From IMG/VR virus record IMGVR_UViG_3300018984_000003, positions 45,787-109,786 of that record: 64,000 nucleotides of DNA. One strand, written 5' to 3'. Below, in pieces: positions 1 through 64,000 of this stretch (positions within the stretch are counted from its first letter, which is position 1; every line of letters begins with the position of its first letter). Origin of the DNA: a virus. Lineage: Duplodnaviria > Caudoviricetes. A program made the translations under genes and the position numbers. Below the pieces are notes generated by a model. That model did no database searches and was not told the origin of the DNA. It was given only the letters and a program-made list of their open reading frames with translations.

Positions 1-1627
1 CTTGCGTTTTCAACGCTTTTTGGTTAGCTTTTTGTTCATCAGTCAACTCACCTTGAATAATTTCTGCATCTCGTAATTGGCGCAACTTCAAGGCTGTGTT
101 ATTAGCTCCAGTAGTAGATTGATCGCTCCGGGTTCCGATCGTGTCAAGGGCTTCTGCTGCATCACCTGCTTTTGCATTTTGGAAAGCATAAGCTGCTGCT
201 GCTACCGCTGCAATTGCCAACGCTAGTGGCCCAAGTGCGACAGCTACAGTGGTTATTGCGCTACCTAGTACAGCCATTGCCGACCCAGATGCTACAACAG
301 CCCCCGCAGATCCAGCGAATCCTGCAATTGATGCCATCGCTGAAACTAGCGTTAGAACTGTGGCTGCCAGTTGCGGCGCAATGATAGTCAGTGTTGTCAC
401 AAATAGCCCAATACTACCTCCTGCTGCAAAAAGTCCAGAAATAGTTGCCATTAAAGTGGCAATAGTTGCCAAAGGCCCTGCAATGGCAGTAACAACTATA
501 GCGAATTGCACTATCTGTTGAATTACTGGATCTGCCAAAAGTGCTGACACAACTTTCAGAATCTCCCCAAGTAAATTAAAAACAGGCATCAGAACAGGCA
601 TTATCCCAGTTAATCCTGCCAAAAATAACTGGAAAGAACCTCCAGCTATCTCACCTAAAGAACCTCCTATGCTTAAAATGGAATCACGAATAGATTCAAA
701 GGTTGGAAGAAAAGGTAATAATATTTTTGTTATAGTATCGACAGTGCCAACGATAAATCCAGTGACATTATCTAGTGTTTGTTGAATCTGAGGTTGAATG
801 CTGGTGAGATATTGATAAATAATATCAAGACTTTCAACAAACAAATCTGTTAGTTTTTCGCCAGATAGTCGAGTTGTTACCTCTACAATCTCTTGAAGGT
901 TTGATAAAATACTGCCTACACTTTTTGCAGCAAGAGCATTGCCAGCAACAAATGGAGCAAGTCTACCTACAAGTTGATCCACTAATTTTCCTTGTGAACT
1001 CCAAGCGCTAACTTGCTGATTGGTAATACCAAGACCTTTAGCTAAAACACTATTTGAATCAATTTGAGCAGTCAAGATACTCCCCATCTCTTGACCGGCT
1101 TGCTCCATAGGGATGCCAAGCGCACCAAAAGCACCCGCAAACGAGATAGTTAAACGCTCAGCAGCTTTGATGGGATCTGCAAACTCTTTAGATTGTGCTG
1201 TTATCTTCGTTGCATTAGTAAGCGCAACCTGAAACAGGTCTGTCAATTGTCCCGACGTGACTCCGACAAGTTGTAAGGAATCAACCGCAATTTGATTTAA
1301 CGACTTTTTAATGGGAGCTTCAAAAGCTTGTATTGCAGCGGTAGGATCTGTTAGTTTAATGCCGTTCATATATACGTCTTGAACGGCAGCCAAACTAGAC
1401 TGAGTTGCCAGTATATCCTGGCGCATCCGTTCATTTTGACCAATAAATAAGTCATAGAATTGACTGGATGCGACTTGTATTTGACCAAAAGCTTCGCTCC
1501 AAAAGAAAAGCGCGGTACTAGCTTCAGTAATACCGCTGGCAACTCTTGACATTTCCGATCGAACATTAGCCAGCGCAGAACTCGCTAAGTCCGTAATAGA
1601 GAAAATTACATTAATTCCGCTAGCCAT
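1..1627 (-). CDS. Tail tape measure protein, 5' part (runs off the window start)
   Basis: ATG at 1627. Hand translation gives MASGINVIFSITDLASSALANVRSEMSRVASGITEASTALFFW..., Ala/Ile/Leu/Gln-rich and helical, with a hydrophobic stretch around 250-650. Absent from the ORF track because it has no stop in the window. Confidence 0.8.
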   Translation of the reverse strand, partial: MASGINVIFSITDLASSALANVRSEMSRVASGITEASTALFFWSEAFGQIQVASSQFYDLFIGQNERMRQDILATQSSLAAVQDVYMNGIKLTDPTAAIQAFEAPIKKSLNQIAVDSLQLVGVTSGQLTDLFQVALTNATKITAQSKEFADPIKAAERLTISFAGAFGALGIPMEQAGQEMGSILTAQIDSNSVLAKGLGITNQQVSAWSSQGKLVDQLVGRLAPFVAGNALAAKSVGSILSNLQEIVEVTTRLSGEKLTDLFVESLDIIYQYLTSIQPQIQQTLDNVTGFIVGTVDTITKILLPFLPTFESIRDSILSIGGSLGEIAGGSFQLFLAGLTGIMPVLMPVFNLLGEILKVVSALLADPVIQQIVQFAIVVTAIAGPLATIATLMATISGLFAAGGSIGLFVTTLTIIAPQLAATVLTLVSAMASIAGFAGSAGAVVASGSAMAVLGSAITTVAVALGPLALAIAAVAAAAYAFQNAKAGDAAEALDTIGTRSDQSTTGANNTALKLRQLRDAEIIQGELTDEQKANQKALKTQ

Positions 1628-1690
1628 AAAGTTAAAAAATAAGCGAACTTGGCAAGTTCTCCTGTTCGCAGTATTTTGTTAACTATATTT

Positions 1691-2305
1691 TTAATTCGCT
1701 GATTGACGCTGCTTCAAAACTTCAGCTACGATTGACGCTATTTCTTCTGAATTATTCTGTTGAACAGGAATTGAGTTTTCTTGGTCAACATCAGCGTCGT
1801 CTAGTACAAAATGTGCAGCCTCACGTCGCTTGATGGCAGTAGGGCTAATAGCGCGATTATCAAGGGTCATAGACTTGGTATTATGTGTACCAGTGTCAAT
1901 AATCATTCTGCGCGAGTTGTTTCCTTGGCTTAATTTCTGCTCTATTTTTTTTAGCTCGCCTGAAATAATTAGAACAATTTGCTCAAAGTCTTTTGCTTCT
2001 AACTTAACTCGCAAATCTCGCCCCGGTTTGCACTCTTCAGTACCATCAGGCATCCTGCGAACCGTGTATTTAACGATCGACTCTGGAAGTTCTGGAAACG
2101 CACACAGCAGGAAAAAAGCGATCGCCCGCTGACTAGAGTAGTCAGCAAACCTCCGCATAAACTGTTTTTCCCAGTCTCTGTATTCTTTAGTTCCTTCTTC
2201 TGGACGTTCAGTGCCAAATACTTCTGCCAAAGGCGCAACTTCTAGGTCTGTCACGCCTTGATAAATATACTCCTTGCCCGCAATTGTCACTGTAGTATTA
2301 CTCAA
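1691..2305 (-). CDS. Putative tail assembly chaperone
   Basis: 204 aa, starts MSNTTVTIAGKEY, immediately upstream of the tape measure gene (positional call). Confidence 0.5.
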   Translation of the reverse strand: MSNTTVTIAGKEYIYQGVTDLEVAPLAEVFGTERPEEGTKEYRDWEKQFMRRFADYSSQRAIAFFLLCAFPELPESIVKYTVRRMPDGTEECKPGRDLRVKLEAKDFEQIVLIISGELKKIEQKLSQGNNSRRMIIDTGTHNTKSMTLDNRAISPTAIKRREAAHFVLDDADVDQENSIPVQQNNSEEIASIVAEVLKQRQSAN

Positions 2306-2552
2306 AATAACTCACCAATTCCTTTATTAATTGTTGCTCTAGTTTATCTGTAACAGATTGCACCGACTTGACTTTGGCTATTTCTGTGGGCTTGCGTCTG
2401 GAACTGATATCTTTGGTTGCCAGTCTGGACTGGGAAATATCCTTACTTGGCTGGCTATCTGCCGCCAATGGTTCTGTCGAGAGCGAGCCTAAGAACTTAC
2501 TGGCTTTGTCGAGCCGATCGAGCAAATCCGTTTCCAGTGTTATTTTGTCCAT
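2298..2552 (-). CDS. Hypothetical protein
   Basis: 84 aa ORF overlapping the start of the next gene. Confidence 0.55.
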   Translation of the reverse strand: MDKITLETDLLDRLDKASKFLGSLSTEPLAADSQPSKDISQSRLATKDISSRRKPTEIAKVKSVQSVTDKLEQQLIKELVSYFE

Positions 2553-2820
2553 TTTTTATAAGTTGCTGTGGGACAAGTGCGTCAAGAGGCGATCCAAACA
2601 CTGATGCAATGCGTTGTAACTCAATAGCGTCAATTCCTCTGGCTCCCTTCTCTATCTCCTTTACGCTTCTAACTGGAAGGTCTGCCAATTCTTCCAACTG
2701 ACCTCGGCTCAAACCTTTTGACTCTCTAAATAATTGTATCAATAAACCCATTGCTCGTTTTTTTGACGCGCAATTAAATTCTACAGAAATTGCAAAAGTT
2801 GGCATGAGCGTAAATTGCAT
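2497..2820 (-). CDS. XRE/Cro-family HTH regulator (true start probably the internal MGLLIQLFRE)
   Basis: FRESKGLSRGQLEELADLPVRSVKEIEKGARGIDAIELQRIASVFG is a typical HTH_3 pattern. Confidence 0.8.
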   Translation of the reverse strand: MQFTLMPTFAISVEFNCASKKRAMGLLIQLFRESKGLSRGQLEELADLPVRSVKEIEKGARGIDAIELQRIASVFGSPLDALVPQQLIKNGQNNTGNGFARSARQSQ

Positions 2821-2849
2821 AACTTATGTCATTTTGACATAATTTATGC
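2817..2849. promoter_or_regulatory. Palindromic operator in the divergent head/tail control region
   Basis: GCATAACTTATGTCA-ttt-TGACATAATTTATGC (14/15 inverted match) overlapping TTGACA at 2834-2839. Confidence 0.55.
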
Positions 2850-2968
2850 TGATTTGTGCCAATTCAGGTAAAAACGCTGTTTAAATATCAACATCAAGAA
2901 ACCCTACAGATAATATAGGGTTTAGAGTTCTCCTGTTCGCGTATCAACGGATAAGCGACTTTTAATAT

Positions 2969-4393
2969 TTGATTGTTGTGTCCAAAACTCTCGAAAAGAC
3001 CGACTGGGAATATCGAGCCGATTCTGGCAAATTGGGTGAGTGGCAGTTAACACCCGAAGGGTATCTGGTCGCTAATGCCAAAATTGCCCGCATCGGGATT
3101 CAAGAATACCCCAACCCGGACGGTACTATCCGCCGAGAGTTTCGACCCCCAGAAGAAGTGGCAAACCGCGACTCATTAAAAACGTTGTGCGATTTGCCAA
3201 TCTCGATCGAGCATCCTCCCGCAATGTTGGATTCGTCTAATGCTCGACAGTTCGCTGTTGGTTGGAATGGTTCAGTTAGTTATGACGGCGGATTTGTCAG
3301 CACAAAAGTCAAACTGATTGACCAACACGCTGTCAAAAATGCGTTAGACGGCGGGCGGATTGAATTGTCAGTCGGGTACATAACAAAACTTGACTGGACA
3401 CCGGGAGTTTGGGAGGGTCAGCGATATGACGCTATCCAGCGAAATATCAAAGGCAACCACATAGCCCTAACAATTAAAGCGCGGGGTGGGGCTGATCTTC
3501 GGCTTTATCCCGATGTAAACCCTGAACTTCATAAAGATTCAGAAAATTTAGAAAAATGCTGGCAGCTTGCGGAGCCAACTTGGAATGACTCAGAAGTTCG
3601 GCTCGACAATTTGCACATAAAAGTAGGAGGTGAAAGCATGAAAATGCACGATGAAGACGACTTGCGTGGCAAAAGCAAAGAGGACTTAATTTCTCTTGTG
3701 ATTGAGATGCAAACAATGTGGGCAGAAAAAGAGGAAGAGTTAAGCGAAACCAAAGACTCTGCTGTTTATTGGCAAGGTCGGGCTACAGCTTACGAAGATA
3801 GCTTGTCTGTAGAAAGTGACTTGAGCCGATCAGATAGTGATAGCGCAACCAACCGCCGAGTCAAGGAAAAGCAAATTCAGATCACTGAACTAGAAGGTCG
3901 CCTAGACAGTGCGGAGCGAGACAACGCTGCTTTCCGTCGCGAACTTGACAGTGCTAAATCTAAAGTTCAACGACTAGATTCTGAATTGCAATTAACCCGC
4001 GAAGCTCAAGAAAAAGCAATCATAACTCAGCGAGAGTCTTGGGTTAAGACTTGGAAAGAGGCAGAGCCATTTTTGCCTAAAATTGCCATAAATGAACCAG
4101 ACTACACGCTAGACAGTGTTGAAATTATGCGACTTGCTCTGCAAAATTCTCGCCCTGGACTAAACCTTGATTCGCTTATTCAAGAAGCAGTTAACCCAGA
4201 TGACGTGATTCGCACGGCTTTTGGTGTCATGGTTGCCGAAGGCTTAGTCAAACCAACTGCCGAACGCGGGTTTATGTCTCAGTTCATAGACCAAGCAAAG
4301 GCAGATTCGAGCAATTATCACTTTGATTCGGTTGAAAAAATTCGACAAGAGACTTTCGCTAGAGATTCAGAAGCTTGGAAGGTGAAAAATTAA
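2969..4393 (+). CDS. DUF2213-type prohead protease/scaffold protein
   Basis: TPEGYL..IARIGIQEY..RPPEEV..P(I)SIEHP..ELSVGY..YDAIQRNIKGNHIAL..ARGG, followed by a coiled-coil scaffold region. Confidence 0.9.
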   Translation: MIVVSKTLEKTDWEYRADSGKLGEWQLTPEGYLVANAKIARIGIQEYPNPDGTIRREFRPPEEVANRDSLKTLCDLPISIEHPPAMLDSSNARQFAVGWNGSVSYDGGFVSTKVKLIDQHAVKNALDGGRIELSVGYITKLDWTPGVWEGQRYDAIQRNIKGNHIALTIKARGGADLRLYPDVNPELHKDSENLEKCWQLAEPTWNDSEVRLDNLHIKVGGESMKMHDEDDLRGKSKEDLISLVIEMQTMWAEKEEELSETKDSAVYWQGRATAYEDSLSVESDLSRSDSDSATNRRVKEKQIQITELEGRLDSAERDNAAFRRELDSAKSKVQRLDSELQLTREAQEKAIITQRESWVKTWKEAEPFLPKIAINEPDYTLDSVEIMRLALQNSRPGLNLDSLIQEAVNPDDVIRTAFGVMVAEGLVKPTAERGFMSQFIDQAKADSSNYHFDSVEKIRQETFARDSEAWKVKN

Positions 4394-4394
4394 T

Positions 4395-5198
4395 ATGCAA
4401 ACCTCTTTTACTCCATATTTTCCTGTCGGCTACTCCGGTATGCCAGCGGACTTAGATTCTCCTAAGTACGATAGAAGCTACTTCAATACAGCGCTTGACG
4501 TTCCCGGAGTTGTAACGGTCACTGTCGCAAGTTTCACACCTAGCGCTGAATACGCTCTGACTATTAATGGTGTAACAGTTACCACTACGACTCCCGCGAC
4601 TGGGGGGAATATTACGTTATTGCGTGATGCTTTGGTTACAGCAATTAACCAGTCGTTTGCTGGCGTGGACGCTGCTACTGGCGCAGGAAACACTCTGACA
4701 ATTACTGGGCTTCCCGGAAAACTTTTGACGGTAACACCTGGAACCGCAGCATTGACGCAAACAATCACGACACCTGTTTCTGCTTCTACCGATATTGAGC
4801 TTGGTCTTGCTGTTGTTCGCCTCGCAACCGATAGTGATCGAGAAGTTCGACTTGGCGCACCTGATGCAAACCATAAATTCGTAGGTATCACTGCCGATGA
4901 TGGTTTGCGAACAAATGCTGCACCCTATGGCGCGAGCAAGCACGTTTATCGTCGGACTGATGTGATGTTAGTTCGGGAAATGGGTGTGCTGTGGGTAGCA
5001 ATCGAAGGCCCTCCAGTAACACCAAGCTCTCCTGTTTTCTATCGCTATTCTGGCGCTGGAAAAATTGGAGCTTTTCGGGGTGAAACTGCTGCTGGGGCTG
5101 ACTTGCAATTGACAAACGCTCAATTCTTAACTTCGGGATCTGATTTAGTGCAAATCAAGATCGGATACGGCAACATAACCGCTCCCGCAGCGACTTAA
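4395..5198 (+). CDS. Capsid decoration/cement protein with an inserted Ig-like segment
   Basis: Lies between protease and capsid genes. GLAVV..FVGIT..VREMGVLWV..PVFYR..GAFR pattern with a Thr/Ala-rich insert. Confidence 0.7.
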   Translation: MQTSFTPYFPVGYSGMPADLDSPKYDRSYFNTALDVPGVVTVTVASFTPSAEYALTINGVTVTTTTPATGGNITLLRDALVTAINQSFAGVDAATGAGNTLTITGLPGKLLTVTPGTAALTQTITTPVSASTDIELGLAVVRLATDSDREVRLGAPDANHKFVGITADDGLRTNAAPYGASKHVYRRTDVMLVREMGVLWVAIEGPPVTPSSPVFYRYSGAGKIGAFRGETAAGADLQLTNAQFLTSGSDLVQIKIGYGNITAPAAT

Positions 5199-5221
5199 TC
5201 CCTTTATTTTTAACAACTAAA

Positions 5222-6142
5222 ATGCCTACAGCAGCAGATATCCGAATGGACGGGCCGATCCTTTTGCAACGTGCTCTTGAGCATATTATTCCAAAAGTTG
5301 AACGCGCTGCCTATCCCGAATTAAAAGCGTCCGAGCATATCCCAACTTCTTACGAAGGCGGCCCCGGTGCAGAGATGTTGACGCAAGTAACGCTCGACTA
5401 TAGAGGTCGGGCGAAAATTACCTCTGCCCCTGGTGACGATCCACCACTGGTGGGCATTGTTGGCGAAGCGATGAACGCTAGCAACGTCAAGTCAATCACG
5501 GCAGCTTATCGGGTAACTTTCCAAGAGGTACGGGCGGCGGCTTTCGCTGGAATCGACATTTCGGCGGAGAAGGCTTATGGCGCGAAGGAAATGGTGATGC
5601 GCGAATCCAACAGGATTGCGTATCTTGGCGATCCGATGGCTGGGCTATATGGGTTGTTTACTTTTCCGCTCTTGCCTAAAGTTCTTAGTCCCGTCCAGTT
5701 TGACGACCCGGAGCTAGATCCAAACTTAATGCTGCGATATCTTAATACGTGGTCAAATATGATTTACGACGTTATTACCAATCGCACATTCAAGGCGGAT
5801 ACTGTGTTATTTCCGTCGCGGGTTCGTACGGTAATGAATACCACATTTAGGAATGCCAACAGCGACACCACGATCATGGATTTGTGGCGCAAATCTAATC
5901 CACAGATTACCTACGTGGATGATGTGTCGGAAGCTGATGAAGCTGGATTCGATGGCACTCCTGCCATTATTTTCTACAAGAAAGACCCCAGCCACGTCAA
6001 ACGGTTCATTCCGCAGCCGATCGAGCAACTTTTACATCACAACAGCGATACCTCTAAGGAAGTGCTAATTCACGAACGCAACGGTGGCACATTCTTTTCT
6101 CGGTTGTCTGGTCTAGTTATTGAAGGAGTGTTGAGCAGCTAA
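5222..6142 (+). CDS. Major capsid protein (DUF2184 / encapsulin-like HK97 fold)
   Basis: 306 aa. LEHIIPKVERAAYPELKA..NRIAYLGD..GLYGLFT..PQPIEQL..RNGG, in the canonical position after DUF2213 and decoration genes. Confidence 0.85.
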   Translation: MPTAADIRMDGPILLQRALEHIIPKVERAAYPELKASEHIPTSYEGGPGAEMLTQVTLDYRGRAKITSAPGDDPPLVGIVGEAMNASNVKSITAAYRVTFQEVRAAAFAGIDISAEKAYGAKEMVMRESNRIAYLGDPMAGLYGLFTFPLLPKVLSPVQFDDPELDPNLMLRYLNTWSNMIYDVITNRTFKADTVLFPSRVRTVMNTTFRNANSDTTIMDLWRKSNPQITYVDDVSEADEAGFDGTPAIIFYKKDPSHVKRFIPQPIEQLLHHNSDTSKEVLIHERNGGTFFSRLSGLVIEGVLSS

Positions 6143-6495
6143 TGATAGGAATCGTTGAATATCTTCCACAACTAAGCTCGGTTAAGCAAATTGGCGATTT
6201 ATTCCTCGGCCCTATACGCTTAATTCCTGGTCGGAACGAAGTTGATACCGAGAAATGGAAAGAATACGCGGATCATCCGCTAGTAAAACAAAGGATTGAG
6301 CAAGGTATCCTTCGAGTTACTTTCGATCAACCAACAGTAATAACACCACCAGACACCAAGAAATCAACACGGGTATCGACTCCGGTAGAAACCAAGCTAG
6401 TTGCCCAAGAAGTTGCTCCCGAAGTTGTTGACGTGTCCGCATTTGTTACTCGCCCGCCAGAAGTCGAAAAAACTCCTATCTCTCCTAAAAAATGA
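6142..6495 (+). CDS. Hypothetical head-associated protein
   Basis: Translationally coupled to the capsid gene. The IRLIPGRNEVD..W..HPLVK..IEQG pattern is common right after DUF2184 capsids. Confidence 0.6.
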   Translation: MIGIVEYLPQLSSVKQIGDLFLGPIRLIPGRNEVDTEKWKEYADHPLVKQRIEQGILRVTFDQPTVITPPDTKKSTRVSTPVETKLVAQEVAPEVVDVSAFVTRPPEVEKTPISPKK

Positions 6496-6842
6496 TGGGA
6501 ATAGTCTCTATTGAGAATTTCTGTTTGCTATTTCCTGAGCTTGCTGAATGCGATCGCCATCACGTCGAACGGGCTTTGCTCCAAGCGAGTAAAGAATGTC
6601 CTGCGGCTATTTACGGCAACCTGCACCAAGAAGCGATTGCACACTTGGCAGCGCACAGGATAGCAATGCAGTATTTTCAAGCAGGGGCGATCGCGGGGGC
6701 GGCGGTAGAGGCGGCAAAGGGCGGCACTCCATCTCTGCCAAAAGCCGGGGGTGGGAATGTTGAAAACCTAAATAGCACGAGCTACGGTCAAGAAGTTCTC
6801 CGAATCAGACAGACGTTGCCTCTTAGTGGATTTGTTGCTTAA
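6492..6842 (+). CDS. Head-tail adaptor (DUF4054-like)
   Basis: F..LFPEL..A..HLAAH..LNSTSYGQE..R motif. Confidence 0.8.
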   Translation: MMGIVSIENFCLLFPELAECDRHHVERALLQASKECPAAIYGNLHQEAIAHLAAHRIAMQYFQAGAIAGAAVEAAKGGTPSLPKAGGGNVENLNSTSYGQEVLRIRQTLPLSGFVA

Positions 6843-7273
6843 TGTTTGCCAAAATTGCTCAGAAAGCTAGAGATTGTAGTTTTGCCAAGACCGCCGATGG
6901 TTTTGGTTTGACCAACGTTGTCAACCTGCTATTGGTGCGGCGGTTTACGACCGATGGCGTTTCTAGGCAAGAAGTGCGATCGGTCAGTAATCTAATTTGG
7001 AAGAAAGCATCGCCCTCAATCTTTGTTCCCACGATGTCAAACGATGGGACGCAAGCGCGGGAAAACGAATTCACAATTTCCGGCATCCCTCGCAATCTCG
7101 ATTTTGGCGACTGGCTTCAGGCGACGGGAACAAGCTACTGGGTAAATGCAGAAATGCGTGATGGGCGCGTATTTGGAGGTACGGAGGTGGAGTTTGTGAC
7201 GATTGATGAGAACAACCCGCTTGTTTACATTCTCACAGTAAGGAGGAAGCCAGATGAGCGGCGATTTAACTAA
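6842..7273 (+). CDS. Putative head closure protein
   Basis: 143 aa, beta-rich, coupled to the adaptor gene (positional call). Confidence 0.5.
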   Translation: MFAKIAQKARDCSFAKTADGFGLTNVVNLLLVRRFTTDGVSRQEVRSVSNLIWKKASPSIFVPTMSNDGTQARENEFTISGIPRNLDFGDWLQATGTSYWVNAEMRDGRVFGGTEVEFVTIDENNPLVYILTVRRKPDERRFN

Positions 7274-8609
7274 TCTCAAGCAGGAGTTTACGACTGAGCT
7301 AGAGTCAATTTTTGAGAGTGACGAAGCTTATGGGAGCAATATTCAAGTTTTGACTTATGCGCTCAAAGAAGACGTTATTAATGGCAAATTTAAAAACTCT
7401 TGGAATAACAGGGTCTACGAATTTATCATTGACGTTGACGGGATTAGCTATAAGCCAGCGGTGAAACTTGATTCTTTCAATACGGACGAATTACCCGTAA
7501 GGTTTGACGCTTACAGCGAAGGGTATGTATCACTATTTGAAGACGCTCGAATTGATGGCAAGTTGACAGGCAAGCGAACTAAAAAGCCTAAGTGTGGAGT
7601 TGAAGCGTTCGGCTGTGGCTTTAGTTGTATTGGGTTGCTAAAAACTTGTAGGATTCCACCTTCGGGAGGAAAGTCTGCGATCGGGAAAGAACGACTCAAT
7701 AAATTAATGGCAAAAGCGGGCAGATTATACGCCGAGGGTGACAAAGGAGGGGCTGAAGCTCGAACGGCAGCCGCAAATAAAATCACAGACAAAAGAAATA
7801 AAAAAGCAAATCAACTTAGAGAGGAAAGGAAAGAAAAAGTAGCGCAACAGATTAAGGCGGCGACTAAACCCCAAGAAGAAAAGCCAGTAAAGCCAAAACC
7901 GGAGCTAACTAAGTCAACATTAGACCCGACAATGAATCCCAAAACTCATTCAATAAAAACAGAAAAAGAGTTTGAAGATGTAATGCTTCATGTTTTTAAC
8001 AAGTTGAATACAGAAAAGAATTACGATAATTTTGTACCTATTGCTGAGATTAGAAAAGCTATTGGAGAATTAGTACCTAGAGACAAGTTTAATGATTACA
8101 TGGTGCAATCACAAAGTGACGACAAAATTCGACTTGTGGGAGGAGGTCAAGTTGACAAAGATGACATACAAATAAACAGTGCAGGATACAGGCAATACGT
8201 TCAGTTAGAACCCGCAGGAGAAAAGGTACTTGCTAAAAACTCGCCCAATAAAAAACTATCATTAGACAAAAAATTGCAAAACCGTCCCGATCTAGATCCT
8301 TTGGGACTTGCCAGACCCTATGCTAAAGGAAAAGCTATTACAGATAAAGCTGACTTTGACGAAATAATGATAGGCGTACAAAAAGCGTTAGATAAAAGTT
8401 TTATTTTGGGAAATCTTGTCCCTATAGAAATGGTAAAAGATGTATTAAAAAATAGAATATCAGAAAAAGACTTTGATAAGCTTTTAATAGATGGAAGCCC
8501 TAAAGGAGAGTTTACATTGCAATCCGCAGGAGGGTACTATGAAGGTAAATACAAAGGTGTAAAAAACTTTATAGGAGAAGAAAAGCACTACATTCAACTA
8601 AAAGAATAA
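7254..8609 (+). CDS. Polymorphic cargo family member 1, with a C-terminal tandem winged-helix-like repeat
   Basis: Shared N-terminal domain (ELESIFESDEAYGS..GKF..WNNR..YKPA) and Cys4 motif. Two internal repeats: FVPIAEIRKAIGELVPRDKFN and LVPIEMVKDVLKNRISEKDFD. Confidence 0.75.
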   Translation: MSGDLTNLKQEFTTELESIFESDEAYGSNIQVLTYALKEDVINGKFKNSWNNRVYEFIIDVDGISYKPAVKLDSFNTDELPVRFDAYSEGYVSLFEDARIDGKLTGKRTKKPKCGVEAFGCGFSCIGLLKTCRIPPSGGKSAIGKERLNKLMAKAGRLYAEGDKGGAEARTAAANKITDKRNKKANQLREERKEKVAQQIKAATKPQEEKPVKPKPELTKSTLDPTMNPKTHSIKTEKEFEDVMLHVFNKLNTEKNYDNFVPIAEIRKAIGELVPRDKFNDYMVQSQSDDKIRLVGGGQVDKDDIQINSAGYRQYVQLEPAGEKVLAKNSPNKKLSLDKKLQNRPDLDPLGLARPYAKGKAITDKADFDEIMIGVQKALDKSFILGNLVPIEMVKDVLKNRISEKDFDKLLIDGSPKGEFTLQSAGGYYEGKYKGVKNFIGEEKHYIQLKE

Positions 8610-8610
8610 C

Positions 8611-9402
8611 ATGGAAACCAAATCGCCCGTTTTAGTTCAACACCAGCTCAACGTCATCCGAGGCATCGCATTCTCGTTAACAGATGTTCCCCGACTTAGA
8701 TTGGGAACAACGCTACCCAACGCCAGTGGAGTAATTGCCGAAGTTGTCGGCGGTGGTTATTTACCATTTGACCTTGACAACGCCAAAATGTACGCCGCTG
8801 ACGCGGGCAAAACCAGCAACAGCGCTATTCTTGCGTACCCCGCAGCTACCGCAACCTACAACCCGATTTCTTGGCAAGTCACGGTCGGTGCTGACATTTT
8901 CTATGCCGGACACTTGAGGAACGGGGTGACGATCGAGCCTCCCGATTATTTCTTGTTTGACACACACTTTTCCAAGAATTTCACCATTGACGAATCTAAC
9001 GGCGGCGGGTTAGCGCAATGCACCAGTGTTGCCCTGAGAAACAAGCGACTGAATGCCGTTTTTAAAGGTCAAGCGATTACACCGCAAAGCGCCGTAACAG
9101 TCAGACTTGTCAAGCCTGGACTGAACCCGCTAACGGGCGAAGGTGAACCACTGGCGCCTAGGGCAGAGAAAGAATACCCTTGTGCGCTAATAAGCTGGCG
9201 AGATCCGCTACTGACTCGCCAAATTGACAACTTGCTACCGCTCGCTTTTGATCAATTTACTGCTGACACTGGCCCGATCGGTGGTTATCAGATTTGGTCA
9301 GAAGGTGAACTGTGGTACTGGGGAACTCTGGCCCCCGGTAAGTACGGCTGGAACCGTGACCTGCTGACAATCGAACCCGGCGGCATCATTATCAGGGGGT
9401 GA
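8611..9402 (+). CDS. Minor tail/fibre-associated protein with an internal duplication
   Basis: EVVGGGY..TSNSAILAYPAAT in the first half, echoed by IDNLLPLAFDQFT..GELWYWGTL in the second half. Confidence 0.55.
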   Translation: METKSPVLVQHQLNVIRGIAFSLTDVPRLRLGTTLPNASGVIAEVVGGGYLPFDLDNAKMYAADAGKTSNSAILAYPAATATYNPISWQVTVGADIFYAGHLRNGVTIEPPDYFLFDTHFSKNFTIDESNGGGLAQCTSVALRNKRLNAVFKGQAITPQSAVTVRLVKPGLNPLTGEGEPLAPRAEKEYPCALISWRDPLLTRQIDNLLPLAFDQFTADTGPIGGYQIWSEGELWYWGTLAPGKYGWNRDLLTIEPGGIIIRG

Positions 9403-10139
9403 TAACTATGGTTGGAATCTCAGTCGGAGCTTATTCAAAAGTTGGAACTGACAGTGTTAATGCTAACGAAACGCTGTGGACTTTTGGGCGAGCAATTACT
9501 GCACAGTCAAGAGTAGGGAAAGACAGCACCGAGCTAAATCTTAAGTTTGGCCGATCGCTTGGAGCCTCAGCTAAAGTCGGGGCAGATTCTTGCGATTTGG
9601 TTCTATCATTCGGTCGGGCGATCGCTGCTGATAGCAAGATGGGGCGCGATGAATTTTTACTATTGTCGTTACTTGGCAAAATCGTCTTTCCTCCCAGTGC
9701 TGAACTGTTTCTACTCAAAAATGGACAAGAGGAACAGCTAGACGGTAATCAACTGACGCGGGCTGATTTTTACGCTTTCAACTTAAGAATTGTGGGTGAT
9801 CGAGTGGCATCGGAGACTAATGGCTCAGTCAACGTAACCTTTACGGGTAAAGTTGACCCGGCGCACTTAGATAGCAAAGCGCTGTTTAGGAAAACTCTAC
9901 AGAATGGTGGCGTTAAGTTTTTGGGAGTGGAAGATATTGTCACCTACAACGGCAAAACACGGGCGGCAACATACCAAATTCGGCTGTTACCTCAAGACAC
10001 TGCCTCTCTGATGACACCCGCGATCGTTTATGCCGATATTCAGTTGGATGACGGCACGATAAATGGCGAACATTACACAGTTAATCGGTCAAAGTTTTCG
10101 GTGTCTGATGATGTTTATCGTGGCATAGGAGGCAGGTAA
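9399..10139 (+). CDS. Tail/baseplate-associated protein (N-terminal ~21-aa repeats, BppU-like C-terminus)
   Basis: Four G(R)x(I/L/V)xAx(S/A)(K/R)(V/M)GxD repeats. C-terminal IRLLPQDTASL..YADIQL..FSVSDDV. Confidence 0.55.
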   Translation: MITMVGISVGAYSKVGTDSVNANETLWTFGRAITAQSRVGKDSTELNLKFGRSLGASAKVGADSCDLVLSFGRAIAADSKMGRDEFLLLSLLGKIVFPPSAELFLLKNGQEEQLDGNQLTRADFYAFNLRIVGDRVASETNGSVNVTFTGKVDPAHLDSKALFRKTLQNGGVKFLGVEDIVTYNGKTRAATYQIRLLPQDTASLMTPAIVYADIQLDDGTINGEHYTVNRSKFSVSDDVYRGIGGR

Positions 10140-10615
10140 TGAGTTTAGATTCTGTTAAGTTCTCAGTAAACGAGAAACCAAGCCAGCTACGAAACCTGGT
10201 AATTATTCAGGGTGATACCGTAAAATTTTCTGCCAGAATCCCATTAACTAGCTTCTCCACGCAAACTTTGCCCGTGGTGCGATTGTTGGCGCTTGACTCA
10301 TTGAATCCGGCTGAGTCCGTGCAATTAATTGGGCCTAAAAATTTCACCGTCACACTTAACACGACTCTGACAACCGCCGACTTATCACTAATATTAGCTC
10401 CCGCAGACACCGAGACTTTAATACTTGACCAAAATTTAGGACAAGTTCTAGGAATGAGCCAAGGCGATCCAACTTGGTATCAGCCTGCTAAAAAGCTATT
10501 TTTGGAAATTCAATTAACAGGGCTTGCTGTTAATAAGACTTGGCAAGGCGACTTAACGATTAAAGGTGATTTATTCAAGACTAACTCTGCTGGATCTTTA
10601 CCAGGACTGATTTAA
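10139..10615 (+). CDS. BppU-like tail-associated protein
   Basis: NLVIIQGDT..LILAPADTETL..EIQLT..TWQGDLTI. Confidence 0.5.
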   Translation: MSLDSVKFSVNEKPSQLRNLVIIQGDTVKFSARIPLTSFSTQTLPVVRLLALDSLNPAESVQLIGPKNFTVTLNTTLTTADLSLILAPADTETLILDQNLGQVLGMSQGDPTWYQPAKKLFLEIQLTGLAVNKTWQGDLTIKGDLFKTNSAGSLPGLI

Positions 10616-11097
10616 TGCTACCAAGTGAATTGAGAGCCAAATTAAAAGAATGGTTGAGTCAGCAACTACGAATTGATCGGTGGGGACTGAACTCGCCAGA
10701 ATCAGTCAAAGACCTTCGCGCTCCTCCCTCAGCAGGGCTTGACGGCAAAGCGTCTGGATTTTCAGTAGTGGAAATACTTGGAATGGGTAACACTAGCACT
10801 TATTTGCTAGAGACATCAATCCCTTTTCAGATTATCTACCGATTTGATAGCGCCTGCACTTATACTCAAATTCCCAGAGGTTCCGCAGAAGACATTCTGA
10901 CCGCTAGCTTTCTTCAATTACAAGCTCACCTTGCTTGTTTATCGCCCGATATTGAAAAGATAGAAAGCAGGGGTAGCGTAATCATAAACGAAGAACCTAA
11001 GTCTGATTGGCTTTTGATTTTTGAGATTGAATTCAAAGTGAGATTTCATTGTGAATTCATAGAGTTAGCAAATGTATCAGGAGTTTTTAGCGCATGA
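10615..11097 (+). CDS. Putative tail terminator/completion protein
   Basis: 160 aa, coupled, lies upstream of the tail tube gene (positional call). Confidence 0.45.
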   Translation: MLPSELRAKLKEWLSQQLRIDRWGLNSPESVKDLRAPPSAGLDGKASGFSVVEILGMGNTSTYLLETSIPFQIIYRFDSACTYTQIPRGSAEDILTASFLQLQAHLACLSPDIEKIESRGSVIINEEPKSDWLLIFEIEFKVRFHCEFIELANVSGVFSA

Positions 11098-11447
11098 AGA
11101 TTGAATTTGAGATGGCAAAACTAAATCCTACGACTAAAATCAGCCTTGAACTTGTACCTGGTCAACCAACAGAAACAGAAACAGGGTTTGTAGTTCCGAT
11201 TATCTTGCCCACTCCCGACGGTAAGCAAGTTTCAGTAAGTGCTATTGAATGCAAATTACTTGAAGTAGAGAACGGGATTCAGCGAATCGCGGTAAATGCG
11301 GCTCAATACACTAATGGAGAGTTAGGCGAATCTAGCTTGCTGAATCACGTCTTAATCGATCTAAAACAATTTGTTCCGCCAACTGACGAGAATGAAGTTG
11401 TATTAGCTGTTACTGCAACGTCTGTCACTAAAACAAGTGCTAGCTAA
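11094..11447 (+). CDS. Hypothetical protein
   Basis: 117 aa, ATGA overlap with the upstream gene. Confidence 0.65.
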   Translation: MKIEFEMAKLNPTTKISLELVPGQPTETETGFVVPIILPTPDGKQVSVSAIECKLLEVENGIQRIAVNAAQYTNGELGESSLLNHVLIDLKQFVPPTDENEVVLAVTATSVTKTSAS

Positions 11448-11481
11448 GTCAGCAAGACTAGCGCATTCACTTTCCCTTTAA

Positions 11482-12315
11482 TTGTCGGTAAAAACTATGT
11501 CAAACTCACCATTTCAAGGTCGAAGACCAGTTACAGATATCACGATTCGCTTCCGTAATGCACTTGGACAATTAGGATCTCCGGTTTGTGTCGCAACTCC
11601 CAACGATCCGACGCTAAACAAAGGCATTAGTTTAACGGAAATCATGACCACTTCTTCTCAAGGGGAGACAGTCTTAGCGGATCAATTTATTAACGAAAAC
11701 AGACCCTCTCTTACACTCACTTTTCCTTTGTTCACTCCATTGACTGTGGGGATGCGAGAAGGCATGACTCCAGAAGTCATAACAGGTCAATCCAGCACGT
11801 TTATTCACTGGGCTCCTAGGCTAATTACTGAACAAATCTTACCCCCAGCCACAGAGGGGCAGGAAGGATTTGGGGTAATTGCATCTCCTGCGGGTGCAAT
11901 AGGAGGAACACTTACGGAAGACGGCTTGCCAACTCCTCTAACAATGACAGGGACTTATTCTGCTGCTGCGCCGCCGACTGGAACAAACATTGTAGCAATT
12001 GGCGCAAACATGGGTTTAGGGTTTAGCGCTGACTTAGTGGGTAAGTACGTGTCTATGATGATTCCAAACAACCTAGCAGGAGTTATTCGTCTAAACGAAG
12101 GACTTCCACTGGAGCGGTGCGAAATCAACATTTGCGGACAAACTCGAACCCAAAAACGATGGCATCTAAAAATCCCTGAAGCGGTGCTAAATCCTGCGGA
12201 AGGTGATATCCCATTGGGAGCTGAGCAAAATATCGCCGTCACTTATACCATTATTACTGCGGGTCGCTGTAAACCGTATGAATGGGAATGGCTACCACAA
12301 CAACGAATTTGTTAA
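11482..12315 (+). CDS. Probable major tail tube protein (start probably ATG 11497)
   Basis: Beta-rich, Gly/Thr/Pro-rich, 277 aa, with tail-tube-like C-terminal strands (WHLKIPEAVL..IAVTYTI). Confidence 0.6.
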   Translation: MSVKTMSNSPFQGRRPVTDITIRFRNALGQLGSPVCVATPNDPTLNKGISLTEIMTTSSQGETVLADQFINENRPSLTLTFPLFTPLTVGMREGMTPEVITGQSSTFIHWAPRLITEQILPPATEGQEGFGVIASPAGAIGGTLTEDGLPTPLTMTGTYSAAAPPTGTNIVAIGANMGLGFSADLVGKYVSMMIPNNLAGVIRLNEGLPLERCEINICGQTRTQKRWHLKIPEAVLNPAEGDIPLGAEQNIAVTYTIITAGRCKPYEWEWLPQQRIC

Positions 12316-12323
12316 GCTGACCT

Positions 12324-13034
12324 GTGAAAAGTTTATTGTTTTGGCTGGGGCCTCAAGTAATTGTGATTGCCCCAGTTCCCTTTTCTAGATTGTCAACATT
12401 TCAAATTCTTACAGAAGAGTTGACAAAACTCTGGGATAACTTAGAAGGGGACACCGCACTTTTAGCAACGGACTACCAAACACTTTTGCAGCAAATCGCA
12501 AATTTATTCCCTCGACTCGATCTACCACCTCAACCGACAATCTACGGTTGGGATGTTTCATTAATGGAGACAGAAGAAATTCAATTAATGTTCTTATGCA
12601 AAATTGGAGAAGATAACCAAGCTTTTCCTAGTAAGCTTTTAGCATTACATCAGTCAGACGAACCCGTGAATACAGAGGTAGCACAAGAACCGCAAGAAGG
12701 GGATGAGATTGACAACTGGAATCCGCCAATAAAAAGTTGTGGCGACGTTGAACTTGACACTATCGGGCAATTAACCGCTGCAACCAGTGTTAGAGATACA
12801 TTAGCTTTGTACGATCGGTTTGACCTCAACAGTATTAATTTACTGGTGCAAGCTTACAATGCTTCGCAGGAATCCCCAGAGGATCGACGCAAGCAATATC
12901 TAGCAGAAAGTTACCAGAAATATAAAGAACAAAACCCGGATGTTATAAACAAAGCATTGGGGCTTGACACGGCAGATTTTGACCTAACCAAAATGTTTGC
13001 TAATATTCCTCAAAACCCAGAAGGTGAGATATGA
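12324..13034 (+). CDS. Hypothetical protein, possibly a tail chaperone
   Basis: Acidic, helical, 236 aa, directly after the tail tube gene. Confidence 0.55.
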   Translation: MKSLLFWLGPQVIVIAPVPFSRLSTFQILTEELTKLWDNLEGDTALLATDYQTLLQQIANLFPRLDLPPQPTIYGWDVSLMETEEIQLMFLCKIGEDNQAFPSKLLALHQSDEPVNTEVAQEPQEGDEIDNWNPPIKSCGDVELDTIGQLTAATSVRDTLALYDRFDLNSINLLVQAYNASQESPEDRRKQYLAESYQKYKEQNPDVINKALGLDTADFDLTKMFANIPQNPEGEI

Positions 13035-14494
13035 GCGACTTAAACGATTTATTTAGTAGACAAGATTCGTTTTTACCTGGACTGTTTGCCAATGCCTACA
13101 CCGGACAAGGGACAGCGCGTGATCGAAGTGTATACACCGAGATTCAAGCACTTCGCAAACTTGCACCTCAAGACATAGACCATTTGTACGAATATCACTG
13201 GATGGTGCAGAATCTAATTGATGTGTTACCCGACGAATGTACTAGAGAGTGGATTGAATATCAGATAACGGGCGAAAATAATGCACCAGATTTAATAGGT
13301 CAATTCATTGAATACCAAGACAGATTAGTTGATGATGTTGGAGACGAAATATCAACTGCTGATATCTTCAATGAAGCAATGAGAGAGGAACGGCTAACAG
13401 GTGGCTCAGCTATCTATATTGACATTGACGACGGGCGGGAAGCTTGGGAAGAGGTAGACGAAAAAAATATTAAAACTATCAATTTTTTGCGAGTATTTGA
13501 CCGTTGGGCTGTTACGCCAGAGCGTCATGCGTCATTAGAAAAAAACGAGAATTTTTTAATGCAAGACGATTTTACGTGGGACATGAGCCGACCGACTCAC
13601 TATCGGTTAAGTTTGGCGCGGAATATTGGACAGAAAAACACTGGGCTAATTCACCGATCGCGCGTGTTGAGATTTGCTGGCGCAACCCGCTTAAGTTATC
13701 GTTCTCGACAACGTAATCAAGGCTGGGGCAATTCAGTTTTAGAAACATTCGCTCAACCACTCGCTCGGTACGATCTGGCTATTAGCTTAGCTGCTTCTTT
13801 ATTGCCTGAAATTATCAAAAAAACTTGGAAAATAAAAGATTTATTTAAAATGATTATCGCGGGAGATGAAGAATTTTTACGGAAACGAATTGCTGAAGCT
13901 GCAATGATGGAGTCGAGTTTTAAGTACCGCGTGATTGACAAAGATACGGAAGATATACAAGAAAGTTCGCTAAATTTTGAAGGTATTTTTGGGGCAGTAG
14001 AAAAGACAATTGATGAATGTGTAGCAGCCTCTAATTTGCCTCGCACCTACCTATTAGGAGTATCCCCAGCGGGCAAACTAGGGGTCAGTGGTGGTAGCGA
14101 ACAAACGGACATGAATAAAACCGTCCGCCAATATCAGAACAGACACATGAAGCGCCAACTAAACCGCTTCCATTGGCTGTGCTGGCTAGCTAAAAACTCA
14201 CCAACAAAAGGTAATATACCTAATGGTTTTCGGTGGAACTTTATTGACACCCACCCCATGACCGAGAAAGAAAAAGCAGATTTATTTTCTATTTATGCCG
14301 GGGCGAACAGCAGCTATATTAGTTCGCAGGTGCTTATGCCAGAAGAAGTTGCTAACTCAGTGTTTGGTGGCACGACTCCGCAGTATAAAATAAACTTAGA
14401 CTTTGACAAGCGCAAAAAATTAGAAGAAGAACAAAACGCGCCGCCGATGGAATTAGGGGGCGACGATGCAGCAGCTTTTGAGGAGGAAGAGTAA
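13031..14494 (+). CDS. Portal protein (DUF1073 type)
   Basis: LYEYHW..LIDVLPDECTREW..ERLTGGSAI..IHRSRVLRF..GWGNSVL..AASNLPRTYLLGVSPAG. Confidence 0.9.
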   Translation: MSDLNDLFSRQDSFLPGLFANAYTGQGTARDRSVYTEIQALRKLAPQDIDHLYEYHWMVQNLIDVLPDECTREWIEYQITGENNAPDLIGQFIEYQDRLVDDVGDEISTADIFNEAMREERLTGGSAIYIDIDDGREAWEEVDEKNIKTINFLRVFDRWAVTPERHASLEKNENFLMQDDFTWDMSRPTHYRLSLARNIGQKNTGLIHRSRVLRFAGATRLSYRSRQRNQGWGNSVLETFAQPLARYDLAISLAASLLPEIIKKTWKIKDLFKMIIAGDEEFLRKRIAEAAMMESSFKYRVIDKDTEDIQESSLNFEGIFGAVEKTIDECVAASNLPRTYLLGVSPAGKLGVSGGSEQTDMNKTVRQYQNRHMKRQLNRFHWLCWLAKNSPTKGNIPNGFRWNFIDTHPMTEKEKADLFSIYAGANSSYISSQVLMPEEVANSVFGGTTPQYKINLDFDKRKKLEEEQNAPPMELGGDDAAAFEEEE

Positions 14495-15804
14495 TGACAA
14501 ATCGTGTAGAAACGAACAATGAACTGACGGACTTTGTAGAGCAGTTAGAGGCGTTGATAGAAAGTGACGACGCATACAACTCGAATTTTTACGTGCTTTC
14601 ATTTGCACTTGCTAGCAACGGCGACATTACTGGAAAGTTTCAAGATACCTGGAACAATCGAATTTTTAGCTACTCTATTGAAAAAAATCGAATAGGTTAT
14701 AAACCTTCGTTGACGCTCGATCGGGCGGACAGTGCTACAGCAGCCAAACAATTTGATATTTTCTCCTCCGGCTACATATCACTGGGAGTTAGATGGGATG
14801 CTGTCAAAAGTGGCAAAAAACCTAGTTGTACTGCTGTTAGTTACAGTTGTGGCAAGGCTTGCATTCAATTAAAAAACACTTGCTGGATTAACAGCTTTGG
14901 ACAGAAAGTAAAAAAAGAGGGTGGCGCGGTTGCCAATATTAGCCAAGGACGCATTGACAAGCTTCGGACGCTAGCGCGATACTTAACGGCGAACGGGAAT
15001 CATAAATGGTCAAAGTATGGCAGTGCTGAACTTTTAGCGGCTAAAGCAAATGTTTTAGAAGCTGCCAGGAGTAAATTATTTTCTTCTAATATTGCACAAC
15101 CTACTGCAAAAATAAAGCCCTTTAGTATTGATAATACGCATGATGTAATTCCGGCTTCTGCTACTTCTGGCGCAGATGAGGATGAGGATAATTTACTTGC
15201 TGCGTTCGGTTCTAGTTCCGATATCAAAAATCCAGAAGTTGTCAGGAAAATATCAAAAGTAACTGGAATGAAAGATAAAGAAGTGAAAGCATCGTTGGAT
15301 GCTCTCGCAGAGTTTAGCGGAGCAGGTTACAAAAAATATAGAGAACTAGAAAAAACTGGAAAACTAAGCTCAGGAGAATCAAGTGAAGTCATTACTAAGA
15401 TGAAATCCAAAGTAAAAGCTATCAATCAATATATTGAAAAAATGCCCAAATTTTATAGATCTATCTATAGAGGGGTACAACTAGAATCTCAACAGGCTCT
15501 TGATGACGCTATTAAAAAATTGCAAAACGGAGACTCTCATGAACTAAACGCTATGTCAAGCTTTAGTTCGTCTGAGTCTCAGGCACGTGCATTTGCCTTA
15601 GCAAGCAAAAAAGGTCAGAAGGTTTCTATTATATATGAAGTAATAGAAAACAAGTCAGGTGTTACAATAAGAAACCTTTCAAAATTTCCAGAAGAAGATG
15701 AAGTTCTTGTTCCAAAAGGAGCGAGATACAAACTTGCTGGCGACACAAAAACTTTTCACACACCAGGCGGATTAATCATAACTATTCCCGTTAAAGAGGT
15801 TTAA
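14494..15804 (+). CDS. Polymorphic cargo family member 2, with a C-terminal ADP-ribosyltransferase (R-S-E clade, VIP2/Alt-like)
   Basis: IYRG / AMSSFSSS / SKFPEEDEVLVPKG catalytic motifs after the shared N-terminal domain and Cys4 motif. Confidence 0.85.
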   Translation: MTNRVETNNELTDFVEQLEALIESDDAYNSNFYVLSFALASNGDITGKFQDTWNNRIFSYSIEKNRIGYKPSLTLDRADSATAAKQFDIFSSGYISLGVRWDAVKSGKKPSCTAVSYSCGKACIQLKNTCWINSFGQKVKKEGGAVANISQGRIDKLRTLARYLTANGNHKWSKYGSAELLAAKANVLEAARSKLFSSNIAQPTAKIKPFSIDNTHDVIPASATSGADEDEDNLLAAFGSSSDIKNPEVVRKISKVTGMKDKEVKASLDALAEFSGAGYKKYRELEKTGKLSSGESSEVITKMKSKVKAINQYIEKMPKFYRSIYRGVQLESQQALDDAIKKLQNGDSHELNAMSSFSSSESQARAFALASKKGQKVSIIYEVIENKSGVTIRNLSKFPEEDEVLVPKGARYKLAGDTKTFHTPGGLIITIPVKEV

Positions 15805-15843
15805 ATAAGTTCGATCTTTCTTAATTTGGCGATATGTCTTATT

Positions 15844-16032
15844 CTATTTCTTCTCGTATTCGTTTTTGCTTCTTTCCGGTCTAAGTGCTAGACTTTCTAA
15901 GAATTCTTCTTGTGTATCTAAAAATCTTGCAGCGCGTTCTGCACTCATTGGTTTTTCACCAATTGATCTAGGTACGTTTTTGTTTGAATTAGCTGCAAAT
16001 TTACTTGGATTGTCTTTGTTTTGGGATATCAT
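15844..16032 (-). CDS. Small antisense ORF after the ART gene
   Basis: 62 aa with an ATG start, filling an otherwise empty gap in the late operon. Confidence 0.45.
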   Translation of the reverse strand: MISQNKDNPSKFAANSNKNVPRSIGEKPMSAERAARFLDTQEEFLESLALRPERSKNEYEKK

Positions 16033-16142
16033 AAAAAAATGAATGGTATATTGAGATTATACAGCGAAGCACTGTCAAAATCTAGAGAATATAGAAGGTT
16101 TAGTAAAAACTATAGCCAAATAAAAACCATTAATAAAAAATA

Positions 16143-17711
16143 ATGAGATATTACACAGATGCTAACAGCGAGCCGACTAAAGAAGTTAGACAATGGAATG
16201 GTATCCCACTAAACATTACTACGAGAACCGGGGAACCACGATTCTCTTTCAGTCCACCAATGACGTGCAACTATGGCTGCATCCGAGGATCGTGGGGTGC
16301 GGGGTTAGATGGTAAAGCCTTAGATGTATACGTGGTTAGTGACACGCCAACAGTGTTTAAAATAGTGCAGATTACTCCGACAGGGGCGATCGACGAATAT
16401 AAATATGTCTTAGGGGCTGAAAATTTGGATGAGGCTGTTGAGACATTTTTGAAGCACGTCCCTAAGCAACTGTTTGGGGCGGCTAGCCAGTATTCGATCA
16501 CCCAACTACAAAACGATATCGCCCAGCAGTCTAAAGTAAAGAGAGATGCTGACGAATTGGCGGAGCTTGTGCAACGGCTAGAGACATTGATCGAAAGTGA
16601 CGACGCTTATGGCTTAAATATTTACTTACTATCGTTTGAAGTTGCTAGCGGCGGCAACATCACGGGGAAGTTTGAGGACGCTTGGAATAGGCGGGTTTTT
16701 AGCTACTCTGTTGAGCAAACTCGGATTGGATATAAACCTGCATTGACGCTCGATCGGGCGGATAGTGTGGTTGCAGCCAAACTGTTTGACATTTTCTCTT
16801 TTGGTTACACTTCGCTAGGGGTCAGGCAAGATGCCGTCAAAAATGGGAAAAAACCCCGTTGTACCGCAGTCAGTTATAACTGTGGTAGAGCTTGTATTCA
16901 ACTGCAAAATACTTGCTGGATTAACAGTTCTGGACAGAAAGTAAAAAAGGCAAACGGCGCGGTAGCCAGCATTAGTCAGGGACGGATTGATAAGCTTCGG
17001 ACGTTGGCGCGATACTTGGCGGCAAACGGGAATCAGAAATGGTCAAAGTATGGCAGTGCTGAACTTTTAGCGGCTAAAGCTGGCAATCTAGAAAGAGCGA
17101 GAGAGCGATTAATAGCTTCTGGTGTTAAAAAGCCACCAACTGAAACAGCCCAATTTACTACTCCTAAGCAAGTTTTAGTATTAGAAGATAAACTAAAAAC
17201 TCAAAAGTTTGAATCACTAGCTGCTTTTGACTCAAAAGGGAAGCAAGTTGCATTCTTAGATGGAGAGCAATATAGCGTTAAAATACCAGAGCAACTGATT
17301 CCACAATTGAAAGATACAATCATCACCCACAATCACCCAAGGGGACTTGAACATTCTAAAACAGATCCAAGATATCTAGGCAATTCATTTTCTATGGAAG
17401 ATATTGATTTACTTTATACTGTCGCAGCCGTCGAGATGAGGGCAGTCTCCCCCGGTTATCGGTATAGTATAAAGCCACCCAAAGACGGTTGGAAATTTCA
17501 GTCAAGGAATGAAATAATAGACGCATTAATAAATATTGAAATAGGAGTCAAAAAAGATTTTCAAGCTAAAGTTAATTCAGGAGAACTAAAATACAAAGAC
17601 GCTGAAGCTAATCACCAACACGAAATAATGACACGATTTTCTCAAAAATATGAGACAATCTATGAAAGAACATTATACAAAAAACATCAAAATGAACAAA
17701 CTACAACTTGA
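16143..17711 (+). CDS. Polymorphic cargo family member 3: inorganic-pyrophosphatase-like domain + shared domain + JAB/MPN-like domain
   Basis: N-terminal YGCIRGS..DGKALDVYV..DEYKYVLG. C-terminal FESLAAFD..ITHNHP..SFSMEDI. Confidence 0.8.
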   Translation: MRYYTDANSEPTKEVRQWNGIPLNITTRTGEPRFSFSPPMTCNYGCIRGSWGAGLDGKALDVYVVSDTPTVFKIVQITPTGAIDEYKYVLGAENLDEAVETFLKHVPKQLFGAASQYSITQLQNDIAQQSKVKRDADELAELVQRLETLIESDDAYGLNIYLLSFEVASGGNITGKFEDAWNRRVFSYSVEQTRIGYKPALTLDRADSVVAAKLFDIFSFGYTSLGVRQDAVKNGKKPRCTAVSYNCGRACIQLQNTCWINSSGQKVKKANGAVASISQGRIDKLRTLARYLAANGNQKWSKYGSAELLAAKAGNLERARERLIASGVKKPPTETAQFTTPKQVLVLEDKLKTQKFESLAAFDSKGKQVAFLDGEQYSVKIPEQLIPQLKDTIITHNHPRGLEHSKTDPRYLGNSFSMEDIDLLYTVAAVEMRAVSPGYRYSIKPPKDGWKFQSRNEIIDALINIEIGVKKDFQAKVNSGELKYKDAEANHQHEIMTRFSQKYETIYERTLYKKHQNEQTTT

Positions 17712-17874
17712 CTCAGACGATATTGATGCTATTTATCCATTAGAATATATTACTATTGCAGCAAATTCTGGAGATGCTGAAGCCGCAAAAGAGCTAAAGC
17801 AACGATTGATTGATCGAGCCAACTACAAAACTACACAGGTAATAAAACAACAATCTAATGCAAGACTTAAATGA
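17692..17874 (+). CDS. Small protein downstream of the JAB-domain gene (candidate inhibitor)
   Basis: ATG 17692 (MNKLQLDSDDIDAIYPLEY...), overlaps both neighbours. Confidence 0.5.
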   Translation: MNKLQLDSDDIDAIYPLEYITIAANSGDAEAAKELKQRLIDRANYKTTQVIKQQSNARLK

Positions 17875-19366
17875 ATTCATACAACAATTAGAAGCACTCA
17901 TTGAGAACAACGACGCTTATGGATCAGGAGTAAATTTGCTGTCGTTTGACATTGGCGACAACGGAAACATCACTGGCAAGTTTCAAGATTTAAGGAATCG
18001 CCGAATCTTCAGTTATTCCGTTCAAAAATCTCGCATCGGGTACAAACCTGCGATCGCCACAACTAACACTGACAGCGCAACAGACTCAAGACTTCTTGAC
18101 GTGTTTTCGCTAGGGTATACATCCCTAGAATCTAGGTATGACGCCGTAAAAGGTGGAAAAAAGCCACGCTGTACTGCTATCAGTTACGGGTGTGGAAGTA
18201 TCTGCATTCCCTTGCAACATACCTGTTGGATTAATAGTGCAGGACAAGAGACTAAACGGGCTGGTGGTTCGATCGAGAGCGTCAGTCAAGGGCGGATTGA
18301 CAAAATCCGAGCGTTAGCTAAATACCTAGACTCAAAGGGCAATAACAAGTGGTCGCGGTACGGCACTGCTAACGACCTAAAAACTAAAGCAAACACGCTA
18401 GAGAAAGAACGGACGGGGATGTTTAAGGCTGGAGTTAGGAAGCAAACACCGATAGACCCGTTAATGGCAGGATTAAAAAAAGCATTTGATTCAGGTAATT
18501 TTACAGAAGCTAAAATACTTGCACGGCAGGCAGCCAGTAAGATGAAATCTGGGGCTGAAGTTGCAAACTATTTGCAAAAAATATCCGAAGCTATAGGTGG
18601 TGAGCAAAAATTAATAATTGACAAAAAACAAGAAGTTACTAAGCAAGCTAATCAAATTAAAGAAAAAAAGGGGTCAAAAGAGGCTAAAAAGTTTTACTCA
18701 GCAAACTGGAACGAAGAGGTTGAAGCAAAAAGCAAAAAATACGAAGACTTTATTTCAAACGTTGCCAGGCAATTTCTATATGTAAACCCACCATCTAAAA
18801 TGAAAGGGTTTAACGGTGGCTTAGCTAACCCAAAAACACAAGCCAAGACAGGGACGTTAAACCAAGAGCAATCAACCAAACTGGTGGCAGGAATAAACGC
18901 TTTCAAGAAAATGGTAGGAGTCGATACTGTTGACGGGAAAACCTTAAAAGTGGCAGCGCTTGATGCCAGTTTTGGAAAAGCAGCCGATCGCTCGTTCTAC
19001 GGAAGAGGTGGCATCTACATGGCGGATAAAGCCCCTGTAGAGGTTGTTGTCCACGAAGCCGCGCACTGGCTAGAAGAATCAGACCCAAAAATCCACGATA
19101 AAGTGCAGAAGTTTTTTGAGAGTCGAACCGCCGGAGAGAAATGGAAAAAGCTCAGCGAGTTGACGGGAAACTCAAACTACGGGGATAATGAGGTAGCGAA
19201 GCCGGACAAGTGGCCAAAAGCTTATATGGGGAAGAAGACTAATAGCGATAAAAACTCTGAAATCCTGTCTATGGGCATGGAAATGATGTACCGAGATCCG
19301 GTAGCTTTTGCAAAAACCGATCCCGAATATTTTGCTTTTATTCATAACACACTAAGAGGAAAATAA
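17858..19366 (+). CDS. Polymorphic cargo family member 4, with a C-terminal zincin metallopeptidase
   Basis: VVVHEAAHWLE (HExxH) plus distal YMGK..SEILSMGME..DPEYF. Confidence 0.85.
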   Translation: MQDLNEFIQQLEALIENNDAYGSGVNLLSFDIGDNGNITGKFQDLRNRRIFSYSVQKSRIGYKPAIATTNTDSATDSRLLDVFSLGYTSLESRYDAVKGGKKPRCTAISYGCGSICIPLQHTCWINSAGQETKRAGGSIESVSQGRIDKIRALAKYLDSKGNNKWSRYGTANDLKTKANTLEKERTGMFKAGVRKQTPIDPLMAGLKKAFDSGNFTEAKILARQAASKMKSGAEVANYLQKISEAIGGEQKLIIDKKQEVTKQANQIKEKKGSKEAKKFYSANWNEEVEAKSKKYEDFISNVARQFLYVNPPSKMKGFNGGLANPKTQAKTGTLNQEQSTKLVAGINAFKKMVGVDTVDGKTLKVAALDASFGKAADRSFYGRGGIYMADKAPVEVVVHEAAHWLEESDPKIHDKVQKFFESRTAGEKWKKLSELTGNSNYGDNEVAKPDKWPKAYMGKKTNSDKNSEILSMGMEMMYRDPVAFAKTDPEYFAFIHNTLRGK

Positions 19367-19632
19367 TGCCAACAGTTAAGTTCTCCGAGGCTGATGCAGT
19401 AATTGAAAATAGCACATGGACAAGCAATAATCAAGATTTAGCCGACTTATTAAATGAGTGGACTCAAAACGAAATACGAACCGCAATGATCGACGAACCA
19501 TTCTTTATGTTGTATTCCCCGTCCAATCCCTGGCCCGACATAACGATCGCTGAAGCAGCAGTAGAAGCGTGGAACGGAAAAATAATAGATGAAGGAACAC
19601 CGCCGGAACACGAGCCAGATAGAATTTACTAA
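19366..19632 (+). CDS. Small acidic protein coupled to the zincin gene (candidate inhibitor)
   Basis: 88 aa, TAATG overlap. Confidence 0.65.
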   Translation: MPTVKFSEADAVIENSTWTSNNQDLADLLNEWTQNEIRTAMIDEPFFMLYSPSNPWPDITIAEAAVEAWNGKIIDEGTPPEHEPDRIY

Positions 19633-21040
19633 CTCAGGAGAGAATAAAATGCAAGCTACTACAATGAACGGTTTAACTGAAACTGGAGGCAACAATGCCG
19701 AAATTTCTAAATCATTACTAAAAATATTAAACATTTATTATACGTCTGGCATCGACCGCATTAAAACTTATGGAAAAAGCCCCAGCGGAAATATTGTTGG
19801 CGAATTTATTGCTGATGGAACGACTTTTCAGTACATTCTGAACATGAAAACTAACACGGTATCCTATGAGCCAGTAGGTAGCAAAACCGCGAGCAAAGCC
19901 GACTCATTGCTGGCTGAGGCAGAGAATGCCTATCGGTTCAAAACAATTTATTCGGCGCGGGAGGCTTTTGATATTTCAGAAACAGGGGCGATTGAGCAAA
20001 AGCTAGATAGCTGGTTTTTTCGCGCTGATGCGCCAACAAAAGCCAAGATAGGTGTCAAAGCAAAAGCTAACAAGTCCGGAAAAACCTTGACTTGCACTCC
20101 CGGCAAAACATTCCCGTGCGGTGCGGTATGTCGTGCGATGGGGAAGCCTTGCAAGCAGCCGATGTCGCCAGAAGTGCAGGAAATCGCTGGACAAATTGCT
20201 GCCAAAATCAAAACGCCGACGGCTGCGACAACAACACCTGCAACTACTTCGCTAACCACGGGTACAACATCAGGGAAGATGACGGCTCAAAAGATGGCGG
20301 AACAAATTGCTGCGGCAAAAGCGCTGGAGGTGGATGCACCAAAAGATAAAGGTAGTAGTATAAAACTTATTCCTTCGCTTATTGCTGTTAAACGTATAAC
20401 AGCACCCACACAAGAATTTGATCAAAATGAATTGATGGCAGCAGCAGAAGCAATGCTAAAAGTAGGGGGTTTTATTGAAAGTCCAATATTACGACGAAAA
20501 GGTGAAGGGTTTAAAATAGTGTCGGGTGAATTTCAAGTTGCGGCAGCAATTGTTGCTAAAGCAATGAAGCCATTGAGCGGAGAAAACTTACCCGCAATCA
20601 TAATTGATGACGAAAACGAAGAAGCTGTCATGAGCCAAGTTAAACTAAAAAACAAAAGAGCAACCAACTCCCAATCAGCAGCCAATATCAGCACAGCAAA
20701 ACCTAAAAAAGTAGAGAATGAAACGCCACAAGAATTTGAAAGAAGACGATCAAGCGAGAATACCGGAAGAATGATGCACCTTGAAATAAGAAAAATAGAT
20801 CCAGGTGAACCGCATTCTGAGTCAGCAGAATCTGTAGCAGAAGCAGCAAAACTAATTAAAGCCGCTGGACGAAACTGGATACCTGTACCTATCCAGCAAA
20901 CTAAGGATTATGAATACGAAGTAGTAGGTAATTCGTTTATTTACGAAGCAGCCAAAAAAGCAGGAGTTGAGCGATTGTGGACTGTAGTCGTTGATCCACT
21001 TCCAGAAAACATTAAGCAAGCTAAATTGTTAGGGCGCTAG
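19589..21040 (+). CDS. Polymorphic cargo family member 5 (divergent), with tandem ParB-like domains (start probably ATG 19649)
   Basis: GNIVGEF..F.Y..VSYEP, RADA, CTPGKTFPCGAVCRAMGKPC, then GGFIESPILRR..FKIVSGEF and GRNWIPVPI..YEVVGNSFIYEAA. Confidence 0.7.
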   Translation: MKEHRRNTSQIEFTNSGENKMQATTMNGLTETGGNNAEISKSLLKILNIYYTSGIDRIKTYGKSPSGNIVGEFIADGTTFQYILNMKTNTVSYEPVGSKTASKADSLLAEAENAYRFKTIYSAREAFDISETGAIEQKLDSWFFRADAPTKAKIGVKAKANKSGKTLTCTPGKTFPCGAVCRAMGKPCKQPMSPEVQEIAGQIAAKIKTPTAATTTPATTSLTTGTTSGKMTAQKMAEQIAAAKALEVDAPKDKGSSIKLIPSLIAVKRITAPTQEFDQNELMAAAEAMLKVGGFIESPILRRKGEGFKIVSGEFQVAAAIVAKAMKPLSGENLPAIIIDDENEEAVMSQVKLKNKRATNSQSAANISTAKPKKVENETPQEFERRRSSENTGRMMHLEIRKIDPGEPHSESAESVAEAAKLIKAAGRNWIPVPIQQTKDYEYEVVGNSFIYEAAKKAGVERLWTVVVDPLPENIKQAKLLGR

Positions 21041-21331
21041 TTTGCGACATAACCCAAACGCGCGCGCCAGCAAATTTTCTTCAACAGTTATCAACTCCCC
21101 AATCCAGACCCAAGCCGCTGCCCAAGCCATTACGCAGTCATCATGACCCGCGACAGCTTTTCTGTCTTTTGTAGAAAAGTTTTTCATCTCTTCAATACCT
21201 TGCCAGTTGGGGGGATAGCAAACCGTGCCACCCTCAAGCGCAATCGCCAGCCGATCGGTATTAACTCGCTTGGATACCGCAGATGTGTTGACCTTCTCAA
21301 ACCGCAGGGATGATCGGGCGCTATCTACCCT
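21029..21331 (-). pseudogene. Orphan C-terminal part of a second terminase nuclease domain, in frame behind the terL stop
   Basis: Hand translation: RVDSARSSLRFEKVNTSAVSKRVNTDRLAIALEGG..IEEMKNF..KAVAGHDDCVMAWA..ENLLARAFG. No start codon at its 5' end. Confidence 0.75.
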
Positions 21332-22741
21332 TTACCCAAATGCCCGCACTAACAAATTACTTTCTTTCTCAACGCAAGAAAAAGCCCCAGAGCTGGCATC
21401 AGTAAAATCATTAACTAAGGGTTGACGACTGCCGTTAAATTTGTACAGCGCGTTGAGATATCGATCATTCCAATCACCCCGTACCAGCTTGACATTGCCC
21501 CGCATAGCCTCTGACGCAAAGGGAACCGCCCGTTTTACTTTGTCGCCTTGTGGTTTAACTGCTTCTGCTGAAAACCCAGACAACAAATCTTGCAAGTGTA
21601 CGGCGTCCCGAATCCCGGCACTACCACCCTCTAACTCCCAATAAACAGCGCAAGTGTTGCCGTCCATTAATGCCGTGTTTGAGATTAGCTGATCCGCCTC
21701 GGCTGGAGAGACTTGTTCGGCGATCGCATCTAAGACATAGTAGACATCATCAACAAATTGCAACTTAACCCCAGCGGTGAAGTATGCAGTGTCCTTGACT
21801 GTTGCCGCCAAGTCCCAGAACCTGAGAATTTGACCGCCACGCGGCGCAAAGTCAACAACCTCAAACCATTCGCGCTTAAAGACCATCCCAACGCCTTTCG
21901 CCTCAAACGGGATGCAATCTAATTCTTCCCGTGCGTTGATGCCGTAAGCTTCTCTCAATTCCTGTTCCCATACGAGTTGACCTTCTAACGTCCATTTCTG
22001 CCTCAATTTCAAACAAATTCGATGATATAAACCATCGCCAAGTGCTGTCGCCAAATCATAGCGATGGTAACTATATTTAAGTTCTCCTGTCTTACACTTT
22101 TCAATTAACTCATTAAAATAATTGTTTTTGCCGTTATGTGTAGACCAAATAGCAACCTTGCCACCCCACATATTAATAGCAAGCGCTGCTTTAAGTAATT
22201 CATCTAAATCATTGTGGAAAGCTGCTTCGTCAATCCGTAGCCGTCCCTTTTTTGCCCGCAGGTTTGCCGGACGCGACGACAAAGCTGTCACCTTGAATCC
22301 TGAATCAAATCGAATTGTGTAAGCGAGAATATTTTTATCTGGCTCCTCAATAACTGATTCATTGATACCCGAACAAGCTAAGTTGTAACCTTTTGCCCAA
22401 TATGCAACATCTTCTATATATTGTCGGCTCATGTCAAAATTAAACCCAACATACCAACTGTCGCACCCGTTATTTTGAGCCGCAATTAACGCCGAATCAG
22501 CGGCATCTGCCCAACTAATTCCGATCCGCCTACTCTTCTCACAAATCTTGATCGGAGATTGATCCCGAATCCAGTTCTGCTGATAGCGTAGCAATATCGG
22601 CGGGTTCGATACCCAAGATGCGCCACCCGATCGCTGCTGCTGTTTCTGGAGTAAGTCCGCACCCCTCTTCTTCGGGACGATCAGGGATGATTCCCGCAAA
22701 CGCCTCTCGAAGGTTTGACTTAAGCTTGAGATTTTCGTCAT
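21332..22741 (-). CDS. terL: Terminase large subunit
   Basis: EKSRRIGISW (Walker A), RIDEAAFH (Walker B), WSTHNG, then the nuclease domain FWDLAA..GDKVKRA..NDFTDA. The true start is probably downstream of the ORF-track start. Confidence 0.92.
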   Translation of the reverse strand: MTKISSLSQTFERRLRESSLIVPKKRGADLLQKQQQRSGGASWVSNPPILLRYQQNWIRDQSPIKICEKSRRIGISWADAADSALIAAQNNGCDSWYVGFNFDMSRQYIEDVAYWAKGYNLACSGINESVIEEPDKNILAYTIRFDSGFKVTALSSRPANLRAKKGRLRIDEAAFHNDLDELLKAALAINMWGGKVAIWSTHNGKNNYFNELIEKCKTGELKYSYHRYDLATALGDGLYHRICLKLRQKWTLEGQLVWEQELREAYGINAREELDCIPFEAKGVGMVFKREWFEVVDFAPRGGQILRFWDLAATVKDTAYFTAGVKLQFVDDVYYVLDAIAEQVSPAEADQLISNTALMDGNTCAVYWELEGGSAGIRDAVHLQDLLSGFSAEAVKPQGDKVKRAVPFASEAMRGNVKLVRGDWNDRYLNALYKFNGSRQPLVNDFTDASSGAFSCVEKESNLLVRAFG

Positions 22742-23231
22742 TTGCTAACTTCAATACTGAACGTGGCAACCATCCTGCATCCGCTAAAACTTTAAGCGCC
22801 TCAATCTCATCATAATGTCTGCCAGACGCTTCTTGTTGTAGCTGTAGCGCAACTTTTATCAAGTTAGGAAGGATCTTAATATCAACTTCAGATGGATTTT
22901 TGTTAATTTCGTCTAACGCTTTATTTATTACAAGCATTAGCTTAGAATAAGTGGTAGCACAAACACTAACCATCTGACGAGATTGTTCAAACCGCCGATC
23001 GAAATCACTGGAGTAAATGAGTTTTTGCTGTCGCTCTGCTTCGGCTTGTGCTTTTTGTTTGAGATTTTCCAATCGGGTGATCGTCTGCTGCCAAGTCTCT
23101 GTTTTTTGCATCAGAGAAATCCTTCCTTGGGTAAAACCAAGTTTTTCCGCGATCGCCACTTGAGACATCCCGTCAAACGACATCTCGGCAGCTCTAATTA
23201 TTTTCTCTGTTGAAATTTTAGTTGTAGCCAC
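22539..23231 (-). CDS. terS: Terminase small subunit (N-terminal HTH)
   Basis: GMSQVAIAEKLGFTQGRIS HTH plus helical body, directly upstream of terL. Confidence 0.7.
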   Translation of the reverse strand: MATTKISTEKIIRAAEMSFDGMSQVAIAEKLGFTQGRISLMQKTETWQQTITRLENLKQKAQAEAERQQKLIYSSDFDRRFEQSRQMVSVCATTYSKLMLVINKALDEINKNPSEVDIKILPNLIKVALQLQQEASGRHYDEIEALKVLADAGWLPRSVLKLANDENLKLKSNLREAFAGIIPDRPEEEGCGLTPETAAAIGWRILGIEPADIATLSAELDSGSISDQDL

Positions 23232-23271
23232 TTGTCAAATATTTTTTAATAGTTTTTAATACCTTCTAATT

Positions 23272-23895
23272 ATGACCGATCTGTTGACTCTCAAATACAT
23301 CCCCATCTCCCAGGCTGAACTTTTCGACAGTAACGCCAAGTTGCACAACCTAGATCAGATCATTGAATCAATAACCAGGTACGGATTCAAGAACGCCGCG
23401 AAGTGGGAAAGCACACTCAACGACGGACGCGGCGGCATCGTTGCGGGTAACGGTCGCGTTGAGGCACTAAGAGTGATGGAGGAGCGGGGCGATGACTTGC
23501 CGATCGGGATTGCTCAAGACACGGAGACGGGGGAGTGGTGCGTCCCGGTGCTGTTCGGGGTTGATGCGGAGTCAGAGGGGATCGCACGGGCTTATGCCTG
23601 GGATGATAACCTAACAATGTTTGGAGGAATGTTGGCAATTGATGAGTTAATAAAGCTATACGATCCAGAGTTGTTGGAAAACGAGTTAGAGTCATTGAGC
23701 CGATCGGGGGAATCGCCTCTCAGTATTGATTTTGAATCAGTTGAAAACAGTTTACACTCGCTGATAACAGGAAGTGAGTCAGCCGATGACAACGAGGAAG
23801 ACTCAAATCGACCATCATCTACAAAAGAAATAAACACCGACGACTATGAATTTGAGCACAAATGCCCCAAATGTCAATTCGAGTTTAACGATTAA
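23272..23895 (+). CDS. ParB/Srx-like N-terminal domain protein with a C-terminal Zn ribbon
   Basis: NAKLH..IIESITRYGF..IVAGNGRVEA..DDNL and HKCPKCQFEF. Confidence 0.75.
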   Translation: MTDLLTLKYIPISQAELFDSNAKLHNLDQIIESITRYGFKNAAKWESTLNDGRGGIVAGNGRVEALRVMEERGDDLPIGIAQDTETGEWCVPVLFGVDAESEGIARAYAWDDNLTMFGGMLAIDELIKLYDPELLENELESLSRSGESPLSIDFESVENSLHSLITGSESADDNEEDSNRPSSTKEINTDDYEFEHKCPKCQFEFND

Positions 23896-24928
23896 CCCAC
23901 ACGCTTGGTTTTTAAAAGACTTAAAAAGCGTCCCACAAAACGGGTTAAAAGTAATGACAACTTTTAGCTGCGGTGGCGGTAGTTCAATGGGCTACAAGCT
24001 GGCAGGCTGCGACGTGATAGCTGCTAATGATATTGACCCGGAGATGGCATATCATTACAAACTCAATCTAAATCCCAAATATTATTTTTTATGTCCGATT
24101 AAGGATTTGCTCAAAAAACAATTACCTCAAGAATTGTACGAGTTAGATATTTTGGATGGTAGCCCACCCTGTTCTGTCTTCAGCATGGCAGGCAGTAGAG
24201 AAAAAGGTTGGGGCAAGGACAAGCATTCTCGCGAAGGACAGGCAAAACAAGTATTAGACGACTTATTTTTTGATTGGCTAGATTTAGTTGAGGATCTAAA
24301 ACCTAAAGTAGCGATCGCTGAAAATGTCAAAGAAATGTTACAGGGTAACGCCAAAGGCTACTGCAAGCTAATTATGGAGAGGTTTCGGGCGATAGGCTAC
24401 AACGCTCAATTATTCCTAGTCAACGCTGCTGATTGTGGCGTCCCACAAAAACGAGAGCGAGTATTTTTTATTGCCCTGCGTGGCGATATTGTTAAACCTA
24501 AATTAGTGTTAGTGCCCACGCATAAATGGATTAGTGTGGGCAAGGCGACTAGCGATTCGTAGGTCTTAACGGATGATGAAATTAGCGAGACTAAACCAAT
24601 ACCAACAGATGTCAGGTTTTGGGATAAGACTAAGGCAGATTTAAAATACTCTGTTGCTTGTGAAAAAGAATCTGGAAAAGACAGTTTTCCCCAGCACAGA
24701 AAATTATCACCAATTGAACCAAGTATCACATTGTCTGCCAATCCAAAGCTTTTTACTCACTGGAATAAATGCCGTTGCTTAACCTATCGAGAATGGAAGC
24801 GCTTAGGCTCATTCCCTGACGACTATCAAGCTAAAAGCGACAAAATAGGCAAATACATGATCGGCATGAGTGTCCCACCTAAAATGATGCAAAAAGTAGC
24901 CGAAGCAGTGATTACACAATGGTTTTAA
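23846..24928 (+). pseudogene. C5-cytosine DNA methyltransferase interrupted by an in-frame TAG (24560-24562)
   Basis: FSCGGG, GSPPC, ENV and PQKRER motifs. The frame stays open after the TAG and joins 24731-24928 (RLGSFPDDY..IGMSVPP, motifs IX/X). Confidence 0.85.
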
Positions 24929-24961
24929 TGCTAGAATTAATCTAATTTATAACCAAACATC

Positions 24962-25162
24962 ATGACCAAAACAACCAAAACATCTCAAGTTACGCAGTCG
25001 GAAACCTTGGAAGAACCCACCGAAAAAATCAAGTCTAAAGAACAATCAGGAGAACAACCGGAAACAGAAGCCTCTGAACCAACAGAAGCGGCACAGAAAG
25101 AATCAACGTCGCAATCTAATCCAACCAAACTAGAAAAATCGCAACCAGCGGAGGAAGCATAA
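24962..25162 (+). CDS. Low-complexity Glu/Thr/Ser-rich small protein
   Basis: 66 aa ORF ending 2 bp before HU. Confidence 0.5.
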   Translation: MTKTTKTSQVTQSETLEEPTEKIKSKEQSGEQPETEASEPTEAAQKESTSQSNPTKLEKSQPAEEA

Positions 25163-25164
25163 AA

Positions 25165-25464
25165 ATGAACAAGGGAGAACTGATCAAAAAAGTGGTCGCC
25201 CGCATCGGTGGCACTGAGAAAAAGACAGGAGCGACGCTTGACGCAATCTTAGAAACCATCACAGCAGCCGTTGCCAGCGGCGATAAGGTGACGCTAGTTG
25301 GATTCGGGACGTTTGAGGCACGAGAACGACAAGAGCGCAAAGGGCGCAACCCAAAGACAGGGGAATTGCTAACTATACCTGCAACGGTTGTTCCTGTCTT
25401 CTCACCCGGCAAAGCGTTTAAAGACGCGATCAAGCAGGGTATGGAGACTGAAGAGGCAGCTTAA
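25165..25464 (+). CDS. hup: HU family DNA-binding protein (copy 1)
   Basis: MNKGELI..VTLVGFGTFEARER..GRNPKTG..IPA..P.F.PGKAFK. Confidence 0.95.
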   Translation: MNKGELIKKVVARIGGTEKKTGATLDAILETITAAVASGDKVTLVGFGTFEARERQERKGRNPKTGELLTIPATVVPVFSPGKAFKDAIKQGMETEEAA

Positions 25465-25473
25465 TGTGGATAA

Positions 25474-26124
25474 TTGCTGTTGCGGACAATCAGCTCCACT
25501 AATAGAGGAAGAATAATGAGGTTTAGCTTAAGCAAAACAATAATACAGGAAAATAGCAAGTTTTCATTCAATATAAAAATCAGCGAACCCGGAGAACTTG
25601 TTGGTGAATTTGTTGTTGGCGTTAACATCATAGGTTCAACCAAAATTCAAGTTACAAATCTATCTCCAACTCCAACTCCAACTCCAACTCCAATACCAAC
25701 TCCAATACCAACTCCAATGCCGACAAATGACATAATTTATAGTTTTGAGGATATACCTACGACTGGAGATAATCTGGTTAACGGTGTTCACGGTGGTATT
25801 GATTTCGGAATAGAAACTTGGGGAGCGGGGAATTATTTTGGGTTTAGTTCAACAAGTGGTTGGTTTTATCACAACAACTCTAATAGCCAAAATTTTATAA
25901 TCCCAGCGGGTACTCGTTTAAAAAATATTAAATTAAGTACAGGAGTAGAGAATTCTACCTGGAGTATTTCTGACAATATTAATCCAACAATAAACGGATT
26001 CTTTACCTTAGTAGAAAATCCAATAATGATTACGACTGGTTGGACAAATGTAGGCACAAATATAACAATCACCTTTAGTGCTGGATGGGACTCGGGTATT
26101 AATGATATTACTTACGGTAATTAG
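25474..26124 (+). CDS. AT-rich moron-like gene with a Pro-Thr linker and a beta-sandwich domain
   Basis: PTPTPTPTPIPTPIPTP linker, Asn/Gly/Trp-rich C-terminal domain, visibly lower GC than the flanks. Confidence 0.65.
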   Translation: MLLRTISSTNRGRIMRFSLSKTIIQENSKFSFNIKISEPGELVGEFVVGVNIIGSTKIQVTNLSPTPTPTPTPIPTPIPTPMPTNDIIYSFEDIPTTGDNLVNGVHGGIDFGIETWGAGNYFGFSSTSGWFYHNNSNSQNFIIPAGTRLKNIKLSTGVENSTWSISDNINPTINGFFTLVENPIMITTGWTNVGTNITITFSAGWDSGINDITYGN

Positions 26125-26272
26125 TATGATCGTACGACAAAAAGACTGAAAAATATAAAAAATAAAACATCTCAATATATTGACAACTTTAGTTCCAAAA
26201 ACACATTAATTAAAGATATAAATATTTAATTATTAGCAAGATACTCATCGCGAAAAGATGAGGGATAGGCAA

Positions 26273-26560
26273 GTGAACAAAGGAGAATTAATCAAACAAG
26301 TGGCTAGTGAGATCGGCACAACAGAAAAAAACGTCTCCGTGACGCTGAATACTATTTTAAAAGCAATTACAAATGCTGTTACTGATGGCGGCGAGAAAGT
26401 GACACTGGTTGGCTTTGCTACGTTTGAGCCACGAGAGCGGCAAGAGCGCAAAGGGCGTAACCCGCAGACGGGAAAATCACTGACAATTTCTGCAACTACC
26501 TATCCGGCGTTTTCGGCTGGTAAGCACTTCAAAGACGCCGTGGCGGATGGCGGGGACTAG
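26273..26560 (+). CDS. hup: HU family DNA-binding protein (copy 2, GTG start)
   Basis: VNKGELIKQVA..VTLVGFATFEPRERQERKGRNPQTG. Confidence 0.9.
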   Translation: MNKGELIKQVASEIGTTEKNVSVTLNTILKAITNAVTDGGEKVTLVGFATFEPRERQERKGRNPQTGKSLTISATTYPAFSAGKHFKDAVADGGD

Positions 26561-26584
26561 AGAAAGCGGCTTGAGGCAATCGTC

Positions 26585-26715
26585 AGTCATTGGTCATTAG
26601 TCATTAGTCATTAGTCATTAGTCATTAGTCATTAGTCATTAGTCATTAGTCATTAGTCATTAGTCATTAGTCATTAGTCATTAGTCATTAGTCATTAGTC
26701 ATTAGTCATTAGTCA
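26585..26715. repeat. Heptamer tandem array (TTAGTCA) x about 18.7, STRR2-like
   Basis: Directly visible, with one TTGGTCA unit. It runs into the hairpin AGTCAACC..GGTTGACT-attttt. Confidence 0.95.
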
Positions 26716-26865
26716 ACCCCTGTTCTGGGAGGTTGACTATTTTTGTGACTTTTCAGCGATCCGGTGTCAATACGCTTGAGTTGAGCCTTGATCTTTCAGA
26801 TGCGCGGATGAACGAACGCGACTGTCGTTTGAGTCAACGCTCGTCTCGCTTTTAGATCCTCATCT

Positions 26866-27005
26866 AAGCGAGGGAGCTATGGTTGAGTATGGTACTCAGA
26901 TTTTTTCTATTTATAATATTCCTACGTGACAAACTCATCTATTACGATCGCGCTTCTGCCTATAATCTATCTGTAGAGGCTGTTTAACTCTCGATTCTAA
27001 GATTT
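26866..27005 (+). repeat. Dispersed intergenic element, copy A
   Basis: AAGCGAG..TGAG..TATAAT..CGTGACAAACTCATCTATT..CTGTAGAGG. Confidence 0.85.
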
Positions 27006-27097
27006 TATCAAAGAAAAACCCGGTATTTTGAATTTGTCGGGTTTTCTTTTGAGTAAAAAATAAGCTTACGTTTGTTGTGGTTCAATTTTCAGAATCT

Positions 27098-27178
27098 TCA
27101 AGCGTTTATAGTTTGCTGGTACAGCACCGCTGTAAAAATCCACCACAGCAAGATATGAGTGTTAAGGAGGTAACTCAT
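27098..27178 (-). pseudogene. Truncated VapC/PIN toxin N-terminus
   Basis: MSYLLNTHILLWWIF.. resembles the PIN start YLLDTHILLWW. ATGA-coupled to the antitoxin and stops after 26 aa. Confidence 0.7.
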
Positions 27179-27561
27179 CCCCATTGCTGGAGTTCCTCTT
27201 CTGGCAGTGGTTCAAAGAAAGCATCGCCTAATTGTCCTTTCAGTAAACCAGGACTACGGCGTTGTGTACATTGCTGATATCGCGCCGCTGCTGCACTAAG
27301 CGCTTCGTTAGGTGGATGGGGGTTCAGCAGAGCCTCCACAAAGGCTTCGCCGTCTTCTTTATTGAATATGAGGGTTTGGGTTTCTTCATTGCTGAGATGG
27401 CAAGGGACTTCGTTTTGCTCTCTAGCCATTCGTTCGATCGCATCACTAAGGCTGGTCGCCGTAAGCTCAACTTGCTTTGTTCTCAGCCATTTAACGGCGG
27501 TCTCAGTCAAAGTAAGGTCAATCCTGCGCTTGTTTTCACTATAAATTTTTTTTCTTCCCAT
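27175..27561 (-). CDS. Chimeric antitoxin-like protein (RHH + DUF1778-like + VapB/DUF2281-like tail)
   Basis: RIDLTLT..SLSDAIER, EAFVEALLNPHPPNEAL..AAARY and RRSPGLLKGQLGDAFFEPLPEEEL..W. Confidence 0.7.
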   Translation of the reverse strand: MGRKKIYSENKRRIDLTLTETAVKWLRTKQVELTATSLSDAIERMAREQNEVPCHLSNEETQTLIFNKEDGEAFVEALLNPHPPNEALSAAAARYQQCTQRRSPGLLKGQLGDAFFEPLPEEELQQWG

Positions 27562-27878
27562 CTTGACACCGGAATAAAATGTGTATAAAATAACAGTAAC
27601 ATAAAAAAGGACAAACAGCGCATCAAATGTAAATGGTTGTGGTAAGGCAGGGGAATCAAAAAAAAATACCAGAGCGATTAGGTGTCGCTGATGGTATTTT
27701 AGGGATAGGGCAATCGCCCAAAACTCAGGGATCAGATACTACAAAAAGTTACAAGTCAAAAAATCAACGTCTCTAAAAAGATAGAAATTTTTAGAGTTTT
27801 GCTAGAAAACTGAAAGCGTCACTCGCAGAGAAACCGCTAAACAGTCACAGGGAAACTTAGATCAATTACTCAAAAGTT

Positions 27879-30800
27879 ATGTCAATACTAACAAACAATT
27901 TCTATTCTGTCAAGAACTTTAAGCACGAAAGTTGCCCGGTTTGCAACAATAACGACGCACGTTGCAAACCGTCTCATGGTGACAGTATCCTCTGTTGGAA
28001 TACTACCGCATCAGAAGTAGATGAGGCTAGCTGGTTCATAGTTGCCGATATTGATGCAGGTAACTCAGGAATGAGAGGGGTGATGGTTGCGCCCCGGAAA
28101 AATTCGGATGATGAAAAAGAAGATTTGGAAATTCTAGAATACAAGCGCCAACAGGCAAGACAGCGGAGATCGCTAGAGTTGGCACATCTGCCATCAGTTG
28201 AGAGTCGAGACAAGGGTTACAGAGAGATTTTAGAGGCAATGACGCTATCAAGCAAGCACTCATTCACCCTCAAAGAGAAGCGGGGTTTGAGTCGAGAACA
28301 GGTTCAGATAGCAGAAAGATTGCTATGGTTCAAGACTTGGGAGAAAGGCATTGATTGCTCAGAGAATATAGCAGGAATCGATCCGGCAACCGAGGCTACC
28401 CGATGGCTGGGGGGGATGTTTATTAGTGCGATCGACCACAACGGGAACATTTTAGGGGGTCAGATTGCTGCTGACAACACTGAAGTAGTCGGCAAGTATT
28501 TCTGGGTATCTAGTCTTAAAGTTGGCGGGTACGGCTGCAATATGCCCTACACCAACTCCCTTCCCCTGTTTGTTCGCAAGCATCCAGACAGCGCCCAAAC
28601 ATCTCAGATTTGGCTCTGTGAGGGCGGATTGAAGAGTGCGATCGTCGCATTAAAAGCGTGGGAAACAGACATAAATATTGTGGTTGTCGGTACGGCAATG
28701 TCTGCTAGGTTCTCCGATCAACTACTTGACATTTTGGCAGAGTTAAAGCCGTCAGACGGGGTACGAATTCTCCCCGACGCTGGCACGGTCGAGAACTTGA
28801 GCATTCTCTCCGGGGTTTTAATTACGATTGAGCAAATCAAAAAAAACGGCTACATCTCTCAAATCGGTTGGTGGGATCAGTGGGAGAAAGGAAACTCGCT
28901 AGACATTGACGATTATCTTATTGCTAAGAATGGGGATTATACTGAAATTGTCTGGCTGACGACAGCTCAATTTGTCTCGCTCGTTACGCCTGCAAACCTG
29001 TCTGAGACAATAAAAAAAAACGAGCCTGCACCACAGTCAGAAGTTCTCCCGTTCGAGCCACAGATGAAAAGAAGGTCATCAGAAGCAGCTAACGACAAAG
29101 CTTATAAGACTTACCAGAAATATTTAGAACTCGACGCACCCGACGTTACAAAATTTGGGAATATTCTAACCAGTCAGCCTAAGCTCGCTACCGATTGGAA
29201 TGCTTTAAACTCCGATAACAATACCCCTTATGAAGCGGGCTGGGAATTCTACCCGCCCCGCCCCGGTGAAATCCTCTTTCTCGTAGCAGGAACAGGAGAG
29301 GGAAAATCCCACCTGCTAGCTCATTGGATGAATGAGTACTTTATAGAACATGGTTGCATCTTCCTTGGCTATAGAAACGGGCTATTACACCAACAACGTA
29401 AGAAAGTTAACGAGTTAGTACACTTGCGGGGAGAAGATTCCGACGGATTTAGAAGATTAGTAGACCCCTACTATAGAGTTGCATTTTGTGACGCTTCTTT
29501 GCACAATGAAGATGTTACGGGAAGTTGCACTCACAGAAAAATTCTAGTTCTTGATGAAGTTATGAGCATCCTCAGCAGTCTCTTTTTAGGCTCAACTTGT
29601 TCGATCAAACGCAGAAAAAGGTTAAACGTTTTTACAGAGATGTTGCAAGAGGCTGATATGGTTATTTGTTTAGATGCTTACCTTGCTAATTGGTGTGTGG
29701 ATCTGCTTACGCATCTAGCTAAAAAGGTCAAGAGAGTCATGCAGAACAAATGGCAAGGCCAACCGCGCAAAGTTAAGATGCTAATGGGTACAGAGACGAA
29801 TCCAAACGACAAAACAGCTATTACATCTGATATTCTTGCTGATGCAATAAACAGCAAGCCGATCGCAGTGTTCAGCGATTCTAAACAGGATTTGCACACT
29901 CTTCACAATATGATGATAAAAAATGGAGTAGATCACAGGTCAATTGCTCGTGTTGATTCATCAACATCTAGTGAAAAATGGTGTATTGAACTGTTAGAAA
30001 ATATTGATTTGTACCTAGAGAATCATCCAGAGATTAAAGTTTTACTCGTTTCCCCGTCTGGCGATTCGGGATTGGATTTGAGTCGGGTATATTTTGAACA
30101 CGTCTATTTGATTCTGTGCGGTACGCTAACAATTGACAGTGCGTTGCAGATGTATGGGAGAGTGAGAGATCGAAGCGCCCCCAGAACGGTATTTTGTGCA
30201 AAAAATGCACATCATAACATGATAGATGGAGGACTTACAAAAGCTGAGATTCAAGGTGAGATGAGTTTGTCGATCGAAAATCAATTGAGACTAATTACAG
30301 ACGGTGCTGAAGATTCTGACGACATAAAAAGTCTGATGCTTGCAGCGGTTGAAAAGTGGCAAAAAAAAGAGCGTACTGATAAAATACTAGATGCTGTCAG
30401 CTTGATGCTGGCTAAGGCGAATTTTGAGAAATTATATTACAGGGATCTGTTTGTAGAGCGGCTGGAAAAACTGGGAGACATTATCGAGTTTGCTTGTGAG
30501 GAAGGAGACCCAGATATTAAAAAAAAATATCAAGAGACCTCGCTGGAAGTCAAATATGCAGAGGCTGATAAGTTTGTAGCGGCTGAGGAAATCAGCGAGA
30601 TAGAAGCCGAATCGCTAAGAAGGAAAGACTTAAACCCTGAACAGGTTATGCAGTTAAAGAAATTCGATCTGCAACACAGAATTCCCGGGGTAGAGATTGA
30701 CAGAGGATTGGCTAAGACACTACTCTACGATCGAGATTTCTTGAAAGGATTGGAACAAAGGTATTACCTCTCGCATCCCGAAATCTCTATAGAGATAGCT

Positions 30801-31298
30801 CAATTAAAGTGGGGGAAATCGCTATCCAAACGTGAATTTTTCACCTCGGATATGAGATCCAAGCTAGCAGTGAGAACCGACTGCCTCGACAAGCTGGGAT
30901 TGCTCGAATTCTTAGACGACCGAGAATGGTTAGAGAATGGAAGCGAGGTTAAGATATTAAGGCAACGCTGGGACAATTTGCGAAAGACTTACTCGAATTT
31001 ACGGAACATAATGGGATTTGAATGGGACAAGAAAAAACCAATCCAAACCGTTTACAAGCTGTTAGATTTAGTCGGCTGCGAGTTGAGAGTAATCAAGGCA
31101 AAGTCAGGAGAGCAAAAGACGGGGCAAAAAGTCAAAAAAAGACGGATCACTTTTGGGTCTCTGAATGATCCGATCCGGTTGGCAATTCTAGAATCATTCG
31201 ACAAGCGGTTTGAAAATTTAAAGGAGGTAGACTGGCAAGAAGTCAAAACAGTATGCAAGAACGAGATCGAGCTTGAACCGGAACTGGTGACAGCGTAA
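27879..31298 (+). CDS. Primase-helicase / replication initiator, CyRepA1-like (Zn finger + TOPRIM + helicase/origin-binding domain)
   Basis: CPVC..C..C, LCEGGLKS, PDAG, DIDD, AGTGEGKS (Walker A), VLDEV (Walker B), SPS..SGLD, QMYGRVR. Confidence 0.85.
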   Translation: MSILTNNFYSVKNFKHESCPVCNNNDARCKPSHGDSILCWNTTASEVDEASWFIVADIDAGNSGMRGVMVAPRKNSDDEKEDLEILEYKRQQARQRRSLELAHLPSVESRDKGYREILEAMTLSSKHSFTLKEKRGLSREQVQIAERLLWFKTWEKGIDCSENIAGIDPATEATRWLGGMFISAIDHNGNILGGQIAADNTEVVGKYFWVSSLKVGGYGCNMPYTNSLPLFVRKHPDSAQTSQIWLCEGGLKSAIVALKAWETDINIVVVGTAMSARFSDQLLDILAELKPSDGVRILPDAGTVENLSILSGVLITIEQIKKNGYISQIGWWDQWEKGNSLDIDDYLIAKNGDYTEIVWLTTAQFVSLVTPANLSETIKKNEPAPQSEVLPFEPQMKRRSSEAANDKAYKTYQKYLELDAPDVTKFGNILTSQPKLATDWNALNSDNNTPYEAGWEFYPPRPGEILFLVAGTGEGKSHLLAHWMNEYFIEHGCIFLGYRNGLLHQQRKKVNELVHLRGEDSDGFRRLVDPYYRVAFCDASLHNEDVTGSCTHRKILVLDEVMSILSSLFLGSTCSIKRRKRLNVFTEMLQEADMVICLDAYLANWCVDLLTHLAKKVKRVMQNKWQGQPRKVKMLMGTETNPNDKTAITSDILADAINSKPIAVFSDSKQDLHTLHNMMIKNGVDHRSIARVDSSTSSEKWCIELLENIDLYLENHPEIKVLLVSPSGDSGLDLSRVYFEHVYLILCGTLTIDSALQMYGRVRDRSAPRTVFCAKNAHHNMIDGGLTKAEIQGEMSLSIENQLRLITDGAEDSDDIKSLMLAAVEKWQKKERTDKILDAVSLMLAKANFEKLYYRDLFVERLEKLGDIIEFACEEGDPDIKKKYQETSLEVKYAEADKFVAAEEISEIEAESLRRKDLNPEQVMQLKKFDLQHRIPGVEIDRGLAKTLLYDRDFLKGLEQRYYLSHPEISIEIAQLKWGKSLSKREFFTSDMRSKLAVRTDCLDKLGLLEFLDDREWLENGSEVKILRQRWDNLRKTYSNLRNIMGFEWDKKKPIQTVYKLLDLVGCELRVIKAKSGEQKTGQKVKKRRITFGSLNDPIRLAILESFDKRFENLKEVDWQEVKTVCKNEIELEPELVTA

Positions 31299-31408
31299 CA
31301 AAAGCAACAGAAGGTAGGTCAGGCAATTGGCTCAATCCATCAGTGTTTCCCGCTTCCGTTCGCAAAATGGTATCATTTTGGCGTGACCTGTAAACCTTAA
31401 GTTGCACT

Positions 31409-31714
31409 ATGACGATTACGATTGCGATTGAACATATCATGTCGATCCGCTGGACAAAGCAGCGCGCACAAAACTTGCGATCGGTTCGCTCTCTGAATGA
31501 ACTGAGTCAAGAAAAAGTATCTCTACTACTTGAACAACAAGGTATCCGAGTCTCGCGGCAATATCTCAACCGCATGGAGTCGGGTGCAGGAGTCAAAGGC
31601 GTATCGCCAGAAATACTGCGGGGACTGTGCGAGACCCTCCGCGTAACTATGCCAGAAATCCTCTGCCTTGAATCTAAGGAAATTCTGTGTTTTGGGGTTG
31701 ACAAGTGCAACTAA
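31409..31714 (+). CDS. XRE/Cro-family HTH regulator
   Basis: LRSVR..LSQEKVS..VSRQYLNRMESG. Confidence 0.85.
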   Translation: MTITIAIEHIMSIRWTKQRAQNLRSVRSLNELSQEKVSLLLEQQGIRVSRQYLNRMESGAGVKGVSPEILRGLCETLRVTMPEILCLESKEILCFGVDKCN

Positions 31715-31726
31715 AAGTTGCACAAT
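31698..31726 (+). promoter_or_regulatory. Sigma70-type promoter with a palindromic operator in the spacer
   Basis: TTGACA-17-CACAAT with GTGCAACT-aaa-AGTTGCAC at 31705-31723. Confidence 0.6.
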
Positions 31727-31760
31727 ATAAAGGTAAGCAAACCGAAGCGAGGTTGTAGCC

Positions 31761-32102
31761 GTGTTTTACGTTTTAATCAATAGCAATGGCATAGAAGTTC
31801 GAGAGTCTGAAAAAATGCTGTCTCTCGAAGAAATGCAAAACTTGGTAGGTGTTGAGGGCGAAGAGGCTTGGATTGAAGCCGCTTCTTATCGTAGTTTTTC
31901 TGATAGATCGATCACAATGATTTGTGATGAAGAATTTAAAAGAAAAAAATACCAGCCAACGTGCAGAACAGTTGAAGGAGATGTACTTCAAGGTCAAGTT
32001 TTGATCGTAGGGACTAATTCTGAAGACAATGATTTTGCTTTACTGTCAAGACTGCAAGTCGAAATCATTAAATCACAAGCGCGATTGGTACGGTGTAGTT
32101 AG
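31761..32102 (+). CDS. DUF3846-like phage protein
   Basis: SLEEMQNLVG..IE..ICDEEF..LQGQVLIVG. Confidence 0.65.
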   Translation: MFYVLINSNGIEVRESEKMLSLEEMQNLVGVEGEEAWIEAASYRSFSDRSITMICDEEFKRKKYQPTCRTVEGDVLQGQVLIVGTNSEDNDFALLSRLQVEIIKSQARLVRCS

Positions 32103-32232
32103 ACTTCTATAATACAACTGTCGGGAGGGTGGCGAAAAGTAAACGCATCAATCAAATTCAAAATTTGACGCCGAAAGGCATGAGGGTTCAAGACCCTCTT
32201 CTCCCATTGTCGCTGACACTCTCTAACCAGAT

Positions 32233-33138
32233 TTGAGCTTATATTTATTGTTTCTTGACGTATACAGTTTACATGGTAGACTAAAAGAATCAAGCAAAAG
32301 ACAAAAGGTAAACATGGTAGCTTTGTTAAAATGGGCAGGCAGCAAAAGGCTGTTAGTAGAGTTCCTACGGGAAAATTTTAAGTTAGAGAAAGATTGTTTC
32401 TATGTTGAGCCGTTTGTTGGGGGCGGCAATTCATTTCTCGACATAAAAGGGGAATTTGCAGCCGCCTCTGATAAAAACCTTTCTCTGATTTACCTCTGGG
32501 AAGCTGTCAAAGGTGATTTAGATTCCTTAATTTCTTGGTACAGCTACTATTATGATTTGCATTCAGACAAAGGTTACGAAACAGCTAGAAAAGTCTACAA
32601 TGATTTAATCCGAGATATAGACAAAGGTGAGATATTGCCTGAGAGAAAACTTGACATTGCGGGTGTATTTCTCTACATAATGAAAACTTGCTATAATGGC
32701 TTATGCCGCTACAGAAAGCGAGAACATTACTACAACGTGCCAATCGGAGATAAGCTCCCCTCAATTAAATCGGTAACAGAGGAATTAAGGGAAGTAAACA
32801 GTCGAATACAGAATACAAGGTTCCATTACTGGGACTTTGAAGAAACTATCACCTATTATCAGTCAAAGCCTAACGCTTTCTTCTACTGCGACCCGCCTTA
32901 CTCTCAAATAGACGGGAAAGGGTTTCAAGATTATATCGGAGGCTGGCAAAACAGCGACGCCGATCGTCTAAAAAAGACCTTGGTTGAATCTGGTTGTAGG
33001 TTTGCCGTCTCAGAAATTGACTGCCCCGCAGTTAGAGAGCGCTATGTCAGCTACCCAATAATAGAACTTCAAGCCAACCGTTCGATCGGCGGCAACCGCT
33101 CAAAAGTTAACGAAGTTCTCATCCTTTCTCGCATCTAA
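32233..33138 (+). CDS. dam: Dam-like (D12 class) adenine methyltransferase (start probably ATG 32314)
   Basis: KWAGSK, YVEPFVGGG, YNGLCRY, YCDPPY. Confidence 0.9.
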   Translation: MSLYLLFLDVYSLHGRLKESSKRQKVNMVALLKWAGSKRLLVEFLRENFKLEKDCFYVEPFVGGGNSFLDIKGEFAAASDKNLSLIYLWEAVKGDLDSLISWYSYYYDLHSDKGYETARKVYNDLIRDIDKGEILPERKLDIAGVFLYIMKTCYNGLCRYRKREHYYNVPIGDKLPSIKSVTEELREVNSRIQNTRFHYWDFEETITYYQSKPNAFFYCDPPYSQIDGKGFQDYIGGWQNSDADRLKKTLVESGCRFAVSEIDCPAVRERYVSYPIIELQANRSIGGNRSKVNEVLILSRI

Positions 33139-33240
33139 CGCTACGCTCCCCACTAAAAACCGGGTGTTTGGATTTCACAACCCCCGGTTCTTGCTTGGAA
33201 AGATGAGTAAGGGTGCGTCAGTTCTCGGTGATCGTCTTTT

Positions 33241-33421
33241 ACCTATTCTACCTACTGAGGTTGTTTTGATTTCTAATTTCAAAAATAATACAATCTCTAC
33301 AGGTGGAAAATAGATATAGTCAAAAGTTTAATAGATGAGTCTGTCACGCAGAGTTATTATAAAATACAAACAACTGCGTGACAGACTCATCTATAAGCCT
33401 ATGGTAAATATCTCTCGCTTC
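33241..33421 (-). repeat. Dispersed intergenic element, copy B
   Basis: Perfect 21-bp inverted repeat 33331-33351 / 33374-33394, ending TCTCGCTTC. Confidence 0.9.
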
Positions 33422-33486
33422 TAAACAAAGAGAAGCCCCCGGCGGCGGGAGCTAAAAGTTGCGTTTCTACCATTCTGTCGGAAACA

Positions 33487-34308
33487 TCAGCGATATTTCC
33501 CTTCAATTAAAATTTTGGCAGTTTTGCTGTCGATAGCCCCCGCCCCTATCTGAAAAGCAAACGCTAAATTGTCAAAAGCTTTCTGAGTCATAGGCCCCCA
33601 CTTACCATCGGGTGTTCCCGGCTGAAATTGCGGGAACCGAGCTAGGCAAATTTGAATCTGTTTCACCAGTCCAATGTCTTTCTTGACCTCTGCTAGAGAC
33701 AAATTCAGTTTGCGTTCATAGATATCCTGAAGTCGAAGACCCCCAAGATCACCCGGCTGCCAGATCCTCTTGTCCTCAGACTTACACTTACCAGAGAAAA
33801 AGTGAATCCAAAGCTGACCTTCGGCATCGGGCCCGCATAAATCGCTCATCATCCCGTAGGAATAAACTAAGCCTTTTCCCGAAACCCCGGTGTCGTAGCC
33901 GTCTCGATACCATTCACCCCAAGGATCGTGAACAATCCAGCCTTTTTCGTTGTACCCAATTATGGTAATGATATGACCGTAGTTAGTGAAATAGCCATGA
34001 ATGATACAAGGCTTGCCAGAGTGTAAATGAGCCTTGACCTGTTCCCATGTGGCGTAAGCGCTAAACTTAGGGCGATACCCGTGTCTCTGTGCCAATACCT
34101 CAAGGTCGCCGGGAGAGTGGCGGGATAACCCATTACTCAAGCAATACTTAGTCAAATAATCTTCCAGTTGTCCCCCGTCGGGACGTTTAATAGGTTCCCC
34201 GTGGTAAGCCATACACATAGCGATCGAGGTCGTGTTGCACGTTCCGCCGGGATGTAGAGAATTGTCACGCTGCGACAGGTAAGGGACTTTCAACTCTAAA
34301 ATTGTCAT
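33487..34308 (-). CDS. Endolysin candidate: C39-family peptidase + peptidoglycan-binding domain
   Basis: VPYLSQRDN..CNTTS..GHIITIIGY..VHDPWG and VKQIQ.CL..PGTPDGKWGPMT..A. Confidence 0.85.
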   Translation of the reverse strand: MTILELKVPYLSQRDNSLHPGGTCNTTSIAMCMAYHGEPIKRPDGGQLEDYLTKYCLSNGLSRHSPGDLEVLAQRHGYRPKFSAYATWEQVKAHLHSGKPCIIHGYFTNYGHIITIIGYNEKGWIVHDPWGEWYRDGYDTGVSGKGLVYSYGMMSDLCGPDAEGQLWIHFFSGKCKSEDKRIWQPGDLGGLRLQDIYERKLNLSLAEVKKDIGLVKQIQICLARFPQFQPGTPDGKWGPMTQKAFDNLAFAFQIGAGAIDSKTAKILIEGKYR

Positions 34309-34350
34309 CGTGTTATATTTTTAATATATTTTGCATCTACTATTATATCA

Positions 34351-34827
34351 ATGATAGTTTGCGCGAGCGCAGCACTTTCAAATAAACTTTTACAAATAAA
34401 AATGATAAGCAAGTATACAGAGTTAATTCTATGGATGTCAATACTAGGGACAATTCTTACTGGCTACTTAATTTTTTTAGTTGTCAATTTGTCAAAAACA
34501 GTTGACAATCTAACAACAATAAATAAATTACTTACGAAAGAAAACAGAAGATTAGACAAAGAAAATAACTTATGGCGAACTGACGCACCGAAAATACTAA
34601 AAGTGGGAGAGCTAAATGCTAATAATATTAAAGACTTGAAAGAACAGGTTTTTTTGATAAACAAATGGCTAGTAGACGTGCTAAATATTAGTAGTCTGAT
34701 TCCTGCTAAAGAAGCAGGAATAGAAGCAAGTGATATAATCGATCAGTTAAAGCAAAATATAAAATGGAATGAAGAAATTGCAAGACGGCGAGATGAAGAC
34801 GAAAATGATTTTTACAAGGGAGATTAA
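34351..34827 (+). CDS. Single-TM coiled-coil protein (lysis-associated?)
   Basis: N-terminal hydrophobic helix followed by a coiled coil, divergent from the endolysin. Confidence 0.55.
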   Translation: MIVCASAALSNKLLQIKMISKYTELILWMSILGTILTGYLIFLVVNLSKTVDNLTTINKLLTKENRRLDKENNLWRTDAPKILKVGELNANNIKDLKEQVFLINKWLVDVLNISSLIPAKEAGIEASDIIDQLKQNIKWNEEIARRRDEDENDFYKGD

Positions 34828-35304
34828 ATGAAAGCATCAAGACTGGCTGATTGGGTAATTTTTTCTGTAGCAATCTCTGCTATAATTATATTGTTGAGTT
34901 ATATGGCGTTAAATTGGACAACTAAAGAAGTTCCATCGGACATGATTTCTGTAGGTGTTACACTTGCACTTGGAGCTGTAACGGCGGGTGGACTCAAAAG
35001 TAAAGCTAAATTAGACGCTTCAGCTAAAGGATCTTTTGTAAATTATTCGTTACTGGGATTAGCTTTTACTCAGTTGATTCTAGTTGTTCACTACAATTCT
35101 TTGATTTGGGCAGAACGTGCAATTCCGGAAAAATTAGCCCCATCTATTCATGGATTAGTCGTAATTCTTTTGACCGTGACAAATTTCAGCGATTCTGGAT
35201 ATAGAAAATCTGACTCTTCACAACCCGAAGAAGATTTATCGATTGAGCAGGAAATACATATAGACTCGACTCAAAACAGATCAAATATCACTGAACTAGA
35301 TTAG
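34828..35304 (+). CDS. Multi-pass membrane protein (holin candidate)
   Basis: About 4 hydrophobic segments and an acidic tail, next to the endolysin. Confidence 0.55.
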   Translation: MKASRLADWVIFSVAISAIIILLSYMALNWTTKEVPSDMISVGVTLALGAVTAGGLKSKAKLDASAKGSFVNYSLLGLAFTQLILVVHYNSLIWAERAIPEKLAPSIHGLVVILLTVTNFSDSGYRKSDSSQPEEDLSIEQEIHIDSTQNRSNITELD

Positions 35305-35335
35305 AACGTCAGTCTAGAAATCTTTTAGTTTACCC

Positions 35336-35364
35336 TTGACAGACATAAAGGGTTTATGTAATAC
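35336..35364 (+). promoter_or_regulatory. Early-type sigma70 promoter (family also at 45871, 51510, 52829, 59023 and on the minus strand at 44264-44269)
   Basis: TTGACA preceded by AAATCTTTT-like UP tracts and followed by similar A-rich leaders (AAGTCAAGAAAAACA-like). Confidence 0.65.
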
Positions 35365-35401
35365 TGTAGAAATTAAGACAAGAAGCACAGGACAGCCAGA
35401 A

Positions 35402-35911
35402 ATGAAAGCTCAACAACTTCGCAAAATCGCTAACCTCCTCGAAGCTACCGTCTCAGACCGCCGTAGAATCACGAGCTTACTCGCTGGCATCCGCAACTAC
35501 AGCGACACAGTAGCAACTGGAACCGAGAAAGAAGCGATCGCCAAACTGAAGTTAGCCATCAGTTTAGCGATTGCTTACAGCGCGGATCGTGGGTTCATAA
35601 ATCAACTGAAAGCGCAAGTCAAAGCACTGAAAGCACTAATCAAAGTAGAAGTTACCAGCGTGACTTTTGACGGCTTCAAGCCCCCTTACACCTACACTAC
35701 GGGAACCATCGCTCACAAAGGCGTAACTCACAAATTTCTCTGTTACATGAACGCCCCGTCACTAGCAAACGAGGCAAGAGCTATTGACCCTACTTTTGAT
35801 AAATCGGTTGACCCGGCGGTCAAAGCTGAATTAAGGCCGATCATGCAAGAAGCCTTGACTCTGGAATGGAACCGACACCGATCTGCTATTACTGGGTTGA
35901 AGGTAGCCTAA
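35402..35911 (+). CDS. Hypothetical early protein
   Basis: ATG 35402 (MKAQQLRKIA..) downstream of the TTGACA promoter. Confidence 0.7.
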   Translation: MKAQQLRKIANLLEATVSDRRRITSLLAGIRNYSDTVATGTEKEAIAKLKLAISLAIAYSADRGFINQLKAQVKALKALIKVEVTSVTFDGFKPPYTYTTGTIAHKGVTHKFLCYMNAPSLANEARAIDPTFDKSVDPAVKAELRPIMQEALTLEWNRHRSAITGLKVA

Positions 35912-35931
35912 CGCTAAACACTAGCTAAGAG

Positions 35932-36447
35932 ATGAACAAAATCACTGCTTACGAATAAATACTGGGATGCAGAGCTAGAAACTCAGTCTAGAAAACGGTT
36001 GGCGATGCTGGAGCAAGCAATTTTTCAAACAGGTGCGACTATCACCGATCTATACGAAGACAAACTCTTTAAAGACCCCAAGCTCTTGTGGCGCAATCCG
36101 TTGTTATTAAAAGTAAAACTACCTTACGGAAAACGATGGGAATTTATTTTAGCTTCTAAGTGTATAGTTTGGCTAGCAAAACCTCCTAAACTAGGAGTCC
36201 CAAAGCCCCAAGCAGAGATGTCCGGCGCGATACTACAGCATATTACGCCGGATACTGCGACCCACCGCCCGTATTTTTGCGAGGCGATCATGACAATCTG
36301 AAACTTCGGTGCACTTACAGAGTTAATCCTACTCATGCTGCCTATATTGTCTACTACAAACCAGGCATTAACGGCGGGCGTGAAATTATCGAAGGGATAA
36401 ATATTGTGGAGGCGGTATTGGGCGGGGATTTGGACTTAATTCTGTAA
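35932..36447 (+). pseudogene. Probable frameshifted hypothetical gene
   Basis: ORF 35999-36301 has open extensions in shifted frames at both ends. Confidence 0.4.
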
Positions 36448-36916
36448 AAAGATTGAATATTTTTTAGTAAAACCGAAACATAGAACCGTCACCGTTCCAC
36501 TTTCACCCGCCAAGCTGCCTAAAACAGTGAAAATTAAACAAAAAAAGAAAAAAGAGGAATAGAATGCAAACCAGCAAAAAGAGAGATCGCTCTGACGATC
36601 TAAACAAAGATGTGAAAGGAAAGGTTAAAAAAGTTGCAAACCCAGTAACTATTGAAGATTTGGAAGCGAAACTAAAAAAGCTAGGGTTTAGGCTTGGCTT
36701 AGCTTAATAAAGATTTGTTTGTTTGTAGGGTTATCAGAGATCCTGACAAAGGATGGAAATACATTATTATTCACGATGCCAAGTGGTATCCAAAGAATCG
36801 GACTACTTTTGAATCTTATTCTGCGACTGCAACTAGCCGCGCTTTGACTAAAATCCACAAAGAGCGGCGACAGAAGCGGTAACAATGGAATAAGCTGTTA
36901 GTCCAAATCCAGAGAG

Positions 36917-36981
36917 TCATAGAATGCCGCCGATAGGGTGTGTCGGCGGCATATCAAGAAAACTCAGTGAGAAAAGTCGGG
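36917..36981. repeat. 65-bp perfect direct repeat (second copy 38018-38082): strong hairpin plus tRNA 3' end
   Basis: TCATAGAATGCCGCCGATAGGGTGTGTCGGCGGCATATCAAGAAAACTCAGTGAGAAAAGTCGGG in both places. Confidence 0.95.
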
Positions 36982-37310
36982 ATGTGAAGTCGAACCACTT
37001 GTTTACTTTCTTCCTGAGTAAAAGCCGCTGTGATGGTGGTGTATTGAACCAGGCGAGAGTAAGAAATAGAAGGAAAGTAAGAGACTATTAATTGAACCTA
37101 TATTGGTGAATGAAAGCGTTGATTAACATTGCCTAAGCAAATTAAACTTAAATTAATTTGTTACAAGATTTTTTGAGCATAAATTCCTAAAGAACGGTAC
37201 AAATCTTGTTATTGTTGATCTTATACTGGTAAGAATGTTTTAGATGAACAAATCTAGATGAACAAATATGGTATCATGTAACTACAGTTACCACCATTTT
37301 TTTAAAATAT

Positions 37311-37520
37311 ATGACAAACCAAAAGTCGACACCAGACGAAAAGATGTCACAGACTTCCGCAGCCGAAACGCGACCAAAAGCTACGGGATTTTTTGATAAA
37401 ATTCGACAAGAACTCCAACCTAGGCAAATACATCCAACTAAAGCAGCAGAGACAGTCATTATGGATGAAGAAGCAAATACAGATACAATACTTCGGACAA
37501 TTTTTGATAGCCAACCGTAA
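37311..37520 (+). CDS. Hypothetical protein
   Basis: 69 aa ORF with an ATG start. Confidence 0.45.
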   Translation: MTNQKSTPDEKMSQTSAAETRPKATGFFDKIRQELQPRQIHPTKAAETVIMDEEANTDTILRTIFDSQP

Positions 37521-37529
37521 AATAGGAGT

Positions 37530-37935
37530 TTCAAATTGAGCGTAGAGTCATTGTACGCCCAATTGGACAAACACCGCCAACGTTAGGGTATTTCGTGGCA
37601 CAAGTTGGCGAAACAAGCAAAGTCAGTTCCACTATTCACATTCAGATGGTACTAGGAATAGAGCCTGATGCTGACTGAAAGTTTAAAGAAGTTGCGGGTG
37701 TGGCTAGATGCTTGGGGCGATCTGTGGAGTTGATTTTGATTGCAAATGATAGGTTAGTTAGCTCCGACCATTTTGGAAAGTAACTCCGATCATTACAAGT
37801 CTCATCGCCCGCCAATCCTATCATCGCTACGGGTGGTACTACGGGGAGCGCGTCACCTCCAAAATGGTTAAGCTCTTGGCGGGTAAAGGTCTTGTTGATT
37901 GTTCAAACCCACAAACCCATTCTACACCCAAAGGA
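37530..37935. ncRNA. Candidate large pseudoknotted ncRNA
   Basis: Seven or more complementary segment pairs, two of them crossing, and no credible ORF. Confidence 0.5.
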
Positions 37936-38075
37936 CGATGTTCTTGAATATCTCTACTAACTGCGGCGACAGCGCAAATCTGGCAGTGTTAACCTTAATA
38001 AGGGATCAGATCAGATATCATAGAATGCCGCCGATAGGGTGTGTCGGCGGCATATCAAGAAAACTCAGTGAGAAA

Positions 38076-38147
38076 AGTCGGGGATGGGAGTTGAACCCAC
38101 TATTTTCGGCTTATGAGACCTGCGTGAAACCGTTTCACTTCCCCATC
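38076..38147 (-). tRNA. tRNA with CAT anticodon (Met or Ile2), degenerate
   Basis: GATGGGG-AA-GTGA-AACGGTT-TCAC-G-CAGGT-CTCATAA-GCCGA-AAATA-GTGGG-TTCAACT-CCCAT-CCCCGAC-T. Mismatches in the acceptor and anticodon stems, no encoded CCA. Confidence 0.75.
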
Positions 38148-38149
38148 TG

Positions 38150-38400
38150 GCCCCGTATTTAACGTCATGGGATAGACGGATTGACAGGGTTTGGCTCTCC
38201 CTCTGCAATTTTTGATTCATAGCCTTGCAGGGCAACAGCTTTTCACTTTTGTAGTGACTCAACTAGCACTGTCGGTAGTTTTACCTCTTGACTTGGGGAT
38301 GAGCATACGGTTTAGCCCTGGTATGCTAGCAGGTGTCATTTATCCTCTCACAGTCGTTAACGCCCGAAGACTTTTGACTGGTAATTGAGTGACTTGCTGC
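38150..38400 (-). ncRNA. Candidate structured ncRNA co-transcribed upstream of the tRNA
   Basis: Nested stems with G-U pairs on the minus strand, a cUUCGg loop and its own promoter. Confidence 0.55.
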
Positions 38401-38404
38401 AATA

Positions 38405-38434
38405 ATTTTATCACATTGTTTTATTCCTCGTCAA
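38405..38434 (-). promoter_or_regulatory. Sigma70 promoter for the ncRNA-tRNA transcript
   Basis: TTGACG-18-TAAAAT with an extended -10 TG. Confidence 0.65.
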
Positions 38435-38612
38435 TGAGTTTCAGGCTAAAATATACCTGCGGATACGTAACGATTGTCTTGATTTATACGGAGATCAATG
38501 TACTAAATTGAGTTTAGCACGATTTCTTCCCCCCGCCATCAGCCCAACACTACAATCACAACCTTCACCACAACTACTCACCGCGACACCCGTCACGTCT
38601 CAGTGCGTCACA

Positions 38613-39131
38613 TTATTTCATTAAGTGGCTTGTCAGTTCAAATCCCAGCCATCCGATCGCCTTGCAAGCAATTGCGGCATACAGACACCAAATTGCGTAT
38701 TTTGCCATCTTTGCACGGAAGTCTCGCAAAACACTAAGCGAGTCAAGATTTTTCATTGCTACGCTTGTTAGAGTGAGAAAAAAAGATTGCTCAGAATCGT
38801 AGTAATGTTCGTCATACAAGGTTTTTACAAGTATAAACACTCCACCCGATTTTGGCTGAAACCCAGCAAGGCAAAAACCAAGAGCAACTAAAGACAGCAT
38901 TACTGACAACACCTCAAAAAATAAAAGACGGCTGTTGATTGATTCAACGGTTGTCTGAAAAATTATTAACCCCGTAGTCAACCCAAGCGCAAAGCCCAAT
39001 TTTGTTACTAAAATATCAATGCTTTTATTGACTGCCGCAATTTGAGATTCTACGTGTTCGTAGATTAGCTTCAGATTGTTGTGTTCGGTTTTTTGATTCT
39101 CAGGTTCTTGGGGCTGTTCAGTATTTGTCAT
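38613..39131 (-). CDS. Three-TM membrane protein
   Basis: Helix, two TM segments, loop, C-terminal TM. Confidence 0.75.
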   Translation of the reverse strand: MTNTEQPQEPENQKTEHNNLKLIYEHVESQIAAVNKSIDILVTKLGFALGLTTGLIIFQTTVESINSRLLFFEVLSVMLSLVALGFCLAGFQPKSGGVFILVKTLYDEHYYDSEQSFFLTLTSVAMKNLDSLSVLRDFRAKMAKYAIWCLYAAIACKAIGWLGFELTSHLMK

Positions 39132-39233
39132 ATTTTGTGCTTAATAGGAAACTTGTTATAGTTTAATCTATCATACTCTATTAGGAGTGTTTGACGAAAG
39201 CATACAATTCTAGTCAGAAAGGAGAGAGTCTGA

Positions 39234-39809
39234 ATGTTACTAAAAAGAGTCGCGAAGAGTACATTGGAAAACCCGGCAAAGTCTGGGGAGATTTACCGAT
39301 TCAATCCTGATTTTTTCTGGGAGGGGGAGTGGGTAGAGGGAGGAATTGGAGAGCCAGAAGAAAGCGATCTTATAAGGATAACTAGAAAAGAATATTTGAG
39401 TATCTGCTCAGATGTTCCGAAGTCGGGTTGCATAACACTCAACGAACAGTCACACGCTGCCATCTACAAAATATTACTGGGGAGAGCTTATCCTCATTTT
39501 GGAGTCACTGGAATAAAAACTATCTATCTGATTAAGTGCATTAATGGGGACTTTGGTAGAAAATATATCAATACTACCTCACACGAGGCAATAAGGAAAC
39601 TGATCGGAGGACGTGCAGACGTTTCTCATACTTCAGATAAATTCTGGAAAATCTGCTATCAAAGAATAAGAGAGGAAGACGTAACAGGCAGGCGACAACC
39701 TTTAAAAGACTTTACGGAGGCAGAGCGTAAAATTTGGAGAGCATTTGTCCGACGCGCTTCAATTTCGTGCAACAGGAAGAAACTAAAACAATCTGACGAT
39801 CGATCATAG
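39234..39809 (+). CDS. Hypothetical protein
   Basis: 191 aa with an AGGAG RBS upstream. Confidence 0.7.
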   Translation: MLLKRVAKSTLENPAKSGEIYRFNPDFFWEGEWVEGGIGEPEESDLIRITRKEYLSICSDVPKSGCITLNEQSHAAIYKILLGRAYPHFGVTGIKTIYLIKCINGDFGRKYINTTSHEAIRKLIGGRADVSHTSDKFWKICYQRIREEDVTGRRQPLKDFTEAERKIWRAFVRRASISCNRKKLKQSDDRS

Positions 39810-39938
39810 GGCGTAGCGACAAACGACGTACCCGGTTCGCACCAAAACTGATTGACAAAGTTGATCGGAGTTGGCTGCCGACACTCATCAAGTTAGATCG
39901 AATGAATCACCGTGCGGTCGTCGTGACCCTCCGGGTCA

Positions 39939-40097
39939 GAAGCGAGAGAATAATTTGTCTACCTTTTATAGATGAGCCTGTTACTCAAGTTTTTTATATT
40001 TATAATATTGTTACGTGACAAACTCATCTATTATATCTCCGCTTCTATCTACAGTCTACTTGTAGAGACTGGTTTAGTTTTGATTCTGAGAAATCGA
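39939..40097 (+). repeat. Dispersed intergenic element, copy C
   Basis: GAAGCGAGAG..TAGATGAGCCTGTTAC..TATAAT..CGTGACAAACTCATCTATT..TGTAGAG, then a terminator hairpin at 40100-40138. Confidence 0.9.
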
Positions 40098-40156
40098 CAA
40101 AAAACCCGGCGGTTTTGGGTACTGCCGGGTTTTGTTTTGGGGTGTGGGGCGGGGTC

Positions 40157-40790
40157 TTAGAGTGCGACTCTTGCGGGTCTGATGCCAGCCGCCGCTACAG
40201 CGTCGATCGGCTTGATATTGTCTAAGTCAATGAACTCTGTCACTCTGTCCTCTGCACGGTCTAGAATCCTCAAACAGTCAACACTGAGATGATTTCTGAG
40301 TTGATGACGCTCACAACCGAGTCTTAACTCAATTTCAATCGCTTTCATACCCCAAAGAGTCTGATATATAGCATCGGTTGTTCGGGCGTACATGGCGTGT
40401 TGAGGACAGGTTGTGCCGCCGGGGTTCTGCTGATACCAGTCTTTGGATGGCATCGGTTAACGTGCGACGGGTTACTTTGCCAGCCGATCGCACTTCCTTC
40501 CAAATCTCTTTTAGTCTCTGTTGCGCTTCCTCTGCCTCTGCCGTCAATGCTTTGAATTAACCATTTAGCACTAATCTCAGAGTGCTATTTGCCCATACTG
40601 CAAACTTAGGACTAACCCAAGTGGCTATTGAGATTCCAATTTCTGGATGTACCCAAGTCCCGCGTTCACCATTGCCACCTTCTGACTCGTTTACTGTCAG
40701 TAATAGGTCTGCTGGAATTCCAGTAGAATCGGAAAGAGCCTCCATGTAAGCTTTTGAACTTTTGATTGAAGTTATAAGTTAGAATTGTCA
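40157..40790 (-). pseudogene. Fragmented KilA-N domain (antirepressor-like) gene
   Basis: GTWVHPEIGISIATWVSPKFAVW, with the remainder split over three frames. Confidence 0.75.
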
Positions 40791-40951
40791 TGTTGTCTAA
40801 TTCCTCTAGGTGACTGCCACTGATAATCTGGGATGTGCAACCATCCCTTTGTGGCTTAATTTTTCCTATTCTAATAATACAATACATCCGCCACAAAGAC
40901 CCTTCTGACGGAAGAGGAAGCGAGAGAGCAAATAGTCTACTGCTTCTAAAT

Positions 40952-40982
40952 AAAAAACCGCCCCGGTAAGGGCGGTTTTTTA
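40952..40982. terminator. Bidirectional intrinsic terminator (related AAAAACCGCCC..GGGCGGTTTT hairpins near 49616, 52284, 55838, 56581, 60217)
   Basis: AAAAAACCGCCC-cggtaa-GGGCGGTTTTTT. Confidence 0.8.
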
Positions 40983-40996
40983 GGATTTAAAGGTGG

Positions 40997-41296
40997 CTAA
41001 AAGTTCTCAATAATCGAATTGATTTGTCGTAAATAAATCATTTCCCTCTTATTTTGTCTTTCAATACTTTCTATCGTTCTTGTGTTCTCAATCTGTTTGT
41101 TCACTAACTTTTGAACTCTTGTATTTTCATTGCAAATTAGTTTGATAGCGGTAGCTAATTTATTAAATGGATATTGACTAGCTTCTGCCATTTGAAGCTT
41201 GAGTTCGCGATCTGTAAGTTCTGACATCACTCTTGTGTAAGCTTCTATTAACTCTGAATCAGTGGACACGGAAATGTAATCGTAATTATTGCTCAT
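40997..41296 (-). CDS. Hypothetical coiled-coil protein
   Basis: 99 aa, last gene of the leftward operon. Confidence 0.65.
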   Translation of the reverse strand: MSNNYDYISVSTDSELIEAYTRVMSELTDRELKLQMAEASQYPFNKLATAIKLICNENTRVQKLVNKQIENTRTIESIERQNKREMIYLRQINSIIENF

Positions 41297-41382
41297 GACG
41301 TTTCTTTCTCAATGCTTGAGTTTGATAAATAAATCTTGAAATTGCGTCCCAGTGTTCGCGGCGGCAAGTAAAGACTTTGAGA

Positions 41383-41637
41383 TTAGTCAATTGTAATATG
41401 CCAGAAGCGAGTAGGAATATCTTTTTTTCCCCCTGTTTCTACCAGTAGAATTTTACACCCCGCCAGCAAGTGTCCATAAAATCGGTTTTTGGGTTCTAGC
41501 GACTGCAAATCTTCTCGACTTCCTTCGACTACTGTTGTAGTGTACCCTTGCCCTGCCAACCACTCAACCAGACTGTCTTTGTTGCCGTGTCGAATCGTGG
41601 TTAATTTTGACGTTTCTACTGATGTGCTATTTGTCAT
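41383..41637 (-). CDS. Hypothetical protein
   Basis: 84 aa, GAGG RBS. Confidence 0.65.
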   Translation of the reverse strand: MTNSTSVETSKLTTIRHGNKDSLVEWLAGQGYTTTVVEGSREDLQSLEPKNRFYGHLLAGCKILLVETGGKKDIPTRFWHITID

Positions 41638-41655
41638 GGGTACTTGCCTCGAATC

Positions 41656-41970
41656 TTAAATTAATTCGCCTTCTTTTCGTCCAAATTCAGCATCAAAGGC
41701 AAACTCTCCAACAATGTTAGGACGTGCCAAGAATTGATTGTTTTCCTCTTGCAGCTCTGACAGATCAATCTTGTTAGGGTAACTGTACAGGTAATACTGC
41801 GTCAAACTGTCTCTTAATTCAGTACGACGAAAACCATCGGGAGCTTTCAGCAAATGACAGTGCAGTGCAACTAAATATTTGCTACAACCAAACCGACCTT
41901 TCTCTTTAGCTCCGAAGCGGCATTTGATTTGGTCACAAACGTTGATCATTCTCTCTGATAATGTAGTCAT
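41656..41970 (-). CDS. Hypothetical Cys/His-motif protein
   Basis: C..C..C..HCH, AGGAG RBS. Confidence 0.7.
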   Translation of the reverse strand: MTTLSERMINVCDQIKCRFGAKEKGRFGCSKYLVALHCHLLKAPDGFRRTELRDSLTQYYLYSYPNKIDLSELQEENNQFLARPNIVGEFAFDAEFGRKEGELI

Positions 41971-42001
41971 TTATTCTCCTTGGTTTTCTGTTTTTTATGA
42001 A

Positions 42002-42280
42002 TTAGAGTTTATCGTCGTCATCATCAAGATCGTCCTCATCTAAATCAAAATCAGGATCGTCATCTTTCTCATCGCTTATTTCAAAGTCATTATCGTCATC
42101 ATCTTCATCGTCAGTCAAATCACTCAACTCAGAATTCCAGTTGTCATCGGGGTCAAAATCATCGTCATTGGTATCAAGCTGTTCCCAATTTTTAAAATCA
42201 TTTTCATCCGGTTGAACAAAAAGATTTTCAGTACCGGGGATTTTCATTCCTGCTGCGAGTTTTTGTAATGAATTTGACAT
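42002..42280 (-). CDS. Extremely acidic small protein
   Basis: C-terminal two thirds dominated by Asp/Glu, GAGG RBS. Confidence 0.7.
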   Translation of the reverse strand: MSNSLQKLAAGMKIPGTENLFVQPDENDFKNWEQLDTNDDDFDPDDNWNSELSDLTDDEDDDDNDFEISDEKDDDPDFDLDEDDLDDDDDKL

Positions 42281-42455
42281 TGATTAATCCTCTTTTTTAT
42301 TGCTTTTTAAGTTTGCAATGCGTAAACCTTGTATTTCAACAGAAGTTTAGAATCAACCGAAAACAGATGAAGTGATTGTGTCAATATTTAACCTGTTTAA
42401 ACAACAACAAATTGAGTTAACTCGATTTGTTGTTTGCCTTAAAACGATTCTTTTA

Positions 42456-42995
42456 TTAGGTATTGCGAACCTGAACAGTTAACACGGATTGATCAATGAT
42501 TATCGCAAGTTGTTCAAATTTTTCAAGATCCGGCATTTTGACTAAACTAAACCAGGTGATTTCCCCTTCACCAGAATTAGACTCACTGGTTAATTCTGTT
42601 CGCTTCGGTCTTGTTAGAACGATCATAATGTGAGGTTGATCGGCTTGTTCCGGTTTCGGTTGTTTCCCTTGTTGAGGTTTATATATTTCCCAATCCCAGC
42701 CCGCCGGAACACTTGGGTCGGGGTGAGTCTTGTCATCGCATGAACTCGGATCAAAACTAATTAAATATTGCCCCTGCCCTTGTTCATTCGTACCGAAAGG
42801 CATTATCAACTGCCCATCGGTAGTATGCGGATAGTAGATATCGTTTTTACCGTATCCATAGCGGGAACTGGGATCTGTTTCTGTCAGTAAAAGCAAGACT
42901 CGATTGCTGCCGTGAGTTCCGTTTTTAATCGCTTGACTGACAACCTTGTTAACTATTTCATGGAAGGCTTGAACTGCTGTTAGTGTGTCTGACAT
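42456..42995 (-). CDS. Hypothetical protein
   Basis: 179 aa ORF. Confidence 0.7.
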   Translation of the reverse strand: MSDTLTAVQAFHEIVNKVVSQAIKNGTHGSNRVLLLLTETDPSSRYGYGKNDIYYPHTTDGQLIMPFGTNEQGQGQYLISFDPSSCDDKTHPDPSVPAGWDWEIYKPQQGKQPKPEQADQPHIMIVLTRPKRTELTSESNSGEGEITWFSLVKMPDLEKFEQLAIIIDQSVLTVQVRNT

Positions 42996-43076
42996 TTCGT
43001 TTTCTTGTATTAGTGGATATAATTGATGTATGAAACGGGGGCTAGAGTTAGCCCCCGCTTTAGCGTTTAACTGAGT

Positions 43077-44162
43077 TTAGAAAGGAACCGGGTCATAATC
43101 AGTCGCTACGGCTTTAACGTCAACCACATTGTTGACTGTTGCTGATTGACTCGCTGGAAGCATCGGATCGGCTACTGCTGCTGATTTCATTCCGACCGCT
43201 GCTGCTGTTGGCGCTAATAATTGAATTGTGGCTTTAGCAGCGTCGTATTGTCCGACTTTGTAAATGTCTGTGATTTTTAACTTCAGTTCGCGCCCTTGTG
43301 CTAAATAATCACGGAACACTTTAGTCATGGCGTTTAGCTGATCGCTGACTGCTTTATTGCTAAAGTAGGTGTCGGGCAATGGCTCACCGTTCATTTTTGT
43401 CAGAAACAGTTGATAATTTGCAGGGAGAGGCTTCTCACCGTCTTTTGGCTTCTGAGATTCGCGTTTGACCCAATCTACTAACTTCCATTCACCCTGACCG
43501 AGAGATGGCAGTTTTTGAATGCTACCGCCCCCGCCACCGCCGAGAGTCTGTAACAGGATGTTAGCCAGCAATTCGGAACTCTGTTCTGCAAGAACCCATT
43601 CAAACAACTCTTGACTGATGATCGCACCTTCTGGTAGTTTGTGGGCAATATCTTCCCATTTCTTCAAGACAAAAGGGATATCGTAAATCACCTTTAAGTC
43701 TGGATTGTTTGGAGTGAATTGGATCGAAACAGCCTTGCCTGTAGACTCATCGGCGCGTTTGTATTCGCGCTCTGTTAACCGACCTTTCAAATTGCCAACT
43801 AGGAACCGCTGCAAGTCGGCGTCATACTCAATTAGGAAGCGGTTGTCACCACTGACTAGATAGAGATGACCGTCAGCACCCATTACACCGGGGGTGTAGA
43901 TGGCGTCCACCACGCCGTCAATCACTCGACACTTTAACAAAGCGTCGTAATCAATCTCGCTTTCCCCTGCTGCCTCTACAACGAACGAAACAAGCTCAGC
44001 ACCCTCGTCAACCTGAGAATCGCCTTCACCTTGGATCAAATAATCAAGGGGAATTAAGTGCCAGCCGTCAGATGGGAACTCCATTGACAGAACAGTTTGA
44101 AAATTAGTCTTGCTGAAACGAATTGTCTGAGTCGGTACGAATTGAGCCTTTGAATTTGCCAT
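43077..44162 (-). CDS. Hypothetical protein with an SSB-like C-terminal tail
   Basis: 361 aa ending in a low-complexity linker and DYDPVPF. Confidence 0.7.
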   Translation of the reverse strand: MANSKAQFVPTQTIRFSKTNFQTVLSMEFPSDGWHLIPLDYLIQGEGDSQVDEGAELVSFVVEAAGESEIDYDALLKCRVIDGVVDAIYTPGVMGADGHLYLVSGDNRFLIEYDADLQRFLVGNLKGRLTEREYKRADESTGKAVSIQFTPNNPDLKVIYDIPFVLKKWEDIAHKLPEGAIISQELFEWVLAEQSSELLANILLQTLGGGGGGSIQKLPSLGQGEWKLVDWVKRESQKPKDGEKPLPANYQLFLTKMNGEPLPDTYFSNKAVSDQLNAMTKVFRDYLAQGRELKLKITDIYKVGQYDAAKATIQLLAPTAAAVGMKSAAVADPMLPASQSATVNNVVDVKAVATDYDPVPF

Positions 44163-44300
44163 GATGTTAGTCCTTAGTTTTTACCGTGAATAGAATTTGA
44201 GCTTTGAGTCAATTTCTTGCTCTTGTTTTCTATATTTAGATACTCGCACACATCAATATTGGATGTCAAGGAATTTTCAAAAGATTATTTTGGAAGTGCA

Positions 44301-44499
44301 AGAAGCGAGAGCAATTTTTCCATCCTCCCTGTTGAGATTGATTCGATTTCCGCTTTCAAGACTAAAGCAACCTCTACAGATAGAACGCCCACAGAAGCGG
44401 ACATAAGATAGATGAGTTTGTTACGTAGAAATATTATAAAACATAAAAAACTAAGTGACAGACTCAACAGTAAGAATAGCTAATTTGTATCTCGCTTCT
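44301..44499 (-). repeat. Dispersed intergenic element, copy D (full length, 10-bp terminal inverted repeats)
   Basis: AGAAGCGAGA ... TCTCGCTTCT, 199 bp. Confidence 0.9.
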
Positions 44500-44575
44500 C
44501 TGCCAAAAAGCAACGCCCCCGAAAATCGCTTTCTAGGGGCGTCGGTCTATTTATGGTAGGATTGCTCGCTCGTTT

Positions 44576-44914
44576 CTACTCGATCGGGCGTCTTCCCCAC
44601 GTAGCTATCCAGAGAGGAAAGCCTTTAAACTCGTCAGAGGTTGGAATTCGTGCAAGTTCGATTGCGATAGCATAAACCCCCCAAACTTCCTCCCCCTTTC
44701 GTTCAAGAAAGCGATCGAGCGCCGCCATTGTCTCAGGCTTCAGATTGAGCCATTTTTCGAGGCGGAACGGCTCCCCATCTGTAGCCGAGTATAATGCTGC
44801 CATATCGGACAAACAAACCCACCAACCGCACTCTCTTCTCTGAAACCTTACAATTCCCTTACCCTCATAATTTTTGCTTTCTGTCTCTTTGGTTGAAACT
44901 GATGTTTGACTCAT
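44576..44914 (-). CDS. KilA-N-like small protein
   Basis: WVCLSDMA..KWLNL..WG..AIAIELA. Confidence 0.5.
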   Translation of the reverse strand: MSQTSVSTKETESKNYEGKGIVRFQRRECGWWVCLSDMAALYSATDGEPFRLEKWLNLKPETMAALDRFLERKGEEVWGVYAIAIELARIPTSDEFKGFPLWIATWGRRPIE

Positions 44915-45538
44915 TGCTTTTTTCTGTCTGCGGGACGGCTACTTTAATCTACCACAACATTACTAATTTAAATCTTCCTTTATAATTAAAATAGAGTTAG
45001 AAAGAAATATCAAAAATATGAACGCAATAATCGTACCAAGGCTACATTTTTTTCAAGTTCTTGATAGTCTAGAGAGCAATAATTTTTATCAAGTTTGGTC
45101 TGGAAATCGCTGTCTGTTTAGTTCGACCGGAGGTATACTAAGGGCTATCGTCTGGGAAAGAGACTCGCTTTTAAATATAGCTTTTGCTTGTTTGAGGTAA
45201 TATGATAAAAAATTATTTCTTTGGGCATCGTGCAATCACACGAACAGCATTAATTCAACGCGGTGCTATAACTTGGACGATTGACAGAAACGACTTGCCG
45301 ACAGACTAATCTATGGGCATATTTTGCGATTCCCTGATTGAAGGCAAGCGCGTTATCTGGGAAACAGAAAACGGCTCGCTGCTAAGTCGAGGGATGGTTC
45401 GGGTTACTTTTACTCTAGAAGCGTGGGAGAAACCCACTAGCCCTCTAATGTTTGCTCTAAGACCGAAAAACCGACAGCCCCAGCCATAACTCCATTTTGC
45501 CACCCTCCCCCTTTAAAGCGCCATTATGGGATGAAGGA

Positions 45539-45703
45539 GAAGCGAGAGATATTTGGTTCTCTGTAATAGATGAGTCTGTCACGCAGTTATTTGTATATTT
45601 ATAACTTTCTACGTGACAAACTCAGCCATTACGTTTTCGCTTCTGTAAAGGTTATATCTGATGAGGTTGATCAAATCTTGCGGATAAATTTTAGTGAGAG
45701 AGA
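45539..45703 (+). repeat. Dispersed intergenic element, copy E
   Basis: GAAGCGAGAG..TAGATGAGTCTGTCACGCAG..TATAAC..CGTGACAAACTCA. Confidence 0.9.
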
Positions 45704-45931
45704 AAAAGGAGAATGCCCGGGTGTGGTAGTCAGGTGTTTGAAAGGGTTATCGGCTTTGATATTTTCTATGGCGGTGGTTTGGGGAGTTGGAGAAAACTAG
45801 CAAGGGATAAAGCGCCGATAGCCTGCGCTTCAAGGTTTCTAGTCCATCTAAAAATATTTTCCCAAAACCCTTGACACTTTATTGCACCGTGTATTACATT
45901 AGAAAAGTCACGGAAACAAAGGAAAAAATAC

Positions 45932-47011
45932 ATGGACATCAAAGAAATCGCCAAGCAAATCAGAACCGTTTTAAAAAGTGCATTCCCAGCCACAAAATTC
46001 AGCGTAACAATCAAACGCTTTAGTATGGGCGAATCGGTTGACACTTCTTGGACAGACGGCCCTACTAAATCCCAAGTGAATGACTTGATTGGTAAATACG
46101 GCAATACCCGCTTCCGTTTTGTCAACACAAGTAGATAACACAGTATTGAGTTTGCCGAGAAAGTTATCAAGGTATGGAAAGAACAAAACCCTGAATACGC
46201 TCATTTCGCAATCAGTAGCCAAGGAAAAGTAGATTGCTACGGTATTAAGATTGGCGACGAACTTTATGGCAGCAACGATATACGACAAGATTGTGAAGAT
46301 TCTATTTACAAGTTTCTTCGCAACTCAACTCTTGAGAGTTTAGACCTAATCCTTTCTAAAGAAGATGCAGAGGAATCGAAACCGGAAACCGTTAGCACTC
46401 TTGAGCCTGAAGTAACAGCAGAGGTAGTGGCAGAAACAGTTCCAACAGAATCAACGCCACAACCGCAACCGATCAACTTAGTCTCTGAACTAGAGGCAGA
46501 ACTCTTGAAAATTCAGGAATTGCTAAGCAGCACCCGTAAACTGGCAGACACGCTTGAAGCTGAAGCTCACCGATTGACTATTCAAATCACAGCCGCAAAC
46601 CTTGCTCAGTTGGAAAACAAAGCCGAGATAAGTCAGATTACCCTAACCCGTGACGAGGGGATGATCGCAGAAAGCGGAACTACTGTAATCGCGACCGGAT
46701 GGCTGGAAGCTGAGCAAATTCTCAAACAGTGGGCAGCGACGGTCAGCAGTCCGACACGCGCAGATAAATGCAAGATTCTGTTTGAGTTTTCAGATGGTGA
46801 GAGCTTCAAGCTAAGTAGTTTTGAGCTTATGCAGAAACACCGATTTGGAGTTAATTTGGCGTAAGAGTTACTGACTGAACTGCAACATCTGGCGGGCGAA
46901 ATAATCCCAGCGCACATAACGAAAGAAGACTATCAGAATTATTGCAAGTTCTGCAAGATCGAAACTGACGTTTACAAGCGACTGCTAGATCGCTGGGTAA
47001 TCCCTGCTTAG
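45932..47011 (+). pseudogene. LPD29-like polyvalent-protein-domain gene with two in-frame TAA stops (46136-46138, 46862-46864)
   Basis: AKQIRTVLKSAFPATKFSV..SWTDGPT. A single frame of 360 codons reads through both stops. Confidence 0.75.
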
Positions 47012-47127
47012 ACTAACCGGGCAGAATAGCAACACCGCCCAAAAAATCAAACAAAAAAGCCCCTTAGCACAGAGGGGGTTCCGTAGTTGTAACTTGTCAC
47101 GGAAACAACCACCAAAATTATACCAGT

Positions 47128-47379
47128 ATGTCACCAACACCAGAGCCACAGAAAAAGTACAATCATTCAGACAAGGGTCGTAAGGTTCGATCAGAATGGA
47201 ACAAACAGAACAGGCAACACCTCGAAAAAGTGAGGGGAAATCGCACGGGGGAATGCTCCATCTGTGGTAAGTCAAAATGGTTAGTCCGCAAACATCCTCC
47301 TACTTGCAAAAAATGCAATAAAAAAACAGCATCACAGTCAAGCATCCCGTCTGAATTTTTGATTAATCCGCATCTCTAG
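47128..47379 (+). CDS. Small basic Zn-finger protein
   Basis: CSICG..CKKC. Confidence 0.6.
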   Translation: MSPTPEPQKKYNHSDKGRKVRSEWNKQNRQHLEKVRGNRTGECSICGKSKWLVRKHPPTCKKCNKKTASQSSIPSEFLINPHL

Positions 47380-47595
47380 CGCTTGGATGACAACCATGTA
47401 GCGAAAATCCAAATCGGCATCACCATCCCCTTCTTGTTCCCTTTTATCCTTACCTTCCTGCTGCGTGGCTATATAACGCCCAAGTTCCATATTCATAATG
47501 CCGTAAGCTTTAAGCAAGTTTGCGGCGCTGGCATTAGGATTTTTCAATATTGCACGAGCGCGATCGTATGGCATTCTTGTACCAGATTTTAACAA
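47338..47595 (-). CDS. Hypothetical protein
   Basis: 85 aa, probable start MPYDRAR. Confidence 0.55.
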   Translation of the reverse strand: MLKSGTRMPYDRARAILKNPNASAANLLKAYGIMNMELGRYIATQQEGKDKREQEGDGDADLDFRYMVVIQALEMRINQKFRRDA

Positions 47596-47774
47596 TTAGC
47601 GATCGCGCCCACAATTTCAAAAAGGACGCTGATCGAATCGAACGATCAAGTTTTCCGGTCAACAGTAGTTGCGTCATAGGGTCGCGAGTCCCATCTTCAA
47701 CAGTGTCTCTCCGGGACTGGCTCCGCCGCGTCCAAAAAGCAACTACCTCTTATACGAGGTTTTATAAAGGTTTC

Positions 47775-47838
47775 CCCCAGAGTCGTTGCTACCCCGATTC
47801 GTTGCTGCCCCGATTCGTTGCTGCCCCGATTCGTTGCT
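47775..47838 (-). repeat. 16-bp tandem repeat (3 near-perfect units + 1 degenerate)
   Basis: (R)CCCCGATTCGTTGCT units. Confidence 0.9.
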
Positions 47839-47919
47839 AATGTGATTTTAACATGGGTTTGTGCTATCACCCAGCGGTCAAGTCTTATCTGACGGGCAAA
47901 TCTTATGTAACTGTCGTGA

Positions 47920-48450
47920 CTAAGAAGCTTGAGACATGAATTTCATAAAATTAGTCATGAGTCTTGCAAAACTTTCAAACTTTTTATCTAGCTCTGCTCT
48001 TGCGGCTTCTTCAGAGTCTGCCGTTGCAACCAAGTCAACCAACCTATCGTCTATTCCATTAAAAAGTCTTGTCCGTGCTTCCCATTTTTCTGTACCGACT
48101 TTCATTGACATTACACGACTTGGGTTGATCTTGACACTGCTGCTGTCGATCTCAGTTAAGTTTTTTAATACAGGTGTACTACTTTGTGTTTTTTCTAAAT
48201 AGCTGTCAATTTCGTCTCGGATTTGTTTTAATTGATCGCGAGTAACACGAATACTGTTAATTTCTTCGCCACTAGCATCACTGCATTGAACAGTAAAGGT
48301 CAATAATTCTGTATGTTCTGAAATTTCCTTGTATTCTTGGTTTCCACGATGCCCGATCAAGGTTGTGCTTGATGGTTTCATGTATTTAATGAATTGACCC
48401 ATGAGTTCTCCTGCAATTTTGCGCTTGTAATTATTGTATAATATTAACAA
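47920..48450 (-). CDS. Hypothetical protein (start probably MGQFIKY at 48402)
   Basis: AGGAG RBS before the internal ATG. Confidence 0.65.
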   Translation of the reverse strand: MLILYNNYKRKIAGELMGQFIKYMKPSSTTLIGHRGNQEYKEISEHTELLTFTVQCSDASGEEINSIRVTRDQLKQIRDEIDSYLEKTQSSTPVLKNLTEIDSSSVKINPSRVMSMKVGTEKWEARTRLFNGIDDRLVDLVATADSEEAARAELDKKFESFARLMTNFMKFMSQAS

Positions 48451-48957
48451 TATTTTATTGTTTCAGCAAAAACAAAAAATATGAGTTTTAATGATGTTCA
48501 CAAGTTAAAACCTGAAAATTTAACATTAAGAACTGTTTATGGGTTTGACAATTTAGGCAATCGCGTTCCGGTTGACTATTATATTACTGGGTCTCAACGG
48601 ATGAACCTGTAGACACTGCCGATAGAGAATCTAAGATTGAAGAGTCTGCCGATCGTCCTAATCCAATTCCGCCAGACCGAAAACGACAAACGGGCGGCGT
48701 AATCTCAGGTAGAAATTTTCCGCCGCGCTAACCGATCGCCCGCAACCCAAATCAACTCCGCCGCCCCGCCCACTCCCGCAACCACACCCTCAGTTTTGTC
48801 ATATCTTTAGCGCTCGATTGCCTTCCCTATTCCATCTGAGTCCGGGTAGTTGAGCTATTTCCCGATTGTGCATCCAATTGCGCCCACGTCAGCGCCACTG
48901 CTGGCGACGGATGTCTATTTCTTAATATAATAGGTCTAAATCTAATTTGTCCATAAA

Positions 48958-49551
48958 ATGAAATATTTTTTTGACACAGAGTTTATAGAATCCAGTGAAC
49001 GCAAGACGATTGACTTAATCTCGATCGGGATTGTAGCTGAGGATGGGCGCAAGTATTACGCAATTAGCACAGAGTTTGATGCTAGTTTAGCCTCGGAGTG
49101 GGTCAAGGAAAACGTCTTAAGTAAATTGCCGCCACGCCCGGAGTCTTTCAATCCGGTGGAAGAGTCCCCTCGGCAAATTTCTGAATCAAAAACGTGGAAA
49201 TCGCGGGAAACAATTAAGTTTGACATTGTTAAATTTGTAAACGAGCATGAAGAAGAAGATTCACCACGTCGATTTTGGGCTAAACATTTCACTCCTATTG
49301 AATTTTGGGCGGCTTGGGCGGCTTACGACTGGGTAGTATTTTGCTGGATATTTGGCGACATGATTGATTTGCCAAAAGGCTTCCCATATTATTGCAACGA
49401 TGTTATTCAGTGGATGAACCAGTTAGGAATGACGCGGGAGTTTTTGCCGCCAGACCCAGAGAATGCTCACAATGCGCTAGCTGATGCCCAATGGGTTAAA
49501 GAAGCTCACAACGCGCTTAAGCAGTATGTAGACAATCAGAACCGCAGGTGA
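48958..49551 (+). CDS. DEDDh 3'-5' exoribonuclease (RNase AS / Rv2179c-like)
   Basis: YFFDTEF..LISIGIVAEDGR.YYA..AYDWV..HNALADA. Confidence 0.9.
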   Translation: MKYFFDTEFIESSERKTIDLISIGIVAEDGRKYYAISTEFDASLASEWVKENVLSKLPPRPESFNPVEESPRQISESKTWKSRETIKFDIVKFVNEHEEEDSPRRFWAKHFTPIEFWAAWAAYDWVVFCWIFGDMIDLPKGFPYYCNDVIQWMNQLGMTREFLPPDPENAHNALADAQWVKEAHNALKQYVDNQNRR

Positions 49552-49665
49552 TCGGACGGTAAGCCTATCGCACTGAAAGATGGCTCCCATTAATCAGTTT
49601 AGGTTTGCCAGCATAAAAACCGCCCCGGTGTGTGCAGGGCGGCAAGGCTTTATCGGATAATTGGG

Positions 49666-50175
49666 TTAGCTTTGTTGCATCTTGCGTCGGTTAATTTTAG
49701 AGCCGTCAGAGCCGATCGACTTCTTAACCGATACTTCTACCGTCTCAGGCAGATAACGCGCTTGCACTCCCTTTTTCGACCGGAAATTGAGCAACATTTG
49801 CAACGCAGCGTAAGGAGTAAGTTTGATCGTTCCCTTGCGAGCGCCATTCACGTAGTCAACGCCATATTGCAAATCATCCCGGCAGCGACTGATGAAGTAG
49901 GACTTTGACGCGATACCTGAGATTAACCAGAGCAATTCTGAATCTTCACTGAATGCCTCTGGTTTTTCTTTCAGTCGAGTCAGCATATCACTCCCCATTG
50001 CGCGGGCTTGGTGATACTGCATCTTGTCGTAAACCTGTTTGTATTTTGTATCCCAATCTTTTAGTAACTCTGTCAACTCTGTAATCTTGGCTGAGTAGCC
50101 CTGTTCTAGTTTTATATGACCGTTTTCAGAACGGTCAAGTGAGTTATCACCCTTTCGAGATTCGATGAAATACAA
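49666..50175 (-). CDS. Hypothetical protein
   Basis: 169 aa ORF. Confidence 0.55.
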   Translation of the reverse strand: MYFIESRKGDNSLDRSENGHIKLEQGYSAKITELTELLKDWDTKYKQVYDKMQYHQARAMGSDMLTRLKEKPEAFSEDSELLWLISGIASKSYFISRCRDDLQYGVDYVNGARKGTIKLTPYAALQMLLNFRSKKGVQARYLPETVEVSVKKSIGSDGSKINRRKMQQS

Positions 50176-50193
50176 AGCGGACGATCGCCGTAA

Positions 50194-50469
50194 CTAATGA
50201 GAATAATCACCAGGTGACATATAAGCGAGGTAGACCAAACCAAATAGATTTGTAGCAAGTGATTCGGCATTTGCTAATTTTTTGTCTTTACGGTCAAATT
50301 TGACACTGTGGCAAAATGCCACGGTGATCGAGTATTGGTCATTCTTACTCCGGATCAATCCTCCGGCGATCGCTCCTTCAATTTTTCCAATTAGCACCTC
50401 GACCGTCCGCTTGTGCAGGGAGATACCAAAGGTGTTTAACTCTTGGTTCAATGCTATTATGTCTTTCAT
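50194..50469 (-). CDS. Hypothetical protein
   Basis: 91 aa ORF. Confidence 0.55.
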   Translation of the reverse strand: MKDIIALNQELNTFGISLHKRTVEVLIGKIEGAIAGGLIRSKNDQYSITVAFCHSVKFDRKDKKLANAESLATNLFGLVYLAYMSPGDYSH

Positions 50470-50699
50470 GGTGTTCGCCTAGTCGCTATAGGTAGATACA
50501 GTTTCCGATGGGGTTTGATAGCTATTAACTAGCGCCCGCGATCGGTTGAAACTATTAGGACATTCTACATACAACAAATCAACACATATTCTATTAAGAT
50601 ATGTGTTGCAGGGAAAAGCCGAAAAGCTCGTATTCTTTTCGGCTAATAGAGTTAAGACTAAAAACATGATATCCACCCCGATACAGGTGAACTTTTCTA

Positions 50700-51161
50700 T
50701 TATAGACGGTTCCGACGGAAGGGTAAATTGTTTTTGAAAGATTCAAGACGATCACCATATTGAAAATGCTTCTCTTTCATGTAGAGAAACCAAATCATTT
50801 TGAAAAGTCGAATGGGATTGATGCGGAACCATTCAGTACGTCCGCTGCCTGATGCTTCATGCTCGTTGTAAGTCTGGAAACGATGATGTGCAGCCTGTTC
50901 TAACCTGATCATGTTGTGGGTTTGAATCACGAACACGGGGAAGATGAATTTGCCGAAGTCATCTTTGAGGTAAGCTAGCCGCCGTTTGTGGTTGCGGCTG
51001 AGTCCTATTTTTGCTTTCAGTCTGAACCCACGCAGCAAACCTAGCATTATGTAGACTTCGCCGGGTTCTGCGTGTTCTTCACCATACCACCCTACCCGTT
51101 CGTCGGTTACTTGTCTGTTGCCCAACCCCTTAAAGAAGTCGGTCTGTCTCTTATTTCGCAT
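50700..51161 (-). CDS. GIY-YIG / T5orf172-type nuclease domain protein
   Basis: GEVYIM..KIGLSRN..RL..LEQAAH..F..RTEWF. Confidence 0.8.
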   Translation of the reverse strand: MRNKRQTDFFKGLGNRQVTDERVGWYGEEHAEPGEVYIMLGLLRGFRLKAKIGLSRNHKRRLAYLKDDFGKFIFPVFVIQTHNMIRLEQAAHHRFQTYNEHEASGSGRTEWFRINPIRLFKMIWFLYMKEKHFQYGDRLESFKNNLPFRRNRL

Positions 51162-51282
51162 ACGTTTAAACCTCTCTCGTTTTGATTTGAATACTAGGAT
51201 ACTAGGATATTATCATTTTTCATGTCTAATATCAAAGATTATCGTCAAATTGTGTTTAGCGAGGTGATCGCCCGTTGTCTCT

Positions 51283-51478
51283 GAATAGAGAAGTATTTAG
51301 ATCGCTTTCACTGTTGAGTTCGTCACTCGGTTTTTTATATTTTATAACTTTCTATGTGACAGAATCATCTATTGCATCTCGATTTTATCTACATCCTGAC
51401 TGTAGAGGCTGTCTTGGTTTTGAAAGCAGAAACTAAAGCAGTCTCAATAGGTGGAATGGACAAAGCACTCTCGCTTCT
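51283..51478 (+). repeat. Dispersed intergenic element, copy F (full length), followed by a TTGACA promoter
   Basis: Both internal inverted repeats and terminal CTCTCGCTTC. Confidence 0.88.
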
Positions 51479-51579
51479 CCCCGCCCTCTAAAAATCTTTT
51501 TAAAATCGCTTGACAACAAGGGTTGGTGTCTGCTAGTTTTTAAAAGTCAAGAAAAACAGAACCCAAGGAAAGCAGTAAC

Positions 51580-51867
51580 ATGACACGCACCACAAAAAAG
51601 ACCAAAGCAGTATCTGCCCCTAAACCCAAAGATGTAAAGATTGAACTTTACTTTGATGCTAACTACGTTTGCCTTGGCGGACGTGCAGATGATTGGTGGC
51701 TACCCAATTACAGCGGTGAGTATTATTACACCAACTCTGTGCGGTTGAATTACGGCTTCAATCCTGTCGGTAAATCAGAACTTACCTTAATGCTTACGTG
51801 TAGTCGCCGCGACTATACCCTGATATCGAAACCCGCAGGAGTAACACCTGTATTGAAATCTATTTAA
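51580..51867 (+). CDS. Hypothetical early protein
   Basis: First ORF after the promoter at 51510. Confidence 0.65.
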   Translation: MTRTTKKTKAVSAPKPKDVKIELYFDANYVCLGGRADDWWLPNYSGEYYYTNSVRLNYGFNPVGKSELTLMLTCSRRDYTLISKPAGVTPVLKSI

Positions 51868-51902
51868 TCAGAACCGTAGAACACACAATAACGAAAGCAA
51901 GA

Positions 51903-52124
51903 ATGAAAACGACATCAGAGAATCATGGCTATCAAGTTAAAATACACTACATTTCAATGGATTATTTTATGGACTCTGGCGAAATGTTCTATAACGGTGG
52001 TAAACCTTACCGCAGTCGCAAGACAGCAGTAAATGCAATGAATAAACTACTTGCTGACATAGATGCTGGCATCATTAAAGTGGATGGCTTTAGACATTGC
52101 GAGATTGTTGAATGGTTTGCCTAA
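51903..52124 (+). CDS. Hypothetical early protein
   Basis: 73 aa ORF. Confidence 0.6.
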   Translation: MKTTSENHGYQVKIHYISMDYFMDSGEMFYNGGKPYRSRKTAVNAMNKLLADIDAGIIKVDGFRHCEIVEWFA

Positions 52125-52626
52125 TGTTGTAAAATAAATTCTGAACAATACCATGATTATCATCCCCTGACACTGCGATTGGGTTTTTTTCTTGCAAGAA
52201 AAAAGAGCCGGAGAAATATAGAAAACTCGGCTCTTTGTCACTAATTCTTGTCAGACTTCAAACTTCCATTGTAGCCGTTCTACAAAAAACCGCCCCGAAA
52301 GCTGAGGGCGGCGCTACACCGTAAACGCAATTTAAATTTTGGTTTTAAATTTTGGACTTAAAGTTTGAATTCGTTGTTTAGTCAGACGGCGATGGTTATA
52401 CATCGGGGCAATCGCGGGATCACACCGTCTATCCCTAATAGGGAGTGAGGGCAATTGCAATAATTTGCCGGAAAAATCAGCAAGCAATCCTTGAGTTTCA
52501 ATCCCTGGTAGGGGATTTGAGCTGTAAAGCCCTGCCGCCCTGTTCTCCCTACAATATAGCTCTTCCTCTGCCTTGTCAACCCTCACGCTCAATTTTGACG
52601 GGAGCGGCGGCGGTTTATCGAGAATA

Positions 52627-52800
52627 GAAGCGAGACATAATTTGCTCGTATTTACTGTTGAGGTTGTCACTCAGTTTTTATGTTCTATAATATCTCTAAT
52701 TAACAAACTCATTTATTGTACTATCTATTCTTTATATACTCTGTTTGTAGAGTTTAATTAAATCCTGTTTTTAATCTTTCGTAAGATTTTAACTCTGAAA
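52627..52800 (+). repeat. Dispersed intergenic element, copy G (degenerate)
   Basis: GAAGCGAGA..TGAGGTTGTCACTCAG..TATAAT..ACAAACTCATTTATT..TGTAGAG. Confidence 0.8.
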
Positions 52801-53001
52801 TTGCCATGAGGATTTTCTAATGAAACGATTGACAATATAAAGAGTTTATGTGAGAATTGTAAAAAGGGAGGAGAAAGAGTCTAACCCTAAGTTTAATTCC
52901 TCAATTCCTCTCTTTTTAAAAGTTCTACTCCGCAGCACCAATCTACGGTACAGCTAAATAGAACCGCAAACAACGTCAGCACAATTCATTTTTTCAAATT
53001 T

Positions 53002-53295
53002 ATGGCAACTATCAACATTTCTGGACTAAACAAAGCTGAAGTTTTAGCAGCTCTGTACAATAACTCAAAAACGCAGGGTATGGGAAGACTACATTACACC
53101 CCTGAACCAATGACAATTCAAGAAGCAAATGAGCTTTTAAATCAATCCCACTACTTTGACTATTTAAAGGGTCGTGTCATGAGGGTCGATTTAACGTCTG
53201 ACTCTCTTGATACTTGGGGTTATGACCGTGATAATGGTAAAGGCGCAGCGTATCGAGCAATTTCTCACCTAGTTGTTGAACAAACATCAACATAA
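53002..53295 (+). CDS. Conserved phage hypothetical protein
   Basis: INISGLNKAEVLAALYN..YFDYLKGRVM.VDL..YDRDNGKGAA. Confidence 0.8.
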   Translation: MATINISGLNKAEVLAALYNNSKTQGMGRLHYTPEPMTIQEANELLNQSHYFDYLKGRVMRVDLTSDSLDTWGYDRDNGKGAAYRAISHLVVEQTST

Positions 53296-53369
53296 ACCAC
53301 TCAATAAAAGAGTAATTACTGCTATTTAAAAGTAATTACTCTTTCCTTAATTCTACTAAGTGAGACACC

Positions 53370-53888
53370 ATGACGACTTACACAATCCCGAATATTGACA
53401 ACAGTAATGACAAAACGATCGTCCTTACTAAGGCAGAGGCAAAGTGGATTAACGCCAATATGCCAGAGGTCAAACTTGACCTGGTAGGATGGCTCAAAAA
53501 TGTTTGCCCGACTGATTTGACAGCTATCATTACCGGGGATCTGACAGAAGAGTCAGGGGTTACGCAAGCAACCCGCACCCGACTTAAACGGAAAGAAATA
53601 ATTGATTATGATAACGATCCGATGAGTCTTAAAGTTAGTCTGACACGGTGGCATTTAACACCATTGATGCAAGAGCATTTAGACGCAACAAGGGCAAAAA
53701 TATTGGGCGATGCCAACTTCACCACTATCAAGTTAGAGAGAACAGGTACAGTCTGGAAGATCGCCCCTCTCTACTTCAATCAATTTCGGCGGCGCTTAAT
53801 AGATCTCATTCCGACCAAGCCCAAAACAATCAAGCCTCCTACACCAAAACCCTCTTCTGAATGGAGTTTCACTCCTGCAACGGCATAA
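53370..53888 (+). CDS. Hypothetical protein
   Basis: 172 aa ORF followed by a terminator at 53917-53942. Confidence 0.7.
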   Translation: MTTYTIPNIDNSNDKTIVLTKAEAKWINANMPEVKLDLVGWLKNVCPTDLTAIITGDLTEESGVTQATRTRLKRKEIIDYDNDPMSLKVSLTRWHLTPLMQEHLDATRAKILGDANFTTIKLERTGTVWKIAPLYFNQFRRRLIDLIPTKPKTIKPPTPKPSSEWSFTPATA

Positions 53889-53939
53889 TGTAACGATTAG
53901 ACGGTCAAACTACCTTAAAGCCCCTTTAAGCGGGGCTTT

Positions 53940-54269
53940 TTGTTATCAAAGACATCGAGTTGTTTGAAGGCTGAAATAATGAAAACTAAGAAAGCAGCGG
54001 AAACAATTTTTAAAATAGGCGATCGAGTCAAACTGAAAGCAGGGGTTAAGCCTGTTGAGGTCAACGACTTTGAGAACTACCGTCAACCATGTTATTTTGA
54101 GGCTGAAGACGTGGCAACCGTGTTTGCGGTAGATTCACCCCGTCTCCGACACAAACCGGGTTATCCTGACACTCAGACGGTTGTGAGATTTGAAAAAATC
54201 GGGTTTAAAGGGGTGCTGGCTCAACTGGTAGCAAGGGTTGAGACATTGGATCTAAAGTTGGCAAGTTAG
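53940..54269 (+). CDS. Hypothetical SH3-like protein
   Basis: FKIGDRVKLK motif. Confidence 0.6.
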   Translation: MLSKTSSCLKAEIMKTKKAAETIFKIGDRVKLKAGVKPVEVNDFENYRQPCYFEAEDVATVFAVDSPRLRHKPGYPDTQTVVRFEKIGFKGVLAQLVARVETLDLKLAS

Positions 54270-54298
54270 CTTAACCAATCGCCATCAATAATACCAAG

Positions 54299-55063
54299 AT
54301 GCTTTATCAAATGGGCATCTACCACTCATTTACTACATCGAAGAGGATTCAAATGTTACTGGGAATAATTGATATTGAAACTACAGGTTTAGACAATCGA
54401 TCTGAAATCTGTGAGTTTTCAATTACAGTCTACAAAATTGGACTAACTAGGAAGGAAACCGGAGCAATCACAAGCTTTAGCAGTCTTTTGCCAATCACAC
54501 AAAATGATGTAGAAGAAGTTAACTGGATTTCGTCGCAGTTATCACAAAGCTCAAAACAATTCTACGAACAGTCGATCGCGGTATTCAAGAATCTAGTTTC
54601 AACATCTGATTACTGCGTTGCATTTAATGCAGCGTTTGACAAAGAAAAGTTGAGACCGCTAATAGGTAAGCAGAAATGGATTTGCGCGATGAGCGATTTT
54701 GAATGGGGCTATAGGAAAGACAACAGCTACGGAAATTTCAGGCTTATTGACTTAGCCCTGTGGTTAGGAATTGGAATCAGTACCCACCATAGAGCAAGTG
54801 ACAATGTTCGCCTGCTAGTTGAATGCCTAAATAGAGTACCCAATATCATGGAATTTGTTGAGAAAGGCATTACTAGATCGCAGTCACTAATGTTTGATGT
54901 TCAAGCAGTTGTTGAATACGGCAATTACGACTTGGCTAAGAACGCCCATTTTACTTGGATTCCAGATAAAAAAGTGTGGGTCAAAAAGGTTAAAGAATGC
55001 GATTTGGAAATTCTTCTTAACAAACTTCCTTTCCCATGCAACCTTTTGAAGGTTGTGAAATAG
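54299..55063 (+). CDS. DnaQ-like DEDDh 3'-5' exonuclease
   Basis: IIDIETTGL..AFNAAFD..HHRASDNV. Confidence 0.88.
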   Translation: MLYQMGIYHSFTTSKRIQMLLGIIDIETTGLDNRSEICEFSITVYKIGLTRKETGAITSFSSLLPITQNDVEEVNWISSQLSQSSKQFYEQSIAVFKNLVSTSDYCVAFNAAFDKEKLRPLIGKQKWICAMSDFEWGYRKDNSYGNFRLIDLALWLGIGISTHHRASDNVRLLVECLNRVPNIMEFVEKGITRSQSLMFDVQAVVEYGNYDLAKNAHFTWIPDKKVWVKKVKECDLEILLNKLPFPCNLLKVVK

Positions 55064-55126
55064 ATGACCGAAAGGGGCTATCGAACTATCGCCCCGACAG
55101 ACTAAAATTATCTAAAGAGAGTAAAA

Positions 55127-55423
55127 ATGACACTGACACACTCAGAACGAATTGAAGCATTGAAAGCTTACAATGAAGCGCACAAAGAAGGCAAAAAACA
55201 AAGACTAACAGCAAGAGAAGCCTATCACGACTTAGGAATGAGTTGCCCCTCAATAACCTGTCTAAAAGTTGCGAATGAATCATTGACTGAACTCCTATAC
55301 TCTCCCTCTATCTCTGTAGAGAAGCATGAGGAATTAAAGAAGTTAGCTGTTCAGATTGAAAAAGAATCTAACAAATTAAGAAAGAGTCTAGCTCTAATTA
55401 ATAAGTTGTTGGTTGCTGAATAG
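55127..55423 (+). CDS. Hypothetical protein
   Basis: 98 aa ORF. Confidence 0.6.
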   Translation: MTLTHSERIEALKAYNEAHKEGKKQRLTAREAYHDLGMSCPSITCLKVANESLTELLYSPSISVEKHEELKKLAVQIEKESNKLRKSLALINKLLVAE

Positions 55424-55493
55424 TTAAACGACTTCGGGGTGATCGAGCCATTGCCCCGACAAACTACCTAACACAAGAGAGAGAGGTAACAAA

Positions 55494-55808
55494 ATGAAAA
55501 GAATCAGCACAGTCGGAGAGGAACGGTTCAAGGTGTGGCGGTTGACAGATGGGCAGGTCATGGTTGAGCAAGTGATTGTAGAGTTTGACAGTCCCAAACA
55601 AGAATGGATTTGTGACCCTCGCTTTACTTGGGGAAAGAAATCAACTGAAAATGTAGTAGATAAGGCTACAGGGGCGACGAAATACACAGAAAGATTCAAC
55701 GCACAGCGCGTCTTTAATAATCGCTCCGACGCCGACAGGTACGCCAAACAATTAGAAGACGAGAAGCTGATTCTTGCTAAGAACAAAGAGGGTAAAGTCG
55801 AGGTTTGA
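55494..55808 (+). CDS. Hypothetical protein
   Basis: 104 aa, GAGG RBS. Confidence 0.65.
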   Translation: MKRISTVGEERFKVWRLTDGQVMVEQVIVEFDSPKQEWICDPRFTWGKKSTENVVDKATGATKYTERFNAQRVFNNRSDADRYAKQLEDEKLILAKNKEGKVEV

Positions 55809-55961
55809 TCGCTCTCTCATAGCATCCCTTAAATTCAAGAAAAAGCCCCGGTAACAGACGGGGCTTTGAAACAATGACAACACAAAAAACAAATGACTTT
55901 CGACAAGCTATTCAATAATAGCACTATTGATGTAAAATGTAAATGTGGCTGAAAGGGCGAG

Positions 55962-56564
55962 GTGAATCGCCCTATTATCATCAGCAGTCAACCTCAGAGA
56001 AAAGTTGACTATTCGGAGTCTAGCACAAAAAAGGAGAGAGTCATGCAATCAGTAGAAAAAATTACCCTGTCTGAATACATTGAGTTCTTAAAAGAGATTG
56101 AAGTAGATTTAAGATCTGCACAGGATATTTTAGATAAAGTAATGGCAAGAGCAAAAACAAACGAACGCCTTTATAACTTTTCCCTGTTGCTAGATAATGA
56201 GGATAAATGGACAAAGTTTAATGTTTACGGTTTTTTTCATAGTCACGACTTAAATTGCAAAGCCAACATAATTAAGAATTACAGAGAAGAAAGGGAGATC
56301 CAATTAGCAGCGATTACAGTAAATCAGGGGTTAGTTTATCTAATAGGAAGCGACGATGCACGAATTTTAAAGATAGGTTACACAACAAGAAACATAGAAG
56401 AAAGACTAAGAGAAGTACAAGCGGGAAGAGCTTACGAATTAAAAGTCATCAAAACAAAACCAGGAAGTTTTGAGACAGAAAAAGCAGAGTTACTGAAGGC
56501 GAGACGGTTTCAAATACACAGCGAATGGTTTACTTGGGATGACTCCATCATTGAGAATTTCTAG
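55962..56564 (+). CDS. Coiled-coil + GIY-YIG/T5orf172 domain protein
   Basis: GLVYLI..LKIGYT..IEERL..Q..SEWF. Confidence 0.8.
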   Translation: MNRPIIISSQPQRKVDYSESSTKKERVMQSVEKITLSEYIEFLKEIEVDLRSAQDILDKVMARAKTNERLYNFSLLLDNEDKWTKFNVYGFFHSHDLNCKANIIKNYREEREIQLAAITVNQGLVYLIGSDDARILKIGYTTRNIEERLREVQAGRAYELKVIKTKPGSFETEKAELLKARRFQIHSEWFTWDDSIIENF

Positions 56565-56647
56565 CCACCTTTAAGCTACTAAAAAACCGCCCTGTTACCG
56601 GGGCGGTTTTTAGTTTAGAGGCGAGGGTTAATTTGCTGATTTAGCAG

Positions 56648-57598
56648 CTAGTTTCTCAGCGCGTCTTGCCTGACCTGACTGAGTTCATACTTAGCTTTAC
56701 TCTCTTGAGCCTCCTGATACACAATGTCCCAGTATCCCTCCATCAAATCTCGGTAACGTTCCTCAATCCAAACTCCGAACTGGCGAAAATACACCCGGTT
56801 AAAATCCTCCATCGTGTTCACGCTATTGAGCATGATTTGGATCTTCTCTAGATAAGGTTTCATTCTCTCTCTAGTCTCAGGTTCGATTAACTGGTGGAGG
56901 CAGTGATCTCGTTTTTTGCGGTTTTTCGTCTCGCTCAACCTATCCATCTTGTGATACTCTTCTGGAGTTAGCAGGGCATAAACAACCTCGCGATAAAACT
57001 TGTGACCGTAAGTCTTGCTGATGCGATCGCAGAACTTTTTGTCATACATCTTTTCCCACGGGTTAGGCGCGTCTAAAATCCGAGAAAGTTTGTCTTGTGC
57101 TTTTGGCGCTGCATTGATTTCTGCATAGCCAGTCTTGTTCTGAATATACGCAGCTAGTCCAATGTCTCCCAGAATCCCTAAAAAGTCCTGAGCGTTCTCA
57201 TCACCTTTGAAAGCGTAGTGCTTGATAGCAGCAGAGCAAAAGTCTGATTTATAGACTACCGCCGCCGCACCTTGTTTGCCAGTTTTGACGGGTTTGGTAA
57301 TCAATTTCAAATCCTTACCCACAAATGGTTCTAACCACTTTGACGGCGACTTAGTAATCAATTGTTCTACCAACTTTGCGATCACTGGGTTTGTTTTCCC
57401 GCAGGCGCGTGCTAGACCGCGCTGACTCATTCCTGATTCGCCCGTCTCTGCGATGGTGAAAACTCTACACCATTGCTTTCTGAGCGTAAAACTGTTACAT
57501 TGTTCATGTTCACTTACTACTACTAGGTGGACTGCCGATCGATAGAAAGGTGCTGATAACACCTGATCGGCCCAATATTTCAATTGTAACACAGGCAT
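56648..57598 (-). CDS. Antirepressor-like DNA-binding protein (HTH N-terminus, P63C-like C-terminus)
   Basis: TGESGMSQRGLARACG and PWEKMYDKKF..LHQ. The start is uncertain. Confidence 0.6.
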   Translation of the reverse strand: MPVLQLKYWADQVLSAPFYRSAVHLVVVSEHEQCNSFTLRKQWCRVFTIAETGESGMSQRGLARACGKTNPVIAKLVEQLITKSPSKWLEPFVGKDLKLITKPVKTGKQGAAAVVYKSDFCSAAIKHYAFKGDENAQDFLGILGDIGLAAYIQNKTGYAEINAAPKAQDKLSRILDAPNPWEKMYDKKFCDRISKTYGHKFYREVVYALLTPEEYHKMDRLSETKNRKKRDHCLHQLIEPETRERMKPYLEKIQIMLNSVNTMEDFNRVYFRQFGVWIEERYRDLMEGYWDIVYQEAQESKAKYELSQVRQDALRN

Positions 57599-57671
57599 CC
57601 GCCGCCTGCATAATAAATACCCACAAGTTTTACCCTATTTCCCCGGCATCCCTCCCACCCGCCGGGTTTTT

Positions 57672-57833
57672 TCTTAGTAAAAACTTAGACGCAAAACTCA
57701 ATCAAGCTCATCAAATATAATGTATACAGAACTGAAAAAGTAATAGCTGAGTTTGTCACGTAGGAAAATTATAGATATAAATAATCTGAATGACAGACTC
57801 ATCTATAAACCTATACGAGTTATCTCTCGTTTC
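57672..57833 (-). repeat. Dispersed intergenic element, copy H
   Basis: TGAGTTTGTCACGTAG..ATTATA..TGACAGACTCATCTA..TCTCGTTTC. Confidence 0.88.
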
Positions 57834-57944
57834 AAGATACGATTGCCCCACACCCAAAGCAGAAATATGAACCTATCAAAGACCGCCCCTCAGCCTGAAA
57901 ATAATTACCTGTCGGCTTCTGAGTACGCGAAGATTCGATGTTGG

Positions 57945-58334
57945 TTACTCAATTCTAACCCAGTAAAGGTGTGGGTCTTTTTTGGGTTGCGGTTGTATAG
58001 CGAACAATTGGTATCTGAGTTGAATCATTCTCATTCCGAAAGCTTCTGTCATTTTTAAAGCAGTGTAATCTTCCTCCCCTTTGTTTTTGGCTAATCCACC
58101 GATCGGGCAGTAATATCTATTTTTATAAACCTTGACGAGCAATCTCCGCTTTTCAAAAAGAGAATGAGACGGTAGCTCAAAATATTCTATCTCGACTTTA
58201 TCCGCTTGCTCTCCGAGGTTACTATTTCCCAGTAGTGAATAGGTTGCCGATTGCATACACAGTTCAAACTCTTCATCACATCTAAAGGCTATCTCTCTTA
58301 AGTTAGCCTCTTTTACCGATTCATTTGTTACCAT
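57945..58334 (-). CDS. Hypothetical protein
   Basis: 129 aa ORF. Confidence 0.6.
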   Translation of the reverse strand: MVTNESVKEANLREIAFRCDEEFELCMQSATYSLLGNSNLGEQADKVEIEYFELPSHSLFEKRRLLVKVYKNRYYCPIGGLAKNKGEEDYTALKMTEAFGMRMIQLRYQLFAIQPQPKKDPHLYWVRIE

Positions 58335-58506
58335 AGCTTTCTCTTTCTTTTTTCTAATAAAAAACCTAACTGGTCAGGGCGGCTAGTCTACTATACCAAG
58401 GATCAATTAAAATGTTAGCATAAAAACCGATCAATAAAGGTGTTTCGATTGACCTTTATCGGTCGATACTATTGCCCACAATTACGCAATTCAAAGAAAG
58501 AATAAA

Positions 58507-58791
58507 ATGAATTTAACCCAATCTGCCCCGATGTCAGAGAACAATTACCTGTCAGTGAGTGAGTACGCGGCGATCATCGGCATTGCCGTCTCGATCGGAG
58601 AAACAAACCTGATTGAATCCACAGCCGCCAAAATATGCCTGTTTGGAGGCATCGCAACACTAAGAACGTTCGATCATCATACCAGTGACGAGATAACGGC
58701 GTATCCTGTGACGATTCTGGCGGCGCTGTTCGATGTCTACTTGCGACTTGCCTCCGACCGTCCCCCGACAACCGACAACGCCCAAAACTGA
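58507..58791 (+). CDS. Hypothetical protein (its N-terminus is duplicated near 57867)
   Basis: MNLTQSAPMSENNYLSVSEYA versus MNLSKTAPQPENNYLSASEYA. Confidence 0.65.
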   Translation: MNLTQSAPMSENNYLSVSEYAAIIGIAVSIGETNLIESTAAKICLFGGIATLRTFDHHTSDEITAYPVTILAALFDVYLRLASDRPPTTDNAQN

Positions 58792-58990
58792 AGCGAGAGG
58801 GAAATTGACTACCCTCTATTATTACTGAGTCTGTTACGCAGTTATTTGTATTTTATAATCTTCCTACGTGACAGACTCATCTATTCTATCTCTTATTCTA
58901 CCTGTATCCTGACTGTAGAGCTTGTATGAACTTTGAAATCAGAAAACAAAGCAATCTCAACAGATAGAACGGATAAACGTCTCTCGCTCC
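58790..58990 (+). repeat. Dispersed intergenic element, copy I (full length), followed by a TTGACA promoter
   Basis: GAAGCGAGAG ... CTCTCGCTCC, both internal inverted repeats. Confidence 0.9.
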
Positions 58991-59103
58991 TCACCGCCCT
59001 TTAAAAATCTTTTTGAAATAACTTGACATAAAGGGTTGTCGTCTGCTAGTCTTTAGTAGTTAAGAAAAACAGCATCCAGCGTAACGCTCAAGAGACAAAC
59101 AAA

Positions 59104-59595
59104 ATGACACTGACAGCAGCAGCAAAAATCGAACTAATCGAAACGACCCTTGCAGACGGCAAATACCGCACACTGCAAAAGCAACTGAAGGAATTGAAAG
59201 ATGCGGAACAAATTACTACCAGATGCTATCTCAGTAATAGCCACGAATTATTGAAAGCAGAAGCGCAACGCATTATTCTCGAACTGAAGCCAAACACGCG
59301 AGACAGCCAACCTGGAAATGTGGCGACAGCGAAAGATTGCTATGCTCCGCCCTTAGTTGACTTGTTACTTAGTGAACATCCAGACCGCTGCATAGTGGTT
59401 TCAGGGTTTACCAATTTTGATGAATACTTCAAACGTAAAGTCTCGCATCTTGACGGCGTTTTTAACGAGTTGGATAATAGCTGGCGGTTTTGTCTCGCTA
59501 CTCTCCCGTTGCTGTTGGTGTACTTCCCAATGCCCGACTATCAGCACTCAGACACTTTAAAAAGAGAATTTGAGCCGATCGAGTGCGGATTTTAA
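59104..59595 (+). CDS. Hypothetical early protein
   Basis: First ORF after the promoter at 59023. Confidence 0.7.
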   Translation: MTLTAAAKIELIETTLADGKYRTLQKQLKELKDAEQITTRCYLSNSHELLKAEAQRIILELKPNTRDSQPGNVATAKDCYAPPLVDLLLSEHPDRCIVVSGFTNFDEYFKRKVSHLDGVFNELDNSWRFCLATLPLLLVYFPMPDYQHSDTLKREFEPIECGF

Positions 59596-59751
59596 GTCAA
59601 ATGAAACATAATTTAATAGATAAAAATCCCTCATCAAAGAGTTTTATCTGCTGTATTTTCAATCTCCGACGGGCAATGCTCTAAAAATTTTATTGAGTAA
59701 AATTGATGTTGATCGGATTATCTACTTTGAAAAGTCCAGACAATCTTTAAT

Positions 59752-59949
59752 TTGGAGGGAGACGCTATGAGATGGAAATTTAGGACGGCGATCGAGATAC
59801 TGGCAAAATTAGAACCCAATCCAAAAATAGATCGCAGTTGGTCAAATCGTTCTCGCATTTATGGAATCTTGAAGCGAAAAGGCTACCACTACCGCAACTG
59901 GAGGGGAGATCCTAGCCGATGGATTGAACCGCTAGACAACTCACTTTAA
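59752..59949 (+). CDS. Small basic hypothetical protein
   Basis: GGAGG RBS before MRWKF. Confidence 0.5.
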   Translation: MEGDAMRWKFRTAIEILAKLEPNPKIDRSWSNRSRIYGILKRKGYHYRNWRGDPSRWIEPLDNSL

Positions 59950-59970
59950 AAACAGAAACCTCACCGACTA

Positions 59971-60204
59971 TTGAATTATCTAACCCAATCCTATAAACAT
60001 ATAGACTCAAATCACAAACTGGTTCAGCTATTAGCACGTAACATAGCGCTAAATCACGGCTACACCCTACCAGATGGAGACTTAAACGAATCTAATTCCC
60101 CTCGTGCTTTTCTGTTTATGAGTGATGCTGAAATTGGATTACAGGTGATCGCCTCTTACTTAGCGGAGAACAATCTGCATTTTGAAACACTAATAAAAGA
60201 ATAA
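59971..60204 (+). CDS. Hypothetical protein
   Basis: 77 aa followed by a terminator. Confidence 0.5.
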   Translation: MNYLTQSYKHIDSNHKLVQLLARNIALNHGYTLPDGDLNESNSPRAFLFMSDAEIGLQVIASYLAENNLHFETLIKE

Positions 60205-60248
60205 GAAAAAGAAAGAACGCCCCGGACTGCCGGGGTTTTTTTGCAGGA

Positions 60249-60413
60249 GAAGCGAGATATAATTGGTTTATCTGTGTGGCTAAGTTTCTCATTTAGATTT
60301 TTGTATTTTATAATATCTTTACGTAACAAACTCATCTATTATATTGCCGATTCTATAGCCGTTTCGTTTGTAGAGGTTGCTTGAGTTTTGATTGTAAGTT
60401 TAAAAGAGAGAGA
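60249..60413 (+). repeat. Dispersed intergenic element, copy J
   Basis: GAAGCGAGA..TATAAT..CGTAACAAACTCATCTATT..TGTAGAGG. Confidence 0.85.
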
Positions 60414-60416
60414 AAC

Positions 60417-60695
60417 TCAGAGCCACAGGTCGCCGTCTTGAATTAGGGTGCGATCTGCGGCAACATTATCACGATTAGAGCGGCGATGGTGGAGGCGGTG
60501 GACAGATGCGCTCGAACAGATTTCAAGGTTGTCGGGATGATTATTGGCGGGGTCGCCGTCTAGATGGTGGACAACCTCACCGCGTCTCAATTCCCTCCCT
60601 AGCTTCTGAGCGGCAACGACGCGGTGCAAGTAGACCGTCTGATACTTGCCTCGCTTCATCTTATTTTTTATATTATTGACAAAAACCGATTGCAT
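60417..60695 (-). CDS. HNH endonuclease domain protein
   Basis: HRVVA..LGREL..EVVHHLDGDPANNHPDNL..H...H. Confidence 0.85.
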   Translation of the reverse strand: MQSVFVNNIKNKMKRGKYQTVYLHRVVAAQKLGRELRRGEVVHHLDGDPANNHPDNLEICSSASVHRLHHRRSNRDNVAADRTLIQDGDLWL

Positions 60696-60902
60696 TTAAT
60701 ACACTATAAAAGTCAGACATTAGAAAGAACACTAATAATATTATGATAGTCAAAAAGTTTGGAATTGATTTTAACTTTCCAGACGGAGCCTTGACATTGG
60801 AACCAAGCAGCGGGCGGCAGCCCTGACATTTTCGACAAATTGCCCTAATGGTCATTCGCCGCCCCGCCCCATCAAAAAACATTTCGCAATCTTAAAAGTA
60901 AA

Positions 60903-61619
60903 ATGATTAACAATAATTCTCAATTGACCGATATAAGCGCTTGGAATGCTGATAAGTCTGGATTGTTTGATTCTAAACTAGAATTATTTAACAAGTTAAA
61001 TCCAGACATCCAATGTAATGACTGGATCTGCGATGACTGGACTTTTGATTTTCGTGACAACAAATGGGATTTGTATTTTATAAAATGGGACAGAGCCGAA
61101 AAAGGTAAACTATTTTATAAAGTAGTGGGAAAATGGGAACCATTTATAGAGCCGGGCGTTTTAGATGAGGGCAAAGAAATCGAAAGGGTAGACAAGGTAG
61201 TTATAAGAGGCGTAGATGTAAAAAAATGGAATCAAAATGATGAAACTTTTAAGTTTTCTTCTTCATGTTTTTCTAAATGTTCACTAAAGCGTCATGAAGC
61301 CTTGGTGATGTGTTATGGAAATTTTGAACATTTTCCGAAAGACTGCGTTGACATTGATGTTGAAATATTTAAAGATTTGATGGACAAAACCCATAAACTT
61401 CTCTTAGAAAAATGCAATAGTTTAATTCAAACAGCTACTCGAAAGAGGTTCAAGAGAGGATGGGTTTTTTACAAAATGAGAGAAGATTACCCTGCTATAG
61501 ATAAACTGTGGAAGCCACATGGATTTTATTATGAAATTTTGATCGACGTGGCACATTACTATAGCTACAAACACAAAAGTGTTCACCCAGAGGATATAAA
61601 AAGACAGAAAGGGTATTGA
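60903..61619 (+). CDS. Hypothetical protein (AT-rich)
   Basis: 238 aa ORF. Confidence 0.7.
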   Translation: MINNNSQLTDISAWNADKSGLFDSKLELFNKLNPDIQCNDWICDDWTFDFRDNKWDLYFIKWDRAEKGKLFYKVVGKWEPFIEPGVLDEGKEIERVDKVVIRGVDVKKWNQNDETFKFSSSCFSKCSLKRHEALVMCYGNFEHFPKDCVDIDVEIFKDLMDKTHKLLLEKCNSLIQTATRKRFKRGWVFYKMREDYPAIDKLWKPHGFYYEILIDVAHYYSYKHKSVHPEDIKRQKGY

Positions 61620-61666
61620 TGATTATCTTTGGTAAGAGGATTTATGCCAAACACGGGGCGGTTTTT

Positions 61667-61835
61667 CTTTTCTCTTTCACTAAAACTTATATGCAAAAGC
61701 CGATCAACCTCTACAGGTGGAATCTATATATAAACGAGAACATAATAGATGAGTTTGTCACGCAGTAAAGTTGTAAAATATAAAAGTCTGAGTGACAGAC
61801 TCATCTATAAAGACCAACTAATTGTCTCTCGCCTC
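61667..61835 (-). repeat. Dispersed intergenic element, copy K
   Basis: CCTCTACAG..AATAGATGAGTTTGTCACGCAG..CTGAGTGACAGACTCATCTAT..TCTCGCCTC. Confidence 0.9.
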
Positions 61836-61836
61836 T

Positions 61837-62874
61837 CTATAAAACCGCCGCACCCCCGGCAAGGGTTCTCAATGAATTTTCAACCCCAATGATTGTGCTG
61901 ACGATCGCCCTCGCAACAGGCACAGAAACGCCGTTGCCAGCAACAAAACAGGTCACGACCTCATTACCCATCACATACGAGTCAGGGACGCCCTGAAGTG
62001 CAAGTAAACAGCGTCCTGACAGCTTATATCCGACCGCCTCCCCTTGTGGTTTGAAAAAATCCCGTCGATATACCACAACGGGACGCCAACCGCCCGATCG
62101 CAACCCTTCACACGATCGAACAGTGGGAGAAGGAGAAGCCCAATGAGTCACCCCTGGTTTGCCTGGATTGGAACCAGCCCCGCCAACTAGCAAGGCGATG
62201 TCATTGGCGGCTATTTTCCCTGATTCCATCAATGCGGCGATCGCGTTGACTTGGTAGGGTGCGAGAGTTTTCTCTTTACAGGTTCTAAGGTGACGTTCTA
62301 ACCCTGCATACCAACCGACGCGGGGGCGGTAGTAGGGCGTAAAATCCAACCGCTCAACAACCTCACAATCTAAACCCGCCACCAGATAGAGGCGATCTCG
62401 ACTTTGAGGAACCCCGAAATCTGCTGAGTTTAATCGGAACTGCCGGAAATAATAACCGAGGCGGGTCAAGGTTTCACGGATCAGTTTATAGGCTTCTGTT
62501 GCCGCATAATCTCCCACATTCTCTAATACAAAGTAACGCGGTCTGATTGCGCTCAAAGCACGGTTAACTCCATAAGCCAACTGCAAATCTAAATCAAAAG
62601 CAAGTTCTTTTTCTGTCTCGCTCCCGTGACGTTTTGCACGGCTGGAATTTTTGCAAGGGGGCGATGCTTGCAACATCCAACAACCTTTGTTCCCCCATTC
62701 ATTCACCTCTCGAATGTCGAAAACCTGAATCAGTCCCCCATGATTCAGTCGGTAAATTTCTGCCTTCTTTTCATCCAGTTCTATCGCCCCGCTAGGGGTT
62801 AGCCCTGCCTGCTTTGCTCCTTCTACAAACAACCCGCCTCCGGCAAATAGGCTAATCAGTTTTCTAGTTTTCAT
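61837..62874 (-). CDS. C5-cytosine DNA methyltransferase
   Basis: LFAGGG, ASPPC, LENV, PQSRDR, LQGVPD, AGNGV. Confidence 0.92.
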   Translation of the reverse strand: MKTRKLISLFAGGGLFVEGAKQAGLTPSGAIELDEKKAEIYRLNHGGLIQVFDIREVNEWGNKGCWMLQASPPCKNSSRAKRHGSETEKELAFDLDLQLAYGVNRALSAIRPRYFVLENVGDYAATEAYKLIRETLTRLGYYFRQFRLNSADFGVPQSRDRLYLVAGLDCEVVERLDFTPYYRPRVGWYAGLERHLRTCKEKTLAPYQVNAIAALMESGKIAANDIALLVGGAGSNPGKPGVTHWASPSPTVRSCEGLRSGGWRPVVVYRRDFFKPQGEAVGYKLSGRCLLALQGVPDSYVMGNEVVTCFVAGNGVSVPVARAIVSTIIGVENSLRTLAGGAAVL

Positions 62875-62943
62875 TACTTTTCTCGTTTAATTAATTGAAA
62901 AAGGAGTCTGTCGACTCCATCTCTTCCTGATTTTGGTTAATTT

Positions 62944-63774
62944 CTAGCTAATGCCGTGACCATTAACCGCATCTTCAATTTCTTCATCTCCGCTGTACAC
63001 GTCTGCCATTCGTTCGGCTAGTTCGTCTTCTGCCGTTTCACCATTGAACGGGGTTAATGCGATCGCATCATCCGAAGTCTCTTCTTCAATTCGTGCCGCT
63101 TCTAATTCAGCATCACCGGAGTCCATCGCAATGTCTTCAGCCAATATTCCGTCAAGTTTATCTAGTTCAGGTTGCTCGTCTAACCCGCGAAGATCCTCAG
63201 CTAATCGTGCGTTATTTTCTGAAATTAGCAATGAGTGAGGATCGGAGACACCGGGAATCAGCAAAACATCTGAAAGATTCTCGCAATATAATGCGTAAAC
63301 ATTGAGACGGCGATCTATCACCGTTTCAAATATGGATGGAGGGAACGAAAGCCGATCTCCCTCATACCGAATCAACCCTTGATAGCTTGGTTCGTTTAGA
63401 CACAACACATCAATTGAGTTTTTGCAATGGGGTTCATCATAGGAAGCATTCAACTTGACCCTTACGTTCTCATCGTCCAGAAAGGTGCTGACCGTTCCGA
63501 GAATCGCTTGCTCAGGGGTGAAATCTTGCACCCCAATAAACCTCATCAACTCAATCCAAACGTCAGAAACTTTATTAAAGCCTGACGACATCTTACGAAA
63601 CACATTATCAGTAGGTTTAAAATCGCCTAGTTGTTCTTTGCACTTAGGCGGCAATATTTTTTGCAATTCTGATACTGACAACGATGGATCTAGGTTAAAA
63701 GCTAATCTTTCTTTAAGAATCCAATCTTTCAGAATTCTGTCTGTCCTGTATTCAGTTGTTCTGTAAGTCGGCAT
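62944..63774 (-). CDS. Hypothetical protein with an acidic C-terminal tail
   Basis: 276 aa, GAGG RBS. Confidence 0.7.
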   Translation of the reverse strand: MPTYRTTEYRTDRILKDWILKERLAFNLDPSLSVSELQKILPPKCKEQLGDFKPTDNVFRKMSSGFNKVSDVWIELMRFIGVQDFTPEQAILGTVSTFLDDENVRVKLNASYDEPHCKNSIDVLCLNEPSYQGLIRYEGDRLSFPPSIFETVIDRRLNVYALYCENLSDVLLIPGVSDPHSLLISENNARLAEDLRGLDEQPELDKLDGILAEDIAMDSGDAELEAARIEEETSDDAIALTPFNGETAEDELAERMADVYSGDEEIEDAVNGHGIS

Positions 63775-64000
63775 AATTTTCCTCTCTTTTTTTTTGGTTT
63801 AAGTGTTATTAATCTAACATCTTAAATTGTTCACGTCAACCCTTTTTAATACCTGTCTCTGGGAGTGGTGGTCAAAAAAAAAAGCCCCCACGGTTGGCGA
63901 TGGGAGGCTGAAGTTTAATATGGTAATTTTATTTTACACAGAAGCGAGAGATAAAAGATCTCTCAATTCATCAATGATTGACTCTCGCCACTTCAGATGT

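Follow-up and report, generated by a model that had tools for sequence, protein, structure and literature searches.

We propose that five paralogous genes in the 64,000-nt window analyzed here, part of a 109,786-bp viral record, form a lineage-specific, MuF-like carrier family for head-internal cargo of a PaV-LD/CL131-like cyanophage, a reading to which we give a probability of about 0.6 and in which we infer packaging, cleavage, injection and targets. The array is best read as polyvalent proteins split into paralogs. In the mechanism that we suggest, a shared front module would bring each cargo into the procapsid beside portal and scaffold, the role that MuF has in other phages. The DUF2213 prohead protease would recognize an R-x-D-[AGS] motif and probably cut there, trimming the N-terminal subdomain, and the long multi-enzyme precursors of relatives would be diced at every 'RxDA-Cys4' punctuation. 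The Cys4-headed effectors would exit the capsid with the DNA and might at an early stage affect transcription, defence or nucleotide signalling of the host. Phage proteins that enter with the DNA are at work ahead of any phage gene expression and for this reason rank high among candidates for roles in anti-defence and host takeover.

Five carrier genes in the head-gene block

All five carrier genes lie on the + strand inside the head-gene block, where Pfam and phrog searches identified a protease-scaffold, a cement protein, a capsid protein, a connector, a portal and a convergent terminase. The protease-scaffold gene (2969..4393, +; phrog_530, 2.8e-61; PF09979, 1e-31) encodes a DUF2213 prohead protease fused to a coiled-coil scaffold, the major capsid protein (5222..6142, +) is of the PF09950/DUF2184 type, and the portal protein (13031..14494, +; PF06381, 3.5e-49; phrog_146) belongs to Phage_portal_3. 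The large terminase gene (21332..22741, −; phrog_979, 6.8e-38; PF17289) marks the end of the block. Paralog 1 (7254..8609, +; carrier at residues ~1-200) is positioned after the head-tail connector genes, and the portal gene lies directly upstream of four of the five carrier genes. Paralog 2 (14494..15804, +) joins the carrier to an ADP-ribosyltransferase (ART), paralog 3 (16143..17711, +) consists of an InPase domain (residues 13-123), the carrier (137-335) and a RadC/JAB-like tail (340-522), paralog 4 (17858..19366, +) ends in an HExxHxxE zincin, and paralog 5 (19589..21040, +) combines a divergent carrier with a ParB_N-like tail. Paralog 5 probably starts at its 21st codon (19649), the position at which the ortholog in a relative begins.

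The carrier module spans ~190 aa and comprises an alpha/beta subdomain (~95 aa), a flexible linker that bears R-x-D-[AG] and a basic stretch, a Cys4 knuckle of the pattern C-x6/7-CG-x2-C-x6-C and a helical hairpin. A preliminary description of this DNA had reported five paralogs with a common domain of ~100 aa; the part that it quoted corresponds to the first ~95 aa, but the full module is longer. The module is N-proximal in the paralogs, but internal in paralog 3, behind the InPase domain. The five ORFs are all present, and a query with the module of paralog 2 against the whole record hit these five loci and no others (E 5e-127, 8e-96, 3e-75, 1e-28 and 8e-3), where the similarity of paralog 5 is weak (E 8e-3 with a single-sequence query). 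The other four copies are 75, 57, 39 and 26% identical to that of paralog 2. The R-x-D-[A/G] motif, the basic stretch and the Cys4 motif described earlier were found again in five of five paralogs: R-I-D-G at 7548-7559 and Cys4 at 7593-7649 in paralog 1, R-W-D-A at 14791-14802 and Cys4 at 14827-14883 in paralog 2, R-Q-D-A at 16824-16835 and Cys4 at 16860-16916 in paralog 3, R-Y-D-A at 18134-18145 and Cys4 at 18170-18226 in paralog 4, and R-A-D-A at 20021-20032 and Cys4 at 20093-20152 in paralog 5. A six-frame search of the window with the Cys4 regular expression gave six matches, namely the five paralogs and an unrelated one on the − strand near 326, compared to a mean of 0.05 matches in shuffled sequence (100 shuffles).

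We compared the module with known families and folds. No Pfam family matched it, including any Pfam LPD model and MPTase-PolyVal; some LPD profiles are presumably not in Pfam. The solved structures searched gave no convincing fold match. PF04233 was absent from the five proteins (E<=0.1) and from the entire 109.8-kb record in a search in which control genomes gave matches, which agrees with the earlier statement that the carrier is not MuF. In the predicted carrier model the R-x-D-[AGS] motif falls in a linker of lower confidence, whose 10-residue blocks 91-100 and 101-110 have pLDDT values of 81 and 69, compared to 92-96 on the flanks. Zinc binding, disulfide formation and nucleic-acid binding are each possible roles of the Cys4 element.

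The carrier family is rare: 197 of 1,835,955,588 cluster representatives matched at E<=1e-3 and 99 at E<=1e-10. The Cys4 pattern was found in 132 of 155 carrier-family proteins, with two to five copies in the long ones. By profile search we counted five carrier copies in the relative G001, eight in PaV-LD and nine on C98, a single 49-kb contig.

Effector tails and their exchange

The five tails showed no mutual similarity by BLASTP, as expected from the unrelated C-termini proposed earlier, and the ART assignment was confirmed (PF03496 with 27.8 bits at a cut-off of 23.4; PF01129 with 26.9 at 22.3), but the 'tandem' arrangement of the ParB tail was not, and the wHTH-like character of the internally repeated paralog 1 tail is a lead only. 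In paralog 5 a ParB_N stretch scored 24.8 bits with PF02195, just below the cut-off of 26.3; no second copy was found in this tail, the two halves of which share no BLASTP similarity. Five carrier relatives match ParB_N, the best of them at 5e-7. The InPase domain of paralog 3 matched PF18823 (9.8e-15). For its tail there was no Pfam match for JAB or RadC; the motif THNHP...SFS..D is invariant in 7-8 homologs, and a Foldseek search with the predicted structure (pLDDT 89) placed RadC 2qlc on top (probability 0.97, E 6e-3), followed by JAMM1, AMSH and BRCC36, none of them at E<=1e-3. The putative JAB/RadC-like identity of this tail is supported by the invariant motif together with weak matches of a predicted fold. 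In the zincin tail of paralog 4 (HEAAH at 19052-19066; phrog_33618, 4.4e-47) the HExxHxxE motif is nearly invariant in 17 homologs. The homologs of paralog 4 include ORF080R and ORF081R of PaV-LD, and Pfam MPTase-PolyVal (PF18818) matched neither paralog 4 nor any other part of the record.

Throughout the family the partner domains include InPase, ART, GNAT, ParB_N, kinases, lipase/esterase, DnaJ, LRAT, pentapeptide repeats and LPD1, and in long relatives the esterase, kinase, DnaJ and LPD1 domains occur together with three to five Cys4 punctuations. The family can be regarded as a catalogue of effector domains, most of which are unannotated. Tails are exchanged even among nearly identical carriers. 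Among carrier pairs with 70-90% identity, 334 of 517 had unrelated tails, and the same was observed for 7 of 15 pairs with at least 90% identity. A direct swap was found in G001, where an InPase-carrier-zincin protein corresponds to the InPase-carrier-JAB protein of the window; it shares 70% identity with paralog 3 (residues 1-332) and 84% with paralog 4 (residues 3-502). These observations substantiate the modular, polymorphic nature that had been ascribed to the family. At the DNA level, paralogs 2 and 3 are 76% identical over the module and 82-87% in the last 60 codons of the carrier; a 44-nt exact run ends at 15047, beyond which the identity falls to ~25-35%, in agreement with the abrupt stop noted in the preliminary description. 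We suggest that recombination at the carrier end exchanges the tails.

A putative protease motif and the proposed head-internal packaging

R-x-D-[AG] is present in all five carrier linkers, and R-x-D-[AGS] stands near the N-termini of the capsid protein (IRMDG, residues 7-11), the protease-scaffold and the portal (SRQDS, residues 9-13). We observed the N-terminal motif in the capsid proteins of four of four phages, including G001, CL131 and PaV-LD, in proteins of just 23-27% identity, as well as in five of five proteases and three of three portals examined. The protease-scaffold of the window contains five copies (residues 16, 152, 287, 311 and 335; 0.5 expected), and the counts over all scaffolds examined are 5, 5, 3, 12 and 10, compared to 0.4-0.8 expected. 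For this motif, which was chosen post hoc, the density in scaffolds is 14.2 per 1000 aa versus 0.59 in 62 background ORFs (~24-fold). The motif precedes 20 of 30 internal Cys4 copies, and among first Cys4 copies only 88 of 171 have it within 24 aa upstream. The T1-like phage Rogue1 has MRYDS at the protease N-terminus and KLDA at the capsid-protein N-terminus. Judged from sequence, the enrichment in scaffolds is as expected of a prohead-protease site, and the recurrence of the linker motif in capsid protein, protease-scaffold and portal lends indirect support to the earlier idea of a propeptide that the prohead protease would remove. We found nothing in print on the specificity of DUF2213 proteases. 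The motif could also serve for docking rather than cleavage, because a cut at the N-termini of capsid protein and protease would remove merely 6-20 residues.

A tentative extension, which we hold to be possible rather than probable, is that the unit of N-subdomain, R-x-D-[AGS] and Cys4 is the cargo-loading and processing tag of heads with a DUF2213 protease and a DUF2184 capsid. One motif would be read on capsid, scaffold, portal and cargo, the targeting subdomain would be stripped and polyvalent precursors diced in the capsid, and the Cys4-headed enzymes would then be injected. If true, this would be the first cleavage rule for the widespread DUF2213 proteases, on which T1-like coliphages rely as well, and nature would offer in this unit a portable tag with which any protein could be loaded into phage capsids.

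The proposal of head-internal cargo relies on gene neighbourhood, on the shared motif and on annotated relatives. Carrier genes lie directly after portal or connector genes in the window, G001, PaV-LD and C98. In C98 it is the portal, not a carrier, that is joined to the InPase, and the InPase of paralog 3 gave a weak match to the C-terminus of the solved portal 9b41 (E 0.015). Two PaV-LD proteins, ORF081R (Cys4 and zincin) and ORF085R (Cys4), bear the GenBank labels 'virion structural protein' or 'minor virion protein'. These two labelled proteins hold the Cys4 part only, not the full carrier.

It is unlikely that the proteins stay outside the head as cytoplasmic host-takeover enzymes, made late or early, which share a regulatory, oligomerizing or nucleic-acid-binding Cys4 module and lie among head genes for shared timing or transcription. 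Such a role would suit the Cys4 knuckle, an element that frequently binds zinc and nucleic acids, as well as a module fold without a known relative that ties it to capsids, and the GenBank virion labels, falling on proteins with the Cys4 part, give no direct virion support for full carriers. However, the two labels as such, the position directly after portal or connector in four genomes, the alternation of the InPase between portal fusion and carrier fusion and the linker motif common to capsid protein, scaffold and portal all argue for packaging. Quite unlikely is also a reading in which the module itself is a structural part for ejection or DNA piloting, for instance one that binds the DNA end or the portal channel or acts as a conduit, with the enzymatic tails as accessories. 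Five to nine copies per genome with fast-swapping enzymatic tails, and the use of the module as punctuation in long multi-enzyme proteins, fit cargo better, even though paralog 1 is kept full-length and in the same position in G001 and C98, its tail is non-enzymatic (wHTH-like as a lead only) and the Cys4-only proteins of PaV-LD are labelled structural.

Small ORFs are present 3' of three paralogs, and they had been linked to the idea of small immunity genes. A candidate 62-aa ORF starting with ATG (15844..16032, −) occupies the block's sole gap and is overlapped by a candidate 58-aa TTG ORF on the + strand (15866-16042); the 62-aa ORF has no homolog in related loci and no Pfam family. A 74-aa ORF (17650..17874, +), which overlaps paralog 3 at its 3' end and paralog 4 at its 5' end, is without counterpart in related loci, and there no conserved small ORF was found alongside ART and JAB tails. 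Only the acidic 88-aa ORF that accompanies the zincin gene (19366..19632, +) is conserved: it is 65% identical in G001, where it adjoins the zincin, and has homologs in PaV-LD (34%; ORF082R, after ORF081R) and in C98 (38%, between zincin genes). Its product may be a partner or an inhibitor, and the case for an immunity role is weak. A classical polymorphic toxin-immunity system, acting through lysis release, superinfection exclusion or interbacterial competition, would account for the constant N-terminus with variable C-terminus and for the three small ORFs, and has a precedent in the MuF-type toxins of temperate phages (PMC5576092), but we regard it as very unlikely, since the single conserved small ORF is paired with a zincin labelled as a virion protein in PaV-LD, ART and JAB tails lack a conserved small ORF, and the repertoire of InPase, ParB, RadC, GNAT and kinase is that of the injected polyvalent effectors described in sections of PMC5512222.

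Relation to known delivery systems

The preliminary description did not recognize a described system, which was overstated: a head-associated carrier with swapped, injected effectors, and polyvalent proteins with ART, InPase, ParB, RadC and zincin domains, are in print (PMC5512222; see also PMC5576092 and PMC3482391). New are the carrier module, the form of a paralog array and the link to a protease motif. MuF (Phage_Mu_F, PF04233; SPP1 gp7/Mu gp30 type) is similar in its portal-adjacent gene, conserved N-terminal head module, exchangeable enzymatic C-termini such as ART and presumed delivery with the DNA. In contrast to MuF, the carriers of the window lack PF04233, their predicted fold differs and includes a Cys4 knuckle, there are five to nine paralogs per genome instead of one, and cognate immunity genes are not evident beside the carriers of the window. 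T4 internal proteins and Alt bear a capsid-targeting sequence of ~10 aa, which is cut off by the prohead protease gp21. Common to T4 and the window are unrelated cargo with a shared N-terminal element and a short protease motif that is also found in capsid protein and scaffold, whereas here the element would be a folded module of ~190 aa, the protease belongs to DUF2213 and cleavage is a prediction. The packaging of Alt is described in a section of PMC5512222, which also covers DarA, DarB and DdrB of phage P1, head-packaged and proteolytically processed antirestriction effectors that include a ParB-like domain and a zincin. The window proteins, for which packaging is predicted, have ParB-like and zincin domains as well, but we found no sequence relation to the P1 proteins and the carrier logic is different.

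The closest resemblance in content is to the polyvalent proteins (Iyer et al. 2017), for which sections of PMC5512222 give largely the same repertoire of ART, InPase, ParB, RadC/JAB, zincin, GNAT, kinases and LPD1, a neighbourhood of virion genes and a predicted early injection. Disparate enzymes also share one polypeptide here, two in paralog 3 (InPase and RadC/JAB-like) and several in long relatives, but most effectors have a gene of their own, with the same carrier at its head, and the four other paralogs of the window have a single effector each. A paucity of polyvalent proteins in cyanobacteria is stated in PMC5512222, as far as the sections consulted go, and the known carriers (MuF, portal fusions and giant polyvalent proteins) are reported to be scarce there; with the present family, phages of filamentous, bloom-forming cyanobacteria would have a carrier of their own, with arrays of five to nine swappable effectors. 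The motif would provide a testable rule for a widespread head-maturation module, and the carrier may be of use as a tag that directs proteins into capsids. The paralog 4 zincin, with an acidic residue three positions after HExxH, resembles one clade of polyvalent zincins described in a section of PMC5512222, a likeness in motif only.

The five carrier genes and their setting

The window covers bases 45,787–109,786 of the viral record, whose 109,786 bp are rated 92% complete. It contains a head-morphogenesis block on the + strand at 2,969–22,741. This block encodes a fusion of DUF2213 prohead protease and scaffold, a cement protein, a major capsid protein of the PF09950 type, a DUF4054 connector and a Phage_portal_3 portal (13031–14494); the large terminase gene lies convergently at its end. 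The order protease, capsid protein, connectors and later portal, carriers and terminase is unusual. Promoter and terminator scans of 13000–21400 gave no more than chance level.

We found that the five + strand ORFs starting at 7254, 14494, 16143, 17858 and 19589 (paralogs 1 to 5) are real and share an N-proximal carrier module of about 190 residues, with identities of 75, 57, 39 and 26% to the copy in paralog 2. As first described, all five proteins carry R-x-D-[AG], a basic run and the Cys4 pattern C-x6/7-CG-x2-C-x6-C. The six-frame translation of the window holds six matches to this Cys pattern vs 0.05 in shuffles; the sixth (about 270–326, − strand) is a Trp-/Gly-rich Cys cluster in a 542-aa ORF (2–1627, − strand) running past the window edge, and it is probably a chance match or a different Cys-rich element unrelated to the carriers. 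The gene following paralog 1 (8611–9402, + strand) has two matches to Pfam Gp80 (podophage GP4 fiber I protein) and is an unexpected neighbour, lying between connector genes and the portal.

Behind the carrier the tails are mutually unrelated, as the preliminary description had claimed, and its domain assignments were supported to differing degrees. The ART tail of paralog 2 exceeds the Pfam cut-offs, and the zincin tail of paralog 4 has an almost invariant HExxHxxE and matches phrog_33618. For the JAB-like tail of paralog 3 the signature THNHP...SFS..D is invariant among aligned homologs. A homolog search with this tail as sole query returned one fragment. The tail model (pLDDT 89) retrieved RadC at the top of the fold list, followed by JAMM1, AMSH and BRCC36, all with weak E-values. 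A Pfam search identified the front of the same protein as an InPase domain. Paralog 5 has one ParB_N stretch slightly below the Pfam cut-off, and a second copy was not confirmed; the tail of paralog 1 repeats internally, with wHTH identity as no more than a lead. DNA identity between paralogs 2 and 3 is 76% over the module, rises to 82–87%, where 44 consecutive nucleotides up to 15047 are identical, and then falls to background. This abrupt loss past 15047 marks a junction of recombination or gene conversion, in line with the preliminary description.

Spread of the carrier and exchange of its tails

A profile built from the shared module and run exhaustively against 1.84 billion entries gave 197 cluster representatives (E ≤ 1e-3) of 55 to 2,122 aa, whose partners we catalogued. 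Partner domains comprise InPase, ART/PARP, GNAT, ParB_N, protein and lipid kinases, esterase/lipase, LRAT, DnaJ, pentapeptide repeats, DUF3626 and LPD1, while the majority of tails match no Pfam family. Long members repeat the Cys4 unit 2–5 times amid other domains. Among 150 relatives analyzed with Pfam, InPase was the commonest family (10 of 95 members) and lay outside the module.

The tails vary among relatives as predicted and have been exchanged between carriers that are nearly identical: at 70–90% carrier identity 334 of 517 pairs had unrelated tails, and at 90% or more this still held for 7 of 15 pairs. Single-linkage clustering placed 133 tails in 35 groups, which under-counts their diversity because mosaic tails chain together; the tails of paralogs 1, 2 and 5 were chained in this way via two-domain intermediates. 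Searches for related loci gave none with a single protein in viral contigs, one with alignment A6 in viral contigs, none with A6 in genome contigs and five with alignment A12 in genome contigs. A whole-record search counted precisely the five carrier copies in our virus; there are also five in G001 (a related 151.7-kb viral record), eight in the cyanophage PaV-LD, nine in C98 (a 49-kb, plainly phage-like contig of a lake MAG) and two weak matches in the cyanophage CL131. One G001 protein with InPase–carrier–zincin order matches residues 1–332 of paralog 3 (70%) and residues 3–502 of paralog 4 (84%). Just two G001 carriers stand behind the portal and the ART copy is located elsewhere, at about 96 kb (locus L018), about 20 kb off the head block and beside − strand genes, so a carrier gene can also lie outside the head cluster.

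Comparing the block with 50,697 phage records by megablast revealed no similar phage, and at the protein level the sole phage found in these records was Planktothrix phage PaV-LD (two accessions). Structural look-alikes of the carrier in BFVD were exclusively cyanophage proteins, three named ones coming from Nodularia phages and the other accessions belonging to what we take to be PaV-LD and CL131. One close carrier homolog is annotated as a Microcoleus hypothetical protein (n = 1). From these relatives, filamentous cyanobacteria are most likely the hosts of the virus.

Carrier structure and links to the capsid

The AlphaFold model of the carrier, built from 98 sequences, is confident (pLDDT 85.8, pTM 0.78). 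It predicts, in sequence order, a four-stranded sheet flanked by two helices (residues 5–95), a linker of lower confidence with R-x-D-A and the basic run (96–115), two small hairpins bearing the four cysteines (116–133) and a helical hairpin (151–197). The halves are separable: in PaV-LD the Cys4–helix half occurs alone in ORF080R, ORF081R and ORF085R, and the N-subdomain alone in ORF083R. We identified no clear known fold: none of the five proteins has a Pfam family on the module, Foldseek against the PDB returned nothing at E ≤ 1e-3, the best Z of a wide VIA-align search (5.1) was below the method's own noise guide, and PDB profile searches gave no convincing match. Positions 99–148 of carrier profile A3 had only non-significant PDB matches (E 0.7–2.4), to the Fe–S cluster-binding N-terminal region of CO dehydrogenase, which are at most a lead for metal binding. 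Disulfide-linked Cys clusters in virions are described in the Pam3 cyanophage paper; the Cys4 knuckle may bind Zn or Fe–S or form disulfides.

The R-x-D-[AGS] motif occurs beyond the carriers, in further head proteins. It lies within the first dozen residues of the capsid protein in four of four phages (IRMDG, VRMDG, IRMDA, TRLDA), whose capsid proteins share a mere 23–27% identity, at the N-terminus of the protease-scaffold in all five phages and close to the portal N-terminus in three of three. For this motif, identified post hoc, the scaffolds contain 5, 5, 3, 12 and 10 copies vs 0.4–0.8 from shuffling (Poisson P 9e-3 to 1e-10), and its density there is 14.2 per 1000 aa vs a background of 0.59 in 62 further ORFs from these loci. 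Of the Cys4 copies in the long relatives, 20 of 30 internal and 88 of 171 first ones have the motif ahead of them. The cleavage motif of the T4 prohead protease is known for the same distribution pattern. Removal of a propeptide by the prohead protease, as the preliminary description proposed, finds its best computational support in this distribution, although R-x-D-[AGS] could be a docking motif instead of a cleavage site. In the T1-like coliphage Rogue1 (locus L031), which shares protease and capsid types with the cyanophages, the DUF2213 protease (695–1804) starts with MRYDS and the DUF2184-type capsid protein (3914–4861) with KLDA; because of these starts, an N-terminal [RK]-x-D-[AS] motif may be general to the DUF2213/DUF2184 head type, far beyond cyanophages. 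Our literature search on DUF2213 protease specificity found no paper; a term search of the E217 paper gave a single passage, which reports the first 65 capsid-protein residues as unseen, and one of the Pam3 paper gave nothing on protease sites.

The PaV-LD record labels ORF081R (Cys4 and zincin, homologous to paralog 4) a ‘virion structural protein’ and ORF085R (Cys4) a ‘minor virion protein’. In C98 the InPase is fused to the portal C-terminus (L027–L029, 6089–8083), whereas in the window it heads a carrier protein encoded just behind the portal. Portal–InPase fusions are described by Iyer et al. (PMC5512222), and the InPase of paralog 3 weakly resembles the C-terminal part of the solved portal 9b41 (E 0.015). 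C98 is binned in an ‘Acetobacteraceae’ MAG, yet encodes a portal, a protease, a capsid protein and a 1,681-aa ORF; because of this phage-like content it is probably mis-binned. A complex prediction of carrier (alignment A7) and portal (A11), run without controls, scored 0.00 and bears neither way on binding. Packaging, cleavage and injection of the carriers are inferred, as are metal binding and their targets.

Known systems and the small ORFs

The record lacks MuF, in line with the initial view that the carrier is not MuF; the carriers stand behind the portal, MuF's usual place. The claim that the system is undescribed holds for the module, for which our literature searches found no description, but the concept has been published. 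Polymorphic toxins on MuF carriers are one example (PMC5576092, PMC3482391). Another is the polyvalent proteins, which are multi-enzyme, virion-associated and injected and have ART, InPase, ParB, RadC, zincin, GNAT and kinase domains (PMC5512222); the paper on them also notes their paucity in cyanobacteria. The carrier family would work like both, but it matches neither MuF nor the Pfam model of the polyvalent MPTase; it is also not among the LPD families of Pfam, a comparison that covers the LPD domains with a Pfam model. We regard as new the carrier and punctuation module, the splitting of polyvalent proteins into a ‘paralog array’ and the candidate link of carriers to the head protease.

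Small immunity genes had been suggested behind three of the enzymatic members. This reading is unsupported for two of them because the 74-aa ORF at 17650–17874 and the overlapping small ORFs of the 15804–16143 gap have no homologs in related loci. That gap of 338 nt, which follows the ART gene, is the only intergenic one in the block and has small ORFs overlapping on both strands: 15844–16032 (−; 62 aa, ATG, hydrophilic), which would be the sole opposite-strand gene of the block, and 15866–16042 (+), neither with any homolog or family found. The third, an 88-aa ORF at 19366–19632, is conserved beside zincin genes in G001 (65%), PaV-LD (ORF082R, 34%) and C98 (38%), and is a real gene and a candidate partner of the zincin. 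Across these arrays, zincin and small ORF together seem to be the most constant member. In PaV-LD (L006, 15355–17877) the tandem Cys4-zincin genes ORF080R and ORF081R are followed by ORF082R, and in C98 three zincin genes surround the homolog of the 88-aa ORF.

Follow-up and report, generated by a model that had tools for sequence, protein, structure and literature searches.

The repeated occurrence of one palindromic, intergenic cassette along this virus genome raises the question of what such an element does and of how its copies stay alike. The window, i.e. the whole stretch of 64,000 nucleotides analysed here, had been proposed by the sequence-only reading to hold eleven copies; with a profile built from these 11, all of them were recovered at the claimed places and strands, and the two arm motifs (20-22 nt) gave 12 matches each in the window with at most 3 mismatches, 0 being expected from 100 shuffles. 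Nine further copies (E 5e-40 to 4e-25 with the profile) were found in the 45.8 kb of the virus record preceding the window, bringing the whole 109.8 kb record to 20 copies, named e01-e20, with the window copies A-K corresponding to e10-e20. The cassette is non-coding and 150-200 bp in size; its sole long open frame is interrupted in 6 of the 21 long copies by indels whose length is no multiple of 3.

Two related virus records carry the same family: G001 (151.7 kb) with 23 copies and G002 (63.9 kb) with 22 diverged copies, i.e. about 20 copies per genome irrespective of genome size (64-152 kb in the three related records). G002 has early and replication proteins in common with this phage and no structural protein at E<=1e-6. 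Between this phage and G001, whose proteins are 50-90% identical, many copies are located at orthologous places. The cassette was not found in other IMG/VR contigs beyond the three related records, and a cassette copy compared by blastn with 50,697 phage records gave 0 matches. The search for host copies in 185,579 prokaryote species genomes revealed no copy; it returned 12 single hits, 0 of them cyanobacterial. With Rfam, the gathering score was reached in the window by a tRNA hit only, and four copies searched at E up to 1 showed no match. The DNA runs containing cassette sequence carry the label biocrust metagenome, and the sequence was found in no RNA run. The virus itself appears to be a cyanophage-like tailed virus with cyanobacterial siphoviruses as its nearest isolates, its head protease being nearest to theirs with 33% identity.

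The copies are intergenic and the structural half is free of them, as had been noticed from the letters of the window. In a genome with 75.7% of its length within ORFs of at least 100 aa, 19 of the 20 copy cores reach no more than 4 nt into such ORFs, the exception being copy G, which extends 47 nt over a 112-aa ORF. The virion and tail-fibre blocks contain 0 copies, all being in the early, replication and accessory parts, and the copies of G001 and G002 are likewise intergenic and outside the virion blocks. Cassettes are dispersed on both strands and their orientation relative to genes is not uniform. As we read the gene map, e04, e07, e08, e09, e10, e11, e12, e14, e19 and e20, or about one copy in two, face the 3' end of a convergent gene, an orientation that is odd for a gene promoter, and a co-oriented downstream gene exists for only about half; in G002 the majority of copies are antisense to the neighbouring genes.

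The basic unit, of about 115 bp, is a nested inverted repeat that reads GAAGCGAGAG - 22 nt - arm 1 - AT-rich apex - arm 2 - CTCGCTTCT, with inner arms of 14-20 bp and GAAGCGAGAG / CTCGCTTCT as outer pair. It is followed by one of three interchangeable 3' modules: a terminator (short form S1), a second hairpin with an end repeat, or an A/G-rich tail (short form S2). The terminal inverted repeats are 9-12 bp long and the long copies end in GAAGCGAGAG ... CTCTCGCTTC. Copy I (e18, 58788-58990, + strand; profile match 58788-58945), a long form, was taken as the reference anatomy. From left to right, it exhibits the left end repeat GAAGCGAGAG (58790-58799), arm 1 (TGAGTCTGTTACGCAG, 58826-58841) containing a -35-like CTGTTA (58831-58836), the apex TATAAT (58854-58859) as putative -10 element of a promoter P1, and arm 2 (CTACGTGACAGACTCATCTATT, 58864-58885), the most conserved block of the family, with a transcript start predicted at about 58866. 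Then come a mid stretch of fixed length and semi-conserved sequence with an inner copy of the end motif (58886-58913), the hairpin H2 formed by arm 3 (TGTAGAG) and arm 4 (CTCAACAG) at 58912-58963, and the right end repeat CTCTCGCTCC (58981-58990).

Spacers fixed in length and diverging in sequence had been proposed, and the measurements agree: of the 42 copies measured from arm 2 to TGTAGAG, 40 have 29 nt and the remaining two 28 and 27 nt, and the left spacer is 22 nt in most copies. The middle had also been described as a variable segment of 27/28 nt; it is instead a 29-nt semi-conserved stretch in which the end motif occurs for a third time (TCGCTTCT). A promoter-plus-homology model does not explain these fixed spacings of 29 nt in the middle and 22 nt on the left, which suggest that a protein binds or a strand folds there. 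The information profile has its maxima at TGTCAC, TATAAT and arm 2. Across the 43 copies of this phage and G001, arm 2 is near-invariant while its partner arm 1 varies, which indicates that the arm 2 sequence matters beyond pairing. In G002 both arms are altered, from GTCTGTCAC/GTGACAGAC to GTCTGTCGTTT/AAACGACAGAC, and the end repeats are retained. Two stubs suspected from the sequence are exact solo GAAGCGAGAG 10-mers, one adjoining a terminator (40917-40926, + strand) and one at 63941-63950 (+ strand). The latter is also found at record bases 74-83; since the sequence at 63941 repeats the record start, the contig ends overlap.

The apex of this phage and of G001 reads YTGTYA-17-TATAAT and, by its match to the consensus only, would carry the sigma-70-type promoter P1. 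The promoter hexamers announced for the apex are present as a consensus match: 12/20 copies of this phage and 17/23 of G001 (29/43) have an exact TATAAT in register, 10 nt before GACAAAC; it is missing from 14/43, and a TAnnnT hexamer occurs in 42/43. A -35 hexamer with at least 4/6 matches is found in 23/43 copies at a spacing of 16-18 nt, the other 20/43 having 3/6 or fewer. In G002, TATAAT is absent from the apex of the 22 copies, though these are palindromic, so the shared core is the palindrome and not the promoter. To judge from the three genomes, P1 is not the feature common to the wider family.

In 12/43 copies, the left end repeat is preceded, at a distance of 9-18 nt, by the end of a hairpin with a T-run. 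A conserved terminator about 95 nt past the predicted start, in 7/43 copies, completes promoter-to-terminator units of 120-128 nt, from which short transcripts may be made. The terminator module 'CAAGAAAAAACCCG' recurs in G002, where copies show a 9-bp hairpin and a T-run directly after the unit. In line with the earlier statement that short copies mostly run into a terminator or a convergent gene end, copies A, C and H, all S1, carry a terminator hairpin. Copy A (e10, 26866-27051, + strand; profile match 26866-27004) consists of a degenerate left end repeat, arm 1, a TATAAT apex, arm 2 from 26922, the 29-nt mid stretch and arm 3, with the hairpin at 27019-27041 (+ strand). Copy C (e12, 39937-40137, + strand; profile match 39937-40092) has its hairpin at 40105-40129 and copy H (e17, 57642-57834, - strand; profile match 57682-57834) at 57642-57666. 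The S2 forms are copy E (e14, 45536-45700, + strand; profile match 45536-45691), with its A/G-rich tail, copy J (e19, 60246-60415, + strand; profile match 60246-60400), with a decayed arm 1, and copy K (e20, 61668-61838, - strand; profile match 61683-61838). Copy J is preceded by a terminator (60219-60236) and faces the end of an HNH endonuclease gene, and copy K is preceded by a terminator at 61862-61845.

Separate predicted promoters of canonical type, P2, adjoin the end repeats and point away from the cassette; they follow copies D, F and I here and accompany four G002 copies. For D, F and I, a terminal repeat directly before a TTGACA promoter had been reported, and a CTCTCGCTTC-like repeat followed by TTGACA is indeed seen. 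Copy D (e13, 44301-44501, - strand; profile match 44346-44501), a long form, has its left end repeat at 44489-44498 and its right one at 44302-44311 (- strand), and the -35 hexamer TTGACA of P2 lies just beyond it (44264-44269, - strand), facing a 361-aa gene. In copy F (e15, 51281-51477, + strand; profile match 51281-51433), a long form with a decayed arm 1, the right end repeat (51468-51477, + strand) is followed by the P2 hexamer TTGACA at 51510-51515 (+ strand). After copy I, P2 reads TTGACA, 18 nt, TAGTCT (59023-59052, + strand) ahead of a 163-aa gene at 59104. The short-form copy G (e16, 52624-52790, + strand; profile match 52624-52774) is also followed by a P2-type promoter, TTGACA-17-GAGAAT (52829-52857, + strand). 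Copy B (e11, 33241-33424, - strand; profile match 33269-33424) is of the long form, and its right end repeat has decayed.

We compared the folding of the basic unit with shuffles. Six of 10 window copies reached z <=-2.9, copy H folded weakly (z -2.0, 7/200 shuffles folding equally well) and copies F (z -0.13), G (z -1.40) and J (z +1.51) were not better folded than shuffles. The hairpin H1, made of arms 1 and 2, brackets the whole promoter; with a loop of 22-34 nt and no U-tract, it is not a canonical intrinsic terminator. On the sense strand of H2, G.U pairs outnumber C.A pairs (83 vs 17), a strand asymmetry of wobble pairs not seen in the same copies for the end-repeat stem (15:17) or H1 (17:9).

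The comparison with G001 showed that 5 of the 20 copies (e07, e09, e11, e14 and e16) are chimeric, their two flanks matching different G001 copies. The left and right flanks of copy B (e11) match f06 and f11, respectively, and those of copy G (e16) match f11 and f06; the pair represents a reciprocal exchange with a crossover between arm 1 and arm 3. Copy E (e14) joins a left flank matching f09 to a right flank matching f03. The left flank of copy K matches f01; copy D is collinear with f08 on both sides, copy H with f05 and copy I with f04. Crossover points are bracketed to about 100 bp and not to a single position. Among intervals between orthologous anchors, content or order differed in 14 of the 17 that bear an element and in 16 of the 46 that do not (p=0.0014). 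The association of synteny breaks with cassettes is significant over all intervals but no longer so when only those with a spacer of at least 150 bp are considered (14/17 vs 9/17, p=0.14). The three non-shared copies examined all lie at gene-content differences. By this comparison, the cassettes are shown to be places where modules were swapped between related phages, which upholds the shuffling part of an earlier proposal that they delimit and shuffle accessory modules.

The copies are more alike within a genome than between genomes. Core likeness is 0.66 for orthologous and 0.69 for non-orthologous copies, and a genome-specific variant, ATTGAC at the start of arm 2, occurs in 13/23 G001 copies and 0/20 here. 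Copies at orthologous positions thus do not exceed paralogues in likeness, which indicates that the family evolves in concert.

We tentatively prefer, at a confidence that stays short of even, to read the cassettes as a lineage-specific mosaic palindromic family, PeSL-like boundary elements that recombine by homology. They would mark transcription-unit borders among the early, replication and accessory genes. The P1 transcript, predicted from the consensus to start in arm 2, would end about 120 nt later in the terminator-type short copies and would run, in the long copies, through H2 as an RNA hairpin towards P2 and the next gene. Because some 20 near-identical cores are dispersed over the genome, they would act as crossover or gene-conversion points. 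General homologous recombination during phage replication, by enzymes whose part is presumed, may use these cores and so exchange, insert and delete 'cassette plus gene' modules between relatives, and gene conversion would keep copies uniform within a genome. The arms might also, as a conjecture, be the operator of a conserved phage DNA-binding protein.

By analogy, the closest described system, following the same logic, is that of the promoter-early stem-loop (PeSL) cassettes of T4-type myoviruses, whose promoter activity, terminator activity and mini-circles have been demonstrated (PMC2839356, PMC4122927). The likeness proposed by the sequence-only reading is apt: PeSLs are also dispersed intergenic repeats with a sigma-70-like promoter and a stem-loop (both predicted here), are composite with terminators, and recombine between copies, which accounts for the indels and replacements seen when related phages are compared. 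A concentration in variable non-structural regions, often beside genes of unknown function, is probably common to both as well. The PeSL stem-loop overlaps or adjoins the promoter and serves as terminator or attenuator, and PeSLs mostly stand just upstream of ORFans. However, the two are not related in sequence, belong to different virus lineages, and no phage isolate matches the cassette. A PeSL is a short motif, whereas the cassette measures 150-200 bp and has terminal inverted repeats on its outside, a further hairpin (H2), spacers fixed at 22/29 nt and a conserved block of 20 nt predicted to be transcribed first. Its stem arms bracket the whole promoter with a loop of 22-34 nt, about half of the cassettes face no gene on the gene map, and G002 retains the palindrome without the promoter.

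A rather unlikely alternative is that the cassette is a binding platform for a phage-encoded DNA-binding protein. The protein would occupy end repeats and arms as phased sites, and the platform could be an operator with genome-wide reach, could insulate or help to organise the nucleoid, or could be unwound in the manner of an origin, with inverted boxes around its AT-rich centre; the promoter and recombination effects would be secondary. The strictly fixed spacings with free sequence between blocks, the near-invariance of arm 2 beside a variable arm 1, and the joint change of both arms in G002 with end repeats retained are consistent with it, and so is the motif GWWGAGnyTG, read from the alignments as common to the four arms in alternating orientation. 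Candidate proteins are encoded: a KilA-N protein and a CI-like HTH protein (a weak match, below the Pfam cut-off) are common to all three genomes, as is a UL9-like Rep helicase with a PF02399 match, and HU, searched in this phage and G001, has two paralogues here and one, possibly broken, in G001. On the other hand, the two inverted pairs differ in geometry (60 bp vs 47 bp between outer edges, counted on the alignment), twenty origins per genome would be unprecedented, and a duplex-DNA site does not predict the wobble asymmetry of H2. The genome-specific variants shared by paralogues, expected if the sites track a factor, are equally well accounted for by gene conversion.

P1 C1 operators and the stoperators of cluster A mycobacteriophages are dispersed regulatory repeats. 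Intergenic repeats carrying promoters are described for halovirus HF2 (PMC8707807). Like the cassettes, these three systems present tens of intergenic motif copies and concern the control of transcription; they differ in being single sites of 13-58 bp that are not known to have nested palindromes, terminal repeats or a choice of 3' modules, and no breakpoints are reported inside their copies.

It appears improbable that the cassettes are small non-coding RNA genes. In this reading, the apex promoter would give transcripts of about 80-200 nt, all with arm 2 as their constant 5' end, that carry the motif CUCGCUUCU together with a terminator or hairpin and are directed at RNAs or proteins of host or phage. 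The promoter-like apex, the complete promoter-to-terminator units of 7/43 copies, the hairpin and T-run after the G002 units, the resemblance of H2 to a sense-strand RNA hairpin and the copies with no co-oriented gene to serve would all suit such a family. However, no covariation beyond column conservation was detected, the observed pairing being reached by 201/500 shuffles, and the short forms have no consensus structure besides the terminator. The middle, which had been proposed as a variable targeting segment, has no conserved locus-specific sequence (likeness 0.56 between positional orthologues vs 0.53 between non-orthologues), and its complement in the phage genome is not beyond chance, with a mean longest match of 10.85 nt vs 11.10 nt for shuffles. 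The missing recognisable promoter in G002 and the lack of an Rfam match for the four copies searched also argue against this proposal.

REPs are G+C-rich chromosomal elements of 20-40 bp tied to RAYT (Y1) transposases, and some classes of REP/BIME are associated with IHF/HU-type proteins. The cassettes resemble the REP/BIME elements of enterobacteria as extragenic palindromic units joined mosaically with other short motifs, located at transcription-unit ends and between convergent genes, and evolving in concert within a genome. They differ by a unit of about 115 bp, an AT-rich centre, their restriction to viruses and the absence of a Y1 transposase. A selfish non-autonomous element of this or a MITE-like kind, spread in the phage lineage by an unrecognised transposase, is similarly hard to credit. 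In its favour are the small size, the 9-12 bp terminal inverted repeats, the lack of coding capacity, the copy number of about 20 whatever the genome size, the greater likeness within than between genomes, the BIME-style joining of blocks and the solo end repeats. A survey of viral MITEs finds them in 0.2% of viruses and links them to host-genome copies (PMC11602168); like those it describes, the cassettes are short, non-coding, multi-copy in the virus and bounded by terminal inverted repeats, but they have no host copy in the collection searched and no insertion difference. For the domesticated MITE of the earlier proposal, the terminal repeats are present, but tyrosine integrase (PF00589), serine resolvase (PF00239) and Y1 transposase (PF01797) are absent from six-frame translations of this genome and G001, target-site duplications were not seen by eye at long copies, no solo presence/absence difference was found among the three non-shared copies examined, which come with gene-content changes, and many copies occupy orthologous places. 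The window had been said to hold no recombinase or transposase; to be added as a correction is a TnpB gene located in the genome outside the window. TnpB is not a transposase, and the gene is missing at the orthologous G001 site.

More speculatively, and with little probability in our judgement, lytic cyanophages might have a system dedicated to cassette exchange, in which an unrecognised recombinase acts on the nested palindromes. By analogy with attC or REP/RAYT, folded single strands would be cut and rejoined, or copied, during replication, and the recombinase would be among the conserved unknown proteins of the three genomes. If this were true, the virus would have its own machinery to trade early-gene modules, and the apex promoter would ensure expression of each newly gained cassette.

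Very unlikely, finally, are dedicated site-specific recombination sites of the attC or res/dif manner, folded as single strands that a host recombinase, or one of an unrecognised family, would cut and rejoin. Such sites would fit the imperfect nesting of palindromes whose ends are conserved and whose centre is free, the strong resemblance of copies within the genome, as in chromosomal integron repeats, the direct-repeat pairs flanking one to three genes, the strand-asymmetric wobble of H2 and the crossovers falling inside copies, but tyrosine and serine recombinases are absent from this genome and G001, the crossovers are bracketed to about 100 bp only, 20-60 bp of homology is enough for phage recombination, and copy orientation relative to genes is non-uniform. 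The res/pdif-like part of the earlier proposal is not supported, as the six-frame searches of this genome and G001 gave no integrase, resolvase or Y1 enzyme. Integron attC sites and Vibrio cholerae repeats do share several traits with the cassettes: they are imperfect nested inverted repeats of 60-140 bp, conserved at the ends and free in the centre, are near-uniform within a genome and flank single-gene cassettes. Here, in contrast, no IntI or tyrosine recombinase and no R-box core was seen, and the copies do not form one array but are dispersed in mixed orientation.

Phages evolve mainly by exchanging modules, but the DNA of the exchange sites is known in few lineages, such as the PeSLs of T4-type phages. 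The boundary element described here is much more elaborate than a PeSL and belongs to an unrelated cyanophage-like group. It is retained in genomes that share early and replication genes but not virion genes, with crossovers visible inside its copies. The cassettes therefore give a handle on how early-gene cassettes move between phages, on how the uniformity of a repeat family is kept up, and on which protein or folded strand reads a palindrome of fixed spacing. For use in filamentous cyanobacteria, their promoters and terminators are candidate parts, and the cassette sequence can serve as a marker of this phage clade.

A profile built from the 11 copies of the sequence-only reading (A-K in the window) recovered all of them and added nine copies upstream of the window, giving 20 in the whole record (G000; e01-e20, with A-K as e10-e20), and the arm motifs had 12 matches each with 0 expected. 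The intergenic placement held, as 19 of the 20 cores overlap open reading frames of at least 100 aa by at most 4 nt, although such frames cover 75.7% of the genome. The structural part was equally free of the element, with none of the 20 copies inside the virion or tail-fibre blocks. The proposed layout was confirmed, as were the division into long and short copies, the terminal repeats and the TTGACA promoter that follows D, F and I.

In G000 and in a 151.7-kb relative (G001), the basic unit consists of GAAGCGAGAG, about 22 nt, arm 1 (TAGATGAG TCTGTCAC), a 22-nt AT-rich apex, arm 2, which reads (G/T)TGACAAACTCATCTATTA, 8-9 nt and TCGCTTCT, which forms an inverted repeat with the left end. In 40 of the 42 copies measured the mid stretch has a length of 29 nt, and the information profile has its maxima at the end repeat, TGAG, TGTCAC, TATAAT, arm 2 and CTGTAGAG. 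In these two genomes the unit is continued by one of three 3' modules: S1, a conserved terminator (7 of 43 copies), S2, an A/G-rich tail, and L, a second hairpin (H2) with the right end repeat (21 of 43 copies). In a 63.9-kb relative (G002), the outer pair of some copies is a perfect 12-bp inverted repeat (AGAAGCGAGTTC / GAACTCGCTTCT), the arms are GTCTGTCGTTT / AAACGACAGAC, the apex is itself palindromic (TCTTACTATTAGTAAGA) and the 3' module is either an S1-like terminator or a 9-bp hairpin with a T-run. We observed also that, beside S2-type copies, about the last 45 residues of the convergent gene form a repeated coding module common to several otherwise different genes (window 45766-46170, minus strand; G001 7087-7221 and 2512-2652); one gene carrying this module is chimeric, its N-terminus matching G001 at 37.4 kb and its C-terminus G001 at 7.1 kb.

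Within IMG/VR, the exact 18-nt arm-2 motif was found on one other contig only, IMGVR_UViG_3300035686_000002 (G001), which has 23 copies. The third record, IMGVR_UViG_3300037325_000356 (G002), was reached via alignment of Rep homologues, its Rep being 55% identical, and carries the cassette in a diverged version, with 22 copies. About 23 early, replication and methylase proteins are common to G002 and G000, with no structural protein in common at E ≤ 1e-6, which argues that the cassette family travels with the early/replication module of the clade. Further Rep homologues, 53-86% identical, are present on about 20 more contigs; the cassette comparison between genomes covers G000, G001 and G002. 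Phage isolates and Rfam gave no match to the cassette, the first 100 kb of Aphanizomenon phage CL131 showed no dispersed repeat family, and among the matches listed in a metagenome scan with a 17-nt motif there were only single chance ones, profile scoring confirming no copy. A looser palindrome pattern matched four other viral contigs, each by one unrelated terminator hairpin, and a generic end-repeat-plus-arm pattern gave 17 more single matches, none genuine. Literature searches on cyanophages and biocrust cyanophages turned up no description of such an element.

The G000 record is 109,786 bp long, with a CheckV completeness of 92%, and is marked as a tailed phage by matches to head protease, major head protein, tail-fibre and terminase; among isolates, the closest head proteases are those of Synechococcus phage S-CBS4 and Aphanizomenon phage CL131 (identity of about 33%). 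Its sequence is contained in four DNA runs labelled biocrust metagenome, and a search of runs over window 51200-61100 listed none of RNA. The same 60 nt are found at window 63941-64000 and record bases 74-133 (positions given as 74-83 and 109727-109736), so that the record ends overlap, and contigs from two DNA runs extend past the window end into the record start. Although listed as linear in IMG/VR, this is probably a complete genome with either circular permutation or terminal redundancy. Heptamer tandem repeats and GCGATCGC-type motifs are typical of cyanobacteria, and heptamer arrays of the filamentous ones. A heptamer tandem array, TCATTAG / GTCATTA, of about 25 copies lies at window 26566-26743, between the second of two HU genes and copy A, and GCGATCGC-type motifs are present in the flanks of G002 copies.

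Other repeats and genes of the window were recorded as well. Contigs of all four DNA runs break at a 16-nt tandem repeat (47776-47838), while the dispersed cassettes break no assembly. An 80-nt direct repeat (36917-36996 and 38018-38097, 93% identical) contains a GC hairpin and is abutted by an Rfam tRNA match (38076-38147, minus strand); ARAGORN gives only a tRNA-Leu(CAA) at 32123-32206 (plus strand), each program thus reporting one tRNA, not the same one. Three paralogous 300-nt stretches (14521-14820, 16554-16853 and 17864-18163; 61-75% identical) lie at the starts of three adjacent genes of 436-522 aa, which are probably tail-fibre paralogues. A 2445-aa open reading frame spans the window start (2-1627, minus strand, continuing upstream), and copy e09 starts 2 nt past its stop codon, likewise the G001 orthologue and copy f14 of G001. 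A 128-aa protein convergent to copy A (27175-27561, minus strand) has a TacA-like antitoxin domain (E 2e-5).

The apex in G000 and G001 corresponds to YTGTYA-17-TATAAT, a putative promoter, with an exact, in-register TATAAT in 29 of 43 copies and a -35 matching at least 4 of 6 positions in 23 of 43. A consensus promoter scan listed four of the eight copies in the scanned stretch (D, G, H and J), with 10-11 of 12 matches. In 12 of 43 copies, the left end repeat is preceded, at a distance of 9-18 nt, by the end of a hairpin with a T-run, so that many copies combine a terminator with a putative promoter behind it. Three features argue against a plain promoter interpretation: on our reading of the gene map, about half of the 20 G000 copies face the 3' end of a convergent gene, most G002 copies are antisense to neighbouring genes, and the G002 copies have no TATAAT. 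A separate promoter class, TTGACA TAAAGGGTT..GTGTG CTAnnnT, is canonical, of extended -10 type with a conserved spacer, and was found in all three genomes. Its members sit beside end repeats and are directed away from the cassette, behind D, F and I (for example at window 59023-59052 and 51510-51540) and beside four G002 copies, and appears among 16-42 loose pattern matches per genome, adjacent to a cassette or not. This class probably serves as the clade's main early promoter.

The first of three proposals of the sequence-only reading was that the copies are binding or recombination platforms that shuffle modules. G000 and G001 are syntenic, with protein identities of 50-90%, and the left and right flanks of each G000 copy were matched separately to G001 copies. 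The same G001 copy was found on both flanks for e13, e17 and e18, and different copies on the two flanks for e07, e09, e11, e14 and e16. The alignment of e16, f11, f06 and e11 showed a reciprocal exchange: the left flank of e16 equals that of f11 and its right flank that of f06, the left flank of e11 equals that of f06 and its right flank that of f11, with the switch point between arm 1 and arm 3. As to synteny breaks falling at the copies, intervals between consecutive orthologous anchors differed in order or length in 14 of 17 cases with a copy versus 16 of 46 without (p = 0.0014). However, the difference was reduced to 14 of 17 versus 9 of 17 (p = 0.14) when the comparison was limited to intervals whose spacer reaches 150 bp or more, so that part of the breakpoint signal reflects copies sitting in real spacers, and a cruder break criterion placed copies at 3 of 7 breaks (p = 0.38). 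No rearranged forms were seen in the population, contigs of the four DNA runs over 44001-64000 being identical to the window and, as contigs, blind to rare forms; apparent joints in these contigs were cross-matches between paralogous copies.

Six-frame family searches of G000 and G001 found no tyrosine integrase, serine resolvase or Y1 transposase. A 358-aa TnpB (OrfB_IS605 and Cas12f1-like TNB) is encoded directly downstream of e02 (record bases 10869-11945, minus strand); it is missing at the orthologous G001 site, and a different TnpB-like gene, 32% identical, lies at G001 149875-151089. Two T5orf172/MUG113 (GIY-YIG-like) genes, at window 50700-51161 (minus strand, adjoining copy F) and 55962-56564 (plus strand), and an HNH_3 endonuclease gene at 60417-60695 (minus strand, adjoining copy J) look like free-standing homing endonucleases. 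Two HU-family paralogues (PF00216, E 1e-31 and 1e-26), 72% alike in DNA, are located at window 25165-25464 and 26258-26560; G001 has one HU gene, which may be split between two frames. All three genomes encode a KilA-N protein (record bases 27877-28683 in G000) and a weak CI-like HTH protein (record bases 9998-10543). The HU, KilA-N and CI-like HTH proteins, and Rep (window 27879-31298), are candidate binders of the cassettes.

Copies within one genome evolve together, since genome-specific variants are common to paralogues: arm 2 starts with ATTGAC in 13 of 23 G001 copies and in none of the 20 G000 copies, and the whole G002 type behaves likewise. Copies at orthologous positions in G000 and G001 resemble each other no more closely than non-orthologous pairs do, in the core (0.66 versus 0.69) or in the mid stretch (0.56 versus 0.53), the latter going against the second proposal, a family of small RNAs with a constant 5' end and a variable middle. 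In the same way, complements of the mid stretch in the phage were at chance level (mean longest match of 10.85 nt versus 11.10 nt for shuffles), giving no sign of the antisense targets envisaged. RNAalifold on the 21 long copies predicts the end-repeat stem, a hairpin of arm 1 with arm 2 (H1) and H2, but these pairings were not supported by covariation, with 89.8% paired, a value equalled in 201 of 500 column shuffles, and double changes no commoner than in shuffled columns. In favour of a folded strand, H2 has 83 sense-strand G.U cells versus 17 C.A cells, the ratios in the same copies being close to even for the end-repeat stem (15:17) and H1 (17:9); H2 thus looks selected as a sense-strand hairpin, of RNA or of single-stranded DNA. 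In short forms, the terminator is the only consensus structure. Six of 10 window copies have a basic unit that folds much more stably than its shuffles (z -2.9 to -7.5), and copy H gives a weak signal (z -2.0, with 7 of 200 shuffles folding equally well). No such advantage was seen in F, G and J, where arm 1 is decayed and arm 2 intact, from which it follows that arm 2 matters as sequence, beyond pairing.

A single sense frame that passes through arm 2 has a median open length of 43 codons versus 17 in the other frames; a coding reading was rejected because the arm-1 start codon is unconserved and 6 of the 21 long copies have indels of non-multiples of three downstream of arm 2. A 157-aa sense frame after f03 in G001 was rejected for a stop and a frame change in G000, the convergent gene being the real one. 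For the third proposal, a domesticated MITE, no solo insertion was found among the three non-shared copies examined (E04, E06 and E19), all with other genes at those G001 places, and the arm-2 motif had 12 single matches in 185,579 prokaryote species genomes, in unrelated organisms and none of them cyanobacterial.

The PeSLs of T4-type phages are cassettes of a sigma-70 promoter and a stem-loop in variable regions, and mediate modular shuffling through homologous recombination (PMC2839356; PMC4122927). This is the closest described system, and the cassette family works like it in the features open to test. The family is not a PeSL member: no relation in sequence or lineage links the two, the cassette is several times the size, it has terminal inverted repeats at its ends and strictly fixed spacings, its blocks are interchangeable as in BIMEs, and one relative (G002) lacks the promoter. 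Promoter and homology alone do not account for the fixed spacings, the invariant arm 2 or the strand-asymmetric H2; a bound protein or a folded-strand mechanism may also be at work at the cassettes.
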